Shown here: positions 1 through 64,000 of the stretch, piece after piece
How the letters are laid out: each line of letters starts with the position of its first letter
How positions within the stretch are numbered: position 1 is the stretch's first letter
Assembly: GCA_963810035.1 (NCBI GenBank)
Contig: CAWEMA010000007.1
Span: forward strand, 78,317-142,316
Source: an uncultured Actinomycetota bacterium
Lineage (GTDB): Bacteria; Actinomycetota; Actinomycetes; Propionibacteriales; Nocardioidaceae
Length of the DNA stretch: 64,000 bases
Direction of reading: 5' to 3'
Translations under genes and position numbers: made by a program
The notes under the pieces: generated by a model
The model's database searches: none
What the model saw: the letters and a program-made list of their open reading frames with translations, nothing else
Told to the model about the DNA's origin: nothing

Positions 1-1
1 C

Positions 2-1075
2 CCGCGACCGGTCCACCCCGACGCCGACGTACGCCGCTGGCTGCGCGGCCGCCTCGACGCCGACGGGGCCGAGGTGTGGCTGGCCGAGCGGGACGACGTA
101 CCCGTGGCGCTGCTGCTGCTCGAGGACGACTGGGTGCACTCGCTGTACGTCGACCCGGCGCTGACCGGGCAGGGGATCGGCTCGGTGCTGCTCGACCTGG
201 CCAAGAGCCTGCGTCCCGACGGCCTGGGCCTGTGGGTGTTCGAGAGCAACACCGGGGCCCGACGGTTCTACGCCCGGCACGGCTTCGGGGTGGTACGCCG
301 CACGGACGGCTCGGACAACGAGGAGCGTGAGCCGGACCTCGAGATGGCCTGGCCGGACCCGGGCTCGCTGACGGGGATGCGCCGACGCATCGACGCCATC
401 GACGACCGGCTCGCGTCCCTGCTCGCCGAGCGGGCCCGGCTGACTGCGCGGGTCCAGCAGGTCAAGGAGGTGCCCGGGCACGCCGGCCGTGACCCGGAGC
501 GCGAGGACCAGATCGTCGCCCGGATGGCCGGGCTCGCGCCCGAGCTGGGCGAGGACCGGATCCGGCGGATCATGCACCAGGTGATCAGCGAGAGCCTCGA
601 CGCGGCCGAGCGCCCGGAACAACCCGACCTGTCCCCGCATCACCCCACGCCCACCAGGAGGCCCACCGTGCCCACCGCACCCCTGCCCGACGACGTCCGC
701 GAGCTGCTCGCCAAGCCCAACCCGGCCGTGATCACCTCGCTGCGCCCCGACGGCCAGCCCGTCTCGGTGGCCACCTGGTACCTCCTGGACGGTGACCGGA
801 TCCTGGTGAACATGGACGAGGGCCGCAAGCGGCTGGAGTACCTGCGCCGGGACCCCCGGGTCTCGCTGACCGCGCTCGACGAGTCGTCCTGGTACACCCA
901 CGTCAGTGTCCAGGGCCGGGTCGTGGAGTTCCGCGACGACCCCGAGCTGGCCGACATCGACCGGCTCTCCACGCACTACAACGGCCGCCCCTACCCGACC
1001 CGCGACCGCGCCCGGGTCAGCGGCTGGATCGAGATCGACTCCTGGCACGGCTGGGGTGCCGCGGCCCGGTCCTGA
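2..1075 (+). CDS. 5'-truncated ORF: GNAT acetyltransferase + type II chorismate mutase-like domain, read through in frame into a PPOX-class F420-binding domain
   Basis: Frame is open from the window edge (PRPVHPDADVRRWL...). GNAT motif A (LYVDPALTGQGIGSVLL; WVFESNTGARRFYARHGF). CM_2-like MRRRIDAIDDRLASLLAERARL...RDPERE. PPOX-like AVITSLRPDGQP...RKRLEYLRRDPRVSL. No stop before 1073-1075. Confidence 0.8.
   Translation, partial: PRPVHPDADVRRWLRGRLDADGAEVWLAERDDVPVALLLLEDDWVHSLYVDPALTGQGIGSVLLDLAKSLRPDGLGLWVFESNTGARRFYARHGFGVVRRTDGSDNEEREPDLEMAWPDPGSLTGMRRRIDAIDDRLASLLAERARLTARVQQVKEVPGHAGRDPEREDQIVARMAGLAPELGEDRIRRIMHQVISESLDAAERPEQPDLSPHHPTPTRRPTVPTAPLPDDVRELLAKPNPAVITSLRPDGQPVSVATWYLLDGDRILVNMDEGRKRLEYLRRDPRVSLTALDESSWYTHVSVQGRVVEFRDDPELADIDRLSTHYNGRPYPTRDRARVSGWIEIDSWHGWGAAARS
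668..1075 (+). CDS. PPOX-class F420-dependent oxidoreductase-like protein with its own in-frame GTG start
   Basis: AGGAGG at 656-661, 6 nt upstream of in-frame GTG 668. The domain length matches a stand-alone PPOX-like protein. Confidence 0.7.
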   Translation: MPTAPLPDDVRELLAKPNPAVITSLRPDGQPVSVATWYLLDGDRILVNMDEGRKRLEYLRRDPRVSLTALDESSWYTHVSVQGRVVEFRDDPELADIDRLSTHYNGRPYPTRDRARVSGWIEIDSWHGWGAAARS

Positions 1076-1116
1076 GATGTCGGTGGGTCCTGCCACCCTG
1101 GGGTGGTCGGGTCACG

Positions 1117-1211
1117 TAGGCTGGCTGCTCTTCCCCACGAAGCTCGGCCGCCGGTCACCCGCCGGTCGGTTCGTGGTGCGCCCGTGAGCACAGAAAGGGG
1201 CAGTTCTGCCC
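1117..1211 (+). promoter_or_regulatory. Candidate -10 box (TAGGCT) and structured 5' leader of dnaE
   Basis: TAGGCT at 1117-1122; CCACGAA (1135-1141) pairs with TTCGTGG (1170-1176); GGGCA-GTTC-TGCCC hairpin at 1198-1211 abuts the ATG. Confidence 0.35.
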
Positions 1212-4200
1212 ATGTCAGGCGGTAAGTCCGACTCGTTCGTCCACCTGCACGTGCACACCGAGTACTCCATGCTCGACGGTGCGGCCCGGCTCGGGGAGAT
1301 GTTCGCCCGCACCGCCGAGCTCGGCATGGACGCGATCGCGATGACCGACCACGGCAACGTGTTCGGCGCCTTCGACTTCTACTCCAAGGCCAAGGCCGCC
1401 GGGGTCAAGCCGATCATCGGCATGGAGGCCTACCTCACCCCCAACACCTCCCGGTTCGACCGCAAGCGGGTGCGCTGGAACAACGGCGGCGACGACGACG
1501 TCTCCGGCAGCGGCGCCTACACCCACATGACGCTGCTGGCCGAGACCACGCAGGGCATGCACAACCTGTTCCGGCTCTCCTCCCGGTCCTCGCTCGAGGG
1601 CTTCTTCTACAAGCCCCGCGCCGACCGGGAGCTGCTCGCCGAGTACGCCACCGGCCTGATCGGCACCACCGGCTGCCCGTCCGGGGAGATCCAGACGTGG
1701 CTGCGCATCGGCGACTACGAGAAGGCGCGGGCCGCGGCCGGCGACTTCCAGGACATCTTCGGGCGCGACAGCTTCTTCCTCGAGCTGATGGACCACGGCC
1801 TCTCCATCGAGACCCGGGTCCGCGACGGGCTGCTGCGGCTCTCGAAGGACCTCGGGATCCCACCGGTCGCCACCAACGACTCGCACTACACCAACCCCGA
1901 GGACGCCTCCGCGCACGAGCACCTGCTCTGCGTCTCCTCCGGCAGCACGATGGCCGACCCGAAGCGGTTCAAGTTCAGCGGCGACAGCTACTACATCAAG
2001 TCTCCCGCGGAGATGCGCGAGCTGTGGGGCGAGCGCAACGGTCTGCCCGAGGCGTGCGACAACACGCTGCTGATCGCCGAGCGCTGCAACGTCGAGTTCG
2101 ACGAGTCGGCCAACTTCATGCCGCGGTTCCCGGTGCCCGCGGGGGAGACCGAGGACACCTGGTTCGTCAAGGAGGTCGAGAAGGGGCTGCGCTACCGCTA
2201 CCCCGACGGCATCTCCGACGCGGTCCGCAAGCAGGCGGACTTCGAGATCGGCGTCATCACCCAGATGGGGTTCCCGGGCTACTTCCTGGTCGTCGCGGAC
2301 TTCATCAACTGGGCCAAGAACAACGGCATCCGGGTCGGTCCCGGCCGTGGCTCGGGTGCGGGCTCGATGGCGGCGTACGCCATGCGGATCACCGACCTCG
2401 ACCCGCTGCAGCACGGCCTGATCTTCGAGCGGTTCCTCAACCCCGACCGCGTCTCGATGCCCGACTTCGACATCGACTTCGACGAGCGTCGGCGCGGTGA
2501 GGTGATCCGCTACGTCAGCGACAAGTACGGCGACGACCGGGTGTCGATGATCGTCACCTACGGCACGATCAAGGCCAAGCAGGCGGTCAAGGACTCCTCG
2601 CGGATCCTGGGCTACCCGTTCGCGATGGGCGACCGGATCACCAAGGCGATGCCCGCGGCGGTGATGGGCAAGGACGTCCCGCTCAAGGAGATCTTCGACC
2701 CGCAGCACGGCCGCTACGGCGAGGGCGGCGAGTTCCGCGCGCTCTACGACGCCGACGCGGACGTGAAGAAGGTCGTGGACACCGCGATCGGCATCGAGGG
2801 GCTCAAGCGCCAGTGGGGCGTGCACGCCGCCGGCGTGATCATGTCCAGCGCGCCGCTGCAGGACGTCATCCCGGTGATGAAGCGGGAGCAGGACGGCGCG
2901 ATCATCACGCAGTTCGACTACCCGACCTGCGAGCGCCTCGGCCTGATCAAGATGGACTTCCTGGGCCTGCGCAACCTGACCATCCTCGACGACGCGCTGG
3001 TCAACATCGAGAACAACCGGCAGGAGAAGGTCGTCCTCGAGGACCTCACCCTCGACGACCCCAAGGCGTTCGCGCTGCTGGCCAGGGGCGACACCCTGGG
3101 GGTGTTCCAGCTCGACGGCGGGCCGATGCGCGCGCTGCTGCGCAGCATGCGCCCGGACACGTTCGAGGACATCTCCGCGGTCGGCGCGCTCTACCGGCCC
3201 GGGCCGATGGGTGCGGACTCGCACAACAAGTACGCCCGCCGCAAGAACGGCCGCGAGGAGGTCGTGCCGATCCACCCGGAGCTGGCCGAGCCGCTCGCGG
3301 ACATCCTGGGGGAGACCTACGGCCTGATCGTGTACCAGGAGCAGGTCATGGCCATCGCGCAGAAGCTCGCGGGCTACTCGCTGGGCCAGGCGGACCTGCT
3401 GCGCCGCGCGATGGGCAAGAAGAAGAAGGCCGAGCTGGACAAGCAGTTCGAGGCCTTCTCCGCCGGCATGCAGGAGCGCGGCTACTCGATGGCCGCGGTC
3501 CAGACGCTGTGGGACATCCTGCTGCCGTTCTCCGACTACGCCTTCAACAAGGCGCACTCCGCCGCCTACGGCCTGGTGTCCTACTGGACGGCCTTCCTCA
3601 AGGCGAACTACCCGGCCGAGTACATGGCCGCCGTCCTCACGTCCGTCAAGGACGACAAGGACAAGATGGCGATCTACCTCAACGAGTGTCGCCGGATGAA
3701 GATCCAGGTGCTGCCGCCGGACGTCAACGAGTCCGAGGCCACCTTCACCCCGGTCGGCACCGACATCCGCTTCGGCCTCTCCGCGATCCGCAACGTCGGC
3801 ATCCACGTCGTCGACGCGATCGTCGCCGCCCGGCGCGAGCAGGGCCGCTACACCGACTTCGCCGACTTCATGGACAAGGTCCCGACGCTGGTCTGCAACA
3901 AGCGGGTCGTGGAGTCGCTGATCAAGGCGGGCGCCTTCGACTCGCTGGGCCACCGGCGGCGCGCGCTGGTGACGATCCACGAGTCCGCGGTCGACCAGTA
4001 CGCCGACATCAAGCGCAACGAGGCCATCGGCCAGGACTCCCTGTTCGGCGGGCTCGACGAGGACGCCGGAGGCGGGTTCGGGGTCGCCATCGCGGTGCCG
4101 GACATCGCCGACTGGGACAAGCAGACGCTGCTCGGGCACGAGCGCGAGATGCTCGGCCTCTACGTCTCGGACCACCCGCTGATGGGGCTCGAGCACATCC

Positions 4201-4751
4201 TCTCCGCCTCGGCGGACTGCACGATCGGCCAGCTGCTGGTCGACGAGGACCGCGCGGACGGGTCCACCGTGACCGTCTCGGGACTGATCACCTCTGTGCA
4301 GCGCAAGATCACCAAGCGCGGTGACGCCTGGGCGATGGTGACCGTGGAGGACCTCGAGGGTGGCATCGACGTGCTGCTGTTCCCGAGCGCCTACCAGCTC
4401 GCGAGCACGCTGCTCAACGAGGACGCGATCGTCACCGTGAAGGGCCGGCTGTCCCGCTCCAAGGACCAGCCGGAGCTGCACGGCCAGGAGGTCAGCGTCC
4501 CCGACCTCGACGACGGCCCCTCGGGGCCGGTGGTGATCACCATGCCGTCGACCCGCTGCACGATGCCGGTGGTCGAGCAGCTCAAGGACGTCCTGGGCAC
4601 GCACCCTGGCGTCACCGAAGTACGGTTGCGACTGATGACGAAGACCTCGACGACCGTGATGAAGCTCGACGACCGCCTGCGGGTGGCCGCGAGCCCGGCC
4701 CTGTTCGCCGACCTCAAGGCGCTGCTCGGGCCGCACTGCCTGGCCGGCTGA
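1212..4751 (+). CDS. dnaE: DNA polymerase III subunit alpha
   Basis: PHP motifs FVHLHVHTEYS and TDHG, GRGSGAGS, catalytic MPDFDIDFD, FNKAHSAAY, C-terminal OB fold; 1179 aa. Confidence 0.98.
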   Translation: MSGGKSDSFVHLHVHTEYSMLDGAARLGEMFARTAELGMDAIAMTDHGNVFGAFDFYSKAKAAGVKPIIGMEAYLTPNTSRFDRKRVRWNNGGDDDVSGSGAYTHMTLLAETTQGMHNLFRLSSRSSLEGFFYKPRADRELLAEYATGLIGTTGCPSGEIQTWLRIGDYEKARAAAGDFQDIFGRDSFFLELMDHGLSIETRVRDGLLRLSKDLGIPPVATNDSHYTNPEDASAHEHLLCVSSGSTMADPKRFKFSGDSYYIKSPAEMRELWGERNGLPEACDNTLLIAERCNVEFDESANFMPRFPVPAGETEDTWFVKEVEKGLRYRYPDGISDAVRKQADFEIGVITQMGFPGYFLVVADFINWAKNNGIRVGPGRGSGAGSMAAYAMRITDLDPLQHGLIFERFLNPDRVSMPDFDIDFDERRRGEVIRYVSDKYGDDRVSMIVTYGTIKAKQAVKDSSRILGYPFAMGDRITKAMPAAVMGKDVPLKEIFDPQHGRYGEGGEFRALYDADADVKKVVDTAIGIEGLKRQWGVHAAGVIMSSAPLQDVIPVMKREQDGAIITQFDYPTCERLGLIKMDFLGLRNLTILDDALVNIENNRQEKVVLEDLTLDDPKAFALLARGDTLGVFQLDGGPMRALLRSMRPDTFEDISAVGALYRPGPMGADSHNKYARRKNGREEVVPIHPELAEPLADILGETYGLIVYQEQVMAIAQKLAGYSLGQADLLRRAMGKKKKAELDKQFEAFSAGMQERGYSMAAVQTLWDILLPFSDYAFNKAHSAAYGLVSYWTAFLKANYPAEYMAAVLTSVKDDKDKMAIYLNECRRMKIQVLPPDVNESEATFTPVGTDIRFGLSAIRNVGIHVVDAIVAARREQGRYTDFADFMDKVPTLVCNKRVVESLIKAGAFDSLGHRRRALVTIHESAVDQYADIKRNEAIGQDSLFGGLDEDAGGGFGVAIAVPDIADWDKQTLLGHEREMLGLYVSDHPLMGLEHILSASADCTIGQLLVDEDRADGSTVTVSGLITSVQRKITKRGDAWAMVTVEDLEGGIDVLLFPSAYQLASTLLNEDAIVTVKGRLSRSKDQPELHGQEVSVPDLDDGPSGPVVITMPSTRCTMPVVEQLKDVLGTHPGVTEVRLRLMTKTSTTVMKLDDRLRVAASPALFADLKALLGPHCLAG

Positions 4752-5323
4752 TGGCCGAACCAGGTCCCGGCACCGGCCCCACGTCGACCGTGTGGCAGGC
4801 CCCACCCGGCGCGGGTGAACGCCCCCGTCGGGTCGACCGGGGCGCGCTCGGTCGTGACGTCGCCACCGTGCTGGGCTGCCTGCTGGTCCTCGGGGTGCTG
4901 TGCGGCGTGGCCTGGATGCTGCTCGTCTCACCCGCCGAGTTCACCAAGCTGCGAGACGGCGGCTCGATGAGCGAGGTCCAGCTGGGTCGGCGGTTCACCG
5001 CGGACGGCATGTACGTCGTCATCGCCGGGGTCGCCGGTCTGGTCGCCGGGGTCGCGCTGAGCTGGTGGCGCTCGCGGGACCCGCTGCTCACCAGCGCCCT
5101 CCTCGTCGTCGGGTCCGCCCTCGCGGCCGGCGCGATGTCGCTGACCGGGCACCTGCTGGGACCCACCGACACCGCAGCGGCCCTCGCGGCGGCCCAGGTC
5201 GGTGCACGCGTGCCCGAGCGGCTCGGCGTCGACGTGCTCACCGTCTACCTCGCGTGGCCGGTCGCGGTCCTCGCGGGCGCGCTGCTGGTGCTCCTGGGTC
5301 GGGTCTCGGACTCGGATTCATAA
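4751..5323 (+). CDS. Hypothetical membrane protein (about 4 TM, possibly DUF2567-like), coupled to dnaE
   Basis: TGATG overlap with the dnaE stop; four hydrophobic stretches. Confidence 0.7.
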   Translation: MAEPGPGTGPTSTVWQAPPGAGERPRRVDRGALGRDVATVLGCLLVLGVLCGVAWMLLVSPAEFTKLRDGGSMSEVQLGRRFTADGMYVVIAGVAGLVAGVALSWWRSRDPLLTSALLVVGSALAAGAMSLTGHLLGPTDTAAALAAAQVGARVPERLGVDVLTVYLAWPVAVLAGALLVLLGRVSDSDS

Positions 5324-5432
5324 CACGTCGGCGCAGGCGTCCCGTGACCCCTCCGTCGACCGGGTCCTGAGGCTAGGCTGATCGCTGGCATCTGTCCTGC
5401 CCGAGACCGGGCACGAACCAGGGGGAAGCACC

Positions 5433-7055
5433 ATGTCCACGAACGTCCCAGGCTCGTCCGAGCCCGAGTTCCTCGGCCCGGACAGCCCGGCTCCGGGCAC
5501 CACCGAGCCGCCACGCGGCGGCACCGGCAAGCGCACCGGCATCGTCGCCCTGGCTGCGGTGGCCGTCGTCGCGGCCGTCGGCGCCGGCGCGTACGGCGTC
5601 GTCCAGCTGATGTCGGGCGGCAGCTCCCCGGCGACCGCGGTGCCCGCCGACGCGCTCGGCTACGTCAGCCTCGACCTCGACCCGTCCGCCTCGCAGAAGA
5701 TCGAGGCGGTCAAGATCCTGCGCAAGTTCCCGGGCCTGAAGCAGGAGCTGAACATCGGCAGCCGGGACGACCTGCGCAAGTCCGTCTTCGACGAGATCGT
5801 CAAGAGCGGCGACTGCAAGGGCCTCGACTTCGCGAAGGACGTCGAGCCCTGGATCGGCGACCGGGTGGCCGTGGCCGCCGTACCGGACCCCGAAGAGGTG
5901 GCACTGCCCCTCGTCGTCCTCCAGGTCAGCGACCAGGACAAGGCGCGCGCCGGCGTCCGCAAGCTCGAGAAGTGCGGCGCCGCCGAGGACCAGGAGCCGG
6001 ACCGGACCGGCGTCGCGTTCGTGGGCGACTACCTGCTGCTCGCGGAGACGCAGAAGGAGGCGGACAGCATGGCCAAGGACGCCGAGGCGTCCACGCTCGC
6101 CGACGACAAGGCGTTCACCTCCGCGATGGAGCGCGCCGGGGACCCCGGCATCATCTCGATGTACGCCTCCAAGGACGCCCCCGACGCGATCGGCAAGGCC
6201 CAGTCGAAGGGGCAGGCCGGGATGCCCGGCATGTCCGGTTCCGAGCTCGACCAGCTCAACACGATGTTCAAGGACTTCGACGGGGCGGCCGGCGTGGTGC
6301 GCTTCTCCGACGGCGCGGTCGAGGCCGAGTTCACCGGAAAGGGTCTGCCGTCCAACATCGGTGCGGTGGCCGGTGACGGCGGGCCCGACGTGGCGACGCT
6401 TCCGGGCACCACGGCCGCGGCGTTCTCGGTCGCGTTCCGCGACGGCTGGCTCAAGGACTACCTCGACACCATGAACGAGGTGCTCGGTGGCGGCCAGTCG
6501 CTCGACGAGATGCTCGGCCAGGCCGAGCAGCAGACCGGACTGCAGCTTCCGGAGGATCTCGAGACGCTGCTCGGCGACGGGATCAGCGTCTCGGTCGACG
6601 CGGGGGCCGACCTCAAGAAGCTGACGGAGTCGCCGGACCCGACACAGGTCCCGGCCGGCATCCGGATCAAGGGTGACTCGGCCAAGATCACCGCGATCAT
6701 CGACAAGCTGAAGAAGGCCGCGGGACCCGACGGCGACATGGTCAAGGTCGCCGGCGGTGACGGCGTCGTCGCCGTCGGCCTCGACCCGGAGTACGTCGAC
6801 CAGCTCACGAAGAAGGGCGCGCTCGGCGACGTCGAGGCCTTCTCCGACGTGGTCCCCGAGGCGGACCGCGCGACCAGCGTGCTCTACGTCAACTTCGACG
6901 CCGGCGACGGCTGGGCCGAGAACCTCGCCGACCTGGTCTCCAGCGGTGACGCCGAGGTCAAGCAGAACATCGCACCGCTCGACGCGCTCGGGGTCAGCGC
7001 CTGGGAGGACGACGACCACGTGCAGCACGCCCTGCTCCGGCTGACCACGGACTGA
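5433..7055 (+). CDS. Membrane-anchored DUF3352-like exported protein
   Basis: One N-terminal TM, then PADALGYVSLDLDPSASQKIEA...DVEPWIGDRVAVA; RBS GGGGAAG; TAGGCT at 5374-5379. Confidence 0.75.
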   Translation: MSTNVPGSSEPEFLGPDSPAPGTTEPPRGGTGKRTGIVALAAVAVVAAVGAGAYGVVQLMSGGSSPATAVPADALGYVSLDLDPSASQKIEAVKILRKFPGLKQELNIGSRDDLRKSVFDEIVKSGDCKGLDFAKDVEPWIGDRVAVAAVPDPEEVALPLVVLQVSDQDKARAGVRKLEKCGAAEDQEPDRTGVAFVGDYLLLAETQKEADSMAKDAEASTLADDKAFTSAMERAGDPGIISMYASKDAPDAIGKAQSKGQAGMPGMSGSELDQLNTMFKDFDGAAGVVRFSDGAVEAEFTGKGLPSNIGAVAGDGGPDVATLPGTTAAAFSVAFRDGWLKDYLDTMNEVLGGGQSLDEMLGQAEQQTGLQLPEDLETLLGDGISVSVDAGADLKKLTESPDPTQVPAGIRIKGDSAKITAIIDKLKKAAGPDGDMVKVAGGDGVVAVGLDPEYVDQLTKKGALGDVEAFSDVVPEADRATSVLYVNFDAGDGWAENLADLVSSGDAEVKQNIAPLDALGVSAWEDDDHVQHALLRLTTD

Positions 7056-7096
7056 TCACCTGCGCCACCGGCCCCTCACACCACCCGCGCGGGTAG

Positions 7097-7170
7097 TTGT
7101 GGGGGGCCGGACGCAGCGATACGCTCCGCGTGGTATTGCGTATCGCGAAATGAGTTGCTCCATGCGCAAC
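7097..7170 (+). promoter_or_regulatory. metF promoter (TTGTGG-N17-TACGCT) and tandem operator pair
   Basis: -35 at 7097-7102, -10 at 7120-7125; palindromes ATTGCGTATCGCGAAAT (7135-7151) and GTTGCTCCATGCGCAAC (7154-7170). Confidence 0.7.
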
Positions 7171-8016
7171 AAGTCCCACGGCGCCTTCCTGGCCGACATG
7201 CTCTCGTCGGCCCGCTTCGAGGTGCTGCCCACCGGGAGCATCGAGGACAAGGTTCTCGAGCACCTCCCGCTGGAGCGCACGCTCACGGTGACCGCGTCCC
7301 CGACGAAGGGGATCGAGGCCACCCTGGACCTGACCGAGCGGCTCGCCCGCCACGGGTACGCCGTGGTGCCGCACCTCGCCGCACGGTTGGTCAGCGGTCG
7401 CACCGAGCTGTCCGAGATCTGCACGCGCATGCAGGCGGCCGGCGTCCGCACGGTGTTCGTGCCCGGGGGCGACGCCGACCCGCCGGTGGGGGACTACCAC
7501 AGCGCCCTCGACCTGCTCCAGGACCTGACCGCCCTGGGCCGGCCGTTCCCGGAGGTGGGGATCACCGGCTACCCGGAGTCGCACCCCACCATCAGCGACG
7601 ACCTCACGGTGCAGTCGATGTGGGACAAGCGCCGGCACGCGACGCACGTGGTCAGCAACCTGAACTTCGACCCCGAGGCGGTGCGCTCGTGGATCGACCG
7701 GATGCGCAGCCGCGGGATCACGCTGCCGGTGCTGCTGGGCATCCCCGGCCCCATCGACCGCGCGAAGCTGCTGGCGATGGCGACCAAGATCGGGGTCGGT
7801 GACTCGACCCGGTTCCTGGTCAAGCACAAGGGCACCTTCGCGCGGCTGGCCGCGCCGGGCGGGTTCACCGGCGAGCGGTTCCTGGAGCGGTGCGCCCCGG
7901 TGCTGGCCCGACCCGGGGCCCTGGTCACCGGGCTGCACGTCTACACGTTCAACCAGGTCGCCGAGACCGAGGCCTGGCGGCGGGAGTACCTCGACCGGCT
8001 GATGGCCGTGCGCTGA
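7162..8016 (+). CDS. metF: Methylenetetrahydrofolate reductase (short MTHFR family)
   Basis: RFEVLP, VTASP, VVPHLAAR, VFVPGGD, GITGYPESHP, GLHVYTFNQ. Start is ambiguous (7150, 7162 or 7198). Confidence 0.85.
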   Translation: MRNKSHGAFLADMLSSARFEVLPTGSIEDKVLEHLPLERTLTVTASPTKGIEATLDLTERLARHGYAVVPHLAARLVSGRTELSEICTRMQAAGVRTVFVPGGDADPPVGDYHSALDLLQDLTALGRPFPEVGITGYPESHPTISDDLTVQSMWDKRRHATHVVSNLNFDPEAVRSWIDRMRSRGITLPVLLGIPGPIDRAKLLAMATKIGVGDSTRFLVKHKGTFARLAAPGGFTGERFLERCAPVLARPGALVTGLHVYTFNQVAETEAWRREYLDRLMAVR

Positions 8017-8030
8017 GCGGGCCGTCGCGG

Positions 8031-8057
8031 TCAGCGCGGCAGCAGGTCGGCGAGCGC
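8031..8057 (-). other. Orphaned copy of the DUF1638 gene 3' end (encodes ALADLLPR-stop)
   Basis: Reverse complement reads gcg ctc gcc gac ctg ctg ccg cgc tga; 8041-8057 matches 8901-8917 at 16 of 17 nt. Confidence 0.7.
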
Positions 8058-8096
8058 TCACCTGCCGACACCATCGATGAAGAGACAGGGGAGAAC

Positions 8097-8891
8097 ATGG
8101 GGGAGCCCGTGCAGTTGCAGGACCTGACCGGCAGGGTCGCGTTGGTGACCGGTGGCACGAGCGGGATCGGGCTGGCCACCGCCGGCGCCTTCGCCGAGCG
8201 CGGCGCCGACGTGGTGATCTGCGGTCGCAGCGAGACGCGTGGGCAGCAGGCGTTGAAGGAGCTCTGCGAGCCTGCGAACGTCAGCTTCGTCGCCGCCGAC
8301 GTCACCGACGAGCACGACGTGGTCGACCTCGTCCGGGAGGTGGTGGCCCGGCACGGCAGGCTCGACTTCGCCTTCAACAACGCGGCGAACGCCGAGGCAC
8401 TGACCAGCTCCGGTGCCTTCACCGACATGAGTCTCGAGGAGTTCGAAGGCATCGTCCGGACGCTGATGACGAGTGCGTGGCTGTGCATGCGCCACGAGGT
8501 GCCGGCGATGCTCGAGACCGGCGGAGGCGCCATCGTGAACACGTCCTCGGTCGACGCCAAGCTGCTCAGCGCAGGCACCGGCAGCTATGCCGCCAGCAAG
8601 CTCGGGCTCGAGGCGCTCACGGTCACGCTCGCCAAGGAGTTCGCCTCCCGCGGCATCCGGGTCAACGCGGTGCGTCCCGGCGCGATCCTCACTCCGATGC
8701 TCGAGCGCCACCTCGCCGCACCGACGGCGGAGGGACGGAAGGCCAACGTGGAGCGGTACGAGCAGGTGATCTCGATGCGCCGGCTCGGCCACCCGAGCGA
8801 GGTGGCCGCTGCGGTGACGTGGCTCTGCTCGGATGCCGCGTCCTACGTGACGGGTCAGGTGCTGACGGTGGACGGCGCGTTGGGGATGTAG
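8097..8891 (+). CDS. Classical short-chain dehydrogenase/reductase (FabG-like)
   Basis: TGGTSGIG, NNAA, YAASK, RVNAVRPG, GQVLTVDG; RBS GGGGAG. Confidence 0.9.
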   Translation: MGEPVQLQDLTGRVALVTGGTSGIGLATAGAFAERGADVVICGRSETRGQQALKELCEPANVSFVAADVTDEHDVVDLVREVVARHGRLDFAFNNAANAEALTSSGAFTDMSLEEFEGIVRTLMTSAWLCMRHEVPAMLETGGGAIVNTSSVDAKLLSAGTGSYAASKLGLEALTVTLAKEFASRGIRVNAVRPGAILTPMLERHLAAPTAEGRKANVERYEQVISMRRLGHPSEVAAAVTWLCSDAASYVTGQVLTVDGALGM

Positions 8892-9553
8892 CGGTCCCCG
8901 AGCAGGTCGGCCAGCGCGCGCTCGAGACCGGTGTGGCCGGTCTCCACGACGACCAGCGGCAGCCCGATCCGGGCGGCCGCCTGCTCGGCCAGGGCCCGCA
9001 GCTCGTCGTCGGGCTGCTGGGCCAGCCAGACCATCCGCGTGTAGTGCGCGAAGTAGTCGTCGCGCAGCTCCGGGTAGCGGTCCAGGCCCAGCTCCGCGAC
9101 CACGGTGCGGTTGAACGAGCGGACCAGGAAGTCGGTGAGCACGTAGGTGCCGGGCTCTGCCTCGAACATCGCGGCGAGCCGGTCGGCGCCGCCGTACACG
9201 TCGTAGCAGTGCAGGCCGGCGAGCCGGCCGAGACCGCGACGGTCGCAGACCTCGTCCAGGACGCCGTAGGTGCCGCAGTCGGCGTACCCGACCGCGACGG
9301 TGTCGTAGCGCTCCTGCAGGTCGGCCGCGAGCCGGTCCACCTCGCCGGCGATCCGCGCCGGGTGGTTGTGCAGCAGCGGTGGCAGCGGGTGTACGTCGAC
9401 GGGCCAGCCGCGCCGCTCCACCACCTGTGCGCAGGGGGCCGCGATCGCCCCGCACGCGATCAGGGCGACGCGTGCCCGGGGACGCTCAGCCGGGGAAGGC
9501 GAGGAGGTCGACGAACCGGTCGTTGAAGTCGGCGCGGTCGGAGAGCTCGACAT
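8855..9553 (-). CDS. DUF1638 family protein (partner of corrinoid systems)
   Basis: LIACGA, LHNHP, GYADCGTYG, HCYD, TYVLTDF, YFAHY. Start is uncertain; overlaps both neighbours. Confidence 0.8.
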   Translation of the reverse strand: MSSSPTAPTSTTGSSTSSPSPAERPRARVALIACGAIAAPCAQVVERRGWPVDVHPLPPLLHNHPARIAGEVDRLAADLQERYDTVAVGYADCGTYGVLDEVCDRRGLGRLAGLHCYDVYGGADRLAAMFEAEPGTYVLTDFLVRSFNRTVVAELGLDRYPELRDDYFAHYTRMVWLAQQPDDELRALAEQAAARIGLPLVVVETGHTGLERALADLLGDRYIPNAPSTVST

Positions 9554-11426
9554 ACTCCACCTCCTCCAGGAGCGCCAGGGCGCCGGCGCGCTCGCGCACG
9601 CTGAGCAGGCTCATCTTCGCGCCCTCACCGGCGACGTTGCCCGCCGAGACGATCCGGAGCACCGGGATCTTCGGCACCAGGCCGATACGCACGGCGGCCG
9701 CGGGGGAGAGGTAGCTGCCGAAGGAGCCGGCGAGCAGCACCTGCTGCACGTCGGAGTGCTCGAGGCCGAGCTGCTCGAGCAGCAGGGTCCAGCCGGTGGC
9801 GATCGCGCCCTTGGCGAACTGCAGCTCGCGGACGTCTCGCTGGGAGAGGTACACCGACTCCTCGGGCGGCGAGCCGGGCTCCGGACGGTGCAGGACGAAG
9901 ACCCGCTCCTGGCCGATGCTGGTCAGCCGGTCGGCGACCTGCGGGGCGATCTCGAGCGCCCGCTCGTCGGTGACGAACCGGCCGCTGGCGTCGAGCAGGC
10001 CGGCGCGGACCAGCTCGGAGACCACGTCGACGAGGCCGGAGCCGCACAGGCCCTGCGGCTCGACGTCGCCGATCACCTCCAGGTGCACGCCGGCCTCGTC
10101 GATCCGGACGACCTCGACGGCGCCGTCGGCCGCGCGCATGCCGCAGCGGATCGCGCCGCCCTCGAACGCCGGGCCGGCCGGGGCCGCGGTGGACACGATG
10201 GTGTCGCCGTCGCTGAGCACGATCTCGCAGTTGGTGCCGACGTCGATGAACAGCCGGGTGCGCTTGTCGCGGTCCATGCCGGTGGCCAGCATCCCCGAGA
10301 CGATGTCGCCCCCGACGTACGCACCGAGCGCCGGGAACAGCACGGCCCGGGCGCGCGGGTGCAGCGACAGGCCGAGGTCGGAGGCGAGCAGGGTGGGCAG
10401 GGTGGTGGTGGACATGACGAACGGCGCGACGCCGATCGGCTCGGGGTCGATGCCGAGCACCAGTGCGGTCATGGTGGCGTTGCCGGCGAGGGCGACCTCG
10501 TAGACCTCGTGCGGCTCCACGCCCGCCTCGTCGAGCACGTTGCCGGTCAGCTCGGCCAGGGTCGCCTGCGCGAGCTCGCGGAGCCGGTCCGCGGCGAGCG
10601 GGTCCAACATGGTGGCGCTGATCCGGGTGATCACGTCGCCGCCGAACGGTTGCTGCTTGTTGAGCATCGAGGCGACCGCCGCCGGGGTGCCGGTGGCGGT
10701 GTCGACCAGGGTCGCGACCACGGTGGTGGTGCCGAGGTCGAAGGCGATCGCGAACCGCCGCTGCGTGGTGTCCCCGGGCTCCACGTCGATGAGGGCCTCG
10801 TCGACGACGACCGCGGTCACCTTGAAGTCGGCCTGGCGCAGCACGTGCGGCAGCCGGCGCAGCACGTGCAGGTCGGGGGTGAGCTCGAGGTCCTCGATCG
10901 CGTCCTGGACCCGCTGCAGGTCGGTGCGCTGGTCGGACAGGGTCGGCTCGGTGAGCTCGACGTACCGCTTCTGCACCGCCGGGCGCAGGATGACCTGGCG
11001 TCCGACGCCGAGCGTGGCGGCCTTCGGGCGGGTCGTCAGCGGCGGCACCTCGACCTTGAGGTCCTGGGTCGCCTGGGCCAGGCAGGCCAGCCGCCAGCCG
11101 GCGTCGAGCTGCTCGGCGGTGAAGGAGCGTACGTCGAGCCGGTGGATCGGCACGCTGCCGTCGAGGACCTGCACCTTGCACTTCTTGCAGGTGCCGTGCC
11201 CGCCGCAGGTGGAGTCGATCGCGATGCCGTTCCAGCTGGCCGCGTCGAACACGCTGACGCCGGGCGGCACCCGGACGTCGCGGCCCGACGGCGTGAAGGA
11301 CAGCTGCACCCGGCCGGCGCCGTCGTGCGGGGGCAGCCCGGGCCCGTCGGGCCGGTCCAGGAGGCCTTCCCTGCGCAGGTCGTCGACCTCGACCTCGGGC
11401 GGTTGCGTCAGCGGCATCTCGTTCAT
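9486..11426 (-). CDS. ATP-dependent reductive activator of corrinoid proteins (2Fe-2S + ASKHA domain; RamA/RACo-like)
   Basis: CGGHGTCKKC and LAC ferredoxin cysteines; FDLGTTT, GGDVITRI, DVGTNCE, GPAFEG, LCGSGL, LAGSFGS. ATGA overlap with the upstream gene. Confidence 0.92.
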   Translation of the reverse strand: MNEMPLTQPPEVEVDDLRREGLLDRPDGPGLPPHDGAGRVQLSFTPSGRDVRVPPGVSVFDAASWNGIAIDSTCGGHGTCKKCKVQVLDGSVPIHRLDVRSFTAEQLDAGWRLACLAQATQDLKVEVPPLTTRPKAATLGVGRQVILRPAVQKRYVELTEPTLSDQRTDLQRVQDAIEDLELTPDLHVLRRLPHVLRQADFKVTAVVVDEALIDVEPGDTTQRRFAIAFDLGTTTVVATLVDTATGTPAAVASMLNKQQPFGGDVITRISATMLDPLAADRLRELAQATLAELTGNVLDEAGVEPHEVYEVALAGNATMTALVLGIDPEPIGVAPFVMSTTTLPTLLASDLGLSLHPRARAVLFPALGAYVGGDIVSGMLATGMDRDKRTRLFIDVGTNCEIVLSDGDTIVSTAAPAGPAFEGGAIRCGMRAADGAVEVVRIDEAGVHLEVIGDVEPQGLCGSGLVDVVSELVRAGLLDASGRFVTDERALEIAPQVADRLTSIGQERVFVLHRPEPGSPPEESVYLSQRDVRELQFAKGAIATGWTLLLEQLGLEHSDVQQVLLAGSFGSYLSPAAAVRIGLVPKIPVLRIVSAGNVAGEGAKMSLLSVRERAGALALLEEVEYVELSDRADFNDRFVDLLAFPG

Positions 11427-12301
11427 CCTGCGGCGGCAGCCTGCTTCTTGCGGTGAGCGGCGATCCAGCTGCCACCCCACTCGTCGTGCCCGAGCAGCAG
11501 GTCGGCGGCCTTGACCGCGCCGACGATCTGGGGGCTGCGGGTGTCCATGATCGCGCTGGTGAGACCCGCGGTCATCGCCATCGGCAGGAACGTCGCACCG
11601 AGGGTGTGCCGGTCGGGCATCCCGAAGGACACGTTGGACGCGCCGCAGGTCATGTTGAGGCCGTGCACCTCGCGGATCCGGCGCATCGTCTCGAGCGTGG
11701 TGCTGACCACCGAGGTGTCGGCGCCGATCGGCATCGCGAGCGGGTCGATCACGATGTCCTGCTTGGCGATGCCGTACTCCCCGGTCGCGACGTCCACGAT
11801 GTGCTGGACCAGCTCGAGGCGGCGGTCCGCCTCCATCGGGATCTCCTCCGCGTCGTTCGGCAGCGCGATGATCGCCGCGCCGTACTTCTTGACCAGCGGC
11901 AGGATCAGCGCCATCCGATCGTCCTCGGCGGTGACCGAGTTGACCAGCGCCCGGCCCTGGTAGACGGCGAGGCCGGCCTCGAGCGCCTCGACGACCGAGG
12001 AGTCGATGCACACCGGCTTGTCGGTGAGCCCCTGCACGAGGGTGATCGCCTGGGCGAGCAGCTCGGGCTCGTCGGTCATCGGCACGCCCATGTTGACGTC
12101 GAGGACGTCGGCGCCCCCCTCGACCTGCGCGATGACGTCGCGCTCGACCGCCGACAGGTCCCCGGCGCGCAGCTGCTCCTGGAAGATCCGGCGGCCGGTC
12201 GGGTTGATCCGCTCGCCGATCAGGCAGAAGCGGCGACCGTGCCCGATCACCACCTCGGCGGTGGCGGAGCGCAGCGTGGTCTCGAGAAGCTCGGCGCTCA
12301 T
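11423..12301 (-). CDS. Pterin-binding methyltetrahydrofolate:corrinoid methyltransferase
   Basis: IGERINPTGR, LDVNMG, CIDSS, LVNSV, IDPL, GASNVSFGMP, AIMD. Confidence 0.9.
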   Translation of the reverse strand: MSAELLETTLRSATAEVVIGHGRRFCLIGERINPTGRRIFQEQLRAGDLSAVERDVIAQVEGGADVLDVNMGVPMTDEPELLAQAITLVQGLTDKPVCIDSSVVEALEAGLAVYQGRALVNSVTAEDDRMALILPLVKKYGAAIIALPNDAEEIPMEADRRLELVQHIVDVATGEYGIAKQDIVIDPLAMPIGADTSVVSTTLETMRRIREVHGLNMTCGASNVSFGMPDRHTLGATFLPMAMTAGLTSAIMDTRSPQIVGAVKAADLLLGHDEWGGSWIAAHRKKQAAAAG

Positions 12302-12963
12302 GCGGTCACCAGCGCCCGCTTCTTGCCCAGCAGGTCCTTGGCGCGCTTGACGGTCGCGGACGCGTCGGGCGCGTAGCCGTCGGCGCCGACCGCGTCGGCG
12401 TACTCCTGGGTGACCGGTGCGCCACCGACCATCACGATCACCTGGTCGCGCAGCCCGGCCTTCTCGAGCGCGTTCAGGTTGGCCTTGAACATCGGCATGG
12501 TGGTGGTGAGGAACGCCGAGAAGCCGACGATGTCGGGCTGGTGCTCGATGATCTTCTCCACGAACTTCTCCGGTGCGACCTGCACGCCGAGGTCGATCAC
12601 CTCGAAGCCGGCGCCCTCGAGCATGATGTTGACGAGGTTCTTGCCGATGTCGTGCACGTCGCCCTTGACGGTGCCCATCAGGAACTTCCCGACGGTCTCC
12701 ACGCCGGTGTCGGCGAGCAGCGGGCGCAGCACCTCCATGGCGCCGGCCATCGCGCGCCCGGCGATCAGCATCTCCGGGACGAAGAAGTCGCCGCGCTCGA
12801 AGCGCGCCCCGACCTCCTCGAGTGAGGGGATCAGCGCGTCGAACAGCAGGGTCTGCGGTTCCATCTGCATCTCGAGGGCCCGATGGGTCAGGTCGAGCAC
12901 CTCGGGTGCGTTGCCGGTCAGCGTCTCGTCGTAGAGCCGCTGAAGGATCTCCTCGGGTGTCAT
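12298..12963 (-). CDS. Corrinoid (B12-binding) protein
   Basis: Cap domain followed by GTVKGDVHDIGKNLV (DxHxxG), SAFLTTTM, VGGAP, GADGY. Confidence 0.95.
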   Translation of the reverse strand: MTPEEILQRLYDETLTGNAPEVLDLTHRALEMQMEPQTLLFDALIPSLEEVGARFERGDFFVPEMLIAGRAMAGAMEVLRPLLADTGVETVGKFLMGTVKGDVHDIGKNLVNIMLEGAGFEVIDLGVQVAPEKFVEKIIEHQPDIVGFSAFLTTTMPMFKANLNALEKAGLRDQVIVMVGGAPVTQEYADAVGADGYAPDASATVKRAKDLLGKKRALVTA

Positions 12964-13802
12964 GCCGCGCCCTCCTTGGTGGTGCTGTCGGTGCTCCCGG
13001 AGCGGTCAGCGCCTCTGGAGCTTCCGGCCCGGTCAGGGCTCTCGGAGCCGTGCCGGGTCCGGCGGTGAAGCAGCGCCGACAGGGTGTCGGCCTGCTCGAT
13101 CAGGAGCCGACCGATGCGATCGACCCGGTCCTGGAGCCGGGCGGTGGGCCCGGAGATGCCGAGGGCGGCGAAGACGCCGTCCCTGCCCTCGACGGCGGCG
13201 GCGATACCGGTCAGCCCGGTCTCGAGCTCGTCCACGGTGACCGCGAAGCGGCGACGGCGCACGGAGGCCAGCTCGGTGGCCAGCGCGTCCCGGGTGGGCA
13301 CGGTCCGGTCGGTGCGGCGCTCGAGCCGGCCGGCCGGCAGCGGCAGGCGGTCGAAGGCGTAGAGCACCTTGCCCAGCGCGGAGCAGTGCGGGGGTACGTC
13401 GACCTGGTTCCAGTCGCGGGCCGAGAGCAGGTAGGTCGACTCGACCTGCGCGATGTGGACGACGTCCGTGCCGCGCGCGACGCCGAGGTGCACCGTCTCG
13501 CCGGTCTCGGCGCCGACGGTCTCCAGGACCGGACGGGCGAGCCGGGCGATCTGCGGCCAGGGGTCGTGCAGCGCGGCGTGCAGCGCGAACAGCGGCCCGG
13601 CGACGTACCCGCCGCCGGCGTCCCGCTCGATCAGCTCGGTGCGCTCCAGGGCGGCGAGCAGTCGCGAGGTGGTGGAACGGGCCAGGCCGGTCTCGTCGCT
13701 GAGCTCGGTGAAGCTGAGCGGCTCGTCGGCTCGCACCACCAGGTCGACGAGCGCTGCGGCGCGATCGACCGCCTGCGTGCCCGCCGGTGGAGTGTTGCTC
13801 AT
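12960..13802 (-). CDS. IclR-family transcriptional regulator (regulator 1; first gene of the corrinoid operon)
   Basis: QAVDRA HTH, GETVHLG, CSALGK, ELETGLTGIAA, ALGISGP. Confidence 0.92.
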   Translation of the reverse strand: MSNTPPAGTQAVDRAAALVDLVVRADEPLSFTELSDETGLARSTTSRLLAALERTELIERDAGGGYVAGPLFALHAALHDPWPQIARLARPVLETVGAETGETVHLGVARGTDVVHIAQVESTYLLSARDWNQVDVPPHCSALGKVLYAFDRLPLPAGRLERRTDRTVPTRDALATELASVRRRRFAVTVDELETGLTGIAAAVEGRDGVFAALGISGPTARLQDRVDRIGRLLIEQADTLSALLHRRTRHGSESPDRAGSSRGADRSGSTDSTTKEGAA

Positions 13803-13824
13803 CGGGACCTCGTGTTACGTGCCT

Positions 13825-13861
13825 GTTTCATCATATGGAACCGACTTCCACATGATGAGGC
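13825..13861. promoter_or_regulatory. Paired palindromic operator between divergent iclR1 and mttB
   Basis: GTTTCATCATATGGAAC (13825-13841) and CTTCCACATGATGAGGC (13845-13861). TCATCATATGGAA and TTCCACATGATGA form a 12/13 inverted repeat. It covers minus-strand TATGAT (13830-13835) and abuts plus-strand TAGGAT (13862-13867). Confidence 0.7.
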
Positions 13862-13921
13862 TAGGATGCCGACCAGCGCCGGTCAAGGAGAACCGCCCAA
13901 GTTCCTGTGCAGGAGGTCGGA

Positions 13922-15361
13922 ATGTTTCGCAACACGATGCCGAGGTACGAGATCCTCTCCGAGGACGCGATGGCCAAGCTCGACGCGGGCTGGCGTCGGC
14001 TGGTCACCGAGATCGGTGTCGAGTTCGACAGTGAGCGCGCGCTCGAGCTGTTCCGGCAGGCCGGCCAGCGGGTCGAGGACAAGACCGTCTACCTCGACCC
14101 CGAGTTCGTCCTCGCGCAGGTGGCCAAGGCCCCGCGCGAGTTCGACGTCCAGGCCCGCAACCCCGAGCACAACATCCACATCGGCGGCGACGCGATGGCG
14201 TTCGGCGCGGTCTACGGGCCGCCGTTCGTGCGCGAGGGTGACGTCCGCCGCGACGCGACCATGAACGACTTCGAGCGGTTCACCAAGCTCGCCCAGACCT
14301 TCCCGGTGCTCGACTCGGCGGGCGGTGTGATCTGCGAGCCCAACGACACACCGCTCGACTCGCGGCACCTCGACATGACCTACGCGCTGCAGACGCTGAC
14401 CGACAAGGTCTACATGGGCAACGTGGTCTCCGGCGTGAACGCCCGCGACACCATCGCGATGGGGGAGATCCTGTTCGGTGGCCGCGAGGCGATCGAGCAG
14501 ACCCCGGTCTCGATCTCGTTGATCAACTGCAACTCGCCGCTGCACTGGGACGGGCGGATGCTCGAGTCGCTCTTCGAGTACACCCTGGCCGGGCAGCCGT
14601 GCGTGGTGACGCCGTTCATCCTGATGGGCGCGATGTCCCCGGTGACGATCCCGGCTGCGCTCGTGCAGCAGATGGCCGAGGCGCTCTCCGGCATCGCGCT
14701 CACGCAGCTGGTCCGACCCGGTGCGCCGGTCATCTTCGGGTCGTTCCTGTCCAACATCGACATGCAGTCCGGGTCGCCGACGTTCGGCACGCCGGAGTCG
14801 GGCATCGGCCTGCTGTGCACCGGCCAGATCGCCCGGCACTTCGGCCTTCCGTTCCGTTCCGGCGGCGGGCTCACCTCGTCGCAGGTCGCGGACGCCCAGG
14901 CGGGCTACGAGGCCCTGATGACGATGCTGCCGACGTTCCTCGCCGGGGCCAACTGGGTGATGCACTCGGCCGGCTGGCTCGAGGGCGGCCTGGTCGCGGG
15001 CTTCGAGAAGTTCATCGTCGACGTGGAGATCCTGCAGATGCTGCGGGCGGAGTTCACCCCGCTCGAGATCGACGAGGACTCGCTCGCGTTCGGCGCGCAC
15101 CTGGAGGTCGGCCACGGCGGGCACTTCCTCGGGGCGATGCACACGATGGAGCGCTTCCGCACCTGCTTCTACCGCCCGATGCTCTCCTCCTCGGACAACT
15201 ACGAGCGGTGGATGCGCAACGGCGGCCTCGACGCCAACGCCCGCGCGACGAAGATCTACCAGGCCAAGCTCGAGGAGTATGTCGCCCCGCCGCTCGACGA
15301 CGCCGTGCGGGCCGAGCTGCAGGAGTACGTCGTACGCCGCCGCCGCGAGCTGGGCGACTGA
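13922..15361 (+). CDS. MttB-superfamily non-pyrrolysine methyltransferase (MtgB-like; quaternary-amine substrate likely)
   Basis: NSPLHWD, GAMSPVT, DMQSGSPTFGTPE, RSGGGLTSSQVADAQAGYE, HSAGWLEGG, VGHGGHFLG; RBS AGGAGG; no in-frame TAG. Confidence 0.9.
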   Translation: MFRNTMPRYEILSEDAMAKLDAGWRRLVTEIGVEFDSERALELFRQAGQRVEDKTVYLDPEFVLAQVAKAPREFDVQARNPEHNIHIGGDAMAFGAVYGPPFVREGDVRRDATMNDFERFTKLAQTFPVLDSAGGVICEPNDTPLDSRHLDMTYALQTLTDKVYMGNVVSGVNARDTIAMGEILFGGREAIEQTPVSISLINCNSPLHWDGRMLESLFEYTLAGQPCVVTPFILMGAMSPVTIPAALVQQMAEALSGIALTQLVRPGAPVIFGSFLSNIDMQSGSPTFGTPESGIGLLCTGQIARHFGLPFRSGGGLTSSQVADAQAGYEALMTMLPTFLAGANWVMHSAGWLEGGLVAGFEKFIVDVEILQMLRAEFTPLEIDEDSLAFGAHLEVGHGGHFLGAMHTMERFRTCFYRPMLSSSDNYERWMRNGGLDANARATKIYQAKLEEYVAPPLDDAVRAELQEYVVRRRRELGD

Positions 15362-15366
15362 CCGGG

Positions 15367-16248
15367 CTAGCGGAACACGACCGTCTTGTGACCGTTGAGC
15401 AGCACCCGGGACTCGGAGTGCCAGCGCACGGCCCGGGACAGCACCTGGCTCTCCACGTCGCGGCCGGCGGCGGCGAGCTCGGCGGCGTCGTACGTGTGGT
15501 CCACCCGCATCACGTCCTGCTCGATGATCGGGCCCTCGTCGAGGTCGGCGGTCACGTAGTGCGCGGTGGCGCCGACCAGCTTCACGCCCCGGTCGAACGC
15601 CTGGTGGTAGGGCTTGGCGCCCTTGAAGCTGGGCAGGAACGAGTGGTGGATGTTGATCGCCCGCCCGGCCAGCGCCCGGCAGGTGTCGTCGGAGAGCACC
15701 TGCATGTAGCGCGCGAGCACCACCAGGTCGATGCGCTCGGACTCGACGAGCGCGAGCATCTGCGCCTCGGCCTCCGCCTTCGTGTCGGCCGTGACCGGGA
15801 TGTGGTGGTAGGGCACGCCGTAGGACTTCGTCAGCGCCTCGCAGTCGGGGTGGTTCGAGACCACGCCGACCACGTCGATCTGCAGCGAGCCGCTGCTCCA
15901 CCGGAACAGCAGGTCGTTGAGGCAGTGGCTGAACTTCGAGACCAGGATCAGCGTGCGGTACGGCGTGGTCGCCTGCCAGAGCTCCCAGGCCATGCCCCAC
16001 CGCTCGGCCACCGGGGCGAACGCCGCGCGCAGCGACTCCAGGGCGTCGGTCGAAGCCGGCCCCTCGACGGCGAACTTCACCCGCATGAAGAACCGGTCCT
16101 CGGCGAGGTCGCCGAACTGCTGGCTCTCCAGGATGTTGCCGCCCTGCTCGACGAGCAGCCCGCTGACGGCGTGCACGATGCCGGCGCGGTCGGGGCAGAC
16201 GAGGGTGAGGACGTACGTCGCCGGGGCGGCGGCCTGCGGATCGGTCAT
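15367..16248 (-). CDS. purU: Formyltetrahydrofolate deformylase
   Basis: ACT domain CPDRAGIV, VSKFSHCLNDLL, LARYMQVLS, INIHHSFLPSFKGAKPYHQA, GPIIEQDV. Confidence 0.95.
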   Translation of the reverse strand: MTDPQAAAPATYVLTLVCPDRAGIVHAVSGLLVEQGGNILESQQFGDLAEDRFFMRVKFAVEGPASTDALESLRAAFAPVAERWGMAWELWQATTPYRTLILVSKFSHCLNDLLFRWSSGSLQIDVVGVVSNHPDCEALTKSYGVPYHHIPVTADTKAEAEAQMLALVESERIDLVVLARYMQVLSDDTCRALAGRAINIHHSFLPSFKGAKPYHQAFDRGVKLVGATAHYVTADLDEGPIIEQDVMRVDHTYDAAELAAAGRDVESQVLSRAVRWHSESRVLLNGHKTVVFR

Positions 16249-16271
16249 GGCGTTCCTTGGACTCGTGTGCG

Positions 16272-16307
16272 GTTGCGTCAACGGAAACACATTCTGTGAT
16301 ACGCAAC
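16272..16307. promoter_or_regulatory. Tandem operator pair between divergent purU and iclR2
   Basis: GTTGCGTCAACGGAAAC (16272-16288) and ATTCTGTGATACGCAAC (16291-16307), 19-bp period. Confidence 0.7.
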
Positions 16308-16329
16308 ACGACTGCGCTACCGTCAGGTC

Positions 16330-17127
16330 ATGGGGAACGGCAGGGAGAGTGGTGCGATGACCCCCGGCGACACTCCGGCCTCTGTCCAGTCGGTGGACCG
16401 GGCCCTCACCATCCTCGGCATCCTCGCGCGGCTCGGTGAGGCCGGAGTCACCGAGATCGCCGGCGAGCTCGGCGTCCACAAGAGCACCGCGTTCCGGCTG
16501 GTCGCGACGCTGGAGTCCCACGGCATGGTCGAGCAGAACGACGAGCGCGGCAAGTACCGCCTCGGCGTGGGCGTGCTCCGGCTCGCCGGCGCGACCACCG
16601 CCCGGCTCGACGTGGTGCAGGAGGCCCGGCCGATCTGCCGCAAGCTCGCCGCCGACTCGGGGGAGACCGTCAACATCGCGGTGCTCTCCGACCGGTCCGC
16701 GCTCTACCTCGACCAGGTCGCCGGCCAGTCCGCGCTGCAGTCCCACAACTGGGTCGGCCAGCACATCCCGCTGCACGCCACGTCCAACGGCAAGGTGCTG
16801 CTCAGCGGTCTGTCGCCCGACGAGATCGACAACCGGCTGCCCCGGCTGCCCTCCTACACCGCGGAGACGGTCACCACCAAGGCCAAGCTGCGCCGCGAGC
16901 TCACCGAGGTGCGCGAGCAGGGGTACGCCGTCGCGGTGGACGAGCTCGAGGTCGGGCTGACCGCTATCGCCGCACCCATCCGGAACGCGCACGGGGACGT
17001 GATCGCCTCGCTCAGCGTGTCCGGGCCGACGTTCCGGCTGGCGGAGCCGCGGGTGAAGGAGCTGATCCCGGTGGTGCAGGATGCGGCTGACGAGGTCTCG
17101 CGTCGACTTGGTTTCGGAACGGCGTGA
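16330..17127 (+). CDS. IclR-family transcriptional regulator (regulator 2)
   Basis: VQSVDRAL, VHKSTAFRL, GETVNIAV, HATSNGKVLL, ELEVGLTAIAAP. TACCGT (16318-16323) lies 6 nt before ATG 16330, suggesting a leaderless start; alternative start 16357. Confidence 0.92.
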   Translation: MGNGRESGAMTPGDTPASVQSVDRALTILGILARLGEAGVTEIAGELGVHKSTAFRLVATLESHGMVEQNDERGKYRLGVGVLRLAGATTARLDVVQEARPICRKLAADSGETVNIAVLSDRSALYLDQVAGQSALQSHNWVGQHIPLHATSNGKVLLSGLSPDEIDNRLPRLPSYTAETVTTKAKLRRELTEVREQGYAVAVDELEVGLTAIAAPIRNAHGDVIASLSVSGPTFRLAEPRVKELIPVVQDAADEVSRRLGFGTA

Positions 17128-17131
17128 GCGC

Positions 17132-17196
17132 TTGACGGAGAAACCCTGACCCGCAATCCTGTTGCGTGTAGCACACGGAGTTGCGACATACGCAAC
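17132..17196 (+). promoter_or_regulatory. betB operon promoter (TTGACG-N17-AATCCT) and tandem operator pair
   Basis: GTTGCGTGTAGCACACG (17161-17177) and GTTGCGACATACGCAAC (17180-17196). Confidence 0.75.
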
Positions 17197-17220
17197 GCTT
17201 CCGGCTGATCGGACATTCCA

Positions 17221-18705
17221 GTGTCACAGCTCTACATCGGGGGGCGATGGGAGACGGCTCGCGAGGGCGAGCGTCGGGAGATCCGCTGCCCTGCGGACGG
17301 CTCGTTGGTGGCCGACATCGACGAGGCCGGCCCCGAGGACACCCGCGCGGCGATCGGCGCCGCCCGCGAGGCGTTCGACGAGGGGACCTGGCCCGGCGGT
17401 TCGGCGCTCGAGCGGGGCGCCCTGCTGCACCGGGTCGCGGACCTGCTCGAGCGTGACAAGGACGCCGTCGCGCGTGCGGAGTCCCTCGACACGGGCAAGC
17501 GGCTCGTCGAGAGCGAGTACGACGTCGACGACGTGGTCGGGGTCTTCCGGCACTACGGCAACGTCGCGGCCGAGGACAAGGGTCGCCTCGTCGACACCGG
17601 GCGCGCCGACGTGGTCAGCCGGGTGGTGCACGAGCCGATCGGGGTCTGCGGGCTGATCACGCCGTGGAACTACCCGCTGCTGCAGACCGCCTGGAAGGTC
17701 GCGCCGTGCCTGGCCGCCGGCAACACCTTCGTGCTCAAGCCGAGCGAGCTGACCCCGCACACCGCGATCCACCTGATGCGCATCCTCGAGGAGGTCGGGG
17801 TCCCTGCCGGGGTCGCGAACCTCGTGCTCGGGGCCGGGCCGCGTGCCGGTGCGCTGCTCAGCGAGGACCCCCGCGTGGACCTGGTCTCGTTCACCGGTGG
17901 CCTCGCCACCGGCAAGCGGATCATGGCGTCCGCGTCCGAGACGGTGAAGAAGATCGCCCTCGAGCTCGGCGGCAAGAACCCCAACGTGGTGTTCGCCGAC
18001 GCCGACCTCGAGACCGCGCTGGACTTCGCGCTCACCGCCGTGTTCCTGCACTCCGGCCAGGTGTGCTCCGCGGGTGCCCGGCTGGTCGTCGAGGAGTCCG
18101 TCCACGACGAGTTCGTGGACGAGGTGGTGCGCCGCGCCGAGCAGATCCGCATCGGCGGGCCGTTCGACGAGAAGGCGGAGACCGGTCCGCTGATCTCCGC
18201 GCAGCACCGCGACAAGGTCGAGGAGTACGTCGCCCGCGGGATCGCCGAGGGCGCGACGCTGCGCTGCGGCGGGAGGCGTCCCGACGCCCCGGAGCTGGCC
18301 GACGGGTTCTACTACCTGCCCACGCTGCTCGACGGCTGCGACGGCACCATGTCCGTCGTGCACGACGAGTCGTTCGGCCCGGTGCTGACCGTCGAGACGT
18401 TCCGCGACGAGGACGAGGCGGTGCGGATCGCCAACGACAGCATCTACGGCCTCGCCGGAGCGGTGTGGACCCAGAACGCCGGACGGGCCGAGCGGGTCGC
18501 GGCCCGGATGCGGATGGGCACGGTCTGGATCAACGACTACCACCCCTACGTCCCGCAGGCGGAGTGGGGCGGCTACAAGCAGTCCGGCGTCGGCCGGGAG
18601 CTCGGTGCCGCGGGGCTCGACGAGTACCGCGAGACCAAGCACGTATGGCACAACATCCGGCCTGAGCCGCAACGCTGGTTCGACGGTTCTCCTAAGAGTC
18701 AGTGA
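17221..18705 (+). CDS. betB: Betaine aldehyde dehydrogenase
   Basis: [54 protein letters not shown]; directly upstream of betA. Confidence 0.88.
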
Positions 18706-18719
18706 CGAAGGGCGAGGAC

Positions 18720-20417
18720 ATGAGCACGTACGACTACGTCATCGTCGGCGGAGGCTCCGCCGGATGTGCCCTCGCCAACCGGCTCAGTGCCGACCCGGGC
18801 ACCAGCGTGCTGGTGCTGGAGGCCGGGCGCTCGGACTACCGGATCGACCCGTTCATCCATATGCCGGCCGCGCTGCCCTACCCGATCGGCAACCGGTTCT
18901 ACGACTGGAAGTACGAGTCCGAGCCGGAGCCGTTCATGGACGGCCGCAAGGTCTACCACGCGCGCGGCAAGGTGCTCGGCGGCTCCAGCAGCATCAACGG
19001 GATGATCTTCCAGCGCGGCAACCCGCTGGACTTCGAGCGCTGGGCCGCCGACGAGGGCATGAGCTCGTGGGACTACGCGCACTGCCTGCCCTACTTCAAG
19101 CGGATGGAGACCTGCCTGGCCGGCGCCGACGAGTGGCGCGGGGGCAGTGGACCCCTGCTCATGGAGCGTGGACCGGCCGTCGGACCGCTGTTCGGCGCGT
19201 TCTTCGAGGCCGTGCAGCAGGCCGGCTACCCGCTGACCACCGACGTCAACGGCTACCGGCAGGAGGGCTTCGCGCCCTTCGACCGCAACGTCTACCGGGG
19301 GCGCCGGCTGAGCGCGGCACGGGCCTACCTGCATCCGGTCCACGACCGCAAGAACCTCAGCGTCGAGACGCTGGCGATGGTGACCGGCCTCGTGGTCCAG
19401 GGCAACCGGGTCACCGGCGTCGACTACCACCGGGCCGGACGCGGGTCGCACCGCGCCCTGGCCACGGAGGTCATCCTCTGCGGGGGCGCGATCAACAGCC
19501 CCCAGCTGCTGCTGCTCGCCGGCATCGGCCCGAAGGCCGACCTCGAGAAGCTCGGCATCGACGTGGTGACGGACCTGCCGGGCGTGGGCAGCAACCTGCA
19601 GGACCACCTCGAGGTCTACATCCAGTACGCCTCCAAGCAGCCGGTCTCGATCGGGCCGTGGCTCAAGCACCGGCACAAGCCGCGCATCGGCGCCGAGTGG
19701 CTGCTCCTACGCCGCGGCGTGGGGGCCTCGAACCACTTCGAGGCCGGGGGGTTCGTCCGCAGCAACGACCGGGTGGACTACCCGAACCTGATGTTCCACT
19801 TCCTGCCGATCGCGATCCGGTACGACGGCTCGCGGCCGGCTGCCGAGCACGGGTACCAGGTGCACATCGGGCCGATGTACTCCGACGTACGGGGGAGCGT
19901 GACGCTGAAGTCGCGGGACCCCTACGAGCACCCGGCGCTGCGGTTCAACTACCTCTCGACCGAGAACGACCGCCGGGAGTGGATCGAGATGGTCCGCGCC
20001 GCCCGCGACATCCTCAACCAGCCCGCGTTCGCCGTGTTCAACGCCGGGGAGATCTCGCCCGGACCGTCCGTCGAGACCGACCAGGAGATCCTCGACTGGG
20101 TCGCCGCCGACGCCGAGACCGCCCTGCACCCGTCCTGCACGGCCCGCATGGGCGTGGACGACATGTCAGTCCTCGACCCGCAGACGCTGCGGGTGCACGG
20201 GGTGGACGGGTTGCGCGTCGTGGACGCGTCCTCGATGCCGTACATCACCAACGGCAACATCTACGCCCCGGTGATGATGCTCGCCGAGAAGGCCGCCGAC
20301 CTGATCCTGGGCAACACCCCGTTGCCGCCCTCGGACGCGCCGTTCTACCGCTATCGGGACAACAGCCCGATCTACCCGCCGACCCCGGCGGCGACCAGCC
20401 CAGGAGGCCACCGATGA
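18720..20417 (+). CDS. betA: Choline dehydrogenase (GMC oxidoreductase)
   Basis: [52 protein letters not shown]. Confidence 0.93.
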
Positions 20418-21487
20418 CACAGACCGAGGAGCAGTCGGGGTTCACCGCGACCGCCGGCGAGGCAGCCGTGTCCGTGAAGGACCTCTGGAAGATCTTCGGG
20501 GAGAAGGCCGACAAGATCATCGGTACGCCGGACGCCGACCTGTCCCGCGCGGACCTGCAGAAGAAGACCGGCTGCGTCACCGCGGTCAAGGACGTGTCGT
20601 TCGACGTGGCGCCCGGTGAGGTGTTCGTCGTGATGGGGCTCTCCGGGTCCGGCAAGTCCACCCTGGTCCGCCTGCTCACCCGGCTCATCGAGCCCACCCA
20701 CGGCACGATCCGGATGGGCAGCGAGGAGATCACCTCCGCCAACGAGCACCAGCTCCGCGAGCTGCGCCGCAAGCACGTGGCGATGGTGTTCCAGCACTTC
20801 GGCCTCCTCCCGCACCGCAAGGTGATCGACAACATCGCGTTCGGCCTCGAGGTGCGGGGCGTCGGCAAGGCCGACCGGCGCAACCGGGCCCAGGAGATGG
20901 TCGACCTGGTCGGCCTGTCCGGCTACGAGGACAGCTACCCCGACCAGCTCTCCGGCGGCATGCAGCAGCGGGTCGGCCTGGCCCGCGCGCTCGCCGCCGA
21001 TCCGAAGGTGCTGATGTTCGACGAGCCGTTCTCGGCGCTCGACCCGCTGATCCGCCGGGACATGCAGAACGAGGTGATCCGGCTGCACGAGGAGGTCGGG
21101 AAGACCATGGTCTTCATCACCCACGACCTCGCCGAGGCACTCAAGCTCGGTGACCGGATCCTGATCATGCGGGACGGCGAGATCGTCCAGATCGGCCGGC
21201 CCGACGAGGTGGTCGGCGCGCCCGCCGACGACTACGTCAAGGACTTCGTGAGCGAGGTGCCCAAGTCGCACGTGCTCACGCTCCGGTGGGTGATGCGCCC
21301 TCCGGAGCCGGGCGAGGCCGAGGGCGGTCCGGTGCTCCAGGCGGACCGGATCGTGCGCGAGGCCGCCCGCGAGGTGCTCGAGGCCAAGGGGCCGGTGCGG
21401 GTGTTCGAGGGTGACGAGTTCGTCGGCATCGTCGACGACGAGGACATCCTGCGCGTGGTCGTGGCGGAGGAGGAGTCGGCGCCGTGA
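20414..21487 (+). CDS. Glycine betaine/choline ABC importer ATPase (ProV/OpuAA-like)
   Basis: [47 protein letters not shown]. Confidence 0.93.
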
Positions 21488-23481
21488 CCGCCGTACAGGA
21501 ACGACCCAAGGTCAAGGAGGAGCAGCCGTACGTCGACACCGCCCCCAACCGGCGCACGGGGCTGTGGGTCGGTGTCGTGCTGGTGGTGTGGATCGTCGGG
21601 TGGGCGCTGCTCAAGGGGCGCAACACCCTGGCGCTGGGCTTCCAGGACCAGACCGACTTCCACCGCTGGCTCAACGGGCTGCGTGACGACATCCAGCTCG
21701 CCGCCAGCCGCGGCAACTGGTTCTTCCATGGTGTCATCGGCACCATCTCGGACTTCTTCAACTGGCTGGTCACCCAGCTCCAGCAGCTGGTCAGCGTCCC
21801 CGCCTTCCCCCGGCCGGTCCCGGAGATCGGCTGGCTCGGCGTCGTCGCGCTGCTGATCTGGCTGGCCTACGCCGTGGCCGGGTGGCGCTCCGCGTTCATG
21901 ATGGGCACGACCGTCCTCGTCTTCGGGTTCCTGGGCTACTGGGAGGAGGGCATGGACACGCTGATCATCACCACGCTCGCGGTCCTCATCTGTGTGGTGG
22001 TCGGCCTTCCGCTCGGCATCTCCATGGCACGCCGCAAACCCGTGTCGGCGGGCGTGACGCCCGTCCTGGACGTGATGCAGACGATGCCGTCGTTCGCCTA
22101 CCTCACGCCCCTCGCGCTGATCTTCGGCATCGGCCCGGCGGCGGCGATCGTGGTCACCCTCATCTACGCGCTGCCCCCGCTGGTGCGGATCACCGAGCAC
22201 GGCATCCACTCGGTCCCCGAAGGCACCATCGAGGCCGCCAGCTCGCTCGGTGTCAGCCAACGGCAGCTGCTGCGCAAGGTGCAGCTCCCGATGGCCCGCC
22301 GCACGATCGTGGTCGGCATCAACCAGTGCACGATGGCTGCCCTCTCGATGGCGACCATCGCCGTCCTGGTCAACGGCCCCGGTCTCGGCAAGCCGGTCCA
22401 GGCGGCGCTGCAGAACCTCGACGTCGGCACCGCGGCGGTGGCCGGCCTCGCGATCGTGCTGGTCGCGATCATGCTCGACCGGACCACCACCGCCGCCAGC
22501 GAGCGGGTGGAGCGGCAGACGCGCAAGGGCCACCTGTCCGAGAAGCAGCGCCGGTACGTCGTGCTCGGCGGCTTCGTCGGTGCCCTGGTCGCGGTCTACC
22601 TGTCCCGCACCTACCTCGGGCTGGCCCAGTTCTCCGAGAGCCTGAACGTCGGACCCCAGCTGGCGAAGGGCCTCAACGGCTTCACGGACTCCACCGTCAA
22701 CGTCGTCGACGGTGCGACCAACGCCTTCAAGAACGCGGTGAGCTACGGCTTCCTGAACCCGTTGCAGTCGCTGCTGGCCGAGACGCCCTGGTGGCTGATG
22801 GGTGCGGTACTGCTCGCCCTCGCCTACGTGCTCGGCGGCTGGCGCCCCGCCGCCGTGACCCTGGTCTGTGAGGGCGTGATCCTCGGCACCGGCCTGTGGC
22901 ACGACTCGATGGTCACGCTCACCATGACCATCGTCGCCACCGTGCTCGTGATGGTGGTGGCGGTGGCGCTCGGGGTCTCGATGGGCCGAAGGCACCGGGT
23001 CGACTCGATCGTCCGGCCGGTCCTGGACGCGTTCCAGACGATCCCGCCGTTCGTCTACCTCGTCCCGGCGCTGGCGCTGTTCGCCAGCAGCCGCTTCACC
23101 GCGATCGTCGCGGCGATGGCCTACGCCATCCCGATCGCGACCAAGCTCGTGGCCGACGGCATCCGGGGCGTGTCGCCCACGACGGTCGAGGCGGCGGAGT
23201 CGGCGGGCATCACCGCCCGGCAGATGATCACCAAGGTGCAGCTGCCGATGTCGCGCGAGGCGCTCGTGCTGGCCACCAACCAGGGGCTGCTGTACGTCCT
23301 TTCGATGGTCGTCATCGGCGGTCTCGTCGGCGCCGGCAGCCTGGGCTACATCGTGGTCTCCGGGTTCTCGCAGTCGCAGCTGTTCGGCAAGGGGCTGGCC
23401 GCCGGCATCGCGATCACCGCGCTCGGCGTGATGATCGACCGCACCATGAGGTACGCCGCCGCGCGCTACGGGAGGTCCTAG
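21484..23481 (+). CDS. ABC importer permease with two fused ProW-like domains
   Basis: Two repeats: [13 protein letters not shown] and [13 protein letters not shown], each with an EAA-like loop ([16 protein letters not shown]). Confidence 0.9.
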
Positions 23482-23531
23482 CGCACACGACTTCTTGGCT
23501 CAGGGGAGCCGAGGTGATGAAGGGATGACGC

Positions 23532-24497
23532 ATGGCACGAGGAACTCGCCGGCTCCGGCTGGCCTGTCTCGCCGCTACCGCTGCGCTGGTACTGGCGGGG
23601 TGCGGCGGGGGCAACATCAAGGAGTCCAACACCTCTGCCGCGGGGGGCAAGGACTGCGGCGACCTGAACGTCGCGGTGAACCCGTGGACGGGCTACGTGG
23701 CCAACGCGCACGTCATCGGGTACGTCGCCCAGACCAAGCTCGGCTGCAAGGTGAACTACCAGGACGTGAAGGAGGAGGTCGGCTGGCAGGGCATGTCCAA
23801 CGGCACGATCGACACCATCGTCGAGAACTGGGGTCACCCTGACCTGGTCAAGAAGTACATCGACCAGCAGAAGACCGTCCAGGACGCCGGCCTGACCGGT
23901 AACGACGGGATCATCGGCTGGTACGTGCCGCCGTGGATGGCGAAGAAGTACCCCGACATCACCGACTGGAAGAACCTGAACAAGTACGCCTCGATGTTCA
24001 AGACCTCCGAGTCCGGCGGCAAGGGGCAGCTCCTCGACGGCGACCCGTCGTACGTCACCAACGACGAGGCACTGGTGAAGAACCTGAAGCTGAACTACAA
24101 GGTCGTCACCGGTGGCAGCGAGGCCGCCCTGATCCAGAGCTTCCGGACCGCTGAGAAGAACCACAAGGCGCTCCTGGCCTACTTCTATGAGCCGCAGTGG
24201 TTCTTCTCGGAGGTGAAGCTGGTCAAGGTCGACCTGCCGCCGTACAAGCCGGGTTGTGACTCCGACCCGGCGAAGGTCGCCTGCGACTACCCGCCGTACA
24301 AGCTGAACAAGCTGATCGCCAAGAAGTTCGCCGACTCCGGCTCCCCGGCGGTCGGGCTGGTCAAGAAGTTCAACTGGACCAACGACGACCAGAACCTGGT
24401 GTCCACCGACATCGCCGAGAAGGGCATGAGCCCCGACGACGCGGCGAAGAAGTGGGTCGAGGCCAACCCGGACAAGGTCAACGCCTGGCTGAACTAG
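23532..24497 (+). CDS. Quaternary-amine ABC substrate-binding lipoprotein
   Basis: Lipobox LAGC; NPWTG, ENW, GWYVP, YFYEPQW (candidate aromatic-cage residues). Confidence 0.9.
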   Translation: MARGTRRLRLACLAATAALVLAGCGGGNIKESNTSAAGGKDCGDLNVAVNPWTGYVANAHVIGYVAQTKLGCKVNYQDVKEEVGWQGMSNGTIDTIVENWGHPDLVKKYIDQQKTVQDAGLTGNDGIIGWYVPPWMAKKYPDITDWKNLNKYASMFKTSESGGKGQLLDGDPSYVTNDEALVKNLKLNYKVVTGGSEAALIQSFRTAEKNHKALLAYFYEPQWFFSEVKLVKVDLPPYKPGCDSDPAKVACDYPPYKLNKLIAKKFADSGSPAVGLVKKFNWTNDDQNLVSTDIAEKGMSPDDAAKKWVEANPDKVNAWLN

Positions 24498-24534
24498 CCG
24501 TCCGGACCATGACGATCTCCCTCGTCGTGCCTGG

Positions 24535-24608
24535 TTGACAGGCGCGGCGGGGGAGTCGCATGCTGAAGGCCTGTCTCATATAGCGCACCACAGTGCGTAA
24601 TACGCAAC
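24535..24608 (+). promoter_or_regulatory. Promoter (TTGACA-N18-CATGCT) and tandem operator pair upstream of the GcvT-family oxidoreductase
   Basis: GTCTCATATAGCGCACC (24573-24589) and AGTGCGTAATACGCAAC (24592-24608). Confidence 0.75.
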
Positions 24609-24629
24609 AACTGTCTGAGGGAGCCTGCT

Positions 24630-27146
24630 ATGGCCTCGGTCCCGCCCACCGCCCGCGTCGTCGTGATCGGCGCCGGCATCGTCGGCAACAGCCTCGTCCA
24701 CCACCTGGCCCGGCTGGGCTGGCGGGACATCGTGCAGATCGACAAGGGTGCGCTGCCGAACCCGGGCGGCTCGACCGGGCACGCGTCGAACTTCATCTTC
24801 CCGGTGGACCACTCCCGGGAGATCACGGACCTGACCCTGGACAGCATGAAGCAGTACAAGGAGATGGGCGTCTTCACCGAGTCCGGCGGCTTCGAGGTCG
24901 CCCGCACCGAGGAGCGCATGGAGGAGCTGCGCCGGCGGATGTCCTCGGCGAAGGCCTGGGGCATCGAGTCGCACCTGGTCACCCCCGCGGAGGTCACCGC
25001 GAAGGTGCCGTTCCTCGACGCCGACCAGATCATCGGCGCGTTCTGGACCCCGTCGGTCGGTGTGGTCGACTCGCTGCGCGCGGGCACGATCATGCGGGAG
25101 CGCGCGCTCGAGTCGGGTGCGCTCACCGTCGTACCCACCGTCGAGGTGATCGGCCTCGACGTCGAGGCCGGCGCGATCAAGCGGGTCCGCACCACGGGTG
25201 GCGACATCGAGGCCGAGACCGTCGTCATCGCGTGCGGGGTGTGGAGCCCGAAGCTGGCGAAGATGGCAGGCGCGCACATCCCGCTCACCCCGGCCGTGCA
25301 CCAGATGATCAGCGTCGGCCCGTGCCCGCAGCTGGCCGAGCGGGAGGGTGAGATCTCCTTCCCGATCATCCGGGACATGGACACGCTCTGCTACGAGCGG
25401 CAGCACGGCGCGGACATGGAGGTCGGCTCCTACGCGCACCGCGCGATCCTGCACGACGCCGAGGACATCCCCTCGATCGAGCAGGCCAAGCTCTCGCCGA
25501 CCGAGATGCCGTTCACCTCCGAGGACTTCGACCCGCAGCTCGAGCAGGCCTACGAGCTGATGCCGGACCTGCTCGGTGCCGAGGGCGCCGAGATCCGCTA
25601 CGCGATCAACGGCCTGCTGTCGCTGACCCCCGACGGCGCGCCGATCCTCGGTGAGACGCCCGAGGTGAAGGGGCTGTGGTCCGCTGCGGCCGTCTGGGTC
25701 AAGGAGGGCCCGGGCGTGGGGCGTGCGGTCGCCGAGTGGATGACCGACGGGCTGCCGGAGGTCGACCTCAGCCACTCCGACATCGCGCGGTTCTACCCGC
25801 ACCAGCGCACCCGCGCGCACATCAAGGCCCGCACCGGCGAGGCGTTCATCAAGACCTACGGCATCGTCCACCCCGGCGAGCAGTACCTGTCCGACCGCGA
25901 CAAGCGGCTCGCTCCGATGCACGCCTCGCAGCAGGAGCTCGGCGCGAGCTTCGTCGAGGCGGTGGGCTGGGAGCGGCCGCTCTGGTACGAGTCCAACGCC
26001 GGCCTGCTCGAGGAGTACGGCGACCGCGTGATGCCGCGTGAGCACGAGTGGGACGCGCGCTGGTGGTCGCCGATCATCAACGCCGAGCACCTCGCGATGC
26101 GCGACCGGGCCGGCATCATCGACCTGTCCGCCTTCGCGATCTTCGACGTGGTCGGTCCCGGCGCACTCGGGGCGGTGCAGAGGGTCTGCGTCTCCCAGTG
26201 CGACGTCGCCGTCGGCCGGGTCGTCTACACCCCGGTGCTCGACGAGCGGGGCGGCTTCCGCTCCGACCTGACCGTGATGCGGCTCGCGCACGACCGGTTC
26301 CGGGTGGTCACCGGTGGCGCGCACGGCATGGTGGACCGCAAGTGGTTCGCCGACCGGATGCCCCAGGACGGCACGGCGCAGGTCGTCGACCTCACCTCGG
26401 CGTACACCACCATCGGCCTGTGGGGCCCCAAGGCGCGCGACATCCTCGGCGAGCTCACCCGCGACGACATCAGCCACGAGGGCTTCGGCTTCGGCACCTG
26501 CCGCGACATCGAGACCGGCTCGCTGTCCGTGCTCGCCTCCCGGATCTCCTACGTCGGCGAGCTCGGCTGGGAGCTGCACGTCCCGATCGAGCAGGGCGCC
26601 CGGCTCTGGTCGATGCTGCACGAGGCCGGCTCGTCGTACGGCGCGGTGCCGGTCGGCATCGGCGTCTACGGCACCACCGGGCGCATCGAGAAGGGCTACC
26701 GGGCCTTCGGGTTCGAGCTCGACTCGGAGCGGACCGTCGTGGAGGCCGGCATGCAGCGGCCCAAGGTCAAGGCGGCGGACTTCGTCGGCCGGGAGGCCTA
26801 TCTCAAGCAGCGCGTCGAGGACCCGAAGTCGGTGCTCTGCACGCTGACCGTCGAGGACCACACGTCGAAGTCGGGCACCAAGCGCTACATGCTCGGTGGT
26901 GAGCCGATCTTGACGTCGAGCGGTGGCGAGCTGGTCGACGACCACGGCCACCGGCCCTACGTCACCAGCGCCGGCTCCGCGCCGTCCCTCGGCAAGCACG
27001 TGCTGATGGCCTACCTGCCGCCGTCCGAGGCGACGGTGGGCAACGAGCTCGCCGTGTCCTACATGGAGGAGCTCTACCCGGTGAGGGTCGGCTCCGCCGA
27101 CAGCACCGGGCTCTTCGACCCGAGCAACGAGCGGATCAAGTCATGA
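24630..27146 (+). CDS. Dimethylglycine oxidase/dehydrogenase-like flavoprotein (DAO + GcvT THF-binding domains)
   Basis: VIGAGIVG, GGSTGHA (candidate covalent-FAD His), VHQM and CYERQ, GWERP, DLSAF, SYVGELGWE, RIEKGY; 838 aa. Confidence 0.85.
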   Translation: MASVPPTARVVVIGAGIVGNSLVHHLARLGWRDIVQIDKGALPNPGGSTGHASNFIFPVDHSREITDLTLDSMKQYKEMGVFTESGGFEVARTEERMEELRRRMSSAKAWGIESHLVTPAEVTAKVPFLDADQIIGAFWTPSVGVVDSLRAGTIMRERALESGALTVVPTVEVIGLDVEAGAIKRVRTTGGDIEAETVVIACGVWSPKLAKMAGAHIPLTPAVHQMISVGPCPQLAEREGEISFPIIRDMDTLCYERQHGADMEVGSYAHRAILHDAEDIPSIEQAKLSPTEMPFTSEDFDPQLEQAYELMPDLLGAEGAEIRYAINGLLSLTPDGAPILGETPEVKGLWSAAAVWVKEGPGVGRAVAEWMTDGLPEVDLSHSDIARFYPHQRTRAHIKARTGEAFIKTYGIVHPGEQYLSDRDKRLAPMHASQQELGASFVEAVGWERPLWYESNAGLLEEYGDRVMPREHEWDARWWSPIINAEHLAMRDRAGIIDLSAFAIFDVVGPGALGAVQRVCVSQCDVAVGRVVYTPVLDERGGFRSDLTVMRLAHDRFRVVTGGAHGMVDRKWFADRMPQDGTAQVVDLTSAYTTIGLWGPKARDILGELTRDDISHEGFGFGTCRDIETGSLSVLASRISYVGELGWELHVPIEQGARLWSMLHEAGSSYGAVPVGIGVYGTTGRIEKGYRAFGFELDSERTVVEAGMQRPKVKAADFVGREAYLKQRVEDPKSVLCTLTVEDHTSKSGTKRYMLGGEPILTSSGGELVDDHGHRPYVTSAGSAPSLGKHVLMAYLPPSEATVGNELAVSYMEELYPVRVGSADSTGLFDPSNERIKS

Positions 27147-27916
27147 GCAACGTCCTGGTGTGCATCAAGCGGGTGCCCGACCTCGGTGGCGAGATCAGCC
27201 TCACCGCCGACGGCATGTCCGTGGACGACTCCAGCCTGGGTCACACGGTCAGCCCGCACGAGGAGTGCGCGGTCGAGCTGGCGATCCAGGTCGCCAAGGA
27301 CACCGACGGCCAGGCCACGGTGCTCACGCTCGGGTCTTCGGACGCCGTGGAGCAGCTGCGCAACGCGCTCGCGCTCGGGTGCACCGGTGCCGTGCTGGTC
27401 GAGGCCGACGCCGCGGCGTACGGTCCGGCCGACGTCGCCGCGGCGATCGCCGACGTGGTCCGCGCGCACGAGGCGGCGGGCACGACGTACGACCTGGTCC
27501 TGCTGGGCAACGACGCGTCGGACACCGGCGACTTCCAGGTCGGCATCCGGCTGTCCTACGTGCTCGACCGGCCGGTGGTGGCCGGCGTCTCGATGCTGTC
27601 CGTGCAGGGTGACCGGGTCGCCGCGCGCGGCCAGGCTCCCGACGGTGGCACGGAGCTCTTCGACGTGCCCCTGCCTGCCGTGCTGACCGTGATGGAGGGC
27701 GGCATCGAGCCGCGCTACCCCTCGATCCCCGGCCGGATGAAGGCCAAGAAGGTCGCGATCGAGCAGGTCGCGCCCAGCCACGAGCCCGCCGGCTCGGGTC
27801 GCGTCCGGCTCAAGCTGCCGCCGCCCCAGCCCAGCCAGGTATCCATCCTGGGCGAAGGCCCCGAGGCGGCCGGTGCGGTCGTCGACCTGCTCGAGAAGCT
27901 CGGAGTGACGCGATGA
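27143..27916 (+). CDS. etfB: Electron transfer flavoprotein beta subunit
   Basis: VLVCIKRVPD, ECAVELA, DLVLLGNDASDTGDFQVG, PRYPS; ATGA-coupled to the upstream gene. Confidence 0.92.
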   Translation: MSNVLVCIKRVPDLGGEISLTADGMSVDDSSLGHTVSPHEECAVELAIQVAKDTDGQATVLTLGSSDAVEQLRNALALGCTGAVLVEADAAAYGPADVAAAIADVVRAHEAAGTTYDLVLLGNDASDTGDFQVGIRLSYVLDRPVVAGVSMLSVQGDRVAARGQAPDGGTELFDVPLPAVLTVMEGGIEPRYPSIPGRMKAKKVAIEQVAPSHEPAGSGRVRLKLPPPQPSQVSILGEGPEAAGAVVDLLEKLGVTR

Positions 27917-28872
27917 TCCTGGTCCTGGTGGAGACCGACGAGAGCGGCGCCAGCGAGGTGTCGCGCGAGACCCTGACGTTCGCACGCGGGCTCGGCGGCG
28001 ACGTGCACGTGCTCGTGGTCGGTGACGGGCCGTCCGGCCTGGTCGACCAGCTCGGCGCGTACGGCGTCACCGCGGTGCACCACGCCGACGGCGACTCCTT
28101 CACGTCCTACGCCGCGGCCGCTTGGGCCGCCGCGGTCGTGGCAGCGGCGGGGGACGCGTCGGTGGTGATGGCGGCCGGCACCCCGCGCGGCAACGAGGTG
28201 CTCGCGCACGCCGCCTGCCGGCTCGGCGTCGCGATGGCCGCGAACGTCGTCGCCGTCGACTCCACCTCACCGCTCGTCGTGTCCCGCCAGGTGCTCGGCG
28301 GGGCGGCGATGGAGGAGATGCCGCTGGCCGACCCGGTCGCCGTGCTGACGGTCGCCGGGCACGCCTGCGACCCGGCGCCCACCGACGTGAGCACGTCTCC
28401 CGTCGTGCAGCCGCTCGACGTCGCGGTCTCCGAGAGCGACCTGCGGGCGCGCGTCGTACGCACCGAGCCGGGGGAGCCCGACGAGTCCGGCAGCCTCAAG
28501 TCGGCCAAGGTCGTGATCGGTGCGGGTCGTGGTGCCGGCAGCGCGGACGGGTTCAAGGACCTGCTCGAGCTGACCGACCTCCTCGACGCGTCGCTGGGCG
28601 TCTCCCGGGTGGTGACCAGCCTCGGCTGGCGCCCGCACCACGAGCAGGTCGGGCAGACCGGCAGCCGGGTGTCGCCGGACCTGTACGTCGCGTGCGGCAT
28701 CAGCGGCGCGATCCAGCACTGGGCCGGCATGGCGAGCTCGAAGACGATCCTGGCGATCAACACCGACCCGGACGCGCCGATGGTGACCAAGGCGCACTAC
28801 GCCGTGATCGGTGACCTGCACGAGATCGTCCCGGCCATCAACGACGAGCTGCGGCGGCGTCGCTCCGCCTGA
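27913..28872 (+). CDS. etfA: Electron transfer flavoprotein alpha subunit
   Basis: GAGRG, GVSR, QVGQTG, LYVACGISGAIQH, AINTDPDAP. Confidence 0.93.
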   Translation: MILVLVETDESGASEVSRETLTFARGLGGDVHVLVVGDGPSGLVDQLGAYGVTAVHHADGDSFTSYAAAAWAAAVVAAAGDASVVMAAGTPRGNEVLAHAACRLGVAMAANVVAVDSTSPLVVSRQVLGGAAMEEMPLADPVAVLTVAGHACDPAPTDVSTSPVVQPLDVAVSESDLRARVVRTEPGEPDESGSLKSAKVVIGAGRGAGSADGFKDLLELTDLLDASLGVSRVVTSLGWRPHHEQVGQTGSRVSPDLYVACGISGAIQHWAGMASSKTILAINTDPDAPMVTKAHYAVIGDLHEIVPAINDELRRRRSA

Positions 28873-28898
28873 CCCCGGCTGGTCGAGGTTTCCCGGCT

Positions 28899-28917
28899 GG
28901 TCGAGCCTGTCGAAACC
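28899..28917 (+). repeat. REP-like repeat, copy 1
   Basis: GGTCGAGCCTGTCGAAACC, preceded by CCCGGCT and a degenerate partial copy at 28874-28892. Confidence 0.75.
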
Positions 28918-28949
28918 ACGCCGGGCTCGCGACCCTGCAGACTGTCGTC

Positions 28950-29282
28950 GTGCTTCGTCGCCTGGACCTCCTGCCTCTGACGGCCTGCGTGCTCTCGCTC
29001 GCGGTCACCGTGCTGTACCTCCTGCTCGTCCATCTCGAGAACGGGCACGCGACGGTGTGGGCGGTGGTGATCCTGGTGCTGGCGGTGGTGGGCACGGCGT
29101 ACGCCACGGCCCGGCGCGCGCCGCTGCGTCGGGCCGTGCTGGTCGCCTGTGCGCTGGGGCTGGCCGCGCTCGGCTACCTGGCGATCCTCTCCATCGGGCT
29201 GCCGCTGCTGCTCGCCGCGGCGCTGTGCGTCGCCGCAGTCCTCCGCGGGCGCCCGGCGCGCGACTGGCGCGACACCGTCTGA
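28950..29282 (+). CDS. Small membrane protein (about 4 TM)
   Basis: Hydrophobic 110-aa ORF; CAGACT 6 nt before the GTG. Confidence 0.6.
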   Translation: MLRRLDLLPLTACVLSLAVTVLYLLLVHLENGHATVWAVVILVLAVVGTAYATARRAPLRRAVLVACALGLAALGYLAILSIGLPLLLAAALCVAAVLRGRPARDWRDTV

Positions 29283-29306
29283 CCCCGACCTGTCGAGACC
29301 CCGGCT

Positions 29307-29325
29307 GGTTGAGCCTGTCGAGACC
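29307..29325 (+). repeat. REP-like repeat, copy 2
   Basis: GGTTGAGCCTGTCGAGACC, preceded by CCCGGCT and a partial CCTGTCGAGACC at 29289-29300. Confidence 0.75.
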
Positions 29326-29332
29326 GTCCTAC

Positions 29333-29710
29333 CTACTCCTCGACGAACAGGCAGAACGGGTGACCGTCCGGGTCGAGCAGGACGCGTACGTCGTCCTGCG
29401 GCTGGTACTGCGCCAGCGTGGCGCCGGCATCCTGGGCATGAGCCCCAGCCTCGTCGAGGTGGGTGACCGCGATGTCGAGGTGCACCTGCATCTGCTGGTC
29501 AGTCGGGCCGGCCGGCCAGGTGGGAGGGGAGTGGTAGGCCTCCTCCTGGAACGACAGCCCCGGCCCGCCGCCAGGCGGCACGAGCCTCACCCAGGTGGGC
29601 CCGTCCTCGGCGCGCTCGTAGCCGAGCAGGCGCTCGTAGAACGACGCGAGCGCGCGCGGATCAGAGCATCCGAGCACGACTCCGGACAGGGTGAGGTTTG
29701 GCGCGGTCAT
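29333..29710 (-). CDS. VOC/glyoxalase family protein
   Basis: ALASFYERLLG, LSFQ, QVHLDIAV, VLLDPDGHPFCL. Confidence 0.88.
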   Translation of the reverse strand: MTAPNLTLSGVVLGCSDPRALASFYERLLGYERAEDGPTWVRLVPPGGGPGLSFQEEAYHSPPTWPAGPTDQQMQVHLDIAVTHLDEAGAHAQDAGATLAQYQPQDDVRVLLDPDGHPFCLFVEE

Positions 29711-29796
29711 GCCTCAACCCTGCCCGGTCCGGACAACCCGAGCGGCGGTGATCGGAATCGTCGGTCGCCGGCAATGCAGCCGCGGACACCGCAGTC

Positions 29797-29819
29797 TTGT
29801 CGGTGGTGCTGTCTAGAAT
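29797..29819 (+). promoter_or_regulatory. RecA-NDp-type (PafBC-activated) DNA-damage promoter
   Basis: TTGTCGGTG-GTGCTGTC-TAGAAT fits tTGTCRgtg-N8-TAnnnT; ATG follows 7 nt later. Confidence 0.8.
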
Positions 29820-29826
29820 CGAACAC

Positions 29827-31152
29827 ATGAGCGAATCGATCTTCCTCGTCGAGCGGCCCACCGCGGAGGTGGTGGCTACGTGGACGCGTGCGCTGGCCGG
29901 GCTCGAGGACGCGGTCGGCGATGCCGAACGCGTGGACCAGCTGCGGGCGTTGGAGGAGCTGAAGTCGGCGGCGGCTGCAGCGCAGGCCCGGGTCACGGTC
30001 GCGTTCGACCGGTCCCAACGGGCCGACCAGGAGGCGGCAGGGCTGCCGGCTCGCAGGGTCGGCGCCGGTGTGGCGGCACAGGTGGCCCTGGCCCGTCGGG
30101 ACAGCCCGGTGAAGGGGGCCCGGCACCTCGGCCTCGCGCACGCGCTGGTGGAGGAGATGCCGCACACCCTCGCCGCGCTCGAGGCCGGCCGGATCAGTGA
30201 GTGGCGGGCGACGTTGTTGGCCCGGGAGACCGCCTGTCTCTCGCGGGCGGACCGGGGGAGCGTGGACGCCGAGCTCGCCGCCCGTCTAGGTGGGCTGGCC
30301 TCGCTGGGCGACCGGTCCACCGTGGCGGAGGCGCGTCGGGTCGCCTACCGGCTCGACCCGCACGCGGTCACCGACCGAGCCCGCCGGGCCGAGACCGAGC
30401 GACGGGTGACGCTGAGACCGGCACCGGACACGATGACGCTGGTCACCGGGCTGCTGCCCGTGGCCCAGGGCGTCGCCGTGCATGCCGCGCTCACCCGGCA
30501 CGCGGACACCCTCCGCTCCGAGGGCGACAGCCGGACCCGTGGGCAGATCATGGCCGACACGCTCGTCGAGCGCGTCACCGGACAGAGCGCAGCTGCCGCC
30601 GTGCCGGTCGAGGTCAACGTCGTGATGACCGACCACACCCTGCTCGGCGACGATCCGGCCCCGGCGGAGCTCGAGGGCTACGGCCCGGTCCCGGCCCCGT
30701 TCGCGCGCGACTGGCTGCGAGACACCGAGGCGGACACCTGGCTGCGGCGGCTCTTCACCGCCCCGGGCACCGGGACCCTGGTCGCGATGGACTCGACCCG
30801 GCGGTTGTTCACCGGCAAGCTGCGTCGCTTCCTCGTCGTCCGCGACCGGATCTGCCGCACCCCCTGGTGCGGCGCCCCGATCCGTCACCTGGACCACGTC
30901 TCACCCAGCACCTCCGGCGGACGGACCACGTCGGCGAACGGGCAGGGGCTCTGCGAGGCGTGCAACCACGCCAAGGAGGCGCCGGGCTGGCAGGCCCGGG
31001 CGTCCAGGGACGACGGCACCGTCGAGACCTGGACACCGACCGGGCACCGCCACCTGAGCCGTCCACCGGCGCTGCCGGGCACCTCGCCACCTGTCCTGCG
31101 ACCACGGACCCGGGTCGAGGTCGGCTTCCACCGCCTCGTCCTCGCTGCCTGA
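29827..31152 (+). CDS. DUF222 (REP13E12-like) protein with C-terminal HNH endonuclease domain
   Basis: LVEEMPHTLAALEAGRISEWRA, ERRVTLRPAPDTM, RTRGQIMADTL; HNH region RDRICRTPWC...LDHV...NGQGLCEACNHAKE. Confidence 0.88.
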   Translation: MSESIFLVERPTAEVVATWTRALAGLEDAVGDAERVDQLRALEELKSAAAAAQARVTVAFDRSQRADQEAAGLPARRVGAGVAAQVALARRDSPVKGARHLGLAHALVEEMPHTLAALEAGRISEWRATLLARETACLSRADRGSVDAELAARLGGLASLGDRSTVAEARRVAYRLDPHAVTDRARRAETERRVTLRPAPDTMTLVTGLLPVAQGVAVHAALTRHADTLRSEGDSRTRGQIMADTLVERVTGQSAAAAVPVEVNVVMTDHTLLGDDPAPAELEGYGPVPAPFARDWLRDTEADTWLRRLFTAPGTGTLVAMDSTRRLFTGKLRRFLVVRDRICRTPWCGAPIRHLDHVSPSTSGGRTTSANGQGLCEACNHAKEAPGWQARASRDDGTVETWTPTGHRHLSRPPALPGTSPPVLRPRTRVEVGFHRLVLAA

Positions 31153-31179
31153 AGCGGCCGCCCTCACGAGGGGTCGCGC

Positions 31180-31686
31180 CTAGGTCGGCCCGCCCTCGCG
31201 CAACGCCGGCTCCGGCGCGTCGTACGGGCGGTCCCAGGCGATCCGCGGCCGACGGTAGCGGTAGGACCAGGGCATCTGGCCGTGGGCGTCCTCGACCCAG
31301 CCGGCCTGCTCGAGCCGTCGGCGGAGGTCGTCCAGGACGGCGGTCATGCCCGGGGTCCATGCCTCCTGCGGGGGTACGTCGTCCGGGACCGAGCGCAGCC
31401 GAGGGAAGGGTGCACTGGCGAGCCGGTACGTCGGCCACCGCTGGTCGTCGCTCGTGGCAACCGCCACGAACCGCGCGTAGGCGTTGCCGTTCTGTGAGGC
31501 AAGGGTGCACAGCAGGCTGTGCCACCACGAGGTCCCGGCGACGTCCTCCAGCACGATCTCGAGGCGGTCGGCTCCCTCGGTGACGGGGTACCAGCGCCGC
31601 GTCGAGTCCTCGAACCACACGGTGTGCCCGGGCAGGTAGTAGCCGCGTCGCTGCGGCGGCCGCGGGGCCAGGCTGCGGGTCTGCAT
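31180..31686 (-). CDS. Hypothetical protein (168 aa, Trp-rich)
   Basis: RBS-like GGGGAC before the ATG; fills the gap between the HNH gene and REP copy 3; no family recognised. Confidence 0.55.
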   Translation of the reverse strand: MQTRSLAPRPPQRRGYYLPGHTVWFEDSTRRWYPVTEGADRLEIVLEDVAGTSWWHSLLCTLASQNGNAYARFVAVATSDDQRWPTYRLASAPFPRLRSVPDDVPPQEAWTPGMTAVLDDLRRRLEQAGWVEDAHGQMPWSYRYRRPRIAWDRPYDAPEPALREGGPT

Positions 31687-31752
31687 GTCCCCAGGCTGGC
31701 CGCCCGAAGCACCGGGCGGCAGGGCCCAACGACCCGTCGGACCAGGACCAGT

Positions 31753-31771
31753 GGTCTCGACAGGCTCGACC
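31753..31771 (-). repeat. REP-like repeat, copy 3 (inverted)
   Basis: GGTCTCGACAGGCTCGACC, the reverse complement of GGTCGAGCCTGTCGAGACC. Confidence 0.78.
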
Positions 31772-31781
31772 GCCGGAGCGG

Positions 31782-32276
31782 TCAGCCGGCGCGGCCGATC
31801 GGCGCCACCGTCGCGTCGGTGACGCGGACCAGGTCGGCGGGGGAGAGGCCGAGGTCGAGGCCTCGCCGGCCACCGGAGACGTAGACCGTGTCGTGGCCCA
31901 GCGCGGACTCGTCCAGCACGGTCCGGTGCGGCTTGCGCTGGCCGATCGGGGAGATGCCGCCCACGACGTACCCGGTCGCCCGCTCCGCGTCGGCGGGGTC
32001 GGCCATCGTGGCCTTCTTCCCGCCGACCGCCGCGGCCAGGGCCTTCAGGTCCAGCTGCCCGGACACCGGCACGATCCCGACGACCAGCCGGCCGTCGACC
32101 ACCGTGAACAGGGTCTTGAACACGCGTTCCGGGTCCAGCCCGAGCACCTCCGCGGCCTCGAGGCCGTACGACGCGGCGCCCACGTCGTGCTCGTAGGGGT
32201 GCTCGCTGAACGCGACCCCGGCCCGGGTGAGTGCGACGGTGGCCGGCGTACCGCCGCCCTTCTTCTTCGACGCCAT
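31782..32276 (-). CDS. ybaK: Cys-tRNA(Pro) deacylase
   Basis: YGLEAA, VFKTL, LDLKALA, TGYVVGGISPIGQ, SGGRRGLD. Confidence 0.92.
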   Translation of the reverse strand: MASKKKGGGTPATVALTRAGVAFSEHPYEHDVGAASYGLEAAEVLGLDPERVFKTLFTVVDGRLVVGIVPVSGQLDLKALAAAVGGKKATMADPADAERATGYVVGGISPIGQRKPHRTVLDESALGHDTVYVSGGRRGLDLGLSPADLVRVTDATVAPIGRAG

Positions 32277-32280
32277 CGGC

Positions 32281-32934
32281 TCAGAGCTCGATCCGTCGGA
32301 AGTCGAGCAGGGTGCGCCACCGCTCGTCGCCGACGGTCCAGGACCAGACCAGGTCCTCGACGAGCGACGCGTCGGTGGACGCGGCGGCGAAGTGCCGGTC
32401 CGGCCCGCCGTCGCGGTGCTCCACGGCGAACGTGTGACCTTCGAGGTAGACCTGCACGTAGGTCTGGTCGGCGCGCTCGACGGTGAACCAGTGGTAGCGG
32501 CCGCCGAGCAGGTGCGAGACCACGTCGTGCAGCAGCGTGCGGGTGAGGTAGGGCAGCCGCGGTCCGGCCTCCGTGGTGAGGACGACGTCGCGGGCCCCGC
32601 GCGGGTCGTAGAGCGCGGTGAGCTGCACGTCGTACACGGCCAGACCCTGCTGACGGGCCAGCCCTGCGACCGTCGACAGGTTGCCCATCGGGTCGTCCCA
32701 CGAGGTGCAGACGTACGCCGCGCCGTCGTGACCCTCTGCCCGCACGGCGAGGAACTCGGCACGGGGCCCGGCGCCGGAGGCTGTCGGCGAGGCGGCGTTC
32801 AGAGCGTCCAGGAACCGCGCCATCGGCCCGTCGGGGGTGAGCGGGCCCCGGTCGCGCGCGGTCTCGTAGACCGTCCTGGCCTCCTCGACACCGTCGGCCA
32901 CCTCCGCAGGGAACACGAAGAAGTCGTAGCTCAT
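32281..32934 (-). CDS. Hypothetical two-domain protein
   Basis: 217-aa ORF packed between LON-N (0-nt gap) and ybaK (4-nt gap). Confidence 0.7.
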   Translation of the reverse strand: MSYDFFVFPAEVADGVEEARTVYETARDRGPLTPDGPMARFLDALNAASPTASGAGPRAEFLAVRAEGHDGAAYVCTSWDDPMGNLSTVAGLARQQGLAVYDVQLTALYDPRGARDVVLTTEAGPRLPYLTRTLLHDVVSHLLGGRYHWFTVERADQTYVQVYLEGHTFAVEHRDGGPDRHFAAASTDASLVEDLVWSWTVGDERWRTLLDFRRIEL

Positions 32935-33609
32935 CTAGTTCGGTGACCAGCTGGTCCGCGCCACCTCGGTGGCAGGCAGGGACGGGATGGCCCGCATGGC
33001 GCGCATCTCCTCGTGCAGCGCGTACCGCAGCATGAGGAGCCGCTCGAGCGAGGTGTCCGCCTCGAGCATGGCCTGGCGCTCGGCCAGCGTGAGCAGACAG
33101 GTGGCGGCGAGGCTGTAGGAGAGGAACTCCGGGTCGCGGGGCAGGTCTCCGTCGAGCACGTCGCCCCCGCGCATCTCGGAGAGTCGGCGGCGGTACTCCT
33201 CGAACGTCGCGTAGGTGCGCGCCGCCTCGTGAGCGGCGTCACTGCCCTTGGCGGTGCGTTCGGTCAGGGTCTCGACGTCGCCCACCAGGAACTGCCCGGA
33301 GGTGTCCAGGCCGTCGAGCCGCATCCGCTGGCGGCCGACGACCTCGATGTCGAATCGGCCGTCCTCGTAGGGCTCCACCGACGTCATCTGCACCACGCAG
33401 CCGACCCGGTGCACCGAGTGCACGCCGTGCTGGCCGACCTCGTAGCCCTCCCGGATCGCGACGATGCCGAACAGCCGCAGCGACTTGTCGGAGATCGTCA
33501 GCAGGTGGTGGACGAGTGCGCGGTAGCGGTCCTCGAACACGTGCAGCGGCACGCTGACACCCGGGAACATCACGGTGTTCAACGGGAAGATGGGCAGCTG
33601 CTCGCGCAC
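32935..33609 (-). CDS. LON peptidase substrate-binding (N-terminal) domain protein
   Basis: LPIFPLNTVMFPG, LHVFEDRYRAL, DGRFDIEVVG; TAGGTT 7 nt before GTG 33609. Confidence 0.88.
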   Translation of the reverse strand: MREQLPIFPLNTVMFPGVSVPLHVFEDRYRALVHHLLTISDKSLRLFGIVAIREGYEVGQHGVHSVHRVGCVVQMTSVEPYEDGRFDIEVVGRQRMRLDGLDTSGQFLVGDVETLTERTAKGSDAAHEAARTYATFEEYRRRLSEMRGGDVLDGDLPRDPEFLSYSLAATCLLTLAERQAMLEADTSLERLLMLRYALHEEMRAMRAIPSLPATEVARTSWSPN

Positions 33610-33703
33610 GCTGACCAACCTACCGACCTGGCCGCGGTCCTGCCCGCAACCACAGCGCGAACCACCGCCCGGGCCCCGGACCCGTCCCACCTAGACTGGG
33701 GGC

Positions 33704-35005
33704 ATGATCCGCCGCATCGACCTCAGGGGCCAGAGCGCTCCTGACTACCGCGCCGTGGTCCCGCGCGCAGAGTTCGACGTCGAGGCCGCCCTCGATGTCG
33801 TGCGCCCGATCTGTGACGCGGTCCGCCATCGCGGGGTCGAGGCGATCACGGAGTACTCCGCGAAGTTCGACAAGGTCGAGCAGGTCGACATCGCCGTACC
33901 CGTCGAGGCTCTCCAGCAGGCGCTCGACGAGCTCGACCCGGCCATCCGCGCCGGACTCGAGGAGTCGATCCAGCGGCTGCGCGTCACCTGCGAGGCCGAG
34001 CTCGAGCAGGACGTCACCACGCAGGTCGTGCCCGGAGGCACGGTCAGCCAGATGATGGTGCCGATCCAGCGGGTCGGGCTCTACGTCCCCGGCGGCATCG
34101 CGCCGCTGGTGTCGAGCGTGGTGATGAACGTCGTGCCCGCACAGGTCGCCGGCGTCGAGTCGATCGCGCTGACGTCCTCGCCGCAGCGGGACAACGGTGG
34201 CCTGCCGCACCCGACGATCCTGGCAGCCTGCGCGCTGCTCGGCATCGACGAGGTGTACGCCGTGGGCGGGGCCCAGGCGATCGCGATGTTCGCCTACGGC
34301 GCCGGCCCGTGCCGCAAGGTCGACCTGGTCACCGGACCCGGGAACATCTACACCGTCTCCGCCAAGCGGCTGCTCAAGGGCACCGTCGGCATCGACTCCG
34401 AGGCCGGCCCGACCGAGATCGCGATCCTCGCCGACGAGACCGCGGACGCCGCCTACGTGGCCGCGGACCTGCTCAGCCAGGCCGAGCACGACCCGATGGC
34501 CGCCGCTGTCCTGGTCACCCCGTCCACGACGCTCGCCGACGAGGTCGAGGCCGAGCTCGACAAGCAGGTCTCGGTCACCCGGCACGTCGAGCGGATCCGC
34601 ACCTCGCTGTCGGGGGTGCAGTCCGGCATCGTGCTGGTCGACGACCTCGAGCAGGGCCTGGCCGTCGTGGACGCCTACGCCGCCGAGCACCTGGAGATCC
34701 AGACCCGCGACGCGGCCACGCTGGCCCGGCGGGTGCGCAACGCCGGGGCGATCTTCGTCGGCGCGTTCGCGCCGGTCTCCCTCGGTGACTACTGCGCCGG
34801 GTCCAACCACGTGCTGCCCACCGCCGGGTGCGCGTGCCACAGCTCGGGGCTGTCGGTGCGGTCGTTCCGCAAGGCGCTGCACGTCATCGAGTACGACGAG
34901 CAGGCGCTGCGCGACGTTGCCCCGCACGTCGTCACGCTCGCCGAGGCCGAGGACCTCCCGGGCCACGGGGCCGCGGTGAACGTCCGCGTGCAGCGGGGAA
35001 GCTGA
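33704..35005 (+). CDS. hisD: Histidinol dehydrogenase
   Basis: [48 protein letters not shown]. Confidence 0.97.
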
Positions 35006-36081
35006 TGCCGCTTCCTCTGCGTGAGGAGCTGCGGGGGATCGAGCCGTACGGCGCACCGCAGCTCGACGTACCCGTCCAGCTCAACGTCAACGAGAACCCG
35101 TACCCGCCGAGCGAGGCGGTCGTCGCCGACGTCGCGGCGGCCGTCGCGGACGCGACCCGGACGCTGAACCGCTACCCGGACCGGGAGTTCACCGCGCTGC
35201 GCGAGGACCTCGCGGCCTACCTCGGGCACGGCGTCACGCCCGACCAGGTGTGGGCCGCGAACGGCTCCAACGAGGTGATGCTGCAGATCCTGCAGGCCTT
35301 CGGCGGTCCCGGCCGCACGGCGGTGTCGTTCGCGCCGACCTACTCGATGTATCCCGAGTACGCCCGCGACGCGATGACCGACTGGGTGGTGGGCCACCGC
35401 GAGGAGGACTTCTCCCTCGACGTCGACCACGCGGTCGCGGTGATCGAGAAGCACCGGCCGACCGTCGTGCTGCTGCCCTCGCCGAACAACCCGACCGGCA
35501 CCGCGCTGCCGCCCGAGACCGTCACGGCGGTGTGCGCGGCGGCGCCCGGGGTGGTGGTGATCGACGAGGCCTACGGCGAGTTCCGCCGCGCGGGCACGCC
35601 GAGCGCGCTCGAGGTGCTCCCGTCGACGCCCAACCTGATCGTCAGCCGGACCATGAGCAAGGCGTTCGCGCTGGCCGGGGCCCGACTGGGCTACCTGGCC
35701 GCGTCGAAGGAGATCACCGACGCGATCCGGGTCGTCCGGCTGCCCTACCACCTGTCGTCGGTCACGCAGGCGGTCGCGCGGGTCGCGCTGCGGCACGCCG
35801 ACGAGCTGCTGGCCCGCGTCGACGACCTGCGGGTGGAGCGGGACCGGACCGTGGCCTGGCTGCGGGAGCAGGGGCTGACGGTGGCCGAGAGCGACGCCAA
35901 CTACGCGCTGTTCGGCAGGTTCGCGGACCGGCACGCCGTCTGGCAGGGTCTACTGGACCGGGGGGTCCTGATCCGCGAGACCGGGCCGGACGGCTGGCTG
36001 CGGGTGTCGGTGGGCACCCCCGAGGAGATGACCGCGTTCAAGGCGGCCCTGGAAGAAACGCTGAGAGAGGTGCTCGGATGA
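35005..36081 (+). CDS. hisC: Histidinol-phosphate aminotransferase
   Basis: [46 protein letters not shown]. Confidence 0.96.
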
Positions 36082-36689
36082 GCAGGCTGGAGAACCGAAG
36101 GGCACGCGTCGAGCGGGCAACGAAGGAGTCGAAGGTGCTCGTCGAGGTCGACCTCGACGGCAGCGGACGCAACGACGTGTCGACCGGTGTCGGGTTCTAC
36201 GACCACATGCTCAGCAGCTTCGCGCGGCACTCCCTGGTCGACCTGACCGTGCAGACCGAGGGCGACACCCACATCGACGCGCACCACACCGTCGAGGACA
36301 CCGCCATCGCCCTCGGGGACGCGCTGCGCGAGGCGCTCGGCGACAAGCGCGGCATCCGGCGCTTCGGCGACTCGCTGGTGCCGCTCGACGAGGCGCTCGT
36401 CCAGTGCGCCGTCGACGTGTCCGGTCGCCCCTACTGCGTGCACACCGGCGAGCCGGACGCCCAGGCGTTCGTGACGATCGGCGACGCCTACCTCGGCTCG
36501 CTGACCCGGCACGTCTTCGAGACGCTGGCCTTCCACGCGCAGATCGCGCTGCACGTGCGGGTGCTCTCCGGGCGCGACCCGCACCACCTGGTCGAGGCAC
36601 AGTTCAAGTCGGTCGCCCGCGCCTTCCGCGACGCCGTCGCGTTCGACCCGCGGGAGACCGGGGTCCCCAGCACCAAGGGCTCGCTTTGA
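36078..36689 (+). CDS. hisB: Imidazoleglycerol-phosphate dehydratase
   Basis: [36 protein letters not shown]. Confidence 0.97.
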
Positions 36690-37327
36690 CGCAGGACCCG
36701 CCCGACGTGGTGGTCTTCGACTACGGCTCGGGCAACACCCGCTCGGCGGTGCGCGCCCTCGAACGCGCCGGCGCCTCCGTCACGCTGACCGCCGACCGCG
36801 CCGCCGCGATGGACTGCGACGGTCTCGTCGTCCCCGGCGTCGGGGCGTTCCGTGCCTGCGTGGACGGGCTCCGTGCCGCGAAGGGCCACGAGATCATCGG
36901 CCGCCGCCTGGCCGGGGGACGTCCGGTGCTCGGGATCTGCGTGGGCATGCAGGTGCTGTTCGAGCACGGCGTGGAGCACGGCGTCGACACCCCGGGGCTC
37001 GACGAGTGGCCGGGTGTGGTCGAACGGCTGCAGGCGCCCGTCGTACCCCACATGGGCTGGAACACCGTCGAGGTGCCGGCGGGCAGTCGGCTCTTCGACG
37101 GCGTGGCGGGGGAGCGGTTCTACTTCGTGCACTCCTACGGCGTGCGCGAGTGGACCCTGCGCACCAACGACCGGACCCGGGCGCCGCTGGTGACGTGGGC
37201 GTCGCACGGCGGGGACCGGTTCGTCGCGGCCGTCGAGAACGGTCCGCTCTGCGCGACCCAGTTCCATCCGGAGAAGTCCGGCGACGCCGGTGCCGCGCTG
37301 CTGCGCAACTGGGTGCAGTCCTTGTGA
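36686..37327 (+). CDS. hisH: IGP synthase glutamine amidotransferase subunit
   Basis: [39 protein letters not shown]; TTG start overlaps the hisB stop. Confidence 0.95.
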
Positions 37328-37674
37328 GCAAGGAGCGCGCGCGTCGTCGTGCCGCTCGTGAGCACGAGGCGGCGGTGAAGGCGGCCGCCCGCGCCGCGGA
37401 GCAGGAGCGTCGCGAGCGGCGTCAGGCCCGCGCCGGCGCCGTACGACGGGTCACGACGGACCGGCTGCCGCGGGTCACCCGGACCCGCCGTCCGACCGGC
37501 ACGCTGGCCCGTCGCCGCAGGGTCCGGACGTCCCTGCTGCTCGCGCTGCTGGTGGCACTGAACGTCTTGGTCTGGGTGGTCCGTCCCGACTGGGCGGCCC
37601 GCCTCGCGGCGCTCGTGGTCAGCGTCCTGGCGGCGCCCGTGCTGGTGACGCTCGTCCTGCCCCGCCGGCGCTGA
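37324..37674 (+). CDS. Small basic membrane protein
   Basis: GTGA coupling to hisH; Arg-rich N-terminus and two C-terminal TMs. Confidence 0.65.
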
Positions 37675-37725
37675 CCCGTCAGGGGCCCGCGGGCCCCGAC
37701 TCGGTGAGCTCGACGGAGCCCGTGG

Positions 37726-38487
37726 TCAGCGCACCGGGTGCCCGGCGTCCGCGAGCGCCTTCTTGACGTCGGCGATGCGCAGCGTGCCGAAGTGGAAGAC
37801 GGTCGCGGCGAGTACGGCGTCCGCGCCGGCGTCGACGGCCGGTGGGAAGTGCTCCACGGCACCGGCGCCGCCGGAGGCGATCACCGGGATCGACACCTCG
37901 CGGCGCACCAGCCGGATCAGCTCGAGGTCGAACCCGTCCTGGGTGCCGTCGGCGTCCATCGCGTTGAGCAGGATCTCCCCGGCTCCGAGGTCCGCGGCAC
38001 GACGTGCCCACGCGACCGCGTCGAGGCCGGCGCTCCTGCGCCCGCCGTGCGTGGTGACCTCGAAACCGCTGTCCGTGCCGGGTGCCCGGCGGGCGTCGAC
38101 CGAGAGCACCAGCACCTGGTTGCCGAACCGGTCGGCGATCTCCGCGACCAGCTCCGGACGGCGGATCGCCGCGGTGTTGACGGCCACCTTGTCCGCACCC
38201 GCGCGCAGCAGCCGGTCGACGTCCTGGACGCTGCCGACCCCGCCGCCGACGGTGAGCGGGATGAACACCTGCTCCGCGGTCCGCGAGACGATGTCCATCG
38301 TGGTCGCGCGGCCCTCGTGCGAGGCCGAGATGTCGAGGAACGTGAGCTCGTCGGCCCCCTCCGCGTCGTACACCTTGGCCAGCTCGACGGGGTCGCCGGC
38401 GTCGCGGAGCTGCTGGAACTTGATGCCCTTGACCACCCGCCCGGCGTCGACGTCGAGGCAGGGGATCACCCGGACCGCGAGCGTCAC
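37726..38487 (-). CDS. hisF: IGP synthase cyclase subunit
   Basis: [49 protein letters not shown]. Confidence 0.96.
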
Positions 38488-39230
38488 GATGCGGACCCGG
38501 CGGCCGGGCGGGTCAGGGCCAGGCCGTCCTCGAGGGTGAACCGGCCCTCGTAGAGCGCGGTGCCCACGATCGCGCCTTCGACGCCCTCGGGCACCAGCTC
38601 GGCGAGCGCGGCCAGGTCGGAGAGCTCGGTGATCCCGCCGGACGCCACCACGGGACGGTCCGTGGCGGCGCACACGGAGCGCAGCAGGTCGAGGTTCGGT
38701 CCCTGCAGCATGCCGTCCTTGTTCACGTCGGTGACCACGTAGCGCGCGCAGCCCTCGGAATCGAGCCGCGCGAGCACGTCGTACAGGTCGCCGCCCTCCT
38801 GCGTCCAGCCGCGGGCCGCGAGGGTCCGTCCGCGTACGTCGAGCCCGACCGCGACCCGGTCGCCGTACGCCGCGATCGCCGCGGCGCACCAGGCCGGCTG
38901 CTCGAGCGCCGCGGTGCCGATGTTGACGCGCCGGCAGCCGGTCGCCATCGCCGCGGCCAGGGACTCGTCGTCGCGGATGCCGCCGCTCATCTCGACCTTG
39001 ATGTCCAGGGTGCCGACGATCTTCGCCAGCAGGTCGCGGTTGTGGCCGCGGCCGAACGCCGCGTCGAGGTCGACGAGGTGGATCCACTCGGCGCCGCGCG
39101 CCTGCCAGTTCAGCGCGGCCTCGACCGGGTCCCCGAACCGCTTCTCCGAGCCGGCCACGCCCTGCACCAGCTGGACGGCCTGGCCCCCGGCGATGTCGAC
39201 GGCAGGCAGCAGCTCGAGGTAGTCGCTCAT
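38484..39230 (-). CDS. priA: Phosphoribosyl isomerase A (bifunctional HisA/TrpF)
   Basis: [51 protein letters not shown]; TAGGCT 7 nt before ATG 39230. Confidence 0.92.
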
Positions 39231-39309
39231 GGGCATCAGCCTATGGGCGACACGTCCGCGACCGTCCCACGGCGGCCCCCCGTCCGGATCGCAGACGGAC
39301 CGGGAGAGG

Positions 39310-40797
39310 TCACTGCAGGGCGGAGGTCAGCCGCATCACGTTGTCGACGTAGCGCTGCCGGAGGGGGCGTCGCGCCCACTCCTCGAGGGTCAGCTCGTGC
39401 GACAGGGCCCGGTAGGTGTCCTCGACGGCCCGGACGTCGCGCACCACGTCGCCGCCGAACGCCATCAGCGACACCTCGAAGTTCAGGCCGAACGACCGCA
39501 TGTCCATGTTGCTCGACCCGATCACGGTCACGGCGTCGTCGACCGAGAAGTGCTTGGAGTGCAGGACGTACGGCGCGGGGTAGAGGTAGATCCGGACACC
39601 GGCCCCGAGCAGCGCACGGTAGTAGGACATCTGCGCGTGCCCGACCATGAACTGGTCGGCCTGCTCGGAGACGAACAGCTCGACCTCGACACCCCGTTGG
39701 GCGGCCGTCGTCACGGCGTACAGCAGCGACTCGTCGGGCACGAAGTACGGGCTGGTCAACGAGAGACGTTGCTGCGCGCCGTACACCAGGGTGTTGAACA
39801 GCCGCAGGTTGTTCTCGTTGGGGAAGCCCGGTCCGCTGGGCACCACCTGGCAGGCGACGTCCCCGGCGGGACCGGGGCCCTCCGGCACGTCGAAGTCGGT
39901 GCCGTGGACGACCTGGTGCGTCTCGACGTACCAGTCGGTGGCGAACACCACGTTGAGCGAGGAGACCACCGGGCCGGTCACCCGCACGGTGAGCTCGCGC
40001 CACTGCCGGCCGGCCTTCTGGAGCTTCGGCTTGTCGTAGCTCGGCTCGATGAGGTTCTGGGAGCCGGTGAAGGCCACCTCGCCGTCCACGACCAGGATCT
40101 TGCGGTGGTTGCGCAGGTCCGGCCGGCGCCAGCGGCCCTTCAACGGCTGGATGGGCATCATCGGGTGCGCGTCGAACCCGGCCTCGTCGAGCCGGGCGAG
40201 CATCTGCTGGTAGCCCGGGATGCCGCGGCTGCCGAGGTGGTCGAACAGCACCCGCACCGTCACCCCGCGGGTGACCGCCTCGGCGAGCGCCTCGAAGAAC
40301 GGAGCGGTCACGTGGTCCCAGCTCATGATGTAGAACTCGACGTTCACGAAGCGCTGTGCCGCCCGCACCTCCTCGGTCATCGCCGCGACCGAGTCCTCGT
40401 AGACGCTGAACATCTCGACCTGGTTGTCCCAGGTGCACGGAAGCGTCCCGAGCCGCTGGTTCATGGTGATCGCCGACCGCAGCCAGGCCGGCTCGACGTG
40501 CGCCACTTGCGGGGTTGTCTGCTTCTCGAACCGCGCCGCGACGAACGCGTTCACCTCGTGGTGGATGCGCCGGCGGCCGCGGTCGACCGAGGTGCTGCCG
40601 ATGAGCAGGAAGGCGGCGATGCCGAAGAAGGGCAGGAAGAGCACCAGCAGCAGCCAGGCGCTGGCCGAGGACGGTCGCCGGTTCTCCGGGATCACGCCGA
40701 TGGCGACGACCTTCACGCCGAAGTCCAGCGCCACCAGACCGAACGTCACCCACAGCGGTGCGTTCGACGACGGCTGGAGGTTCATCAGGGGCGTCAT
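39310..40797 (-). CDS. cls: Cardiolipin synthase
   Basis: Two N-terminal TMs; two HKD motifs, [10 protein letters not shown] and [10 protein letters not shown]. Confidence 0.92.
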
Positions 40798-40840
40798 CCG
40801 ACCAGACTGGCACCAGAAGGCCCGGGTCGGGCCGGATCGA

Positions 40841-41482
40841 TCAGATGCCGAGGGAGGTCTCGCTGAGACGTGCCACGGCGTCGTCGTCGCCGAGCAGCTC
40901 GACCCGCGCCTGGGCGCTGCGGCCGAACACGTACAGCGTGACCTCGCTGGGCAGCCCGCGGACCGTGACGGTCGGGGTGCCCGCGTTGAGCACTGCCCGG
41001 GAGCCGGTCACGCTGTTCTCGATGGTGACGCCGACGGGTGCGCTGCGGGTCAGCCCCTTGCCCGCCGTACGCACCATCGACCACAGCTGCTTCTCCGCGG
41101 CGTCACCGAGCTTCCGTGGGGACCACTCCGGCTGGGCCCGGCGGATGTCCTCGTGGTGCACGAAGAACTCCAGCGTGTTCACGAGGGTGTCGAGCTTCGG
41201 TACGGCGTACGGCGAGTACACGGGAGGCCCCGAGCGGAGCTTCTCCACGAGTACGGCGAACTCCCGACGCCCCACGCGACGCATCTCCAGGTCGGTGAGC
41301 CTCGACAGGCCGGGGACCACGATGCCCGCCGCGGCCGGACTGCCCTCCCGGACCAGGAGGTGCACGACGAGATCCTTGACGGTCCAGTCCCCGCAGAGGG
41401 TCGGCTGGTCCTCGCCGACCTGCAGCGCGACGTCGCACAGCTCGGCGCGCTCGACCTGTGCCATCCGGGGAGTCCTCGTCAT
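40841..41482 (-). CDS. TIGR03085-like DinB/mycothiol-dependent isomerase-superfamily metal-binding protein
   Basis: PTLCGDWTVKDLVVHL, EFFVHHEDIRRA, LYVFGR; TACGAT 7 nt before ATG 41482. Confidence 0.82.
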   Translation of the reverse strand: MTRTPRMAQVERAELCDVALQVGEDQPTLCGDWTVKDLVVHLLVREGSPAAAGIVVPGLSRLTDLEMRRVGRREFAVLVEKLRSGPPVYSPYAVPKLDTLVNTLEFFVHHEDIRRAQPEWSPRKLGDAAEKQLWSMVRTAGKGLTRSAPVGVTIENSVTGSRAVLNAGTPTVTVRGLPSEVTLYVFGRSAQARVELLGDDDAVARLSETSLGI

Positions 41483-41506
41483 GCTGCCGATCGTAGGGTG
41501 GGGCCC

Positions 41507-43381
41507 GTGAAGGACGGAGAGGGGACGCTGCGCGACGGGTTCGCCGTCCTGGGGGTCGCGATCCGGCGGGAGCCGTGGATCTTCACCCTCTCCACCCTGG
41601 GCAGCGTGCTCTTCGGGGCGCTGACCGTCGCGGACGCCTGGGTGCTGGGCTGGTCGACCGACCACGTGGTGCTGCCGGCCTTCGACACCGGCGTCATCCG
41701 GCCCGGGGGACTGCTCACGATCCTCGCGCTGTTCGTCTCGGTGGCGATCCTGCGCGCGGTCGGCATCGTCGCCCGCCGGCTGGGCGCCGGGGTCATGCAG
41801 TACCGCATGCAGGCGCACTACCGGCGCGACGTCACCCGGCAGTACCTCCGGCTGCCGATGTCCTGGCACCAGCAGCACCCCACCGGGCAGCTGCTGTCCA
41901 ACGCGAACTCCGACGTCGAGGCCGCGTGGGCCCCGATCGCGCCGCTGCCGATGGCGGTCGGCACGGTCGCGATGATGGTGATCGCCGTCGGCCAGATGCT
42001 GTTCACGGACATGGTGCTCGCGGCCGTCGGCCTGCTGGTCTTCCCGGTGGTGATCGCCACCAACGTGGTCTACCAGCGGTGGCAGTCGCCGCTGATGACC
42101 CGCGCGCAGGCGCTGCGCGCGGAGGTCAGCGAGGTCGCCCACGAGTCGTTCGACGGCGCCCTGGTCGTCAAGACGCTCGGCCGGGAGACCGAGGAGACCG
42201 CGCGGTTCGCCCGCAAGGCGCACCAGCTGCGGGACACCAACATCAAGGCCGGCCGGATCCGTGCGGCGTTCGACCCGGTGCTCGAGGCACTGCCCAGCCT
42301 CGGCGTGCTCGCGGTCCTCGCGGTCGGCGTGATCCGGGTCGAGCAGGGGCTGACCGACCCCGGGAACGTGGTCACGGTCGCCTACCTGCTCACGATCGTG
42401 TCGTTCCCGATCCGCTCGCTGGGCTGGCTGGTCGGCGAGTTCCCGCGCAGCGTCGTCGGCTTCAACCGGGTGCAGGCCGTGCTCGACGCGACCGGCGAGA
42501 TGACGTACGGCGCCGAGCGGATCGAGCCCGCGAAGGGCGGCGCCCGGCTCGACGTACGCGGGCTGGCCTACCGCTACACCGACGGTCCGGCGCTGCTGGA
42601 CGACCTGACCTTCACCGTCGAGTCCGGCCGGACCGTCGCCGTCGTCGGCGCCACCGCCAGCGGCAAGAGCACGATGACCTCGCTGCTGCTGCGGCTGGTC
42701 GACCCCACCGAGGGGCAGGTGCTCCTCGACGGGCACGACCTGCGCGACCTGGCCCGCGGAGCTCTCGCCGAGCACGTCGCGCTGGTCCCGCAGCAGGCGT
42801 TCCTGTTCGACGACACCGTGCGCGGCAACGTGACGCTGGGGTCCGACGTACCCGACGACGACGTCTGGCAGGCGCTGCGCACGGCCCAGGCCGACGGCTT
42901 CGTCGCGGCGCTGCCCGACGGGCTCGACACCCGGCTGGGGGAGCGCGGCACCACGCTCTCCGGTGGCCAGCGGCAGCGGCTCTCGCTGGCGCGGGCGCTC
43001 GCACGCCGGCCCCGGCTGCTCGTCATGGACGACGCGACGTCGGCGGTCGACCCCGAGGTCGAGGCGCGGATCCTGGCGGCGCTGCGGCGACCCGTCGACG
43101 ACTCGGCGACACGCCGCTCAGATGGCCAAGTAGGTGCCGGGTCGGCAGGGCGCGGGGCGGCGGCGGACGCGAGCGTGGTGCTGGTGGCCTACCGCAAGGC
43201 GACGATCGCGCTGGCCGACGAGGTGGTCTACCTCAAGGACGGTCACGTGGACGACCAGGGCACGCACACCGAGCTGCTGGCCCGCAACGCCGGCTACGCC
43301 GACCTGGTCAACGCCTACGAGCACGAGCAGCCCGACGAGGCCTCCGCCGCCGGGTCCGGGGACGAGGTGAGCGTCCCGTGA
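41507..43381 (+). CDS. Heterodimeric ABC exporter subunit 1 (TMD-NBD, degenerate catalytic residues)
   Basis: GATASGKST, LSGGQRQR, Walker B LLVMDDATS, switch VAYR. Confidence 0.9.
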   Translation: MKDGEGTLRDGFAVLGVAIRREPWIFTLSTLGSVLFGALTVADAWVLGWSTDHVVLPAFDTGVIRPGGLLTILALFVSVAILRAVGIVARRLGAGVMQYRMQAHYRRDVTRQYLRLPMSWHQQHPTGQLLSNANSDVEAAWAPIAPLPMAVGTVAMMVIAVGQMLFTDMVLAAVGLLVFPVVIATNVVYQRWQSPLMTRAQALRAEVSEVAHESFDGALVVKTLGRETEETARFARKAHQLRDTNIKAGRIRAAFDPVLEALPSLGVLAVLAVGVIRVEQGLTDPGNVVTVAYLLTIVSFPIRSLGWLVGEFPRSVVGFNRVQAVLDATGEMTYGAERIEPAKGGARLDVRGLAYRYTDGPALLDDLTFTVESGRTVAVVGATASGKSTMTSLLLRLVDPTEGQVLLDGHDLRDLARGALAEHVALVPQQAFLFDDTVRGNVTLGSDVPDDDVWQALRTAQADGFVAALPDGLDTRLGERGTTLSGGQRQRLSLARALARRPRLLVMDDATSAVDPEVEARILAALRRPVDDSATRRSDGQVGAGSAGRGAAADASVVLVAYRKATIALADEVVYLKDGHVDDQGTHTELLARNAGYADLVNAYEHEQPDEASAAGSGDEVSVP

Positions 43382-45171
43382 CCAGCACCGGCACGAGCAT
43401 GGACACCGGCGAGTCGATCTCCGCCCTGCGCACCATCGCCCGCGGCATCGAGCTCTCCCCGGAGCTCAAGGAGGGCATCCGCGGCACGATGGTCTTCGCG
43501 GTGCTCTCGACGGTCGGCCGGATCGTCGTACCCGTCTCCGTGCAGCAGACCCTCGACAAGGGCGTGAACGCTCCGGCTGGTCCGGACATCGGCTTCACGG
43601 TGGTCGTCTCTCTCATCGCCGCGGTCGCCGTCCTGGTGACCGGCGTGGCGTCGTACCAGATGACCTACCGGTTGTTCACCAGCGCCGAGCGGGGCCTGGC
43701 CACGTTGCGGATCAAGGCGTTCCGGCACGTGCACGACCTGCCGCTGCTCACCCAGAACACCGAGCGCCGTGGCGCGCTGGTCTCCCGGGTGACCAGCGAC
43801 GTCGACCAGGTCTCCCAGTTCCTGATCTTCGGCGGCATCATCTCGATCGTCAGCGTCGGCCAGATCATCATCGCCACGGTGGTGATGGCGGTCTACAGCT
43901 GGCAGCTGACGATCGTGGTCTGGGTCTGCTTCCTGCCGCTGTTCCTGTCGCTGCGCTACTTCCAGCGACGGCTGTCCGCGGCGTACGGCGTCGTCCGGCA
44001 GCAGGTCGGCGCCATGCTCAGCGCCGTCTCGGAGCCGGTCGTGGGGGCGGCGACGGTCCGGTCCTACGCCGTCGAGGACCGCACCCAGGACCGCATCGAC
44101 ACCGCGATCGACCGCTACAAGCAGGCCAGCACCCGGGCACAGGGGCTGACCGCGTTCTCGTTCTCGCTCGGTGGCGTCTCGGCCGGGCTGGCGAACGCCG
44201 GCGTCCTGATCGGCGGCGTACTGCTCGGCGTGGACGGCAACATCACCGCCGGCAAGGTGCTGGCGTTCGCGTTCCTGGTCACGCTGTTCGTCGGCCCGGT
44301 GCAGATCGGCACCCAGGTGCTCACCGACGCGCAGAACGCGATCGCCGGCTGGCGCCGGGTGATCGGCATCCTGGACACCCCGGCCGACGTCGTCGACCCC
44401 GGCGAGGGCGGCACCGACCTGCCCCGCGAGGCGGTGGCGATCGAGTTCGACGCCGTCGGCTTCGCCTACCCCGGCGGCGTCCCGGTGCTCAAGGACATCG
44501 AGCTGGAGATCGCGCCGAACACCCGGGTCGCCGTGGTCGGCGAGACAGGTTCGGGCAAGACCACGCTGGCCAAGCTGCTCACCCGGCTGATGGACCCGAC
44601 CACCGGGGCGGTCCGGCTCGACGGCATCGACCTGCGCGACGTGCCGTTCTCGTCCCTGCGCGCGCGGGTGGTGCTGGTGCCGCAGGAGGGCTTCCTGTTC
44701 GACTCGACGCTGCGGGCCAACGCGCTCTACGGCAAGCTCGACGCGACCGACGACGACATCCGGACGGCCGTCGAGCAGCTCGGCCTGACCGACTGGCTGG
44801 AGACCCTGCCGCGCGGACTCGACACCCGTGTCGGCCAGCGCGGCGAGTCCCTGTCGGCGGGGGAGCGGCAGCTGGTCGCGCTGGTCCGCGCGCACCTCTC
44901 CGACCCCGACCTGCTCGTCCTCGACGAGGCCACCAGCGCGGTCGACCCGGCGCTGGAGATGCGCATCGCCCGGGCGCTCGAGCGGCTCACCAAGGGCCGC
45001 ACCTCGGTGACCATCGCGCACCGGATGTCGACCGCCGAGAACGCCGACGAGGTGGTGGTCGTCGACCACGGCCGGATCGTGCAGCGCGGACCGCACGGCG
45101 CCCTGGTCGCCGAGGGCGGCGTCTACGGCCGGCTGCACTCCAGCTGGGTGGCCCAGCAGTCCGTCCGTTGA
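43378..45171 (+). CDS. Heterodimeric ABC exporter subunit 2 (TMD-NBD)
   Basis: GETGSGKTT, LSAGERQ, LLVLDEATS, IAHR; GTGA-coupled to subunit 1. Confidence 0.9.
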   Translation: MTSTGTSMDTGESISALRTIARGIELSPELKEGIRGTMVFAVLSTVGRIVVPVSVQQTLDKGVNAPAGPDIGFTVVVSLIAAVAVLVTGVASYQMTYRLFTSAERGLATLRIKAFRHVHDLPLLTQNTERRGALVSRVTSDVDQVSQFLIFGGIISIVSVGQIIIATVVMAVYSWQLTIVVWVCFLPLFLSLRYFQRRLSAAYGVVRQQVGAMLSAVSEPVVGAATVRSYAVEDRTQDRIDTAIDRYKQASTRAQGLTAFSFSLGGVSAGLANAGVLIGGVLLGVDGNITAGKVLAFAFLVTLFVGPVQIGTQVLTDAQNAIAGWRRVIGILDTPADVVDPGEGGTDLPREAVAIEFDAVGFAYPGGVPVLKDIELEIAPNTRVAVVGETGSGKTTLAKLLTRLMDPTTGAVRLDGIDLRDVPFSSLRARVVLVPQEGFLFDSTLRANALYGKLDATDDDIRTAVEQLGLTDWLETLPRGLDTRVGQRGESLSAGERQLVALVRAHLSDPDLLVLDEATSAVDPALEMRIARALERLTKGRTSVTIAHRMSTAENADEVVVVDHGRIVQRGPHGALVAEGGVYGRLHSSWVAQQSVR

Positions 45172-45232
45172 CCCGGGCCTCCCGCTGGGTTGACCCGGGT
45201 CTCCCGTTGGGTTGACCCGGGTCTCCCGCTTG
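45167..45232. repeat. Three tandem 22-bp repeats (consensus GTTGACCCGGGTCTCCCGCTGG)
   Basis: Units at 45167-45188, 45189-45210 and 45211-45232; GACCCGGGTC core palindrome; unit 1 contains the ABC stop codon. Confidence 0.9.
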
Positions 45233-45300
45233 CGCAGGCTGCCGACGCCGGACCGGTGGCCGGACGAGGTGCGGCTGGGGACGGTCGGGATACTGGAGGC

Positions 45301-45651
45301 ATGACCCCTCTCTCCGCCGACATCGCCGACCGCCTGAAGCGGGACGCGCAGGGCCTGGTGCCCGCCGTCGTCCAGCAGCATGACTCGGGCGAGGTGCTGA
45401 TGGTCGGCTGGATGGACGACGAGGCGCTGCACCGCACGCTCACCACCGGGCGTACGACGTTCTGGAGCCGGTCGCGCGAGGAGTACTGGGTCAAGGGGGA
45501 GACCTCCGGCCACCGGCAGCACGTCAAGGAGGTCCGGCTCGACTGCGACGGGGACACCCTGCTCGTCAAGGTCGACCAGGAGGGTCCCGCCTGCCACACC
45601 GGCGACCGCACCTGCTTCGACGCCACCACGCTCCCGCTCGCCCATGGCTGA
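45301..45651 (+). CDS. hisI: Phosphoribosyl-AMP cyclohydrolase
   Basis: [40 protein letters not shown]; GATACT 6 nt before the ATG. Confidence 0.96.
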
Positions 45652-46225
45652 ACGTCCGCGCAGCAGGTCCTTCGGCCCCACCGTGCTGGTGGGGCTGGCC
45701 GGTGCCACCCTGGCCGCCGTCGCGGGCGCCCGGGACTGGGCCCGTGCCTCCGGCCGCGCCGCCGGCGTCGACGTCACCGCCGCCGCCAAGGGGTCCGAGT
45801 CGGCCCCGCTCGTCGTCGCGCTGGGCCTGGTCGCGCTCGCGGCCTGGGGGGTGGTGCTCGTGGTGCGGGCGCGGGCCCGCCGGGTGGTCTCGGTCATCGG
45901 TGCCCTGGCCGCCGCCGGGGCAGTCGCCGCCACGGCTGTGTCCTTTGGGCGGGCGCAGGACGACGCCGTACGTGCGGTGGTCGCCAAGGGGGCGGCCGGG
46001 GACGCCTTCACCTCCGGGCTGACCGGCTGGTACTACGCCGCGGCCGTCGGAAGCGTGCTCACCCTGATGGCGTTCGTCGTCGCCGTGGTGGCCGCGCCGC
46101 GCTGGCCGGCGATGGGCAGCAAGTACGACGCACCCGCCGCCCGCGCCGACGCCGAGACTGCCGGGCCGGTCACCGAGCAGGAGATGTGGCGGGCGCTCGA
46201 CGACGGGCGCGACCCGACCGCCTGA
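45644..46225 (+). CDS. Trp biosynthesis-associated membrane protein (TIGR02234-like)
   Basis: [37 protein letters not shown]. Confidence 0.88.
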
Positions 46226-46291
46226 GGACGGCTCCCGGGCCCCTAGGATGTGCTCTGACCGCGTCACCGACCTGCAAGGAGCTCTGCTGAG

Positions 46292-46498
46292 ATGGCTCAC
46301 CACGGCAACACCCCGGCTGCCTGGACCGGAGTCCTGATCATCCTGGTCGGGTTCGTCGTCGGCGGGCTCGCCCTCGTGATCCACAACTGGCCGATGTTCT
46401 GGGTCGGCGTCGTCATCGGTGTCGCCGGTCCGGTCGTCGGCAAGGTCATGCAGAAGATGGGCCTCGGGGCCGAGACGTCACCCGCACCTCGGCACTGA
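46292..46498 (+). CDS. HGxxPAAW family small membrane protein
   Basis: MAHHGNTPAAWTG, two TMs, MGLG tail. Confidence 0.85.
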   Translation: MAHHGNTPAAWTGVLIILVGFVVGGLALVIHNWPMFWVGVVIGVAGPVVGKVMQKMGLGAETSPAPRH

Positions 46499-46502
46499 AG
46501 CC

Positions 46503-46940
46503 GTGAGCGCCACGCTCCCGACGCCGGTCGAGACCCGGACCCGCTGGCAGCGGGTCAAGGGGCCGACCCTGCTCGCCGGGGGCGTGCTCGCAGCGAGCCT
46601 GCTGCTGCACCTGCGCGACCCGCACCGGAGCGGCAGCTTCGGCTACTGCCCCTGGCTGTTCCTCACCGGCACCTACTGTCCCGGGTGCGGTGGCCTGCGC
46701 GCGGTCAACGACCTCACGGACGGCGACGTCGCGGCCGCTGCGTCGAGCAACCTGCTGTTCGTCGCCTCGATCCCGTTCCTGGTGCTGTGGTGGGGCCGCA
46801 CCGTGCTGGACGGCTGGCGGGGGCGGGTGCGCGCGGTGAGCTCGCGCCGGCACGTCGCCCTGGCGCTGACGTTCTTCGGTGTGGCGATCGCCTTCGCGGT
46901 GGTGCGCAACCTCGGCTTCGGCGCGTGGCTCGCGCCCTGA
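46503..46940 (+). CDS. DUF2752 family membrane protein
   Basis: CPWLFLTGTYCPGCGGLRA, SSNLL, VVRN. Confidence 0.88.
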   Translation: MSATLPTPVETRTRWQRVKGPTLLAGGVLAASLLLHLRDPHRSGSFGYCPWLFLTGTYCPGCGGLRAVNDLTDGDVAAAASSNLLFVASIPFLVLWWGRTVLDGWRGRVRAVSSRRHVALALTFFGVAIAFAVVRNLGFGAWLAP

Positions 46941-46974
46941 CCGCCGTACCCGACCGCCGGACCCCTGGAACGTG

Positions 46975-47007
46975 CGAGGGCCCGACCGCAGTGCGGTCGG
47001 GCCCTCG
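46975..47007. terminator. Perfect 16-bp inverted repeat between convergent genes
   Basis: CGAGGGCCCGACCGCA-G-TGCGGTCGGGCCCTCG. Confidence 0.7.
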
Positions 47008-47022
47008 TCTGCGCTGCGGGTG

Positions 47023-47352
47023 CTACGGGGAGGTGGTCGAGGTGGGCATCGACACGAGACCCGTCGCGAACGCGATGATCCCCAGGATGCCGAGAACGAT
47101 GGCGATGATGCCCAGGATGAAGCCGGCCTGGGCCATGCCGGCGCCGGTCTCCGCACCGCCGCTGGCCGCGATCTCCTTCTTGGCCATGTTGCCGAGGATC
47201 AGCGCCGGGATGCCGGCGAAGAGGCCGCAGCAGATCAGGCCGAGGATCCCGAGGACCAGCGACCAGATCGCCTTCTGGTTGGTCTTGGGCTGGGCGTAGC
47301 CGCCGCCGTAGCCGGCGGAGGGGTCCGGCGGCGGAGGTGCCGAGTAGCTCAT
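47023..47352 (-). CDS. DUF4190 family membrane protein
   Basis: Pro/Gly/Tyr-rich N-terminus, TNQKAIWSLVLGILG, LGNMAKKEI, GAGMAQAGFILG. Confidence 0.85.
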   Translation of the reverse strand: MSYSAPPPPDPSAGYGGGYAQPKTNQKAIWSLVLGILGLICCGLFAGIPALILGNMAKKEIAASGGAETGAGMAQAGFILGIIAIVLGILGIIAFATGLVSMPTSTTSP

Positions 47353-47464
47353 GGTGGTGCTCCCCACGTGAGGTCGATGAAGTGATGGTGTCGTTCGGTC
47401 GTGCCGGGAGAACGTACCGGGTCCGACGTCTGGGGCGCGAGTGATTCGTGCGCTTGCTGTGAAG

Positions 47465-47989
47465 TCAGACGCTGGTCTGGGTGCTGCCGTCGAAGTTCGC
47501 GCCGCCCGTGGCGAACGCGATGATGATCAGGCTGATCACCACCAGGCTCAGCACCAGCGCGATCGCCCCGGTGATGATGCCGGCCAGGGCCATCCCGTCG
47601 CCCTCCTGCTGGCCGCCCGTCGCCCGGATCTCGCTGCGGGCCTTGACTCCCAGCACGATCGGCAGGATGCCGATCAGGCCCAGGCCGCAGCAGAACGCCA
47701 GCACGATCGACCCGATGCCGGTCCACAGCGCCGCGGTCGCCTTGCCGTTGGTGCGCGAGGGGTAGCCGTACCCGTACGGGCCGGGCTGTCCGTAGCCGTA
47801 CTGGCCCTGCTGGCCGTACGCCGGCTGCCCGTACGGCTGGCCGTAGCCCGGCTGCTGGGGGTACGACGGCTGCGGGTACGTCGGCTGCTCAGGGGAGGAC
47901 TGGTCGCCGGACGGAGCGGCCCACGGGTCCCGCGAACCCTGCTCGCCGTGGGGGTCGTTCGGGTCGGGCGGTCCGGGCGGGAAGCTCAT
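47465..47989 (-). CDS. DUF4190 family membrane protein (paralog)
   Basis: QPGYGQPYG repeats, TNGKATAAL, LGVKARSEI, GDGMALAGIITG. Confidence 0.85.
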   Translation of the reverse strand: MSFPPGPPDPNDPHGEQGSRDPWAAPSGDQSSPEQPTYPQPSYPQQPGYGQPYGQPAYGQQGQYGYGQPGPYGYGYPSRTNGKATAALWTGIGSIVLAFCCGLGLIGILPIVLGVKARSEIRATGGQQEGDGMALAGIITGAIALVLSLVVISLIIIAFATGGANFDGSTQTSV

Positions 47990-48103
47990 CGCGGGGTCTC
48001 CAGGAGGCGGGTGCAGTGGGCGCGGTTCGGGGACGGATCGGGTCTCGTGAGAGTCTAGGGACCTGCGTTCACGTGCAGGTCATCGGCAAGGGGAGGGGTG
48101 TTC

Positions 48104-48910
48104 ATGAGCGTCCTCGAGGAGATCATCGACGGCGTGCGCGCCGACCTCGCTGAGCGCGAGGCCGCGGTCCCGCTGGCCGACCTCAAGGAGCGGGCACGTC
48201 GCGCTCCCGACGCGCTCGACCCGATGCAGGCCTTCCGGGCGCCGGGCGTGAGCGTGATCGCGGAGGTCAAGCGCTCCAGCCCCAGCAAGGGCGCCCTCGC
48301 CACCATCACCGACCCGGCCGCGCTCGCCGCGAACTACCAGTCCGGGGGAGCCGCGACGATCAGCGTGCTCACCGAGCGACGCCGCTTCGGCGGCAGCCTC
48401 GCCGACCTCGAGGCCGTCCGGGCCGCGGTCGACATCCCGGTGCTCCGCAAGGACTTCATCGTCACCTCCTACCAGCTGTGGGAGGCGCGTGCCGCCGGCG
48501 CCGACCTCGCGCTGCTGATCGTCGCCGCGCTCACCCAGAACCAGCTCGAGGCCCTCCTCGACCGCGCGCTCTCGATCGGCCTCACGCCGCTCGTGGAGGT
48601 GCACGACGAGGAGGAGGTCGACCGGGCGCTCGCCGCCGGTGCGACCCTGATCGGCGTCAACGCTCGCAACCTGAAGACCCTCGAGGTCGACCGGGACACC
48701 TTCGCCCGGCTCGCGCCGCTCATCCCCGACGACGTGGTGCGGGTGGCCGAGTCCGGGGTCCGCGGAGCGCACGACGTGTTCGAGTACGCCAAGCAGGGTG
48801 CCCACGTCGTGCTGGTCGGGGAGACCCTGGTGAAGGGCGACGACCCGCGCACCGCGGTCGCCGACCTGGTGGCCGCCGGAGCGCACCCGGCACTGAAACA
48901 GCGCGACTGA
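48104..48910 (+). CDS. trpC: Indole-3-glycerol phosphate synthase
   Basis: [42 protein letters not shown]. Confidence 0.96.
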
Positions 48911-48925
48911 GGAGCCCGCCCCGCG

Positions 48926-50203
48926 ATGTCTGCACCCTCTGTCTCTGCCTCCGACGGTCGTTTCGGCCGTTTCGGTGGACGGATGATGCCCGAGGCCCTG
49001 ATGGCCGCCCTCGACGAGCTCACGGACGCCTGGCACCACGCCATGGCGGACGCCGCGTTCACCGGGGAGTTCGACCGGCTGCTGCGCGAGTACGCCGGGG
49101 TGCCGAGCCGGCTGTACGACGCGACCAGGCTGTCCGAGCACGCCGGGGCCCGCATCCTGCTCAAGCGCGAGGACCTGAACCACACCGGTGCCCACAAGAT
49201 CCGCAACGTGCTCGGCCAGGCCCTGCTCACCAAGCGGATGGGCAAGACCCGGGTGATCGCCGAGACCGGCGCCGGCCAGCACGGAGTCGCGGCGGCGACC
49301 GCGGCGGCGTACCTCGGCCTCGACTGCGTGGTCTACATGGGTGAGGTGGACACCCAGCGCCAGGCCCTCAACGTCGCGAGGATGCAGCTGCTCGGCGCCG
49401 AGGTGGTCTCGGTGAAGTCCGGGTCGCGCACCCTCAAGGACGCCATCAACGAGGCGATCCGTGACTGGGTCTCCAGCGTCGACCACACCGCCTACCTGTT
49501 CGGCACGGCCGCAGGCCCGCACCCGTTCCCCTCGATGGTGCGTGACTTCTGCCGCGGCATCGGGGACGAGGCTCGCGCGCAGTGCCTCGAGCTGACCGGG
49601 GCACTCCCGGACTCGGCCGTGGCGTGCGTGGGCGGCGGGTCCAACGCGATCGGCCTGTTCACGGCCTTCGTCGAGGACGCCGACGTGCAGCTCGTCGGCT
49701 GCGAGGCCGCCGGCGACGGCGTCGACACGATGCGGCACGCCGCCACGATCTACGCCCGCGAGTTCGGCGTGCTGCACGGCGCCCGCACGTTCGTGCTGCA
49801 GGACGAGGACGGCCAGACGAAGGAGTCGCACTCGATCTCGGCCGGGCTCGACTACCCGGGCGTGGGTCCCGAGCACGCCTACCTCGCCGAGTCGGGTCGC
49901 GCGACCTACCGGCCGATCACCGACACCCAGGCGATGGACGCGTTCGCGCTGCTCTCGCGCACCGAGGGCATCATCCCGGCCATCGAGTCCGCGCACGCGA
50001 TCGCTGGGGCCCTGGAGCTCGCGCAGGAGCAGCCCGGGTCCACGATCCTGGTGAACCTGTCCGGCCGCGGCGACAAGGACATGGGCACCGCGATCGAGTG
50101 GTTCGGGCTGGGGGAGACCCGTCCCGAGGACCAGGCAGGGGTGCCCGCGGGCACGCCCGGCGAGGGCTCCGGCAACAACGCCGCGCCGGAGCGCCAGGCA
50201 TGA
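48926..50203 (+). CDS. trpB: Tryptophan synthase beta chain
   Basis: [55 protein letters not shown]. Confidence 0.98.
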
Positions 50204-50997
50204 GCACCGACAAGGCCTTCGCCACGGCGAAGGCGGAGGGCCGGGCCGCGCTGGTCGGCTACCTGCCGGCCGGCTTCCCCGACCTCGAGGGCTCGGTCGA
50301 CGCGCTGCGCACCATGGTCGATGCCGGCTGCGACGTGATCGAGGTCGGGCTGCCCTACAGCGACCCGGTGATGGACGGACCGACCATCCAGGCCGCGGCC
50401 CAGCAGGCTCTCGAGGCGGGCACCCGCACGGTCGACGTGCTGCGCACGGTCGAGGCGGTCGCCGGCACCGGCGTACCCACGGTGGTGATGACCTACTGGA
50501 ACCCGGTCGAGAGGTACGGCGTCGACCGCTTCGCGCAGGACCTGGCGTCCGCCGGGGGAGCGGGCCTGATCACGCCCGACCTGGTCCCCGACGAGGCCGA
50601 CGTCTGGGTGGCCGCGGCCGACCGGCACGGGCTGGACAAGATCTTCCTGGTCGCCCCGTCCTCGACCGACGCCCGGCTGCGCTCGACGACCGCCGCCTGC
50701 CGGGGCTTCGTCTACGCGACCGCGGTGATGGGCGTGACCGGCGCCCGGGACGCGACCAGCGACCTGGCCGCACCGCTGGTCGCGCGCACCCGCGCGGTCA
50801 CCGACCTGCCCGTCGGGGTGGGGCTGGGGGTCTCCGACGGCGACCAGGCCGCCGAGGTGGCCCGCTTCGCCGACGGTGTCATCGTCGGCTCGGCGTTCGT
50901 CCGCCGGCTGCTCGACGCCGGCACGGACCGGGCGGCGGGACTGGCCTCGTTGGCCGAGCTCACCCGCGACCTCGCCGACGGGGTACGTCGTGCGTAG
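50200..50997 (+). CDS. trpA: Tryptophan synthase alpha chain
   Basis: [44 protein letters not shown]. Confidence 0.96.
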
Positions 50998-51643
50998 GGT
51001 CCTGGCCGCGGCGCTGGCCACGGCCGTCGTACTCCCGCTGGCCGGCTGCGCCCGGCAGGCGTCGGAGTCGCAGGGGCCGGTCGCGAACGTCAACGTGCAC
51101 GACACCGACGGCCTCAACGGCGTCGTGCTCCCCAAGCCGTACGACGTCCCCGACGTCACCCTCGACGATGCGTCGGGCCGGCCCTACGACCTGGCCACGG
51201 ACGCGACGAAGCCGGTGACGCTGGTCTTCTTCGGCTACACGAACTGCCCGGACATCTGCCAGGTGGTGATGGCCAACATCGCCTCGGCGTTGACCCGGCT
51301 CCCCGCCGCCCAGCAGGCCAAGGTGGGGATGGTCTTCGTCACCACCGACCCCGCCCGTGACGACGCCCGGACCCTGCGCGGCTACCTCGACCGCTTCAAC
51401 CCGTCGTTCCAGGGGCTGACCGGCGACCTGAGCCGGGTCGTCGCACTGGGCAAGGCCTTCGACGTCCCCGTCGAGAAGGGCCAGAAGCTGGCGTCCGGCG
51501 GGTACGACGTCGCGCACGGCACCCAGGTGGTGGGAGTCCTCCCGGACCGGACGGCGCCGTTCGTGTGGACCGAGGGGACCGACCCCGCCGCGCTCGCCGA
51601 CGACCTCACCAAGATCCTCGACGACAAGGTGCCCGGACTGTGA
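50990..51643 (+). CDS. SCO1/SenC family copper-chaperone lipoprotein
   Basis: Lipobox LAGC; FFGYTNCPDIC (CxxxC); TTDPARD; VAHG. Confidence 0.88.
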   Translation: MRRVLAAALATAVVLPLAGCARQASESQGPVANVNVHDTDGLNGVVLPKPYDVPDVTLDDASGRPYDLATDATKPVTLVFFGYTNCPDICQVVMANIASALTRLPAAQQAKVGMVFVTTDPARDDARTLRGYLDRFNPSFQGLTGDLSRVVALGKAFDVPVEKGQKLASGGYDVAHGTQVVGVLPDRTAPFVWTEGTDPAALADDLTKILDDKVPGL

Positions 51644-52530
51644 ACCCGCTCTTCATCCCGAGTCCCGGCCAGGGTGTCTGGCACCTCGGCCCGATCCCGA
51701 TCCGCGCCTACGCGCTGTGCATCATCCTCGGCGTCGTCGTCGCGATCTGGCTCGGCGAGCGCCGGTGGGTGGCCCGCGGCGGCATCCGCGGGCAGGTGTC
51801 GGACATCGCGATCTGGGCGGTGCCGTTCGGCCTGGTCGGCGGCCGGCTCTACCACGTGATCACCGACCCGGCGAACTACTTCGGCAAGAACGGCAACCCG
51901 GTCGCCGCGCTCTACGTCTGGCAGGGCGGCCTCGGCATCTGGGGCGCCATCGCGCTGGGCGGCGTGGGCGCCTACATCGGGTGCCGGAGGTACGGCATCA
52001 AGCTGCCGCCCATGGCGGACGCGCTCGCCCCCGGCATCGTCATCGCCCAGGCGATCGGCCGCTGGGGCAACTGGTTCAACCAGGAGCTCTACGGCAAGCC
52101 GACCACGCTGCCGTGGGGACTCGAGATCGACAGCGAGCACCGGCAGTCGCTGGCCCCGCAGTACCAGCAGTACGAGACCTTCCACCCGACCTTCCTCTAC
52201 GAGTTCGGGTGGAACCTCGGGGTCGCGGCCCTCGTGATCTGGGCGGACAGGAAGTTCCGGCTGGGCCACGGGCGTGCGTTCGCGCTCTACGTGATGGCCT
52301 ACACCGCCGGGCGCGGCTGGATCGAGTACCTCCGCATCGACGCGGTAGAGGCGAACGACGTGTTCGGCCTGCGGCTGAACGTCTGGACCTCGATCGTGGT
52401 GTTCCTGCTCGCCACGGCGTACTTCGTGATCGTCGGCCGGCGTCGCCCCGGACGCGAGGAGTCGGTGTTCCGCGACGGGCACAAGCCCTCCGAGGGCTCC
52501 TCGGACGAGGAGTCCACCGAGGTCAGGTGA
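51640..52530 (+). CDS. lgt: Prolipoprotein diacylglyceryl transferase
   Basis: IRAYALCI, GGRLYHV, GGLGIWG, AQAIGRWGNWFNQELYG, HPTFLYE. Confidence 0.96.
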   Translation: MNPLFIPSPGQGVWHLGPIPIRAYALCIILGVVVAIWLGERRWVARGGIRGQVSDIAIWAVPFGLVGGRLYHVITDPANYFGKNGNPVAALYVWQGGLGIWGAIALGGVGAYIGCRRYGIKLPPMADALAPGIVIAQAIGRWGNWFNQELYGKPTTLPWGLEIDSEHRQSLAPQYQQYETFHPTFLYEFGWNLGVAALVIWADRKFRLGHGRAFALYVMAYTAGRGWIEYLRIDAVEANDVFGLRLNVWTSIVVFLLATAYFVIVGRRRPGREESVFRDGHKPSEGSSDEESTEVR

Positions 52531-52578
52531 GCCTCGCCTTCGGTGAATCGCCTGCGCAGCTTCGGTAAATTGCCCGCT

Positions 52579-53313
52579 ATGAGCGCCGACGCCCTGACCC
52601 CCGAGGTCCCCGAGATCCAGCACGACCACCCCGACGTCACCGGTGGTTGGCTGCGTCCCGCCGTCTTCGGTGCCATGGACGGCCTGGTCTCCAACCTCGC
52701 GCTCATCGCCGGTGTCGCCGGCGGCACCCGTGACCACACCGACTCCTCGGCGGTCGTGCTCGCCGGCCTGGCCGGTCTCGCCGCCGGTGCGTTCTCGATG
52801 GCGGCGGGGGAGTACACCTCGGTGGCCAGCCAGTCCGAGGCTGCCCAGCGCGAGATCGACAAGGAGCGCCGCGAGATCATCGCGAACCCGCTCGCGGAGG
52901 CCAGCGAGCTGGCGGAGATGTACGTCGGCAAGGGCATCGAGCCGGCCCTCGCGGCCGAGGTGGCCCGGCAGATCCACGCCGACGTCGACAACGCGGTCAA
53001 CGTGCACGCGCGCGAGGAGCTCGGCGTCGACCCGGACGACCTGGCCTCGCCGACCGTGGCCGCGGTGTCCTCGTTCCTTTCCTTCGCCGTGGGCGCGCTG
53101 ATCCCCGTGCTGCCCTACCTCCTGGGCGCCGGCAGCCTGGTCCCGGGCCTGGTCGTCACCCTGGTCGCGCTGTTCGCCTGCGGGGCGGTGGTCACCCAGG
53201 TCACCAGCCGGTCGTGGTGGTACGGCGGCTCGCGGCAGATGGTCCTGGGAGCCGCGGCGGCGGGGCTGACCTACGTCTTCGGCGGCCTCGTAGGCGGAGC
53301 CGGGATCGGCTGA
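52579..53313 (+). CDS. VIT1/CCC1 family iron/manganese transporter
   Basis: [38 protein letters not shown]; TAAATT 7 nt before the ATG. Confidence 0.9.
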
Positions 53314-53504
53314 GTGTCCGCTTTGCGGGCGGCGTCCAGAGTGTGAGCCACCCGTCTCGCTGGCCGAGTGTCGGCAGGTTACTCTGCTGTAGCATTTTCA
53401 TTCCGCATGGGCCAATGTCGTCCCCTGCATCACTGCTTGAGCTGCACCCGCGGCCGCCTCCCAGGCGGTGCTGCAGGTGCCCACGACGACGGGAGGAATG
53501 CCGC

Positions 53505-56500
53505 ATGCACGCGTTCCCGCCGCCCCAGGGTCTGTACGACGGACTCCACGAGCACGACGCTTGTGGAGTCGCGTTCGTCGCCACCCTGACCGGCCAGGCC
53601 AGCCACGACATCGTCGCGAAGGCCATCACCGCCCTGCGCAACCTCGAGCACCGTGGTGCAACCGGGGCCGAGCCGGACTCCGGCGACGGCGCCGGCATCC
53701 TCTTCGGCGTTCCCGACGCGTTCTTCCGCGAGGTCGTCGACTTCGAGCTGCCCCAGGCGCACTCGTACGCCGTGGGCACCGCGTTCCTGCCCGGGGACGC
53801 CGACGAGGTCGCGAAGACCCGCCAGCGGATCGAGGAGATCGCCGCCGAGGAGGGCCTGACCGTCCTCGGCTGGCGCGACGTTCCGGTCGACTCCTCGATG
53901 CTCGGCGCCACCGCGCTGAGCGTGATGCCGACGTTCAGCCAGATCTTCGTGGCGGCGACCAGCGGACGGCTCGTGGGGATGGCCCTCGAGCGGCTGGCGT
54001 TCTGCCTGCGCAAGCGCTCCGAGCACGAGACCGACGTGTACTTCCCGTCGCTGTCCTCGCGCACCATCGCCTACAAGGGCATGCTCACCACCGACCAGCT
54101 CGACCACTTCTACCCGGACCTGGTCGACGAGCGGGTCGCCTCGGCCGTCGCGGTCGTGCACTCGCGGTTCTCCACCAACACCTTCCCGAGCTGGCCGCTC
54201 TCGCACCCGTTCCGGTTCATCGCCCACAACGGCGAGATCAACACCGTGATGGGCAACCGCAACTGGATGCGGGCCCGGGAGGCGCTGCTGGCCAGCGACC
54301 TGATCCCCGGTGACCTCGACCGGCTCTACCCGATCTGCACGCCGGGGGCGTCGGACTCCGCGTCGTTCGACGAGGTGCTCGAGCTGCTGCACCTCGGGGG
54401 CCGGAGCCTGCCGCACTCGGTGCTGATGATGATCCCCGAGGCGTGGGAGAACCACGCCGAGATGGACGAGAAGCGCAAGGCCTTCTACGAGTTCCACGCC
54501 TCGATGATGGAGCCGTGGGACGGGCCCGCGTGCGTGGTGTTCACCGACGGCACCCAGGTCGGTGCCGTGCTCGACCGCAACGGCCTGCGCCCCTCGCGCT
54601 ACTGGGTGACCGACGACGGGCTCGTCGTACTCGCCTCCGAGGTCGGCGTGCTCGACATCGACCCGGCCACCGTGGTCCGCAAGGGCCGGCTGCAGCCGGG
54701 CCGGATGTTCCTGGTGGACACCCACGAGCACCGGATCATCGAGGACGAGGAGATCAAGGGCGAGCTGGCCGCGGAGCACCCGTACGACGAGTGGCTGCAC
54801 GCCGGCATCGTCCGCTTCGAGGACCTGCCGGACCGTGAGCACATCGTGCACACGCACGCCTCGGTCACCCGCCGCCAGCAGATCTTCGGCTACACCGAGG
54901 AGGAGAAGCGGGTCCTGCTGACCCCGATGGCGAAGACGGGCGCGGAGCCGATCGGGTCGATGGGCACCGACACCCCGATCGCCGCGCTGTCGGACCGGCC
55001 GCGGCTGCTGTTCGACTACTTCGCGCAGCTGTTCGCGCAGGTCACCAACCCGCCGCTGGACGCGATCCGCGAGGAGCTCGTGACGTCGCTGTCCGGCACC
55101 ATCGGCCCGGAGGCGAACCTCCTCGAGCCGACCCCGGCGTCGTGCCGCCAGCTCGTGCTGCCGTTCCCGGTGATCACCAACGACGAGCTCGCCAAGATCC
55201 GGCACATCAACCGCGACGGCGACCTGCCCGGCTACGCCACCCACGTCTCGCGCGGCCTCTACGACGTGGAGGGCGGCGGTGCCGCGCTCGCCGACCGGAT
55301 CGACCAGATCTGCGCCGAGGTGTCGGCCGCGATCGCCGAGGGCGCCCGGATCATCGTGCTCTCCGACCGGCACTCGACCGCCGAGCTGGCGCCGATCCCG
55401 TCGCTGCTGCTGACCGGGGCCGTGCACCACCACCTGGTGCGCGAGAAGACCCGCACCCAGATCGGCATGGTCATCGAGGCCGGCGACGTCCGCGAGGTGC
55501 ACCACGTCGCGCTGCTGATGGGGTACGGCGCCGCCGCGGTCAACCCCTACCTCGCGATGGAGACCGTCGAGGACCTGGCCCGCGACGGCTACTACGTCGA
55601 GGTCGAGCCCGAGCAGGCCGTGAAGAACCTGGTGAAGTCGCTCGGCAAGGGCGTGCTCAAGGTGATGAGCAAGATGGGCGTCTCGACGGTCGCGTCGTAC
55701 ACCGGTGCCCAGATCTTCGAGGCGGTCGGGCTGGCCCAGCCGCTGGTCGACCGCTACTTCACCGGCACCACCAGCAAGCTCGGCGGCATCGGCATCGACA
55801 CGATCGCCGAGGAGGTGGCCCGCCGGCACCGCAAGGCCTACCCGGTCGACGGCCTGCCGGCCGCGCACCGCTCGCTGGACATCGGCGGGGAGTACCAGTG
55901 GCGCCGCGAGGGCGAGCCGCACCTGTTCGACCCCGAGACCGTGTTCCGGCTGCAGCACTCCACCCGCACCGGCCGCTACGACATCTTCAAGCAGTACACC
56001 TCGCGCGTGAACGACCAGTCCGAGCGGCTGATGACGCTGCGCGGCCTGTTCAAGTTCCGTGACGGCTCCGAGACCCAGCGCGAGCCGATCCCGATCGAGG
56101 AGGTCGAGCCGGTCTCCGCGATCGTCAAGCGGTTCTCCACCGGCGCGATGTCCTACGGCTCGATCAGCCGCGAGGCGCACGAGACCCTCGCGGTCGCGAT
56201 GAACCGCCTCGGCGGCAAGTCGAACACCGGCGAGGGCGGCGAGGACGCCGACCGGCTCTACGACCCCGAGCGTCGCAGCTCCATCAAGCAGGTGGCGTCC
56301 GGCCGCTTCGGCGTCACCTCGGAGTACCTCACCAACGCCGACGACATCCAGATCAAGATGGCGCAGGGCGCGAAGCCCGGCGAGGGCGGCCAGCTGCCCG
56401 GTCACAAGGTCTACCCGTGGGTGGCCAAGACGCGGTACTCCACGCCGGGCGTGGGGCTGATCTCCCCGCCGCCGCACCACGACATCTACTCGATCGAGGA

Positions 56501-58037
56501 CCTCGCCCAGCTGATCCACGACCTGAAGAACTCCAACCCCTCGGCCCGGGTGCACGTCAAGCTCGTCGCCGAGGTCGGGGTCGGCACGGTCGCGGCGGGT
56601 GTGTCCAAGGCGCACGCGGACGTCGTACTCATCTCCGGACACGACGGCGGCACCGGGGCGGCACCGCTGACCTCGCTCAAGCACGCCGGCGGTCCCTGGG
56701 AGCTCGGCCTCGCCGAGACCCAGCAGACGCTGCTGCTCAACGGGCTGCGCGACCGGATCGTGGTGCAGGCCGACGGGCAGATGAAGACCGGGCGCGACGT
56801 CGTGGTCGCCGCCCTGCTCGGGGCCGAGGAGTTCGGCTTCGCGACCGCGCCGCTGGTCGTGTCCGGCTGCATCATGATGCGGGTCTGCCACCTCGACACC
56901 TGCCCGGTGGGCGTGGCGACGCAGAACCCGGTGCTGCGCGACCGCTTCGCCGGCAAGCCGGAGTTCGTGGTGAACTTCTTCGAGTTCATCGCCGAGGAGG
57001 TCCGCGAGCTGCTCGCCGAGCTCGGGTTCCGCACCCTCGAGGAGGCCGTCGGCCACGCCGAGCTGCTCGACGTCGCCAGTGCCGTGCACCACTGGAAGGC
57101 CGCCGGTCTGGACCTGCGCCCGATCCTGCACGTGCCCGAGCTGCCCGAGGGGGCCGCGCGGCACAACACCACCGGCCAGGACCACGGCCTCGACAAGGCT
57201 CTCGACAACGAGCTCGTCGCGCTGGCCCAGGACGCCCTGGAGAGGGGCGAGCCGGTCCGGGCCCAGGTGCAGATCCGCAACGTGAACCGCACGGTCGGCA
57301 CGATCCTCGGCCACGAGGTGACCAAGCGGTTCAAGGGCGAGGGTCTGCCGGACGGCACGATCGACATCACCTTCACCGGGTCCGCCGGCCAGTCGTTCGG
57401 CGCGTTCGTCCCGCGCGGCATGACCCTGCGCCTCGAGGGCGACGCGAACGACTACGTCGGCAAGGGGCTCTCCGGCGGCCGGATCGTCGTACGCCCGGAC
57501 CGCTCCGCGACCTTCGACGCGGCCGGCCAGATCATCGCCGGCAACGTCATCGGGTACGGCGCGACGTCCGGCGAGATGTTCCTGCGCGGCCAGGTCGGCG
57601 AGCGCTTCTGCGTCCGCAACTCCGGCGCCACCGCCGTGGTGGAGGGCGTCGGCGACCACGGGTGCGAGTACATGACCGGAGGACGGGTGGTCGTGCTCGG
57701 ACCGACCGGGCGCAACTTCGCGGCCGGCATGTCCGGCGGCGTGGCGTTCGTGCTCGACCTCGACGGCGACCGGGTCAACCAGGAGCTGGTCGACCTCGCG
57801 CCCGTCGACGGTGACGCGGCCGAGGAGCTCGAAGGCATCGTCCGCCGGCACCTCGACGAGACCGGGTCGCCGGTGGCGCAGGCGCTGCTCGACGACTGGT
57901 CGTCGGCCGTCACACGGTTCACCGAGGTCATGCCCACCGACTACAAGCGGGTGCTCGCCGCCAAGGAAGAGGCCGAGGAAGAGGGCCTCTCCGACGACGA
58001 GACCGCGGCCAAGATGATGGAGACCCTCCATGGCTGA
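53505..58037 (+). CDS. gltB: Glutamate synthase large subunit
   Basis: HEHDACGV (Ntn Cys), [40 protein letters not shown]; RBS GGGAGG. Confidence 0.98.
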
Positions 58038-59496
58038 CCCCAGAGGCTTTCTCAAGCACGGGCGCGAGGTCGCCTCGCGCCGACCCGTCGCAGAGCGGGT
58101 CGACGACTGGCACGAGGTCTACCCCGAGGGGGCGGGCCGGGCGCTGCTGCCGATCATCACCGAGCAGGCCGGGCGCTGCATGGACTGCGGCATCCCGTTC
58201 TGCCACCAGGGCTGCCCGCTCGGGAACATCATCCCGGAGTGGAACGACCTGGTCTGGCGCGACGACTGGGACGGCGCGATCGAGCGGCTGCACGCGACCA
58301 ACAACTTCCCGGAGTTCACCGGCCGGCTCTGCCCGGCGCCGTGCGAGACCGCCTGCGTGCTCGGCATCAACCAGGACCCGGTGACGATCAAGAACGTCGA
58401 GGTGTCCATCGCCGACCGTGCCTGGGAGTCCGGGATGGTCAGGCCGCAGCCGCCGGAGTGGCTCAGCGGCAAGACCGTCGCGGTCGTCGGCTCCGGGCCG
58501 GCAGGCCTGGCCGCGGCCCAGCAGCTCACCCGGGCCGGGCACACCGTCGCGGTCTACGAGCGCGCCGACAAGCCGGGCGGCCTGCTGCGCTACGGCATCC
58601 CCGAGTTCAAGATGGAGAAGAAGCACCTCGACCGGCGCATCGACCAGATGCGCAGGGAAGGGACCGTGTTCCGCTCCGGCGTCGACGTGGGCGCGGACGT
58701 CACGGGCACCCAGCTCGTGGAGCGCTTCGACGCCGTGGTGCTCGCCCTGGGAGCCACCGCGGCGCGCGACCTGCCGATCACCGGGCGCGAGCTCGGCGGC
58801 ATCCACCAGGCGATGGAGTTCCTCCCGCAGTCCAACCGGGCCTCGCTCGGCGAGGAGGTCGAGGACCAGATCCTGGCGACCGGCAAGCACGTCGTGATCA
58901 TCGGCGGCGGTGACACCGGCGCGGACTGCCTGGGCACGTCGCACCGGCAGAAGGCCGCGTCCGTGACGCAGCTGGAGATCATGCCGCAGCCGGGGGAGGA
59001 CCGCCCCGAGGGACAGCCGTGGCCGACGTACCCGATGCTGTTCCGGGTCTCCTCCGCGCACGAGGAGGGTGGCGAGCGGGTCTACTCGGTGTCCACCCAG
59101 GAGTTCCTCGGCGACGAGGACGGCAACGTCCGCGCGCTGCGGCTGGTCGACGTGGAGATGAAGGACGGGAAGTTCGCCGAGGTCGAGGGCACGGAGCGGG
59201 AGATCCCGGCCGAGCTGGTGCTGTTCGCGATGGGCTTCACCGGCCCCGAGCAGGACGGCGTGGTCGGCCAGCTCGGTGTCGAGCTCGACCAGCGCGGGAA
59301 CATCGTGCGCGACGGTGCCTACATGTCCAGCCAGCCGGGCGTCTTCGTCGCCGGCGACGCGGGCAGGGGCCAGTCGCTCATCGTGTGGGCGATCGCGGAG
59401 GGCCGCGCGGCCGCCGCAGGAGTAGACCGGTACCTCACCGGAACCACGACGCTGCCCGTCCCGATCCCGCCCACCGAGCGTCCGCTGGTGGTCTGA
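58030..59496 (+). CDS. gltD: Glutamate synthase small subunit
   Basis: [42 protein letters not shown]. Confidence 0.97.
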
Positions 59497-59575
59497 CGGA
59501 CATCTGTCCGATCACATCTTGGAACGTTCCAGCCGCGGGTCCGGTGACCCACCGGTAGCCCGCTAGGGTCGGTGC

Positions 59576-61024
59576 GTGCGTAGAGCAAAGATCGTCTGCA
59601 CCCTCGGTCCCGCGGTGAACACCCCCGAGCGGATCCGAGCCCTGGTGGACGCCGGCATGGACGTCGCCCGGATGAACCTCAGCCACGGGTCGCACGCCGA
59701 CCACGAGCGGGTCTACCGGATGGTGCGTGAGGCCTCCGACGAGAGCGGGCACGGCGTCGGCATCTTCGCGGACCTGCAGGGTCCGAAGATCCGGCTGGGC
59801 ACCGTCGAGGACGGTCCCGTGCAGCTCCATGAGGGCCAGGAGTTCACCATCACGACCCGCGAGGTCACCGGCGACGCGAGCATCTGCTCGACGACGTACG
59901 ACGGGCTCCCCGGCGACGTGAATCCCGGCGACCCGATCCTCATCGACGACGGCAAGGTCCGGCTCGAGGTGATCGAGGTCGACGGCACCGACGTGATCAC
60001 CCGGGTCAAGGTGCCCGGCCCGGTCAGCAACCACAAGGGGATCAACCTTCCGGGGGTCGCGGTCTCCGTCCCGGCGCTGTCCGAGAAGGACATCGAGGAC
60101 CTGCGCTGGGCACTGCACATGACGGTGGACTTCATCGCGCTCTCGTTCGTGCGCTCGGCCGCCGACGCCGAGGACGTGCGCACGATCATGAAGGAGGAGA
60201 ACGTCTTCCTCCCGGTCATCGCGAAGATCGAGAAGCCGCAGGCCATCGAGAACATCGAGGAGATCGTCGACGCGTTCGACGGGTTCATGGTCGCCCGGGG
60301 CGACCTCGGGGTGGAGTGCCCGCTCGAGGACGTGCCGTTCCTGCAGAAGCAGGTCATCGAGGTGGCCCGCCGGCACGCCAAGCCGGTGATCGTGGCCACC
60401 CAGATGCTCGAGTCGATGATCTCCGCCCCGCGTCCCACCCGCGCCGAGGCCTCCGACGTCGCCAACGCCGTGCTGGACGGGGCGGACGCGGTGATGCTGT
60501 CGGGGGAGACCAGCGTGGGGGAGTTCCCCATCGACACGGTCGAGACGATGGCCCGCATCATCGAGTCGACCGAGGACCACGGGCTGACCCGGATGGCGGC
60601 CATCGACTGGCAGCCGCGCACCCGCGGCGGCGTGATCGCGAAGGCAGCCGCCGAGGTCGCCGAGCGGGTGCACGCCAAGTACCTCGTCGCGTTCACCCAG
60701 AGCGGCGACTCCGCCCGACGGCTCTCGCGCTACCGCGGGCCCATCCCCACGCTGGCCTTCACCCCGGTCCCGGTGGTGCGTTCCCAGCTGGCGCTCTCGT
60801 GGGGTGTGGAGACCTTCCTCGCCGCCCCGGTCGAGCACACCGACGAGATGGTGCGGCAGGTCGACGAGCACCTGCTCCGGATCGGGCGGGTGCAGGAGGG
60901 TGACCTGGTGGTCATCATCGCCGGCAGTCCGCCCGGCATCCCCGGCTCCACCAACGCGCTGCGGATCCACCGGATGGGGGACGCGATCAACCGGGTCGCG
61001 CCGGCCTACTTCCGGCCGGAGTGA
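59576..61024 (+). CDS. pyk: Pyruvate kinase
   Basis: AKIVCTLGP, RMNLSHG, DLQGPKIR, AKIEKP, VARGDLGVE, ATQMLESM, MLSGETS. Confidence 0.98.
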   Translation: MRRAKIVCTLGPAVNTPERIRALVDAGMDVARMNLSHGSHADHERVYRMVREASDESGHGVGIFADLQGPKIRLGTVEDGPVQLHEGQEFTITTREVTGDASICSTTYDGLPGDVNPGDPILIDDGKVRLEVIEVDGTDVITRVKVPGPVSNHKGINLPGVAVSVPALSEKDIEDLRWALHMTVDFIALSFVRSAADAEDVRTIMKEENVFLPVIAKIEKPQAIENIEEIVDAFDGFMVARGDLGVECPLEDVPFLQKQVIEVARRHAKPVIVATQMLESMISAPRPTRAEASDVANAVLDGADAVMLSGETSVGEFPIDTVETMARIIESTEDHGLTRMAAIDWQPRTRGGVIAKAAAEVAERVHAKYLVAFTQSGDSARRLSRYRGPIPTLAFTPVPVVRSQLALSWGVETFLAAPVEHTDEMVRQVDEHLLRIGRVQEGDLVVIIAGSPPGIPGSTNALRIHRMGDAINRVAPAYFRPE

Positions 61025-61141
61025 GCCCGCTCAGCACGTGAGCCCGACCAGCTCGACGAGCCGCGCCACCCCGGCGCGGGTCGGGACCGAGATGGTTGAT
61101 GAGGCACCCCGGGACGTCGCGGGCGTGCGGGGACGAACGAG

Positions 61142-61224
61142 TGCCGGGTGTGGGATTCGAACCCACAAGCCCTTTCGGGCAGTGGTGTTTGAGACCACCG
61201 CGTATGCCGTTCCGCCAACCCGGC
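61142..61224 (-). tRNA. tRNA-Leu (anticodon CAA), CCA not encoded
   Basis: Acceptor stem GCCGGGT/ACCCGGC-A; anticodon arm GTGGT-CTCAAAC-ACCAC; long variable arm; GGTTCGAATCC T-loop. Confidence 0.95.
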
Positions 61225-61330
61225 TGGGGACGGCAAGAAGGGTAGCCGACGGGGGAGCGGGATGTGGGTCCGCCCGGCCGAAACCACGCTCCGGCACCGC
61301 CTGGTCGTCCGGCGTACTAGCCTTACCGCC

Positions 61331-61948
61331 GTGAGTGCTGAGCAGGTCGCCCCCGTACGCCGTGTCGTCATCGCCGAGGACGAGGCGCTGATCCGGCTCG
61401 ACCTCGCCGAGATGCTGGCCGAGGAGGGGTACGACGTCGTCGGCCAGGCCGGGGACGGGCAGAGCGCCGTCGAGCTCGCGGAGCAGCACCGCCCCGACCT
61501 CGTCGTGCTGGACGTGAAGATGCCCAAGCTGGACGGGATCGCAGCCGCGCAGCGGATCGCCGAGCAGCGGATCGCGCCGGTGGTCATCCTGACCGCGTTC
61601 AGCCAGCGTGACCTGGTGGACCGGGCCAGGGACGCCGGGGCGATGGCCTACCTGGTCAAGCCGTTCAACAAGACCGACCTGGTGCCGGCGATCGAGATGG
61701 CGGTGAGCCGGTTCGCCGAGCTGCAGATGCTCGAGGCCGAGGTGGCCGACCTGACCGAGCGGCTCGAGACCCGCAAGGCGGTCGACCGGGCGAAGAGCGT
61801 GCTGCAGAAGCAGCTCGAGCTGAGCGAGCCGGACGCCTTCCGGTGGATCCAGAAGACCGCCATGGACCTGCGTCTGTCCATGCGGCAGGTGGCCGACGGC
61901 GTGATCACGCACGGCCCAGCGGTGTCCGGGAACGGCACCAGCGCCTAG
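61331..61948 (+). CDS. ANTAR-domain response regulator (PdtaR-like)
   Basis: IAEDE, LDVKMP, LTAFS, YLVKP; ANTAR RKAVDRAKSVL...AFRWIQKTAMD; TAGCCT 7 nt before the GTG. Confidence 0.92.
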   Translation: MSAEQVAPVRRVVIAEDEALIRLDLAEMLAEEGYDVVGQAGDGQSAVELAEQHRPDLVVLDVKMPKLDGIAAAQRIAEQRIAPVVILTAFSQRDLVDRARDAGAMAYLVKPFNKTDLVPAIEMAVSRFAELQMLEAEVADLTERLETRKAVDRAKSVLQKQLELSEPDAFRWIQKTAMDLRLSMRQVADGVITHGPAVSGNGTSA

Positions 61949-61977
61949 GCGGCAAATGGGGCAGGGTGCGAGCGCGT

Positions 61978-62004
61978 GTGACCGCCAGGTCACGAAATGG
62001 CAAC
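61978..62004 (+). promoter_or_regulatory. Candidate GlnR-type 11-bp-period boxes upstream of the ABC substrate-binding gene
   Basis: GTGAC-N6-GTCAC-N6-GCAAC; -10-like TAGGTT at 62056-62061. Confidence 0.35.
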
Positions 62005-62131
62005 GACCGGACCATCAATTGTTCTCAGATCCGCATAGGACAAGGTGTTTGGCGCTAGGTTCGCAGCATCAGAAACGCGGTCGGTACCCAGTGGGGGGCG
62101 TCCGCGCAAAGCTCCTCATGACGGAGGCTCA

Positions 62132-63418
62132 ATGACTCGCCCAAATCGCGCCTGGCGCATGGCTGTGGTGCTGGCGACCGCGTCGCTGGCCCTGACGGCC
62201 TGTGGCAACAACGACAACAACAGCGCTGGAGGCGGCTCCAGCGCCTCCGCGGCGCCGAGCTCGAAGGCTCCGGCAAAGGGTGACGGGACGCTGACCATCG
62301 GCACGCTGCTGCCGCAGACCGGTGACCTGGCCTTCCTCGGCCCGCCGGAGTTCGCCGGCGTGCAGACCGCGATCGACGACATCAACGCGGCCGGCGGGTA
62401 CAACGGCAAGGACGTCGTCCAGGTCAAGGCCGACTCCGGTGACGGTACGCCGGACATCGCCGGTGCCCAGACCGACAAGCTCCTGGACGCCAACGCCGAC
62501 GCCATCGTCGGCGCCGCATCGTCCTCGGTGTCGCTGAGCGTCATCGACAAGATCACCGGCGCCGGTGTCGTGCAGTTCTCGCCCGCGAACACGTCGCCGG
62601 CTCTGGACGACCCGAAGACGGACCCGAAGAACCTGTACTTCCGCACCGCTCCGTCCGACGTCCTGCAGGGCGCCGTGATGGCGAACACCCTGATCGAGGA
62701 CGGCAAGAACAACGTCGCGATCCTGGCCCGCCAGGACTCCTACGGTGAGCTTCTCGCCGGGCAGATCGACAAGGGCATCAAGGCCGGCGGCGGCAACGTG
62801 GCGATCAAGAAGCTCTACTCGGCCGACGCGACGAACTTCACCGCCGAGGTGAACAGCGTCGCCGCGGCCAAGCCCGACGCCATCGTTCTGGTCGCCTTCG
62901 ACGAGACGAAGAAGCTCATCCCGCAGCTGATCGCCAAGGGTGTCGGCCCGCAGGACGTGCAGACCTACTTCGTGGACGGCAACACCGCCGACTACTCGAA
63001 GGACTTCCCGAAGGGCACGCTCACGGGCGTGAAGGCGACGTACCCCGGTGCGGAGCTGACCTCGGACTTCAAGGCCCGGATGAAGAAGACGAACCCGAAG
63101 CTCAGCGACTTCACCTACGGTCCCGAGTCCTACGACGCCACGGTGCTCACCGCGCTGGCCGCCATCGAGGCCAAGACCGACGACCCGACGACGTTCGCGC
63201 CGGACATCATCAAGGTCTCCAAGGACGGCACCGAGTGCTCCAGCTTCAAGGAGTGCGCGGACCTGCTGAAGAAGGGCGAGGACATCGACTACCAGGGCGT
63301 CTCGGGTCCGTGCGACCTGGGCGACACCGGCAGCCCGACCAAGGCCACGATCGGCATCTTCAAGTACGACGCCACCAACACGTACAAGGCCATGAAGTAC
63401 GTCACCGGCGTGATCTGA
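62132..63418 (+). CDS. Liv-type (class I) ABC substrate-binding lipoprotein
   Basis: Lipobox LTAC; GTLLPQTGDLAFLGPPE, GAASSSVS, RTAPSD, SYDA; RBS GGAGG. Confidence 0.9.
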   Translation: MTRPNRAWRMAVVLATASLALTACGNNDNNSAGGGSSASAAPSSKAPAKGDGTLTIGTLLPQTGDLAFLGPPEFAGVQTAIDDINAAGGYNGKDVVQVKADSGDGTPDIAGAQTDKLLDANADAIVGAASSSVSLSVIDKITGAGVVQFSPANTSPALDDPKTDPKNLYFRTAPSDVLQGAVMANTLIEDGKNNVAILARQDSYGELLAGQIDKGIKAGGGNVAIKKLYSADATNFTAEVNSVAAAKPDAIVLVAFDETKKLIPQLIAKGVGPQDVQTYFVDGNTADYSKDFPKGTLTGVKATYPGAELTSDFKARMKKTNPKLSDFTYGPESYDATVLTALAAIEAKTDDPTTFAPDIIKVSKDGTECSSFKECADLLKKGEDIDYQGVSGPCDLGDTGSPTKATIGIFKYDATNTYKAMKYVTGVI

Positions 63419-63434
63419 TCCCAGCACGACAGCG

Positions 63435-63468
63435 AGAAGGGGCCCGACCTGTTGGTCGGGCCCCTTCT
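63435..63468. terminator. 15-bp inverted repeat between convergent genes
   Basis: AGAAGGGGCCCGACC-TGTT-GGTCGGGCCCCTTCT. Confidence 0.75.
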
Positions 63469-63523
63469 TCGTGCTGCGGGAGCGGCGGCGCGACGTACGC
63501 CCGAGGCGACGACGCGCTGCCGG

Positions 63524-64000
63524 TCAGTTCTTCTTGGCGAGCGTTCCGAGGTAGAGCTCGATGACCTTGGGGTCGTTGATCAGGTCCTTGCCGTTCGCGG
63601 TGTACGCGTTGCGGCCCTGGTCCAGCACGTAGCCGCGGTCGCAGATCTGCAGGCACCGCTTGGCGTTCTGCTCCACCATGACCACCGAGACACCGGCGCG
63701 GTTGATCCGGCGGGTCTGCACGAACACCTCGTCCTGGAGGACCGGCGAGAGACCGGCCGAGGGCTCGTCGAGGAGCAGCACCGAGGGCTCCATCATCAGG
63801 GCGCGTCCCATGGCGACCATCTGCCGCTCGCCACCGGACAGGGAGCCGGCACGCTGCGCCTTGCGGTCGATCAGGGCCGGGAACAGGTCGCCGACGAACT
63901 CGAAGCGTTTCTTGAACGACTTCGGGCGCTGGTAGACGCCCATCTCGAGGTTCTCCTGGATGGTCAGGGAGGGGAAGACGTTGTTCGTCTGCGGCACGAA
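63524..64000 (-). CDS. livF: LivF-like branched-chain amino acid ABC ATPase (5' part outside the window)
   Basis: VFPSLTIQENL, GSLSGGERQMVAMGRAL, LLDEPSAGL, VEQN. Confidence 0.88.
   Translation of the reverse strand, partial: FVPQTNNVFPSLTIQENLEMGVYQRPKSFKKRFEFVGDLFPALIDRKAQRAGSLSGGERQMVAMGRALMMEPSVLLLDEPSAGLSPVLQDEVFVQTRRINRAGVSVVMVEQNAKRCLQICDRGYVLDQGRNAYTANGKDLINDPKVIELYLGTLAKKN

Follow-up and report, generated by a model that had tools for sequence, protein, structure and literature searches.

A predicted cobalamin-dependent cluster for choline and glycine betaine catabolism on a soil Nocardioidaceae chromosome

The window, which is the whole 64-kb stretch of DNA analysed here, lies on a soil Nocardioidaceae chromosome. 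Since the DNA is ~70% G+C, open reading frames were chosen by third-position GC (GC3) and then used in profile scans against Pfam, NCBIfam and PDB sequences. The gene cluster occupies positions 7162-28872 and is flanked by dnaE and the his operon. Every gene listed by the initial annotation was found with unchanged coordinates, and the actinobacterial backbone that it described is present (dnaE, hisDCBH, hisA, hisI, trpCB, lgt, gltBD and pyk). Its list lacked two IclR regulators and a short-chain dehydrogenase (SDR) gene specific to this window. The features are located as follows.

7162-8016, plus strand: MetF2-like protein of MTHFR fold, 284 aa (PF02219, 41 bits, weak)
8097-8891, plus strand: SDR (adh_short_C2, 209 bits)
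8855-9553, minus strand: DUF1638 protein (PF07796, 73 bits)
9486-11309/11417, minus strand: RACo/RamA-type reductive activase of corrinoid proteins (Fer2, RACo_linker, Raco_middle, RACo_C_ter)
11423-12301, minus strand: methyl-corrinoid:tetrahydrofolate methyltransferase, PF00809 'MtgD' type (Pterin_bind, 93 bits)
12298-12963, minus strand: corrinoid (B12-binding) protein, MtgC-like (B12-binding_2 and B12-binding domains)
12960-13802, minus strand: IclR-family regulator 1, IclR1 (HTH_IclR and IclR_C)
13828-13858, no strand: palindrome with 13-nt arms, TCATCATATGGAA-N5-TTCCACATGATGA, candidate IclR1 operator in the IclR1/MttB divergent promoter region
13907-15361, plus strand: MttB-superfamily methyltransferase, non-pyrrolysine, 484 aa (PF06253, 622 bits)
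15367-16248, minus strand: PurU, formyl-THF deformylase (TIGR00655, 344 bits, above the cutoff of 286)
16299-16307, plus strand: ATACGCAAC motif, candidate IclR2 operator half-site
16330-17127, plus strand: IclR-family regulator 2, IclR2 (IclR_C, 159 bits; HTH_IclR, 61 bits)
17221-18705, plus strand: BetB-like betaine-aldehyde dehydrogenase (Aldedh, 552 bits)
18702-20417, plus strand: choline dehydrogenase BetA (TIGR01810, 827 bits, above the cutoff of 732)
20414-24497, plus strand: ABC importer of three genes (ABC_tran, two BPD_transp_1, OpuAC 143 bits)
20414-21487, plus strand: ABC ATPase
21484-23481, plus strand: fused double permease
23532-24497, plus strand: OpuAC-type binding protein
24630-27146, plus strand: dimethylglycine oxidase/dehydrogenase (DMGO) homologue, 838 aa (DAO, FAO_M, GCV_T, GCV_T_C)
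27143-27916, plus strand: EtfB (ETF domain)
27913-28872, plus strand: EtfA (ETF_alpha domain)

The G+C content is flat (0.68-0.72) over the cluster and its flanks, with no compositional anomaly, and the placement on the dnaE side is common to three close relatives. Thus, the term 'island' in the initial annotation should not be read as implying foreign DNA. The SDR gene, which occurs in 0/80 related loci, is a window-specific insertion outside the conserved cluster. No match to Rieske GbcAB or BHMT (PF02574) was obtained among the scanned GC3-supported ORFs of the 64-kb window; the initial annotation had reported neither for its island.

The MttB orthologue is present in at least 589 species-representative genome stretches, of which the best 80 (82-95% identity) were taken for a survey of loci. 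This synteny comparison, suggested by the initial annotation, showed that the arrangement is kept over dozens of species; cultured Nocardioides such as N. terrigena and N. iriomotensis also have the cluster. The corrinoid module adjoins MttB in 69-79 of these best 80 loci (IclR1 in 79, MtgC in 76, MtgD in 73, RACo in 72, DUF1638 in 70 and MetF2 in 69), and the choline, transport and folate genes are found wherever the flank reaches, as with BetB (59 loci) and BetA (57 loci). IclR2 has matches in 79/80 loci, comprising ~66 true orthologues (≥53% identity) and a remainder of 32-38% cross-hits to IclR1. The variable neighbours fit the theme of the cluster and include a BCCT betaine/choline transporter in 12 loci and PurU, which is present in 58/80 loci and whose slot is occupied by a formate-THF ligase in 14. 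The ten extra-gene clusters that recur most often around these 80 loci include no other demethylase.

The top model of the BetB-like protein is TIGR01804 (BADH), with a score of 610 bits slightly short of the cutoff of 669. The DMGO homologue aligns along its entire length with Arthrobacter globiformis DMGO (1PJ5; E 7e-156); the four domains are shared, and H51 is the conserved counterpart of the covalent-FAD residue His48. We infer that it converts dimethylglycine to sarcosine and methylene-THF through a folate-binding GcvT domain, passing electrons to ETF. In contrast to the A. globiformis gene, the stop of the window gene overlaps the etfB start; from the 4-nt overlaps, its translation appears coupled to that of etfB and etfA. 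This coupling suggests that the DMGO homologue is a dehydrogenase reducing ETF rather than O2; mammalian DMGDH reduces ETF. The DMGO-like gene, EtfB and EtfA are also adjacent in two of the surveyed loci (L069 and L080), and the DMGO-like gene and EtfB in a third (L037).

The MttB gene has no internal stop, and the Pyl-type model TIGR02369 scores below its cutoff. The protein is equally similar (42-44%) to a characterised and an uncharacterised enzyme, sharing 42% identity with MtgB of Desulfitobacterium hafniense and 44% with Sinorhizobium meliloti 4YYC, a proteobacterial structural-genomics entry without reported activity. Superposition of its AF2 model (pLDDT 96.8) on the glycine betaine-bound MtgB structure 9YCE gave a TM score of 0.96 and an rmsd of 1.6 Å; D. 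hafniense MtgB is represented by PDB 2QNE and 9YCE. The betaine-binding residues of MtgB established by mutagenesis and crystallography include Y97, R312 and H348 (PMC13080624), which correspond to Y103, R317 and H353 of the window protein and are retained without change in 80/80 orthologues. The fourth residue, F356, for which the substitution F356L raises the Km of MtgB to ~734 mM (PMC13080624), is G361 in the window protein. An invariant tryptophan, W357, is located four residues upstream and aligns to I352 of MtgB. Among 95 superfamily representatives, 37 have an aromatic residue at 352, 40 at 356, none at both and 18 at neither (Fisher p 5e-13), showing that aromatics at the two positions are mutually exclusive across the superfamily. 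Judging from this covariation, W357 probably replaces F356 as a cation-pi wall. In the AF2 model, the W357-G361 stretch does not form a regular helix. At the six pocket positions compared, 4YYC and the window protein share the signature YRHW-GG. The parallel with MtgB drawn in the initial annotation holds for the fold and for Y97/R312/H348 but not for F356, and the protein is predicted to be an MtgB-like glycine betaine:corrinoid methyltransferase.

MttB might instead demethylate another quaternary amine (proline betaine, carnitine, gamma-butyrobetaine or choline), with betaine handled by GbcAB or BHMT elsewhere or kept as an osmolyte. The glycine at the F356 position would fit such a role, as MttB-family members at 30-45% identity differ in substrate, and R312 and H348 are common to enzymes for other acidic quaternary amines (PMC13080624). 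Of the 50%-cluster representatives, the two closest (60% identity) have Q or S where MtgB has Y97, indicating that substrate specificity shifts fast in the family. The homologous Paracoccus module adjoins a carnitine dehydrogenase; this context also fits betaine as substrate, because carnitine catabolism gives glycine betaine as well. However, Y97, R312 and H348 are all kept in the window protein, unlike in many paralogues. Its conserved neighbours BetA and BetB would make betaine and the DMGO homologue would consume dimethylglycine, so that without MttB the gap in the cluster falls exactly at the conversion of betaine to dimethylglycine, a step for which the ten most recurrent sets of extra genes around the 80 loci supply no other demethylase. 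Another amine is thus an unlikely substrate, and glycine betaine is the more probable one.

The corrinoid protein contains a DVHDIG motif (residues 102-107). Its top NCBIfam model is MtgC_2, at 193 bits under a cutoff of 370, and its top PDB match is 1Y80 (1e-55). The THF methyltransferase reported in the initial annotation is present, as a protein of the PF00809 'MtgD' type that passes NF005719 (314 bits, cutoff 259) and has the MeTr structures 2YCK/2YCI as top PDB matches (1e-43); D. hafniense MtgA is not among its PDB sequence matches. The RACo-type protein probably starts at GTG 11309, a start at ATG 11417 being possible. It is homologous to RACo 3ZYY over the full length (E 2e-101, residues 39-639) and has cysteines at positions 35, 41, 44 and 76, numbered from the 11309 start. 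For the DUF1638 protein, a PDB sequence search found no solved relative; by analogy with related systems it may be an accessory in corrinoid reactivation.

These four proteins could primarily form a split cobalamin methionine synthase of the Phaeobacter/Ruegeria MtgCDE type, in which betaine demethylation would be secondary or one of two functions. Phaeobacter inhibens and Ruegeria pomeroyi need the same four kinds of protein for both methionine synthesis and betaine demethylation (PMC12478193), and PF00809 methyltransferases are reversible. However, no gene for a homocysteine-binding protein (PF02574, MtgE-type) was found in the 64-kb window or in the ten extra-gene clusters scanned as recurrent around the 80 loci, and the module is divergently paired with MttB around a common palindromic candidate operator. 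This pairing, together with the flanking MetF2 and PurU or formate-THF ligase, indicates a catabolic flux. A primarily methionine-forming module is therefore highly improbable compared with betaine catabolism; a dual role is conceivable, as MtgE is also unlinked in Ruegeria.

The MetF of the initial annotation has the MTHFR fold but is not canonical, since its Pfam match is weak and it scores 50 bits against TIGR00676, far under the cutoff of 294. Alternative starts lie at 7099 and 7150. Its top solved relative is S6MTHFR of Sphingobium lignivorans SYK-6 (7XG9, E 1.3e-27), compared with 1e-5 or weaker and at most 28 bits for canonical MTHFRs. S6MTHFR is a type-4 'reverse' MTHFR (PMC11868366), and its gene similarly lies beside those of a methyl-THF-making demethylase and a formyl-THF-consuming enzyme. 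However, the markers L48, R78 and P268 align to S46, L76 and Thr in the window protein, and with 0/3 marker residues of the CH3-THF-oxidising type 4, membership in this type is unsupported. The MetF2-like protein is predicted from its fold and context to oxidise 5-methyl-THF to 5,10-methylene-THF.

IclR1 is the first gene of the corrinoid operon and is divergent from MttB. Nearly all of the 25 orthologous regions examined carry the TCATCATATGGAA-N5-TTCCACATGATGA palindrome before MttB as well. Other exact copies of ATACGCAAC are located at 17188-17196 and 24600-24608, and one-mismatch copies at 7135-7143 and 17161-17169, both on the minus strand; together, the sites precede PurU/IclR2, BetB, the DMGO-like gene and MetF2. 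With at most one mismatch, 11 matches were observed against 3.4 expected, a number reached in 0/100 shuffles. All three exact copies are in intergenic regions of the cluster, and 56/70 exact copies in the 80 loci lie within 200 bp of IclR2, BetB, PurU or DMGDH starts. Regulation thus appears divided between IclR1, at the palindrome of the MttB/corrinoid promoter, and IclR2, at ATACGCAAC before the bet, transport, DMGO, PurU and MetF2 genes. The common cis-motifs tie MetF2, PurU, the bet genes and DMGO into one regulon.

As the initial annotation had it, the window offers a single candidate for the conversion of betaine to dimethylglycine, namely the module of MttB, corrinoid protein, pterin methyltransferase, RACo and DUF1638, whose context is conserved. 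We consider it probable (roughly 0.75) that the locus is a chromosomal choline/glycine betaine catabolic cluster in which a cobalamin-dependent, three-component methyltransferase of MtgB/MtgC/MtgD type carries out the first N-demethylation. The following steps are all drawn from homology and context. The OpuAC-type ABC system would import choline or betaine, and BetA and BetB would oxidise choline to glycine betaine. Betaine would bind in the TIM-barrel pocket of MttB, its carboxylate held by R317 and H353 between cation-pi walls formed by Y103 and probably W357. One methyl group would pass to Co(I) of the corrinoid protein with release of dimethylglycine, and the PF00809 methyltransferase would move it from methyl-Co(III) to tetrahydrofolate. 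Oxidation of the corrinoid to Co(II), likely a frequent event in an aerobe, would be reversed by the 2Fe-2S/ASKHA RACo protein, probably together with DUF1638. Methyl-THF would be oxidised to methylene-THF by the divergent MTHFR-fold protein, while the DMGO homologue would convert dimethylglycine to sarcosine, delivering C1 to THF via its GcvT domain and electrons to ETF. PurU would release formate from formyl-THF. O2 would be a substrate in none of these steps. This mechanism is well supported by inference from the conserved cluster, the MtgB-like fold, three of the four betaine residues and the aromatic exclusivity.

The literature searched contains no biochemical or genetic work on B12-dependent betaine demethylation in actinobacteria, in keeping with the initial annotation. 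Its caution in leaving novelty to a search was justified, and the system itself is not new: cobalamin-dependent betaine demethylation is already shown in R. pomeroyi (PMC12478193), and alphaproteobacterial plasmids carry the module in the same divergent architecture. In aerobic R. pomeroyi, MtgC and MtgD are needed for betaine demethylation (Mausz et al., PNAS 2025, PMC12478193), and MtgB, RamA, DUF1638 and MetF2 are induced; actinomycetotal mtgC reads in the ocean have already been noted (PMC12478193). The two systems share PF06253 MtgB, PF02310 MtgC, PF00809 MtgD, a RamA/RACo-type activase, DUF1638 and an extra MetF paralogue, and that of R. pomeroyi likewise works in an aerobe and supplies THF-linked C1 oxidation. 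However, the R. pomeroyi genes are dispersed, whereas the window has one contiguous cluster with betAB, the ABC importer, the DMGO homologue with ETF, and PurU, and has no MtgE nearby. In other Proteobacteria the module genes lie together with those for later steps of demethylation. The B12-dependent betaine route is thus known from marine Proteobacteria (2025), and the window represents a predicted occurrence of a known system in a new host lineage, the Actinomycetota.

The B12 branch might also be an inherited anaerobe-type system that works only in hypoxia or anoxia, with an O2-dependent route carrying the betaine flux in air. Cob(I)alamin is oxygen-sensitive, no cluster step requires O2, and the top solved relatives of the corrinoid protein come from anaerobes (Moorella 1Y80, Methanosarcina MttC and D. 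hafniense 4JGI). Against this, the system functions in aerobically grown R. pomeroyi (PMC12478193), the window MtgC shares 44% identity with its counterpart in the aerobe Paracoccus, and the dedicated RACo reactivase and DUF1638 are kept in 70-72/80 loci. In addition, four soil and ice metatranscriptomes yielded contigs of at least 90% identity whose fragments together cover all cluster genes, a signal given as contig depth from mixed relatives that may contain DNA or paralogues. Of the three alternative readings, a restriction to hypoxia or anoxia is given the least credence and is very unlikely.

The D. hafniense MtgB/MtgC/MtgA system, reportedly described by Ticak et al. in 2014, resembles the window in its three-component methyl relay to THF and ATP-dependent activase, and in the fold (TM 0.96), 42% identity and retained Y97/R312/H348 of MtgB. 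It differs in that F356 is Gly and I352 is Trp in the window, that the window THF methyltransferase is PF00809/MeTr-like, with D. hafniense MtgA not among its PDB sequence matches, and that D. hafniense is an anaerobe using the methyl group for energy metabolism. Similarly, RACo of Carboxydothermus hydrogenoformans (3ZYY) and methanogen RamA share the four-domain architecture and full-length homology of the window activase; however, C. hydrogenoformans RACo serves CoFeSP in an anaerobe, whereas the window activase would act in an aerobe on a small corrinoid protein of MtgC type.

The same divergent layout of MttB and corrinoid operon is found beside the carnitine dehydrogenase on plasmid p1 of Paracoccus methylovorus, whose MttB, MtgC, MtgD and DUF1638 counterparts are 44-45% identical to those of the window (DUF1638 45%, MtgC 44%). 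The Paracoccus MetF/MetV pair has 0 tblastn matches in the window, which has a different type of MTHFR partner. The regulators differ as well, with two IclR proteins in the window and a GlxA-type regulator in Paracoccus.

At ~70% G+C, mechanical ORF lists of the window are mostly noise, and genes were picked by third-position GC and frame plots, followed by Pfam and NCBIfam scans. All the genes named in the initial annotation were found among the ORFs chosen in this way, and the span that it proposed for choline and glycine betaine breakdown, 7162-28872, runs exactly from the ATG of the MetF-like gene to the stop codon of etfA. Two IclR regulators and an SDR gene were absent from its list. The genes are arranged in five units.

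Layout of the cluster (window positions)
Unit 1, forward: MetF-like gene (7162-8016, +), then the SDR gene (8097-8891, +)
Unit 2, reverse: IclR1, MtgC-like corrinoid protein, PF00809 methyltransferase, RACo-type activase (frame of ORF 9486-12011, -), DUF1638 protein
Unit 3, forward: MttB family gene (13907-15361, +)
Unit 4, reverse: PurU
Unit 5, forward: IclR2, BetB, BetA, ABC ATPase, fused permease, OpuAC binding protein, DMGO homologue (24630-27146, +), EtfB, EtfA

Most gene junctions inside both long units overlap by 4 nt, indicating that these units are operons. The reported absence of a Rieske oxygenase and a betaine-homocysteine methyltransferase also held, as neither a Rieske nor a PF02574 match occurred among the scanned ORFs of the 64 kb. 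No B12 or THF riboswitch was detected in the window with Rfam at the gathering threshold, the sole match being a tRNA.

A scan of species-representative genomes for MttB relatives gave at least 589 stretches, and neighbouring genes were counted in the best 80, all of which are ≥82% identical. These loci belong mostly to Nocardioidaceae, but also to Geodermatophilaceae, Phycicoccus, Dactylosporangium and Jatrophihabitans.

Neighbouring genes within ±10 kb of MttB in the best 80 loci
IclR1: 79/80
MtgC: 76/80
PF00809 methyltransferase: 73/80
RACo: 72/80
DUF1638: 70/80
MetF-like: 69/80
BetB: 59/80
PurU: 58/80
BetA: 57/80
ABC ATPase: 50/80

The DMGO homologue and the ETF genes lie mostly outside the ±10 kb flank in these loci and are adjacent in several of them. 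The recurring genes in the variable slots fit the betaine and C1 theme: in 12 of the 80 loci MttB is followed by an inserted gene for a BCCT betaine/choline transporter (e.g. locus L010, 13144-15012, +), and a formate-THF ligase occupies the PurU slot beside MttB in 14 (e.g. locus L043, 11494-13242, -). Neither a rival demethylase nor MtgE was present among the ten most recurrent extra-gene clusters of the 80 neighbourhoods. The SDR gene, located between the MetF-like gene and DUF1638, is missing from all 80 loci and is thus a lineage-specific insertion.

The MttB protein is encoded by an uninterrupted 484-aa ORF with no in-frame UAG (pyrrolysine) codon. PF06253 matches residues 4-483, the full-length domain, at 622 bits, and the protein stays below the cutoff of the Pyl-type model TIGR02369 (279 vs. 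525 bits). The protein is 42% identical to Desulfitobacterium hafniense MtgB (2QNE, 9YCE), 44% to the uncharacterised Sinorhizobium meliloti protein 4YYC and 24% to Methanosarcina MttB. An AlphaFold (AF2) model built on an 86-sequence alignment has a TIM-barrel fold (pLDDT 96.8) and closely resembles betaine-bound MtgB 9YCE (TM 0.96, r.m.s.d. of 1.6 Å), with TM values of 0.96 to 2QNE and 0.91 to MttB 7XCL. The protein is a member of the non-pyrrolysine branch of the MttB superfamily (PF06253/COG5598).

Mutagenesis and crystallography of D. hafniense MtgB showed that Y97 and F356 make cation-π contacts with the substrate, that R312 and H348 hold its carboxylate, and that position 356 tolerates F or Y and not Leu (Picking et al., PMC13080624). 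The carboxylate-binding pair corresponds to R317 and H353 of the window protein and Y97 corresponds to Y103, all invariant in 80/80 orthologues. However, F356 is not kept: the position is Gly in the window protein (G361), in 4YYC and in 80/80 orthologues. The position of MtgB I352 is an invariant Trp (W357) in the window protein and the 80 orthologues, and 4YYC has the identical signature. Among 95 full-length superfamily representatives, retrieved by searching 1.84 billion cluster representatives, 37 have an aromatic residue only at 352, 40 only at 356, 18 at neither position and 0 at both (Fisher p 5e-13, uncorrected for phylogeny). Trp at 352 and a small residue at 356 covary across the superfamily. 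This pattern suggests that the aromatic wall may have been relocated to W357, which fits better than loss of the wall. Residues 353-362 of the model are not a regular helix (DSSP); thus, an i/i+4 argument for W357 replacing F356 cannot be made. The relocated Trp wall, if true, would be a second structural solution for betaine binding in the superfamily, and the 352/356 alternation may serve as a marker for two pocket architectures when sorting MttB-superfamily pockets. With one defining feature of MtgB (F356) absent, betaine as the substrate rests mainly on context, and the substrate of the MttB homologue is the main residual uncertainty of the whole interpretation. Overall, the cluster stands as first described, and the B12-dependent demethylation of betaine proposed for it is supported in part, a reading to which we assign a probability of about 0.75: the conserved synteny, the MtgB fold and the Tyr, Arg and His residues of the pocket speak for the mechanism, whereas Gly in place of F356 speaks against it.

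The remaining members of the module were compared with proteins of known structure and function. The corrinoid protein carries a DxHxxG motif (DVHDIG), and its highest-scoring relatives, 1Y80, MttC and D. hafniense 4JGI, all belong to the small corrinoid proteins of methyltransferase systems, with MetH lower; its top NCBIfam model is MtgC_2, below cutoff. The THF methyltransferase is PF00809/MeTr-like and thereby of the Ruegeria 'MtgD' type. The activase has all four Pfam domains of the RACo type (Fer2, RACo_linker, Raco_middle and RACo_C_ter) with Cys35, 41, 44 and 76, and matches RACo of Carboxydothermus hydrogenoformans (3ZYY) over its full length (E 2e-101). A frame at 9625-11475 (-) gave no Pfam or NCBIfam match and was discarded for the activase frame given in unit 2. 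The MetF-like protein scores far under the canonical MetF cutoffs of NCBIfam. Its closest solved relative is S6MTHFR (7XG9), a type-4 Sphingobium enzyme oxidising methyl-THF beside THF-dependent demethylases (PMC11868366). The markers of type-4 CH3-THF-oxidising MTHFRs are L48, R78 and P268, located in loop β2-α3, helix α8 and loop β8-α11 (PMC11868366). Assignment of the MetF-like gene as such a 'reverse' MTHFR was rejected, since these residues align to S46, L76 and Thr in a well-anchored pairwise alignment. We infer the direction of its reaction from genomic context only. The DMGO homologue contains a DAO flavin domain and a GcvT-type folate-binding domain (Pfam) and matches 1PJ5 over its full length (E 7e-156). 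Its H51 aligns with DMGO His48, the covalent-FAD site (Leys et al. 2003). The translational coupling of the gene to etfBA suggests that the DMGO homologue is a dehydrogenase.

The initial annotation considered the principle possibly new, but it has already been published for the aerobic Ruegeria pomeroyi, which requires MtgC and MtgD to grow on betaine and induces PF06253 MtgB proteins, RamA, DUF1638 and MetF2 (Mausz et al., PNAS 2025, PMC12478193). The mtg genes of other Proteobacteria cluster with later demethylation steps, and the actinomycetotal share of oceanic mtgC reads is 5% (PMC12478193). The window resembles this aerobic MtgBCD system in its adjoining PF06253 MtgB, PF02310 MtgC and PF00809 MtgD, and also in its RamA/RACo-type activase and DUF1638 protein. 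The homocysteine-binding MtgE (PF02574), with which MtgC and MtgD also serve methionine synthesis in the Ruegeria-type system, was found neither in the window nor among the recurrent neighbourhood genes, and it is unlinked in Ruegeria too. Plasmid p1 of Paracoccus methylovorus has the same module layout, with ASKHA, MtgD, MetF, DUF1638 and B12 protein genes divergent from MttB. The window MttB, MtgC, MtgD and DUF1638 proteins are each 44-45% identical to their p1 counterparts, and RACo is 30% identical. However, the p1 MTHFR is acetogen-like and two-part (MetF and a C-terminal-domain protein). The p1 module (locus L081, 5249-13461) adjoins a carnitine 3-dehydrogenase gene and an IS630 transposase gene. 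A literature search found no actinobacterial experiment on B12-dependent betaine demethylation, in agreement with the earlier statement that no actinobacterial characterisation was known. Soil surveys note 'mttB' in Nocardioides and Pseudonocardia but class it as a methanogenesis marker (PMC12492547). Since the principle is already published, the novelty is limited to the lineage, the complete compact cluster, the ETF-coupled DMGO homologue, the candidate IclR operators and the Trp/Phe alternation.

If confirmed, the cluster would extend aerobic cobalamin-dependent betaine demethylation beyond marine Proteobacteria to Actinomycetota that are abundant in soil, tie soil osmolyte turnover to vitamin B12 supply and give a concrete reading for the 'mttB' of Nocardioides and Pseudonocardia in soil metagenomes classed as a methanogenesis marker (PMC12492547). 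A wider reading joins these points and is tentative, in our estimate rather improbable as a whole. Soil Nocardioidaceae and other Actinomycetota would run choline to sarcosine without O2 as a substrate, through a respiratory BetA, an NAD-linked BetB, B12 methyl transfer by a W357-walled MtgB and a DMGO homologue that has been switched to ETF. Such a pathway would function in hypoxia or on alternative electron acceptors, would render these bacteria dependent on B12 in their osmolyte turnover and would explain much of the oxic-soil metagenome 'mttB' signal filed under methanogenesis.

Two candidate operators were observed here for the first time. IclR1 and MttB diverge from a 104-bp region in which a palindrome with 13-nt arms, TCATCATATGGAA-N5-TTCCACATGATGA, is located. 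The palindrome is also located upstream of MttB in nearly all 25 orthologous regions inspected; an exact search for the 31-nt sequence found no copy in the related loci, since one or two bases of the arms differ between them. The second element is the 9-mer ATACGCAAC, which has exactly three exact copies in the 64 kb, all in intergenic regions of the cluster.

Candidate operator sites (window positions)
13828-13858: palindrome, candidate IclR operator, IclR1/MttB
16299-16307: 9-mer, exact, PurU/IclR2
17188-17196: 9-mer, exact, IclR2/BetB
24600-24608: 9-mer, exact, upstream of the DMGO homologue
7135-7143 (-): 9-mer, one mismatch, upstream of MetF2 (the MetF-like gene)
17161-17169 (-): 9-mer, one mismatch, upstream of BetB

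Allowing up to one mismatch, the 9-mer has 11 matches vs. 3.4 expected, a number reached in 0/100 shuffles. In the 80 loci, 56 of the 70 exact copies are within 200 bp of the starts of IclR2, BetB, PurU or DMGDH (the DMGO homologue). The 9-mer is a candidate second operator, and the two elements suggest two regulons, one comprising the corrinoid module and MttB and the other the remainder of the cluster. Contigs of four soil and ice metatranscriptomes that are ≥90% identical cover all coding genes of the cluster and are weak evidence of its transcription. Their depth peaks over the genes for the corrinoid protein and the DMGO homologue and is lowest at those for the regulators and the permease, but it is a poor measure of expression that mixes relatives and possibly includes DNA or paralogues. 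Cultured strains carrying the cluster include Nocardioides terrigena KCTC 19217, N. iriomotensis NBRC 105384, N. panacisoli and Pimelobacter simplex. Being compact, present in cultured strains and equipped with two candidate operators, the cluster is a convenient test system.

The cluster is flanked by dnaE on one side and by hisD/hisC/hisB/hisH/hisA/hisI/trpC/trpB/lgt/gltBD/pyk on the other, which is a conserved actinobacterial chromosomal region and bears out the actinobacterial backbone described initially. The nearest relatives of the MttB protein (86-95% identity) are from Nocardioidaceae isolates and soil MAGs, and soil and rhizosphere metagenomes contain DNA words from the cluster. The G+C content is flat over the cluster and its flanks, and dnaE adjoins the cluster in three close relatives as well, so the genes form a resident catabolic cluster rather than an island acquired recently. 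PLSDB contains no close homologue on an actinobacterial plasmid; all matches are <60% identical, with alpha- and betaproteobacterial genera as reported hosts. On this result and the flat G+C, a plasmid-borne or recently transferred island was rejected.

Several other genes of the window were recorded. A DUF3352 protein gene (5433-7055, +) lies between dnaE and the cluster and is common only to the five closest relatives. Just past the right edge of the cluster is a DUF222 and HNH endonuclease gene (29797-31152, +), resembling REP13E12 of the M. tuberculosis repeats and preceded by an unassigned small ORF (28950-29282) and by a glyoxalase-like gene (29333-29710, -). Two neighbouring His_biosynth genes of HisA/HisF type (37726-38487, -; 38484-39326, -) are followed by a PLD-domain protein gene (39310-41007, -) in a his/trp region otherwise on the plus strand, and then by two ABC exporter genes (about 41100-43381 and 43381-45171). 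The tRNA gene (61142-61224, -) overlaps an ANTAR response-regulator ORF (61193-61948, +) at the start annotated for it, and the true start of the ORF is therefore probably further downstream. This ORF is followed by a Peripla_BP_6 binding protein gene (62039-63418, +), and the pair resembles the AmiC/AmiR type.

Follow-up and report, generated by a model that had tools for sequence, protein, structure and literature searches.

In proteobacteria, betIBA/betT is controlled by BetI, a member of the TetR family, and in Pseudomonas the catabolism of glycine betaine and dimethylglycine (DMG) is controlled by GbdR, a member of the AraC family reportedly described by Wargo et al. in 2008. Within the IclR family, the effectors and regulons of TtgV, BlcR and IclR concern solvent efflux, gamma-butyrolactone and glyoxylate. 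For a group of actinobacterial IclR regulators named 'ROP_14880', which share the helix GVHKSTAFRL, a comparative study (Suvorova & Gelfand 2021; PMC8222616) predicted the box TGTTGCGCA-T-TGCGCAACA, frequently as a tandem with 19-nt spacing (for instance, SAV6953 at -47/-28 and MMAR_4420 at -59/-40 in its Supplementary Table 1) and also present upstream of the regulator's own gene. The same study finds tandem sites at 18-22 nt in 94 orthologous groups, a spacing that is the norm for the family, links such tandems to tetramer binding in a passage citing Lu et al. (2010), and describes subgroup GTT-11-AAC of its group 1 by the 17-bp palindrome GTTYCRY-W3-RYGRAAC. The cobalamin-dependent glycine betaine demethylase MtgBCD, accompanied by RamA and DUF1638, has been described in aerobic marine bacteria (PMC12478193). 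Our searches of the open-access literature returned no paper on a regulator of this pathway in actinomycetes, and those aimed at IclR control of betaine, DMG or choline breakdown returned nothing direct.

Here, we analyzed a window of 64,000 nt, the whole stretch of DNA considered, from an uncultured Actinomycetota bacterium (GCA_963810035.1 CAWEMA010000007.1:78317-142316). It holds a gene island in which four units carry a pair of 17-bp boxes (Table 1). The betB-betA-opuA operon, whose gene junctions mostly overlap or are tight, is predicted to encode the conversion of choline to glycine betaine and a betaine/choline-type ABC transporter. The island further encodes an MttB-family methyltransferase, a B12-binding protein, a pterin-binding methyltransferase, a RACo/RamA-type activase and DUF1638. 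According to Pfam, the only regulators within 7.1-28.9 kb are two IclR genes, with no TetR-family or AraC gene among all genes of that interval. The start codon of iclR2 is of the leaderless type, and the gene call of the collection begins at 16357 (256 aa protein). The purU start codon lies about 40-60 nt from the center of the shared operator, which is upstream of it; a purU promoter was not located in the purU/iclR2 region.

Table 1. Coordinates of the promoters, predicted operators and genes of the island, counted from the first nucleotide of the window.
Feature	Position (nt)	Strand	Details
Putative metF promoter	7097-7125	+	-35 TTGTGG 7097-7102; 17-nt spacer; -10 TACGCT 7120-7125; hexamers conserved in MAFFT alignment
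Predicted metF operator	7135-7170	+	Weak left box 7135-7151; strong right box 7154-7170; 19-bp period
metF-like gene	7162-8016	+	ATG 7162 inside right box; Pfam MTHFR
SDR gene after metF	to 8891	+	Pfam adh_short; metF-SDR span 7162-8891
Predicted iclR1-mttB tandem operator	13825-13861		GTTTCATCATATGGAAC + CTTCCACATGATGAGGC; 20-bp period; outside the predicted IclR2 regulon
purU (formyl-THF deformylase)	15367-16248	-	Divergent from iclR2; Pfam Formyl_trans_N + ACT
Predicted shared purU/iclR2 operator	16272-16307	+	Boxes 16272-16288 and 16291-16307
iclR2	16318-17127	+	-10 TACCGT 16318-16323; conserved ATG 16330; stop at 17127
betB -35	17132-17137	+	TTGACG
Predicted betB operator	17161-17196	+	Boxes 17161-17177 and 17180-17196; right box 12/12
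betB-betA-opuAA-opuAB-opuAC operon	17221-24497	+	Pfam Aldedh, GMC_oxred, ABC_tran, BPD_transp_1, OpuAC
DMGDH promoter		+	-35 TTGACA 24535-24540; -10 CATGCT 24559-24564
Predicted DMGDH operator	24573-24608	+	
Dimethylglycine dehydrogenase/oxidase-like gene, then etfB, etfA	24630-28872	+	Pfam DAO, FAO_M, GCV_T, ETF, ETF_alpha

A sequence-only reading of this DNA had proposed that four promoters carry tandem palindromes at an exact 19-bp period, and a direct check of the window found the coordinates of all eight 17-mers to be correct. Compared with GTTGCG-N5-CGCAAC, the eight boxes match in order at 9, 11, 10, 9, 9, 12, 8 and 10 of the 12 defined positions. When a pair is defined by at least 8/12 in each box and a summed score of at least 18/24, the window yields four pairs over spacings of 8-36 bp, all of them at 19 bp, whereas 400 first-order Markov simulations gave a mean of 0.095 chance pairs per 64 kb and a maximum of 2. 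These thresholds were chosen after the sites had been seen. A 36-bp matrix, for which the training set consisted of orthologous loci only and excluded the window, scores the sites at 46.5 (metF), 43.2 (purU/iclR2), 44.0 (betB) and 40.2 bits (DMGDH), and every other site on either strand of the 64 kb stays below 12 bits. Boxes taken singly, with up to three mismatches allowed, show no enrichment (35 found versus 57 expected from shuffled sequence), so the argument rests on the pairs; what sets the sites apart is that they are paired, where they lie relative to promoters and how well they are conserved. A search for a further box in phase with each pair found none. The right box shows 6/8 symmetric pairs in three units and 4/8 at purU/iclR2, and the left box is a poor palindrome in every pair (2-5/8), which makes "palindrome pair" an idealization. 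The view that the pairs are random matches, selectively read out of GC-rich sequence, could appeal to the single boxes, which are no commoner than in shuffled sequence, and to the post hoc thresholds, but the simulations, the independently trained matrix that finds just these four sites, and the 19-bp peak at orthologous promoters in 80 genomes exclude it for practical purposes and leave it a negligible probability.

This conservation was determined in a comparison set of 80 orthologous Nocardioidaceae loci (1.46 Mb), which contain 209 pairs with a 19-bp and 27 with a 20-bp period over a background of 0-10 at other spacings; the 19-bp period, shared by all four pairs of the window, is therefore typical, not absolute, among relatives. 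The pair recurs upstream of betB/betA (62 for betB), iclR2 (57), the dimethylglycine dehydrogenase gene (35, plus about 20 cut at locus ends) and metF (about 28), as well as upstream of a BCCT transporter gene in some genomes. In rearranged loci, where the dimethylglycine dehydrogenase gene directly follows iclR2, a BCCT transporter gene is inserted or betA comes first, the pairs move with the genes. Pairs are present on both sides of iclR2. The metF operator is represented by 28 distinct orthologous metF-type sites and also appears in an alignment of 34 metF upstream regions, and all metF orthologues keep cATGCGCAAC where other promoters have cATACGCAAC; across 203 distinct sites, the strong-box consensus is GTTGCG..ATaCGCAAC. 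Phylogenetic footprinting, suggested earlier as a check, thus found the pairs conserved at the same promoters in the 80 loci with a sharp 19-bp peak. For purU, membership of the proposed regulon holds in clades where the gene is divergent to iclR2 and fails in about 15 loci, where it follows mttB instead.

A strict E. coli-type promoter scan of positions 7000-25000 returned no promoter, and promoters were instead called from hexamers conserved in orthologue alignments. When orthologous upstream regions are aligned without bias, the boxes and the -35 hexamers (TTGACG, TTGACA and TTGTGG) emerge as the conserved blocks; the -10 elements, which are of the actinobacterial type, are weak. Among orthologues, the operator begins 29-45 nt beyond the first nucleotide of the -35, which places it at the -10 or immediately downstream of it (29-30 or 43-45 nt for betB, 35-39 nt for the dimethylglycine dehydrogenase gene), and it extends from the -10 to about +38. 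The conserved hexamers and alignments bear out the placement originally proposed, with three pairs at or just after the -10 and the fourth overlapping the iclR2 -35. What was observed directly is where the sites lie, how they are spaced and positioned relative to promoters, and that they are conserved. The sequencing runs that hold this sequence are soil metagenome DNA only, with no RNA runs.

Operators that run from the -10 into the first transcribed nucleotides, as predicted here, are consistent with repression. An activating or dual role of bound IclR2, of the PobR/PcaU type, at some or all four promoters nonetheless deserves consideration, as some members of the IclR family are activators and the iclR2/purU operator, upstream of or over the -35, would be compatible with activation of one divergent gene. 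It appears improbable, however, given that the betB, DMGDH and metF operators begin at or just after the -10 and cover the putative transcription start, with the metF operator also covering the start codon; this is the classical repressor position and is conserved in orthologues.

The element would be transcribed in three units, and each box could fold into a hairpin with a stem of 6 bp and a loop of 5 nt; such hairpins in the metF, betB and DMGDH 5' leaders might affect attenuation, stability or translation; the metF start codon within the right box would agree with this. We rejected such an RNA-level role, which we consider very improbable, because the variation is non-compensatory: position 23 is C in 49/203 sites, while its partner, position 33, is C in 203/203. 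Moreover, the outer CGCAAC is invariant in sequence rather than conserved as pairs, the iclR2/purU element lies upstream of the putative iclR2 start, and the fixed 19-bp period and GTT-11-AAC box match a known class of IclR DNA motifs.

As for the binding protein, IclR2 belongs to the IclR family by its N-terminal HTH_IclR (PF09339, 6.2e-17) and C-terminal IclR_C (PF01614, 8.9e-47) domains, and its best solved relatives are 1MKM, 3R4K, AllR, IclR, TtgV and BlcR. Its recognition helix, HKSTAFRL, is invariant in 80/80 orthologues. The strong box agrees with the GTT-11-AAC subgroup in its outer GTT/AAC, C at position 5 and R at position 6, with G instead of Y at position 4, as in the published group with TGTTGCGCA, and the 19-bp spacing of all four window sites falls within the 18-22 nt family range. 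With an identical helix, the same box and an HTH domain identical at 45/54 positions to that of the 'ROP_14880' member Gobs_2890, IclR2 shares the DNA-binding domain and motif of this group. We consider it likely that the four 36-bp elements are operators of IclR2 (16330-17127) and that IclR2 represses the four units. The core of the sequence-only reading holds that these are IclR-type operators, that IclR2 is their regulator and that the four units belong to a single regulon. The comparison supports this core well, through the 80 loci, the gene-following pairs, the helix, a separate IclR1 operator and the operator position.

Homologues outside the family Nocardioidaceae help delimit this assignment; the protein search listed close relatives, and the more distant homologues came from the plasmid collection. 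In Arthrobacter, a homologue with 49-51% identity precedes a BCCT transporter gene, which has a TTGACA -35 and then a 19-bp tandem pair. The Arthrobacter purU operon promoter lacks a GTTGCG pair and carries another element upstream, so the wide regulon is not general outside Nocardioidaceae. Similarly, a Nonomuraea homologue (54% identical) with the HKSTAFRL helix carries GTTGCGCCATGGGCAAC over its own start codon and sits in a glcDEF/malate synthase (glycolate) locus, so the choline/betaine/DMG content is not general to the 'ROP_14880' group. Given these 49-54% identical homologues in differing contexts, the group may include paralogues. It follows that a paralogue elsewhere in the genome could recognize the boxes, a specificity that the Nonomuraea locus suggests is common to paralogues; with two IclR genes in the island, IclR1 would be another candidate, and IclR2 would then be only a target or bind elsewhere. 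This alternative seems unlikely, since the boxes flank iclR2 in nearly all 80 loci, even those without an IclR1/MttB cluster within 10 kb, the helix of IclR1 differs from that of IclR2 at 4/9 positions, and the iclR1-mttB intergenic region contains no GTTGCG boxes and has a different conserved tandem operator.

Returning to IclR2 as the probable repressor, we infer which protein binds, that it forms tetramers, that it represses and what releases it, as follows. Of the two boxes, the gene-proximal one is strong and almost without variation and the promoter-proximal one is weak; a dimer of dimers of IclR2 would occupy both cooperatively. It would thereby sit over the -10/+1 region in the promoters of metF, betB and DMGDH and over the -35 region of the iclR2 promoter, repressing metF-SDR, purU and iclR2, betB-betA-opuA, and DMGDH-etfBA. 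A pathway metabolite, with choline, glycine betaine and dimethylglycine as candidates, may bind the C-terminal IclR_C domain and release the repressor.

Weak left boxes, unenriched single boxes, weak -10 elements and the failure to locate a purU promoter count against the IclR2 model, as do the Nonomuraea homologue with its helix and motif in another locus and the existence of activators in the IclR family.

The iclR1-mttB operator has the consensus GTTCCA-N5-TGGAAC, present twice with a 20-bp period and strongly conserved in 64 orthologous intergenic regions. Its architecture is the same, and we provisionally assigned it to the paralogue IclR1; the predicted conversion of glycine betaine to DMG by an MttB-type corrinoid methyltransferase system would be outside the IclR2 regulon. 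Tentatively, and with rather less than even confidence, we suggest that two IclR paralogues with a shared architecture (two 17-bp boxes, 19-20 bp apart) and the half-sites GTTGCG (IclR2) and GTTCCA (IclR1) split one hybrid pathway in aerobic soil actinomycetes. The ligand of IclR2 would be a quaternary amine or a methylated glycine, and its targets would be the genes for taking up and oxidizing choline, oxidizing DMG and recycling C1-folate; IclR1 would separately gate the cobalamin-dependent MttB-type betaine demethylase. If true, IclR1 and IclR2 would be the first regulators assigned to this demethylase system, and the IclR family would gain quaternary amines as a new class of effectors.

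Since 18-22-nt tandems are the family norm, the finding is less novel than first thought and is a fairly ordinary instance of a site type earlier predicted for related regulators; knowledge of how IclR regulators act is unchanged, as the 19-bp tandem layout and box sequence were already predicted. Its value lies in a concrete map, open to experiment, of how the breakdown of choline, glycine betaine and dimethylglycine may be regulated in Nocardioidaceae, bacteria that are common in soil. This map ties 12 genes to one predicted repressor, with cobalamin-dependent betaine demethylation wired separately, and the operator/regulator pair could become a biosensor part for methylated amines.

Among described systems, 'ROP_14880' resembles the present one in its helix, the box GTTGCG-N5-CGCAAC, exact 19-nt tandems and the autoregulatory site, and differs in that its table lists no Nocardioidaceae member and its prediction is computational only; the BetT/FolD/PurU/SoxD/MetF/ETF/ProVX rows of Supplementary Table 3 may belong to this group (PMC8222616). 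The tetrameric repressors TtgV (PDB 2XRO), BlcR and E. coli IclR and AllR belong to the same family as IclR2. Their sites, like those of IclR2, consist of a pair of palindromic sub-sites separated by about two helical turns; a dimer-of-dimers arrangement is predicted for IclR2. Their effectors and regulons differ from those predicted for IclR2. Like BetI and GbdR, IclR2 is predicted to place this pathway under local metabolite-responsive control, and its gene adjoins betB/betA. In contrast to them, it belongs to another family with another operator, its predicted regulon also spans DMG oxidation and C1-folate genes, and betaine demethylation would have its own IclR paralogue. No TetR-family gene lies next to betB/betA, and the initial idea of a replacement of BetI is an analogy drawn only from the missing TetR-family gene in the island. 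Finally, the island encodes the same gene set as MtgBCD, but the latter comprises Rhodobacterales enzymes for which no regulator is named (PMC12478193), whereas here the system is found in a Nocardioidaceae genome, flanked by two IclR regulators.

The eight 17-mers quoted by the sequence-only reading were all recovered at the positions it reported, and they match GTTGCG-N5-CGCAAC at 8–12 of 12 positions. Their description as palindrome pairs holds best for the right boxes, which are the better palindromes, whereas the left boxes usually retain the outer half-site only. Single boxes with up to three mismatches are not enriched in the window (35 found versus 57 expected from shuffles); the nonamer ATACGCAAC is, with 11 matches at up to one mismatch where 3.4 would be expected; all three exact copies fall at claimed sites. 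The pairing is the decisive evidence against chance. With each box required to match at least 8/12 positions and their sum at least 18/24, a threshold set after the sites had been seen, the window holds four pairs at exactly the claimed 19-bp period and none at other spacings of 8–36 bp, while 400 Markov simulations yielded a mean of 0.095 pairs and a maximum of 2. Because these thresholds were chosen post hoc, a second test carries more weight: a 36-bp matrix built from sites in other genomes only scores the four window sites at 40–46 bits and finds no further site of at least 12 bits on either strand of the 64 kb. The pair count and the independent matrix together rule out chance matches. 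A third in-phase box, sought beside each pair, was not found.

Scanning a species-representative genome collection with IclR2 identified 80 loci with conserved synteny and orthologues 71–94% identical. In the 1.46 Mb that they cover, 209 pairs have a 19-bp and 27 a 20-bp period, with 0–10 pairs at each of the remaining spacings of 8–44 bp. Pairs lie upstream of betB (n=62), iclR2 (n=57), the dimethylglycine (DMG) dehydrogenase gene DMGDH (n=35, plus about 20 at a gene truncated where the locus ends) and metF (about 28). They track these genes through rearrangement, for instance where DMGDH directly follows iclR2, where a BCCT gene lies between iclR2 and betB, and in betA-first operons. Cultivable Nocardioides with these sites include N. 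mangrovi (L023), N. soli DSM 105498 (L025) and N. aquiterrae JCM 11813 (L029). Across the loci, matrix scores have a bimodal distribution, and very few matches score 15–28 bits. Phylogenetic footprinting led to the same elements: in motif-blind MAFFT alignments of upstream regions, the conserved blocks were the boxes and the -35 hexamers. It is unlikely that the boxes act as RNA hairpins, because base changes are not compensated at the partner position: 49 of the 203 sites have C at position 23, while the base it would pair with is C in all 203.

Several independent lines of evidence agree in pointing to IclR2 as the probable binding protein of the boxes. Boxes occur on both sides of iclR2 in nearly all loci, including those lacking the iclR1/mttB cluster within 10 kb. 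The recognition helix HKSTAFRL is invariant in 80/80 orthologues, and the right-box CGCAAC is nearly invariant too; the helix of IclR1, the second IclR-family regulator of the island, reads (A/P)(R/K)ST(T/A/V)SR(L/M)L. A comparative study of the IclR family defined a GTT-11-AAC motif subgroup and 94 orthologous groups with tandem palindromes 18–22 nt apart, mainly 19–21 nt, a spacing read as tetramer binding (PMC8222616). Its Supplementary Table 1 contains an actinobacterial group (including Rhodococcus, Mycobacterium, Geodermatophilus, Streptomyces, Arthrobacter and Streptosporangium) with the HTH ...ELGVHKSTAFRL... and the predicted motif TGTTGCGCA-T-TGCGCAACA, many sites being exactly 19 nt apart; the IclR2 HTH is identical to that of group member Gobs_2890 at 45/54 positions. 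Similarly, an Arthrobacter homologue 49–51% identical to IclR2 (sp. StoSoilB13 replicon 2, locus L082) has a BCCT transporter gene downstream; at the promoter of that gene (L082 12811-12974), a TTGACA -35 precedes a tandem pair with a 19-bp period, the sole matrix matches in 44 kb of this replicon. About 100 bp upstream of that pair, CGCAAC/TGCAAC half-sites form another, weaker pair, likewise 19 bp apart, and a nearby purU-DMG oxidase-FTCD-folD-metF-formate dehydrogenase operon is preceded by a different element.

The boxes could also be bound by a paralogue sharing the IclR2 helix. A Nonomuraea gerenzanensis homologue (locus L081, 5729-12726), 54% identical to IclR2, has the HKSTAFRL helix as well, and its start codon is overlapped by a single GTTGCGCCATGGGCAAC box. 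Its gene comes after malate synthase, genes resembling glcDEF and a further IclR paralogue, a glycolate/glyoxylate rather than choline context. Given this setting, the box specificity would be common to several contexts.

With IclR2 as the predicted binding protein, operator positions point against activation instead of repression, an unlikely mode of action here. Among orthologues the operator starts 29–45 nt past the first base of the -35, and therefore the -10/+1/early transcribed region would always be covered. Of the sigma-70-like elements described before three pairs, the -35 hexamers are conserved, but the -10 assignments are weak, since a strict E. coli-type scan found no promoters in the island region. 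The fourth pair does overlap the iclR2 -35 position. The conserved iclR2 -10 stands 6 nt before the conserved ATG 16330, and the gene looks leaderless-type; the alternative start ATG 16357, the collection's gene call, has a Shine-Dalgarno-like GGGAGAG upstream. Some of the relatives, like the Nonomuraea homologue, have the iclR2 start codon within a GTTGCGCCATGrGCAAC right box; the pairs of this Nocardioidaceae subset mostly have a 20-bp period, and Nonomuraea has one box only. All metF orthologues carry cATGCGCAAC in the right box, where other promoters have cATACGCAAC, and the longer ORF starts (GTG 7099, ATG 7150) are not conserved, which places the predicted start codon (ATG 7162) within the operator right box (7150-7170). 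A purU promoter was sought in the window and not located.

Features of the catabolic island and its surroundings (window positions; promoters and operators are predicted)
Feature	Position	Strand	Details
Left island border			dnaE/DUF3352
metF promoter	-35 7097-7102; -10 7120-7125		TTGTGG; TACGCT; operator from 7135
metF operator	7135-7170
metF-like and SDR genes	7162-8891	+	Pfam
Betaine demethylase-type gene set	8855-15361
Operon iclR1, B12-binding protein, pterin-binding methyltransferase, RACo/RamA-type activase, DUF1638	13802 down to 8855	-	Pfam
iclR1-mttB tandem	13825-13841; 13845-13861		GTTTCATCATATGGAAC; CTTCCACATGATGAGGC
MttB-family methyltransferase gene	13907-15361	+	Pfam; no internal stop (non-Pyl)
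purU	15367-16248	-	Pfam
purU/iclR2 operator	16272-16307
iclR2 -10	16318-16323		TACCGT
iclR2	16330-17127	+	Pfam
betB promoter	-35 17132-17137		TTGACG; operator from 17161, directly after inferred -10
betB operator	17161-17196
betB, betA, OpuA-type ABC transporter	17221-24497	+	Pfam
DMGDH promoter	-35 24535-24540; -10 24559-24564		TTGACA; CATGCT; operator from 24573
DMGDH operator	24573-24608
DMGDH-like gene (DAO/FAO_M/GCV_T), etfB, etfA	24630-28872	+	Pfam
GGCTGGTYGAGCCTGTCGARACC repeat	28895-28917, 29303-29325, 31753-31775 (minus strand)		23 bp
Small hydrophobic ORF	28950-29282
DUF222/HNH endonuclease gene	29797-31152
Right island border			glyoxalase, DUF222-HNH, ybaK, hisD region

The window has a G+C content of 71%; Nocardioidaceae genomes and MAGs from soil are its nearest relatives, and the runs holding its sequence are soil metagenomes only. 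Because the Pfam gene map gives the corresponding enzymes, the island is predicted to encode the uptake of choline and its oxidation to glycine betaine, together with a cobalamin-dependent betaine demethylase, DMG oxidation, and C1-unit oxidation/release (metF, purU). The betaine demethylase-type gene set is complete and adjoins the genes for aerobic choline and DMG oxidation. A DUF222/HNH endonuclease gene, whose family has often been called mobile in actinomycetes, sits just beyond the island edge and before the ybaK/hisD region. Three intergenic copies of the GGCTGGTYGAGCCTGTCGARACC repeat (none expected by chance) occur right of the island, two of them flanking the small hydrophobic ORF; the repeat may be a REP-like element or an island-boundary remnant.

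The proposal that IclR2 represses all four units is favored by predicted operators at four promoters, but the membership of purU is clade-specific. Although purU is divergent to iclR2 in the window, it immediately follows mttB, in the same orientation and not divergent to iclR2, in about 15 loci (L027, L034, L036, L038, L041, L046, L047, L052, L060, L062, L068, L071, L072, L075, L076), and its assignment to the IclR1 or the IclR2 regulon appears to vary by clade. The iclR1-mttB intergenic region contains no GTTGCG boxes; it carries a tandem with a 20-bp period, adjoined by a TAGGAT -10-like hexamer. The orthologue consensus of this tandem is GTTCCA-N5-TGGAAC twice; conservation is strong across 64 orthologous loci, and the element is probably the IclR1 operator for mttB and the divergent iclR1-corrinoid operon.

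Overall, the four-site finding is genuine, with good support, and the predicted regulon can be read directly from sequence. It is a further case of a predicted IclR site type: the operator architecture is the norm of the family, and the box-helix pair has been predicted computationally for other actinobacterial families. What is new is the Nocardioidaceae instance of this pair, the putative regulon, which comprises metF, purU and genes for choline uptake, choline oxidation and DMG oxidation with ETF, and the apparent division of the pathway between two IclR paralogues, of which IclR1 would control the cobalamin-dependent betaine demethylase. Our literature search found no paper on a regulator of the choline/betaine/DMG pathway in actinomycetes; the accessible part of the PMC8222616 supplement has BetT, FolD, PurU, SoxD/G, MetF, ETF and ProVX rows in some IclR regulog. 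The island also carries a gene set matching the MtgBCD/RamA/DUF1638 system described in 2025 from aerobic marine Rhodobacterales (PMC12478193).

Follow-up and report, generated by a model that had tools for sequence, protein, structure and literature searches.

The window (the whole stretch of DNA analysed, 64,000 nucleotides from a contig of an uncultured Nocardioidaceae bacterium) contains four overlapping genes on the minus strand at 8855-12963 that are predicted to encode a corrinoid protein, a pterin-binding methyltransferase, an ATP-dependent reductive activase and a DUF1638 protein, as a preliminary description of this DNA had stated (Table 1). An IclR-family regulator gene overlaps the corrinoid protein gene by 4 nt and so heads the operon. 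An MttB-family gene had been described as divergent from the operon. This orientation was confirmed, but the operon extends to the IclR gene, and it is this gene that is actually divergent from mttB. All junctions between the operon genes are 4-nt ATGA overlaps except the last, where the start ATG of the DUF1638 gene lies 68 nt inside the activase gene; this start is conserved in relatives. A 616-aa open reading frame at 9625-11475 was rejected as the ASKHA (activase) gene because its low-complexity, Arg/Pro-rich translation had no Pfam match, which marks it as the wrong frame. No cobalamin riboswitch or other RNA family from Rfam was found near the operon.

Table 1. Predicted genes at the locus, with positions in the window and supporting profile matches.
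Feature	Position	Strand	Profile matches
metF2-like methylenetetrahydrofolate reductase, convergent with operon	7162-8016	plus	PF02219, E 1.8e-10
Short-chain dehydrogenase	8130-8891	plus	PF13561/PF00106, E 1e-50 to 1e-61
DUF1638 protein	8855-9553	minus	PF07796, E 2.7e-20
RACo/RamA-type ATP-dependent reductive activase	9486-11426	minus	Fer2, RACo_linker, Raco_middle, RACo_C_ter, E 4e-11 to 2e-74
MtgD-like pterin-binding methyltransferase (TIM barrel)	11423-12301	minus	PF00809, E 2.6e-26
MtgC-like corrinoid protein (B12 cap + Rossmann domain)	12298-12963	minus	PF02607 + PF02310
IclR-family regulator, operon gene 1	12960-13802	minus	PF09339 + PF01614
MtgB-like non-pyrrolysine MttB-family methyltransferase	13922-15361	plus	PF06253, E 4e-187
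purU formyl-THF deformylase	15367-16248	minus	ACT + Formyl_trans_N
Second IclR-family regulator	16330-17127	plus
betB aldehyde dehydrogenase	17221-18705	plus
betA GMC oxidoreductase	18702-20417	plus
ProV/OpuA-type betaine/choline ABC transporter, ATPase	20432-21487	plus
ProV/OpuA-type betaine/choline ABC transporter, permease	21484-23481	plus
ProV/OpuA-type transporter, OpuAC binding protein	23532-24497	plus
Dimethylglycine/sarcosine dehydrogenase-like enzyme	24630-27146	plus	DAO + FAO_M + GCV_T
ETF beta	27143-27916	plus
ETF alpha	27913-28872	plus

The order of the genes, the divergent mttB and the convergent metF were found in nearly all of those of the 80 related Nocardioidaceae and Actinomycetota loci that were long enough; the gene order is kept in about 70 related loci. 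The IclR gene keeps its position at the head of the operon in related loci, metF directly follows DUF1638 in nearly all of them, and purU is close to the module in most. Given this recurrence, the arrangement is not due to chance, and the synteny of the locus is established. By contrast, no orthologue of the short-chain dehydrogenase was found between DUF1638 and metF in the 80 related loci. In the window, this gene is flanked by direct repeats (8041-8057 and 8901-8917) that are identical at 16 of 17 positions. It is a lineage-specific insertion and lies outside the system.

Corrinoid protein, pterin enzyme and activase

The domain identities of the operon proteins were established by their profile matches. 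The corrinoid protein has a DxHxxG motif (DVHDIG, residues 102-107) and is 44% identical to MtgC from Sinorhizobium meliloti versus 31% to MetH from its own genome, while scoring below the NCBIfam curated cut-off for MtgC. Its matches in the PDB include 1Y80 (1e-55), MttC (6e-40) and MetH (1e-24). The pterin enzyme is 47% identical to S. meliloti MtgD versus 32% to the pterin domain of the genome's MetH, and it passes NCBIfam PRK07535 with 314 bits (cut-off 259). Its nearest match in a PDB sequence search was MeTr (2YCK, 7e-43), and no structure of Desulfitobacterium hafniense MtgA was among the matches. Judged by these alignments, the corrinoid protein resembles proteins of the MttC/MtmC/MtgC type, and the pterin enzyme MeTr/AcsE, more than either resembles the domains of MetH. 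"Methionine-synthase-like", the term used in the preliminary description, is thus a loose label for parts that had otherwise been recognised correctly. MetH and the module have in common the B12 cap, the pterin-binding barrel and a Rossmann domain that carries DxHxxG. However, the module is built from separate proteins whose domains reach only 31-32% identity with the MetH of this genome, it contains no PF02965 activation domain, a RACo-type ATPase being proposed to reactivate it instead, and its methyl donor would be an amine.

The activase has an N-terminal [2Fe-2S] ferredoxin domain with cysteines at positions 74, 80, 83 and 115, and it matched RACo (PDB 3ZYY) over its full length, this domain included, with an E value of 2e-101. 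It is 31% identical to the ASKHA protein from S. meliloti and falls below the NCBIfam curated cut-off for AcsV. The RACo that acts on CoFeSP in Carboxydothermus hydrogenoformans (PDB 3ZYY/4C1N) contains the same four Pfam domains. Unlike RACo and the RamA/RamQ proteins of methylamine and quaternary-amine systems, the activase described here is paired with DUF1638 and would act, in an aerobe, on a corrinoid protein of the MtgC type. Homology to the whole S. meliloti set (mtgB, mtgC, DUF1638, mtgD and ASKHA) was established, with identities of 31-47%.

DUF1638 and its phyletic distribution

The DUF1638 protein matched its Pfam profile with 73 bits (cut-off 27) over positions 2-160 of 161, and an AF2 model (pLDDT 91.5) has two alpha/beta lobes. 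Residues C34, C93 and G94 are invariant, and H62 and C116 are at least 90% conserved. A sequence search of the PDB gave only chance-level matches and Foldseek gave no match at E <= 1e-3. An exhaustive VIA search returned generic two-lobe Rossmann-like matches, the best at Z 9.3 to proteins of the periplasmic-binding/LacI type and to Asp/Glu racemases, while CbiK and a Rossmann domain that binds cobalamin scored a Z of about 7. Because all of these are within the background range stated for the tool, we claim no function for DUF1638 on the basis of its fold. Four apparent RACo-DUF1638 fusions (P0040, P0044, P0085 and P0120) have broken or partial RACo domains and were set aside as, most likely, frameshifted gene calls in metagenome-assembled genomes across the natural 68-nt overlap.

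Of 81 Nocardioidaceae genomes examined, 44 had DUF1638, and MttB and RACo were each found in 42. The sample included 55 high-quality genomes, of which 30 had the full trio, and mismatches among the three genes were limited to genomes less than 90% complete. Thus, the three genes occur together almost without exception across this family, and their phyletic coupling is established. The source genome has a single copy of each, all at this locus. In a wider sample of 150 other Actinomycetota genomes, DUF1638 was confined to RACo-positive genomes (34 of 34), and 13 of these 34 had no MttB; DUF1638 was absent from 25 of the 59 RACo-positive Actinomycetota genomes. The system is present in about half of the sampled Nocardioidaceae, and roughly one in four of the sampled Actinomycetota genomes has DUF1638. 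These data narrow the role of DUF1638, which is tied to a RACo-type activase and not always to MttB or to a homocysteine methyltransferase. The co-occurrence of the three genes, the tie between DUF1638 and RACo, the distribution of an MtgE-like gene (see below) and the recurrence of a small PF13769 protein are newly seen here.

The suggestion that DUF1638 is a general factor in the corrinoid cycle gained support from gene content, context and phyletic patterns, its biochemical role being putative. A more specific proposal, which we offer as a speculation that is rather unlikely to be right, is that DUF1638 is a dedicated partner subunit for a subset of RACo/RamA-type activases, specific neither to MetH-like systems nor to MttB. 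Under this proposal Cys34 and Cys93, with Cys116 and His62 at strand ends, might form a putative metal, Fe-S or corrinoid site needed for delivering electrons to the Co(II) corrinoid protein, or for its protection or loading. The small PF13769 protein, which recurs with both DUF1638 and MtgE and of which we found no mention in the literature, might be a third accessory member.

A predicted glycine betaine demethylase

The MttB-family gene is the only one in the genome. It has no internal stop and no in-frame amber (Pyl) codon, and its product scored 279 bits against TIGR02369, the model for pyrrolysine MttB, which has a cut-off of 525. Two relatives had mttB genes flagged for in-frame TAG codons; in the one inspected (G071), this was the terminal stop falling inside the profile match, not pyrrolysine. 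The protein is 45% identical to its S. meliloti homologue. In the PDB it matched 4YYC from S. meliloti (2e-129) and D. hafniense MtgB (2QNE/9YCE, 1e-121), versus only 2e-37 for true MttB (7XCL). The genes nearby (betA, betB, proV/opuA, a dimethylglycine dehydrogenase-like gene, ETF, metF and purU) suggest that the substrate is glycine betaine. The enzyme is thus probably a glycine betaine:corrinoid methyltransferase.

The locus very likely encodes the form that the aerobic, cobalamin-dependent MtgB/MtgC/MtgD system for demethylating glycine betaine takes in the Nocardioidaceae, together with its reactivation set. In the proposed pathway, glycine betaine would be imported by ProV/OpuA or made from choline by BetA and BetB. 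MtgB would transfer one of the betaine's N-methyl groups to Co(I) MtgC, leaving dimethylglycine, and MtgD would take the methyl group off methyl-Co(III) and load it onto tetrahydrofolate; we infer this direction of methyl flow, as we do the substrate. The metF2-like enzyme, with a role modelled on MetF2 (PMC12478193), would then oxidise CH3-THF to CH2-THF, and PurU would stand at the end of the C1 oxidation route. MtgC that had become inactive by oxidation to Co(II) would be returned to Co(I) by the activase at the expense of ATP, with DUF1638 as its partner. The dimethylglycine dehydrogenase-like enzyme and ETF would carry out the later demethylation, from dimethylglycine on.

This scheme matches a published model in which MtgB, MtgC and MtgD act with RamA, DUF1638 and MetF2 (Mausz 2025, PMC12478193; Price 2018, PMC5764234). 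The preliminary description had pointed, correctly, to the split MetH of Phaeobacter (PMC5764234) and had proposed that its parts are used here with an MttB-family amine methyltransferase so that methyl groups end up on THF. This idea is supported by the gene content, the context and the phyletic patterns, but it is not new, being already the MtgB/MtgC/MtgD model (PMC12478193). The aerobic system of Ruegeria pomeroyi, Phaeobacter inhibens and S. meliloti uses the same six protein families and is alike in having metF and a formyl-THF enzyme nearby, betaine catabolic genes co-located, and an MtgE/Bmt-like gene elsewhere in the genome. It differs in that the host here is a Gram-positive soil actinobacterium, the parts are joined in a single operon of overlapping genes that begins with an IclR gene, metF lacks a MetV or PF13769 gene beside it, and a full MetH is retained. 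The D. hafniense system, credited to Ticak 2014, follows the same logic, combining MtgB as an MttB-family MT1 with the corrinoid protein MtgC and the THF methyltransferase MtgA. The THF methyltransferase here is instead of the PF00809 MeTr/MetH type, the host is aerobic and DUF1638 is present.

Methyl acceptor, substrate range and wider occurrence

The preliminary description held that the homocysteine-binding subunit is lacking. No PF02574 homocysteine domain was found in the window or anywhere on its contig. However, searching the genome for a stand-alone homocysteine methyltransferase revealed one MtgE/Bmt-like gene on another contig (C10, 229782-230660), to which a PF13769 open reading frame is translationally coupled. 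It is plausible, if a little short of probable, that MtgC, MtgD, the activase and DUF1638 also serve this trans-encoded enzyme, with methyl groups from betaine (by MtgB) or CH3-THF (by MtgD in reverse) going to methionine in parallel with MetH. Use of the module by a trans-encoded homocysteine methyltransferase, combined with mutants that are only methionine auxotrophs, is what the preliminary description had named as refuting its idea. Identity between the MtgE-like protein and S. meliloti Bmt/MtgE is 45.5%, the Zn-Cys triad is intact (C206 in GANCG and C273-C274 in GGCCG), and such a dual function has been published for Ruegeria (PMC12478193). The best NCBIfam match of the protein was the betaine--homocysteine methyltransferase model, though the score of 288 bits is below the cut-off of 338. 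Orthologues (66-78% identity) were found in 15 of the 44 DUF1638-positive and none of the 37 DUF1638-negative Nocardioidaceae genomes, a nested distribution that partly reflects shared ancestry since related genomes are not independent. In six of these 15 genomes, including ones that are 99, 96 and 92% complete, no MetH activation domain was found. On the other hand, the MtgE-like gene is unlinked to the module, and the genome's MetH (1263 aa) has all five domains, including the PF02965 activation domain, so that methionine synthesis in this organism does not require the route. Service to homocysteine would extend the betaine demethylase explanation, and the two are not mutually exclusive.

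The residues that bind glycine betaine in D. hafniense MtgB were experimentally defined as Y97, R312, H348 and F356 (Picking 2026, PMC13080624). Equivalents of the first three are conserved in the MttB-family enzyme, while that of F356 is Gly both here and in S. meliloti 4YYC, with a Trp four residues upstream in both, so the residues do not by themselves prove specificity for betaine. The aromatic pair is where MttB-family enzymes of differing specificity diverge, and the IclR regulator of the operon is distinct from that beside the bet genes, as might be expected if the enzyme demethylated another amine (proline betaine, carnitine, gamma-butyrobetaine, choline or dimethylglycine) by an otherwise identical mechanism. 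We consider this improbable because three of the four residues are kept, the enzyme scores as high against MtgB as against the S. meliloti homologue and far above its score against true MttB, the neighbouring genes produce and import glycine betaine and break down dimethylglycine, the island showed no further betaine demethylase, and the genome has no second MttB gene.

That the module is in essence a methionine synthase in split form beside an incidental MttB gene, with mutants that are only methionine auxotrophs, is highly improbable: its parts list is that of the Phaeobacter split MetH, and the genome encodes an MtgE-like protein in trans, but 29 of the 44 DUF1638-positive family genomes lack an MtgE-like gene and yet have MttB beside the module, mttB lies adjacent and adjoins divergently in nearly all relatives, the rest of the island encodes choline/betaine catabolism, and the full MetH with its activation domain makes pure methionine auxotrophy unlikely here.

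Glycine betaine demethylation thus remains the preferred function of the locus. The pathway itself was published in 2025 from marine and root-nodule bacteria, and this Nocardioidaceae soil actinobacterium is most likely a new host. Actinomycetota account for 5% of ocean mtgC reads (PMC12478193), and our literature search found no link between MttB/MtgB and a characterised locus from Nocardioides or another actinobacterium. Cultured Nocardioides strains that carry the operon exist. The genome yielded no CbiC, suggesting that cobalamin is possibly supplied by salvage. Oxygen-tolerant, B12-dependent demethylation of glycine betaine was recently described in marine and rhizobial Proteobacteria, and this locus would add common soil Actinomycetota to its range. 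If this is true, the turnover of betaine and choline in soil would depend on cobalamin, possibly salvaged.

Layout and conservation of the operon

Between 8855 and 13802 of the window, five overlapping genes on the minus strand are predicted to encode an IclR regulator, a corrinoid protein, a pterin-binding methyltransferase, a RACo/RamA-type activase, and a DUF1638 protein, with mttB divergent from the IclR gene (table below). Many long ORFs in the window are spurious because its G+C content is approximately 71%, so real genes were chosen with Pfam and frame checks. A 616-aa ORF at 9625-11475, the activase candidate from a plain ORF list, is in the wrong frame. The pterin enzyme and activase genes are joined by an ATGA overlap, and the coordinates also give 4-nt overlaps at the IclR/corrinoid and corrinoid/pterin junctions. 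DUF1638 starts 68 nt within the activase gene, at an ATG (9553) that is preceded by GGAGGAGG and embedded in the activase's conserved E-Y-V-E-L codons, giving an out-of-frame overlap (9486-9553).

Features of the module, the adjacent insertion, and homocysteine methyltransferase genes elsewhere in the source genome
Feature	Location	Strand	Basis or description	Identity to S. meliloti counterpart
IclR regulator	12960-13802	-	Pfam	
Corrinoid protein	12298-12963	-	B12-binding_2 + B12-binding	44%
Pterin-binding methyltransferase	11423-12301	-	Pfam	47%
RACo/RamA-type activase	9486-11426	-	Fer2, RACo_linker, Raco_middle, RACo_C_ter	31%
DUF1638	8855-9553	-	Pfam	36%
mttB	13922-15361	+	PF06253, E 4e-187	45%
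Short-chain dehydrogenase	~8130-8891	+	Between DUF1638 and metF	
MetH	Source genome		1263 aa; complete five-domain protein with the PF02965 activation domain	
Stand-alone PF02574 protein	Contig C15		288 aa	
MtgE-like stand-alone PF02574 protein	Contig C10:229782-230660			45.5% (Bmt/MtgE)

To examine synteny, we compared the window proteins by tblastn with the 80 best DUF1638 loci from a species-level genome collection, all of which were from Nocardioidaceae or unclassified Actinomycetota together with Aeromicrobium, Marmoricola, Mumia, Nostocoides, and Jatrophihabitans. The order IclR, corrinoid protein, pterin enzyme, activase, DUF1638 is kept in practically every sufficiently long locus, with mttB divergent, metF convergent directly after DUF1638, and purU and a second IclR gene usually close by. 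The DUF1638 ATG is the first, and usually the sole, in-frame start in nearly all 80 loci. This shows that the activase/DUF1638 overlap is a conserved feature and that the Ser/Thr-rich N-terminus of DUF1638 simply results from reading the C-terminal activase codons in the +1 frame. The operon noted in a preliminary description of this DNA is therefore borne out by the gene calls, with corrections to the activase frame and the IclR gene; it is real, intact, and well conserved.

In the window, a short-chain dehydrogenase gene shares 37 nt with the 3' end of DUF1638. By tblastn, such a gene is absent between DUF1638 and metF from all 80 related loci, and in the window it is flanked by 17-nt direct repeats that are identical at 16/17 positions (8041-8057 and 8901-8917). 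The dehydrogenase is a local insertion and lies outside the system. The DUF1638 tail past residue 218 is unlike that of relatives; the Pfam domain and modelled fold are complete.

Identity of the module proteins and the predicted substrate

We used as a reference the annotated S. meliloti locus described by Mausz et al. (PMC12478193), which contains bmt, an mttB-family gene, and genes for a cobalamin-binding protein, DUF1638, metV/metF, a methyl-THF cobalamin methyltransferase, and an ASKHA protein. The corrinoid protein and the pterin enzyme were just 31-32% identical to the corresponding B12 and pterin domains of MetH from the source genome itself. The corrinoid protein contains the DxHxxG cobalamin motif (DVHDIG, residues 102-107), and its closest PDB entries are methylotrophic corrinoid proteins (1Y80, 1e-55; MttC, 6e-40; 4JGI; MtmC), followed by MetH (1e-24). 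Its top NCBIfam matches are two models for MtgC, the corrinoid protein of betaine demethylation, and MtbC, each under its cut-off. The pterin enzyme clears NCBIfam PRK07535 (methyl-THF:corrinoid/Fe-S protein methyltransferase) and has MeTr/AcsE as its closest relatives. The activase matches RACo over its full length (3ZYY, 2e-101), and its N-terminal Fer2 (2Fe-2S) domain has four Cys (74, 80, 83, and 115). The mttB gene has no internal stop, and its product is closest to the S. meliloti homologue 4YYC (2e-129) and the betaine methyltransferase MtgB of D. hafniense (2QNE/9YCE, approximately 1e-121), with true MttB at merely 2e-37.

Downstream of mttB are purU and a second IclR gene, then betB and betA. 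There are also genes for a ProV/OpuA-type betaine/choline ABC transporter (ATPase, permease, OpuAC) and for a DAO + FAO_M + GCV_T enzyme of the dimethylglycine/sarcosine dehydrogenase type with ETF beta and alpha; metF is on the opposite side of the module from the bet genes. This gene island specifies the conversion of choline to betaine, dimethylglycine, and sarcosine/glycine, and the MttB module is its only candidate for the first demethylation. In D. hafniense MtgB, betaine is bound by Y97, R312, H348, and F356, and an F356L change raises the Km several hundred-fold (Picking et al., PMC13080624). A HMMER alignment showed that the equivalents of Y97, R312, and H348 are kept in the window MttB. 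Both here (residue 356 of 479 aa) and in 4YYC, the F356 equivalent is a Gly with a Trp four positions before it (AGWLEGGL versus AGILQYFM), suggesting that the aromatic cage may be built differently in the aerobic clade. These residues do not prove specificity; glycine betaine is most likely the substrate, as predicted from gene context.

The preliminary description had proposed that an amine methyltransferase replaces the homocysteine module and sends methyl groups to THF. This mechanism is probably right and is the model of Mausz et al. (2025), in which the betaine methyl passes from MtgB to MtgC and, via the pterin methyltransferase MtgD, to THF before oxidation by MetF2 (PMC12478193). In that study, RamA and DUF1638 proteins rise on N-osmolytes, and Mtg-system genes are frequently co-located or in operons. 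The loci described there are proteobacterial, with Actinomycetota mentioned solely as the source of 5% of ocean mtgC reads, and our literature search found no paper on an actinobacterial locus of this kind. Thus, the mechanism is already published and the host phylum is new for the system.

The source genome, which is 99% complete, has at least two B12-dependent methyltransferase systems. CobS is present on its contig C3, and CbiC (PF02570, precorrin-8X methylmutase) was not found in it. The organism may rely on corrinoid salvage rather than corrin-ring synthesis.

Homocysteine methyltransferases in the genome and family

No homocysteine-methyltransferase domain occurs on the window's contig, so the earlier observation that this subunit is lacking holds within the window but not genome-wide, where there are three PF02574 matches. 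One is a stand-alone protein on contig C10 resembling the homocysteine methyltransferase MtgE, with the Zn triad C206, C273-C274; its best NCBIfam match is betaine--homocysteine S-methyltransferase (288 bits, cut-off 338). MtgE, formerly Bhmt/Bmt, makes methionine with the same MtgC/MtgD (PMC12478193). The preliminary description was also correct on the split MetH of Phaeobacter (Price et al., PMC5764234); that study proposed no role for DUF1638 and left unexplained why S. meliloti has split-MetH proteins alongside a normal MetH.

Stand-alone orthologues of the MtgE-like protein (66-78% identity) occur in 15 family genomes from 10 genera, none of them unpublished. All 15 contain DUF1638, and the 37 genomes lacking DUF1638 yielded no such orthologue. 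The MetH activation domain was not detected in six of the 15, namely G007 (92% complete), G021, G029 (99%), G040 (96%), G075, and G080, and is missing in 7 of the remaining 66 family genomes. These distributions are descriptive, since related genomes are non-independent, and agree with the published view of MtgE as dependent on the MtgC/MtgD module and able to take the place of MetH; G007, G029, and G040, and also G021, G075, and G080, may rely on a split methionine synthase as in Rhodobacterales. Two kinds of MetH are seen in Nocardioidaceae, one matching the activation domain at approximately 1e-126, as in the source genome, and the other matching less of the profile, at approximately 1e-40.

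The ATG of the MtgE-like gene overlaps the stop codon of a 116-aa ORF with a PF13769 ('Virulence_fact') domain (ATGA coupling; C10:229436-230660 for the pair, L088:8436-9661 in our locus collection). PF13769 also immediately precedes the MtgE-like genes of G072, G007, and G029 (both copies) but was not found at this position in G040 or G008. It is fused to DUF1638 in one protein (P0114, on two contigs from two samples) and directly follows DUF1638 on another locus (L095), and genes annotated 'virulence factor' directly follow DUF1638 on a Terrarubrum plasmid and precede metV/metF in S. meliloti. A literature search found nothing on PF13769, an uncharacterised small domain that recurs around the DUF1638/MtgE system.

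DUF1638 as a probable partner of RACo-type activases

Among 81 family genomes including the source genome, DUF1638 was found in 44, MttB in 42, and RACo in 42; these counts are descriptive since related genomes are non-independent. DUF1638 and MttB were both present in 41 and both absent in 36. The mismatches (G020, G032, G065, and G080), like those involving RACo, are all in genomes 70-86% complete, and 30 of 55 high-quality genomes have all three genes. Leaving out eight genomes flagged as unpublished (G011, G022, G028, G031, G034, G041, G051, and G077) gave 35 with both, three with DUF1638 only, one with MttB only, and 34 with neither. DUF1638 occurs without any MtgE in 29 of the 44 module-bearing genomes, showing that it is not specific to methionine synthase.

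We also surveyed 150 further Actinomycetota genomes, all of them at 90% completeness or higher, and found DUF1638 in 34, MttB in 23, and RACo in 59. All 34 DUF1638-positive genomes have RACo, and 13 of them have no MttB-family gene; DUF1638 is present in 21 of the 23 MttB-positive genomes and absent from 25 RACo-positive ones. A JGI metagenome contig (L096:1300-5872) encodes an MtrH-type methyltransferase, DUF1638, a full RACo, and then a URO-D-type methyltransferase, which is a different corrinoid methyl-transfer system with the same DUF1638/RACo pair. The earlier generalisation that DUF1638 is a general corrinoid-cycle factor is thus backed in a sharper form: these results support DUF1638 being the partner of a subset of RACo-type activases, whichever the methyl donor.

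A full-library search identified 1348 relatives of DUF1638 at E <= 1e-3. When 58 near-full-length members were aligned, C34, C93, and G94 did not vary, and conservation reached 90% or more at H62, C116, Y117, D100, T140, and D141. The AlphaFold2 model is of high confidence (pLDDT 91.5, pTM 0.82) and has two alpha/beta lobes, and the conserved residues are right behind strands 29-33, 52-56, 85-89, and 136-139, as read from the secondary-structure string rather than coordinates. Ligand sites in such alpha/beta folds are usually found just after strand ends. A PDB sequence search found no related solved structure, Foldseek with the model gave nothing at E <= 1e-3, and an exhaustive structural search gave generic two-lobe Rossmann-like matches only (Z up to 9.3). 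We therefore limit our reading to DUF1638 being a predicted accessory of the activase, with a conserved Cys/His cluster that probably serves as a site for a metal, an Fe-S centre, or a corrinoid. Candidate actions are electron relay, oxygen protection of Co(II)/Co(I), or cofactor loading. The locus makes the biochemical role of DUF1638, and perhaps that of PF13769, testable in cultured Nocardioides.
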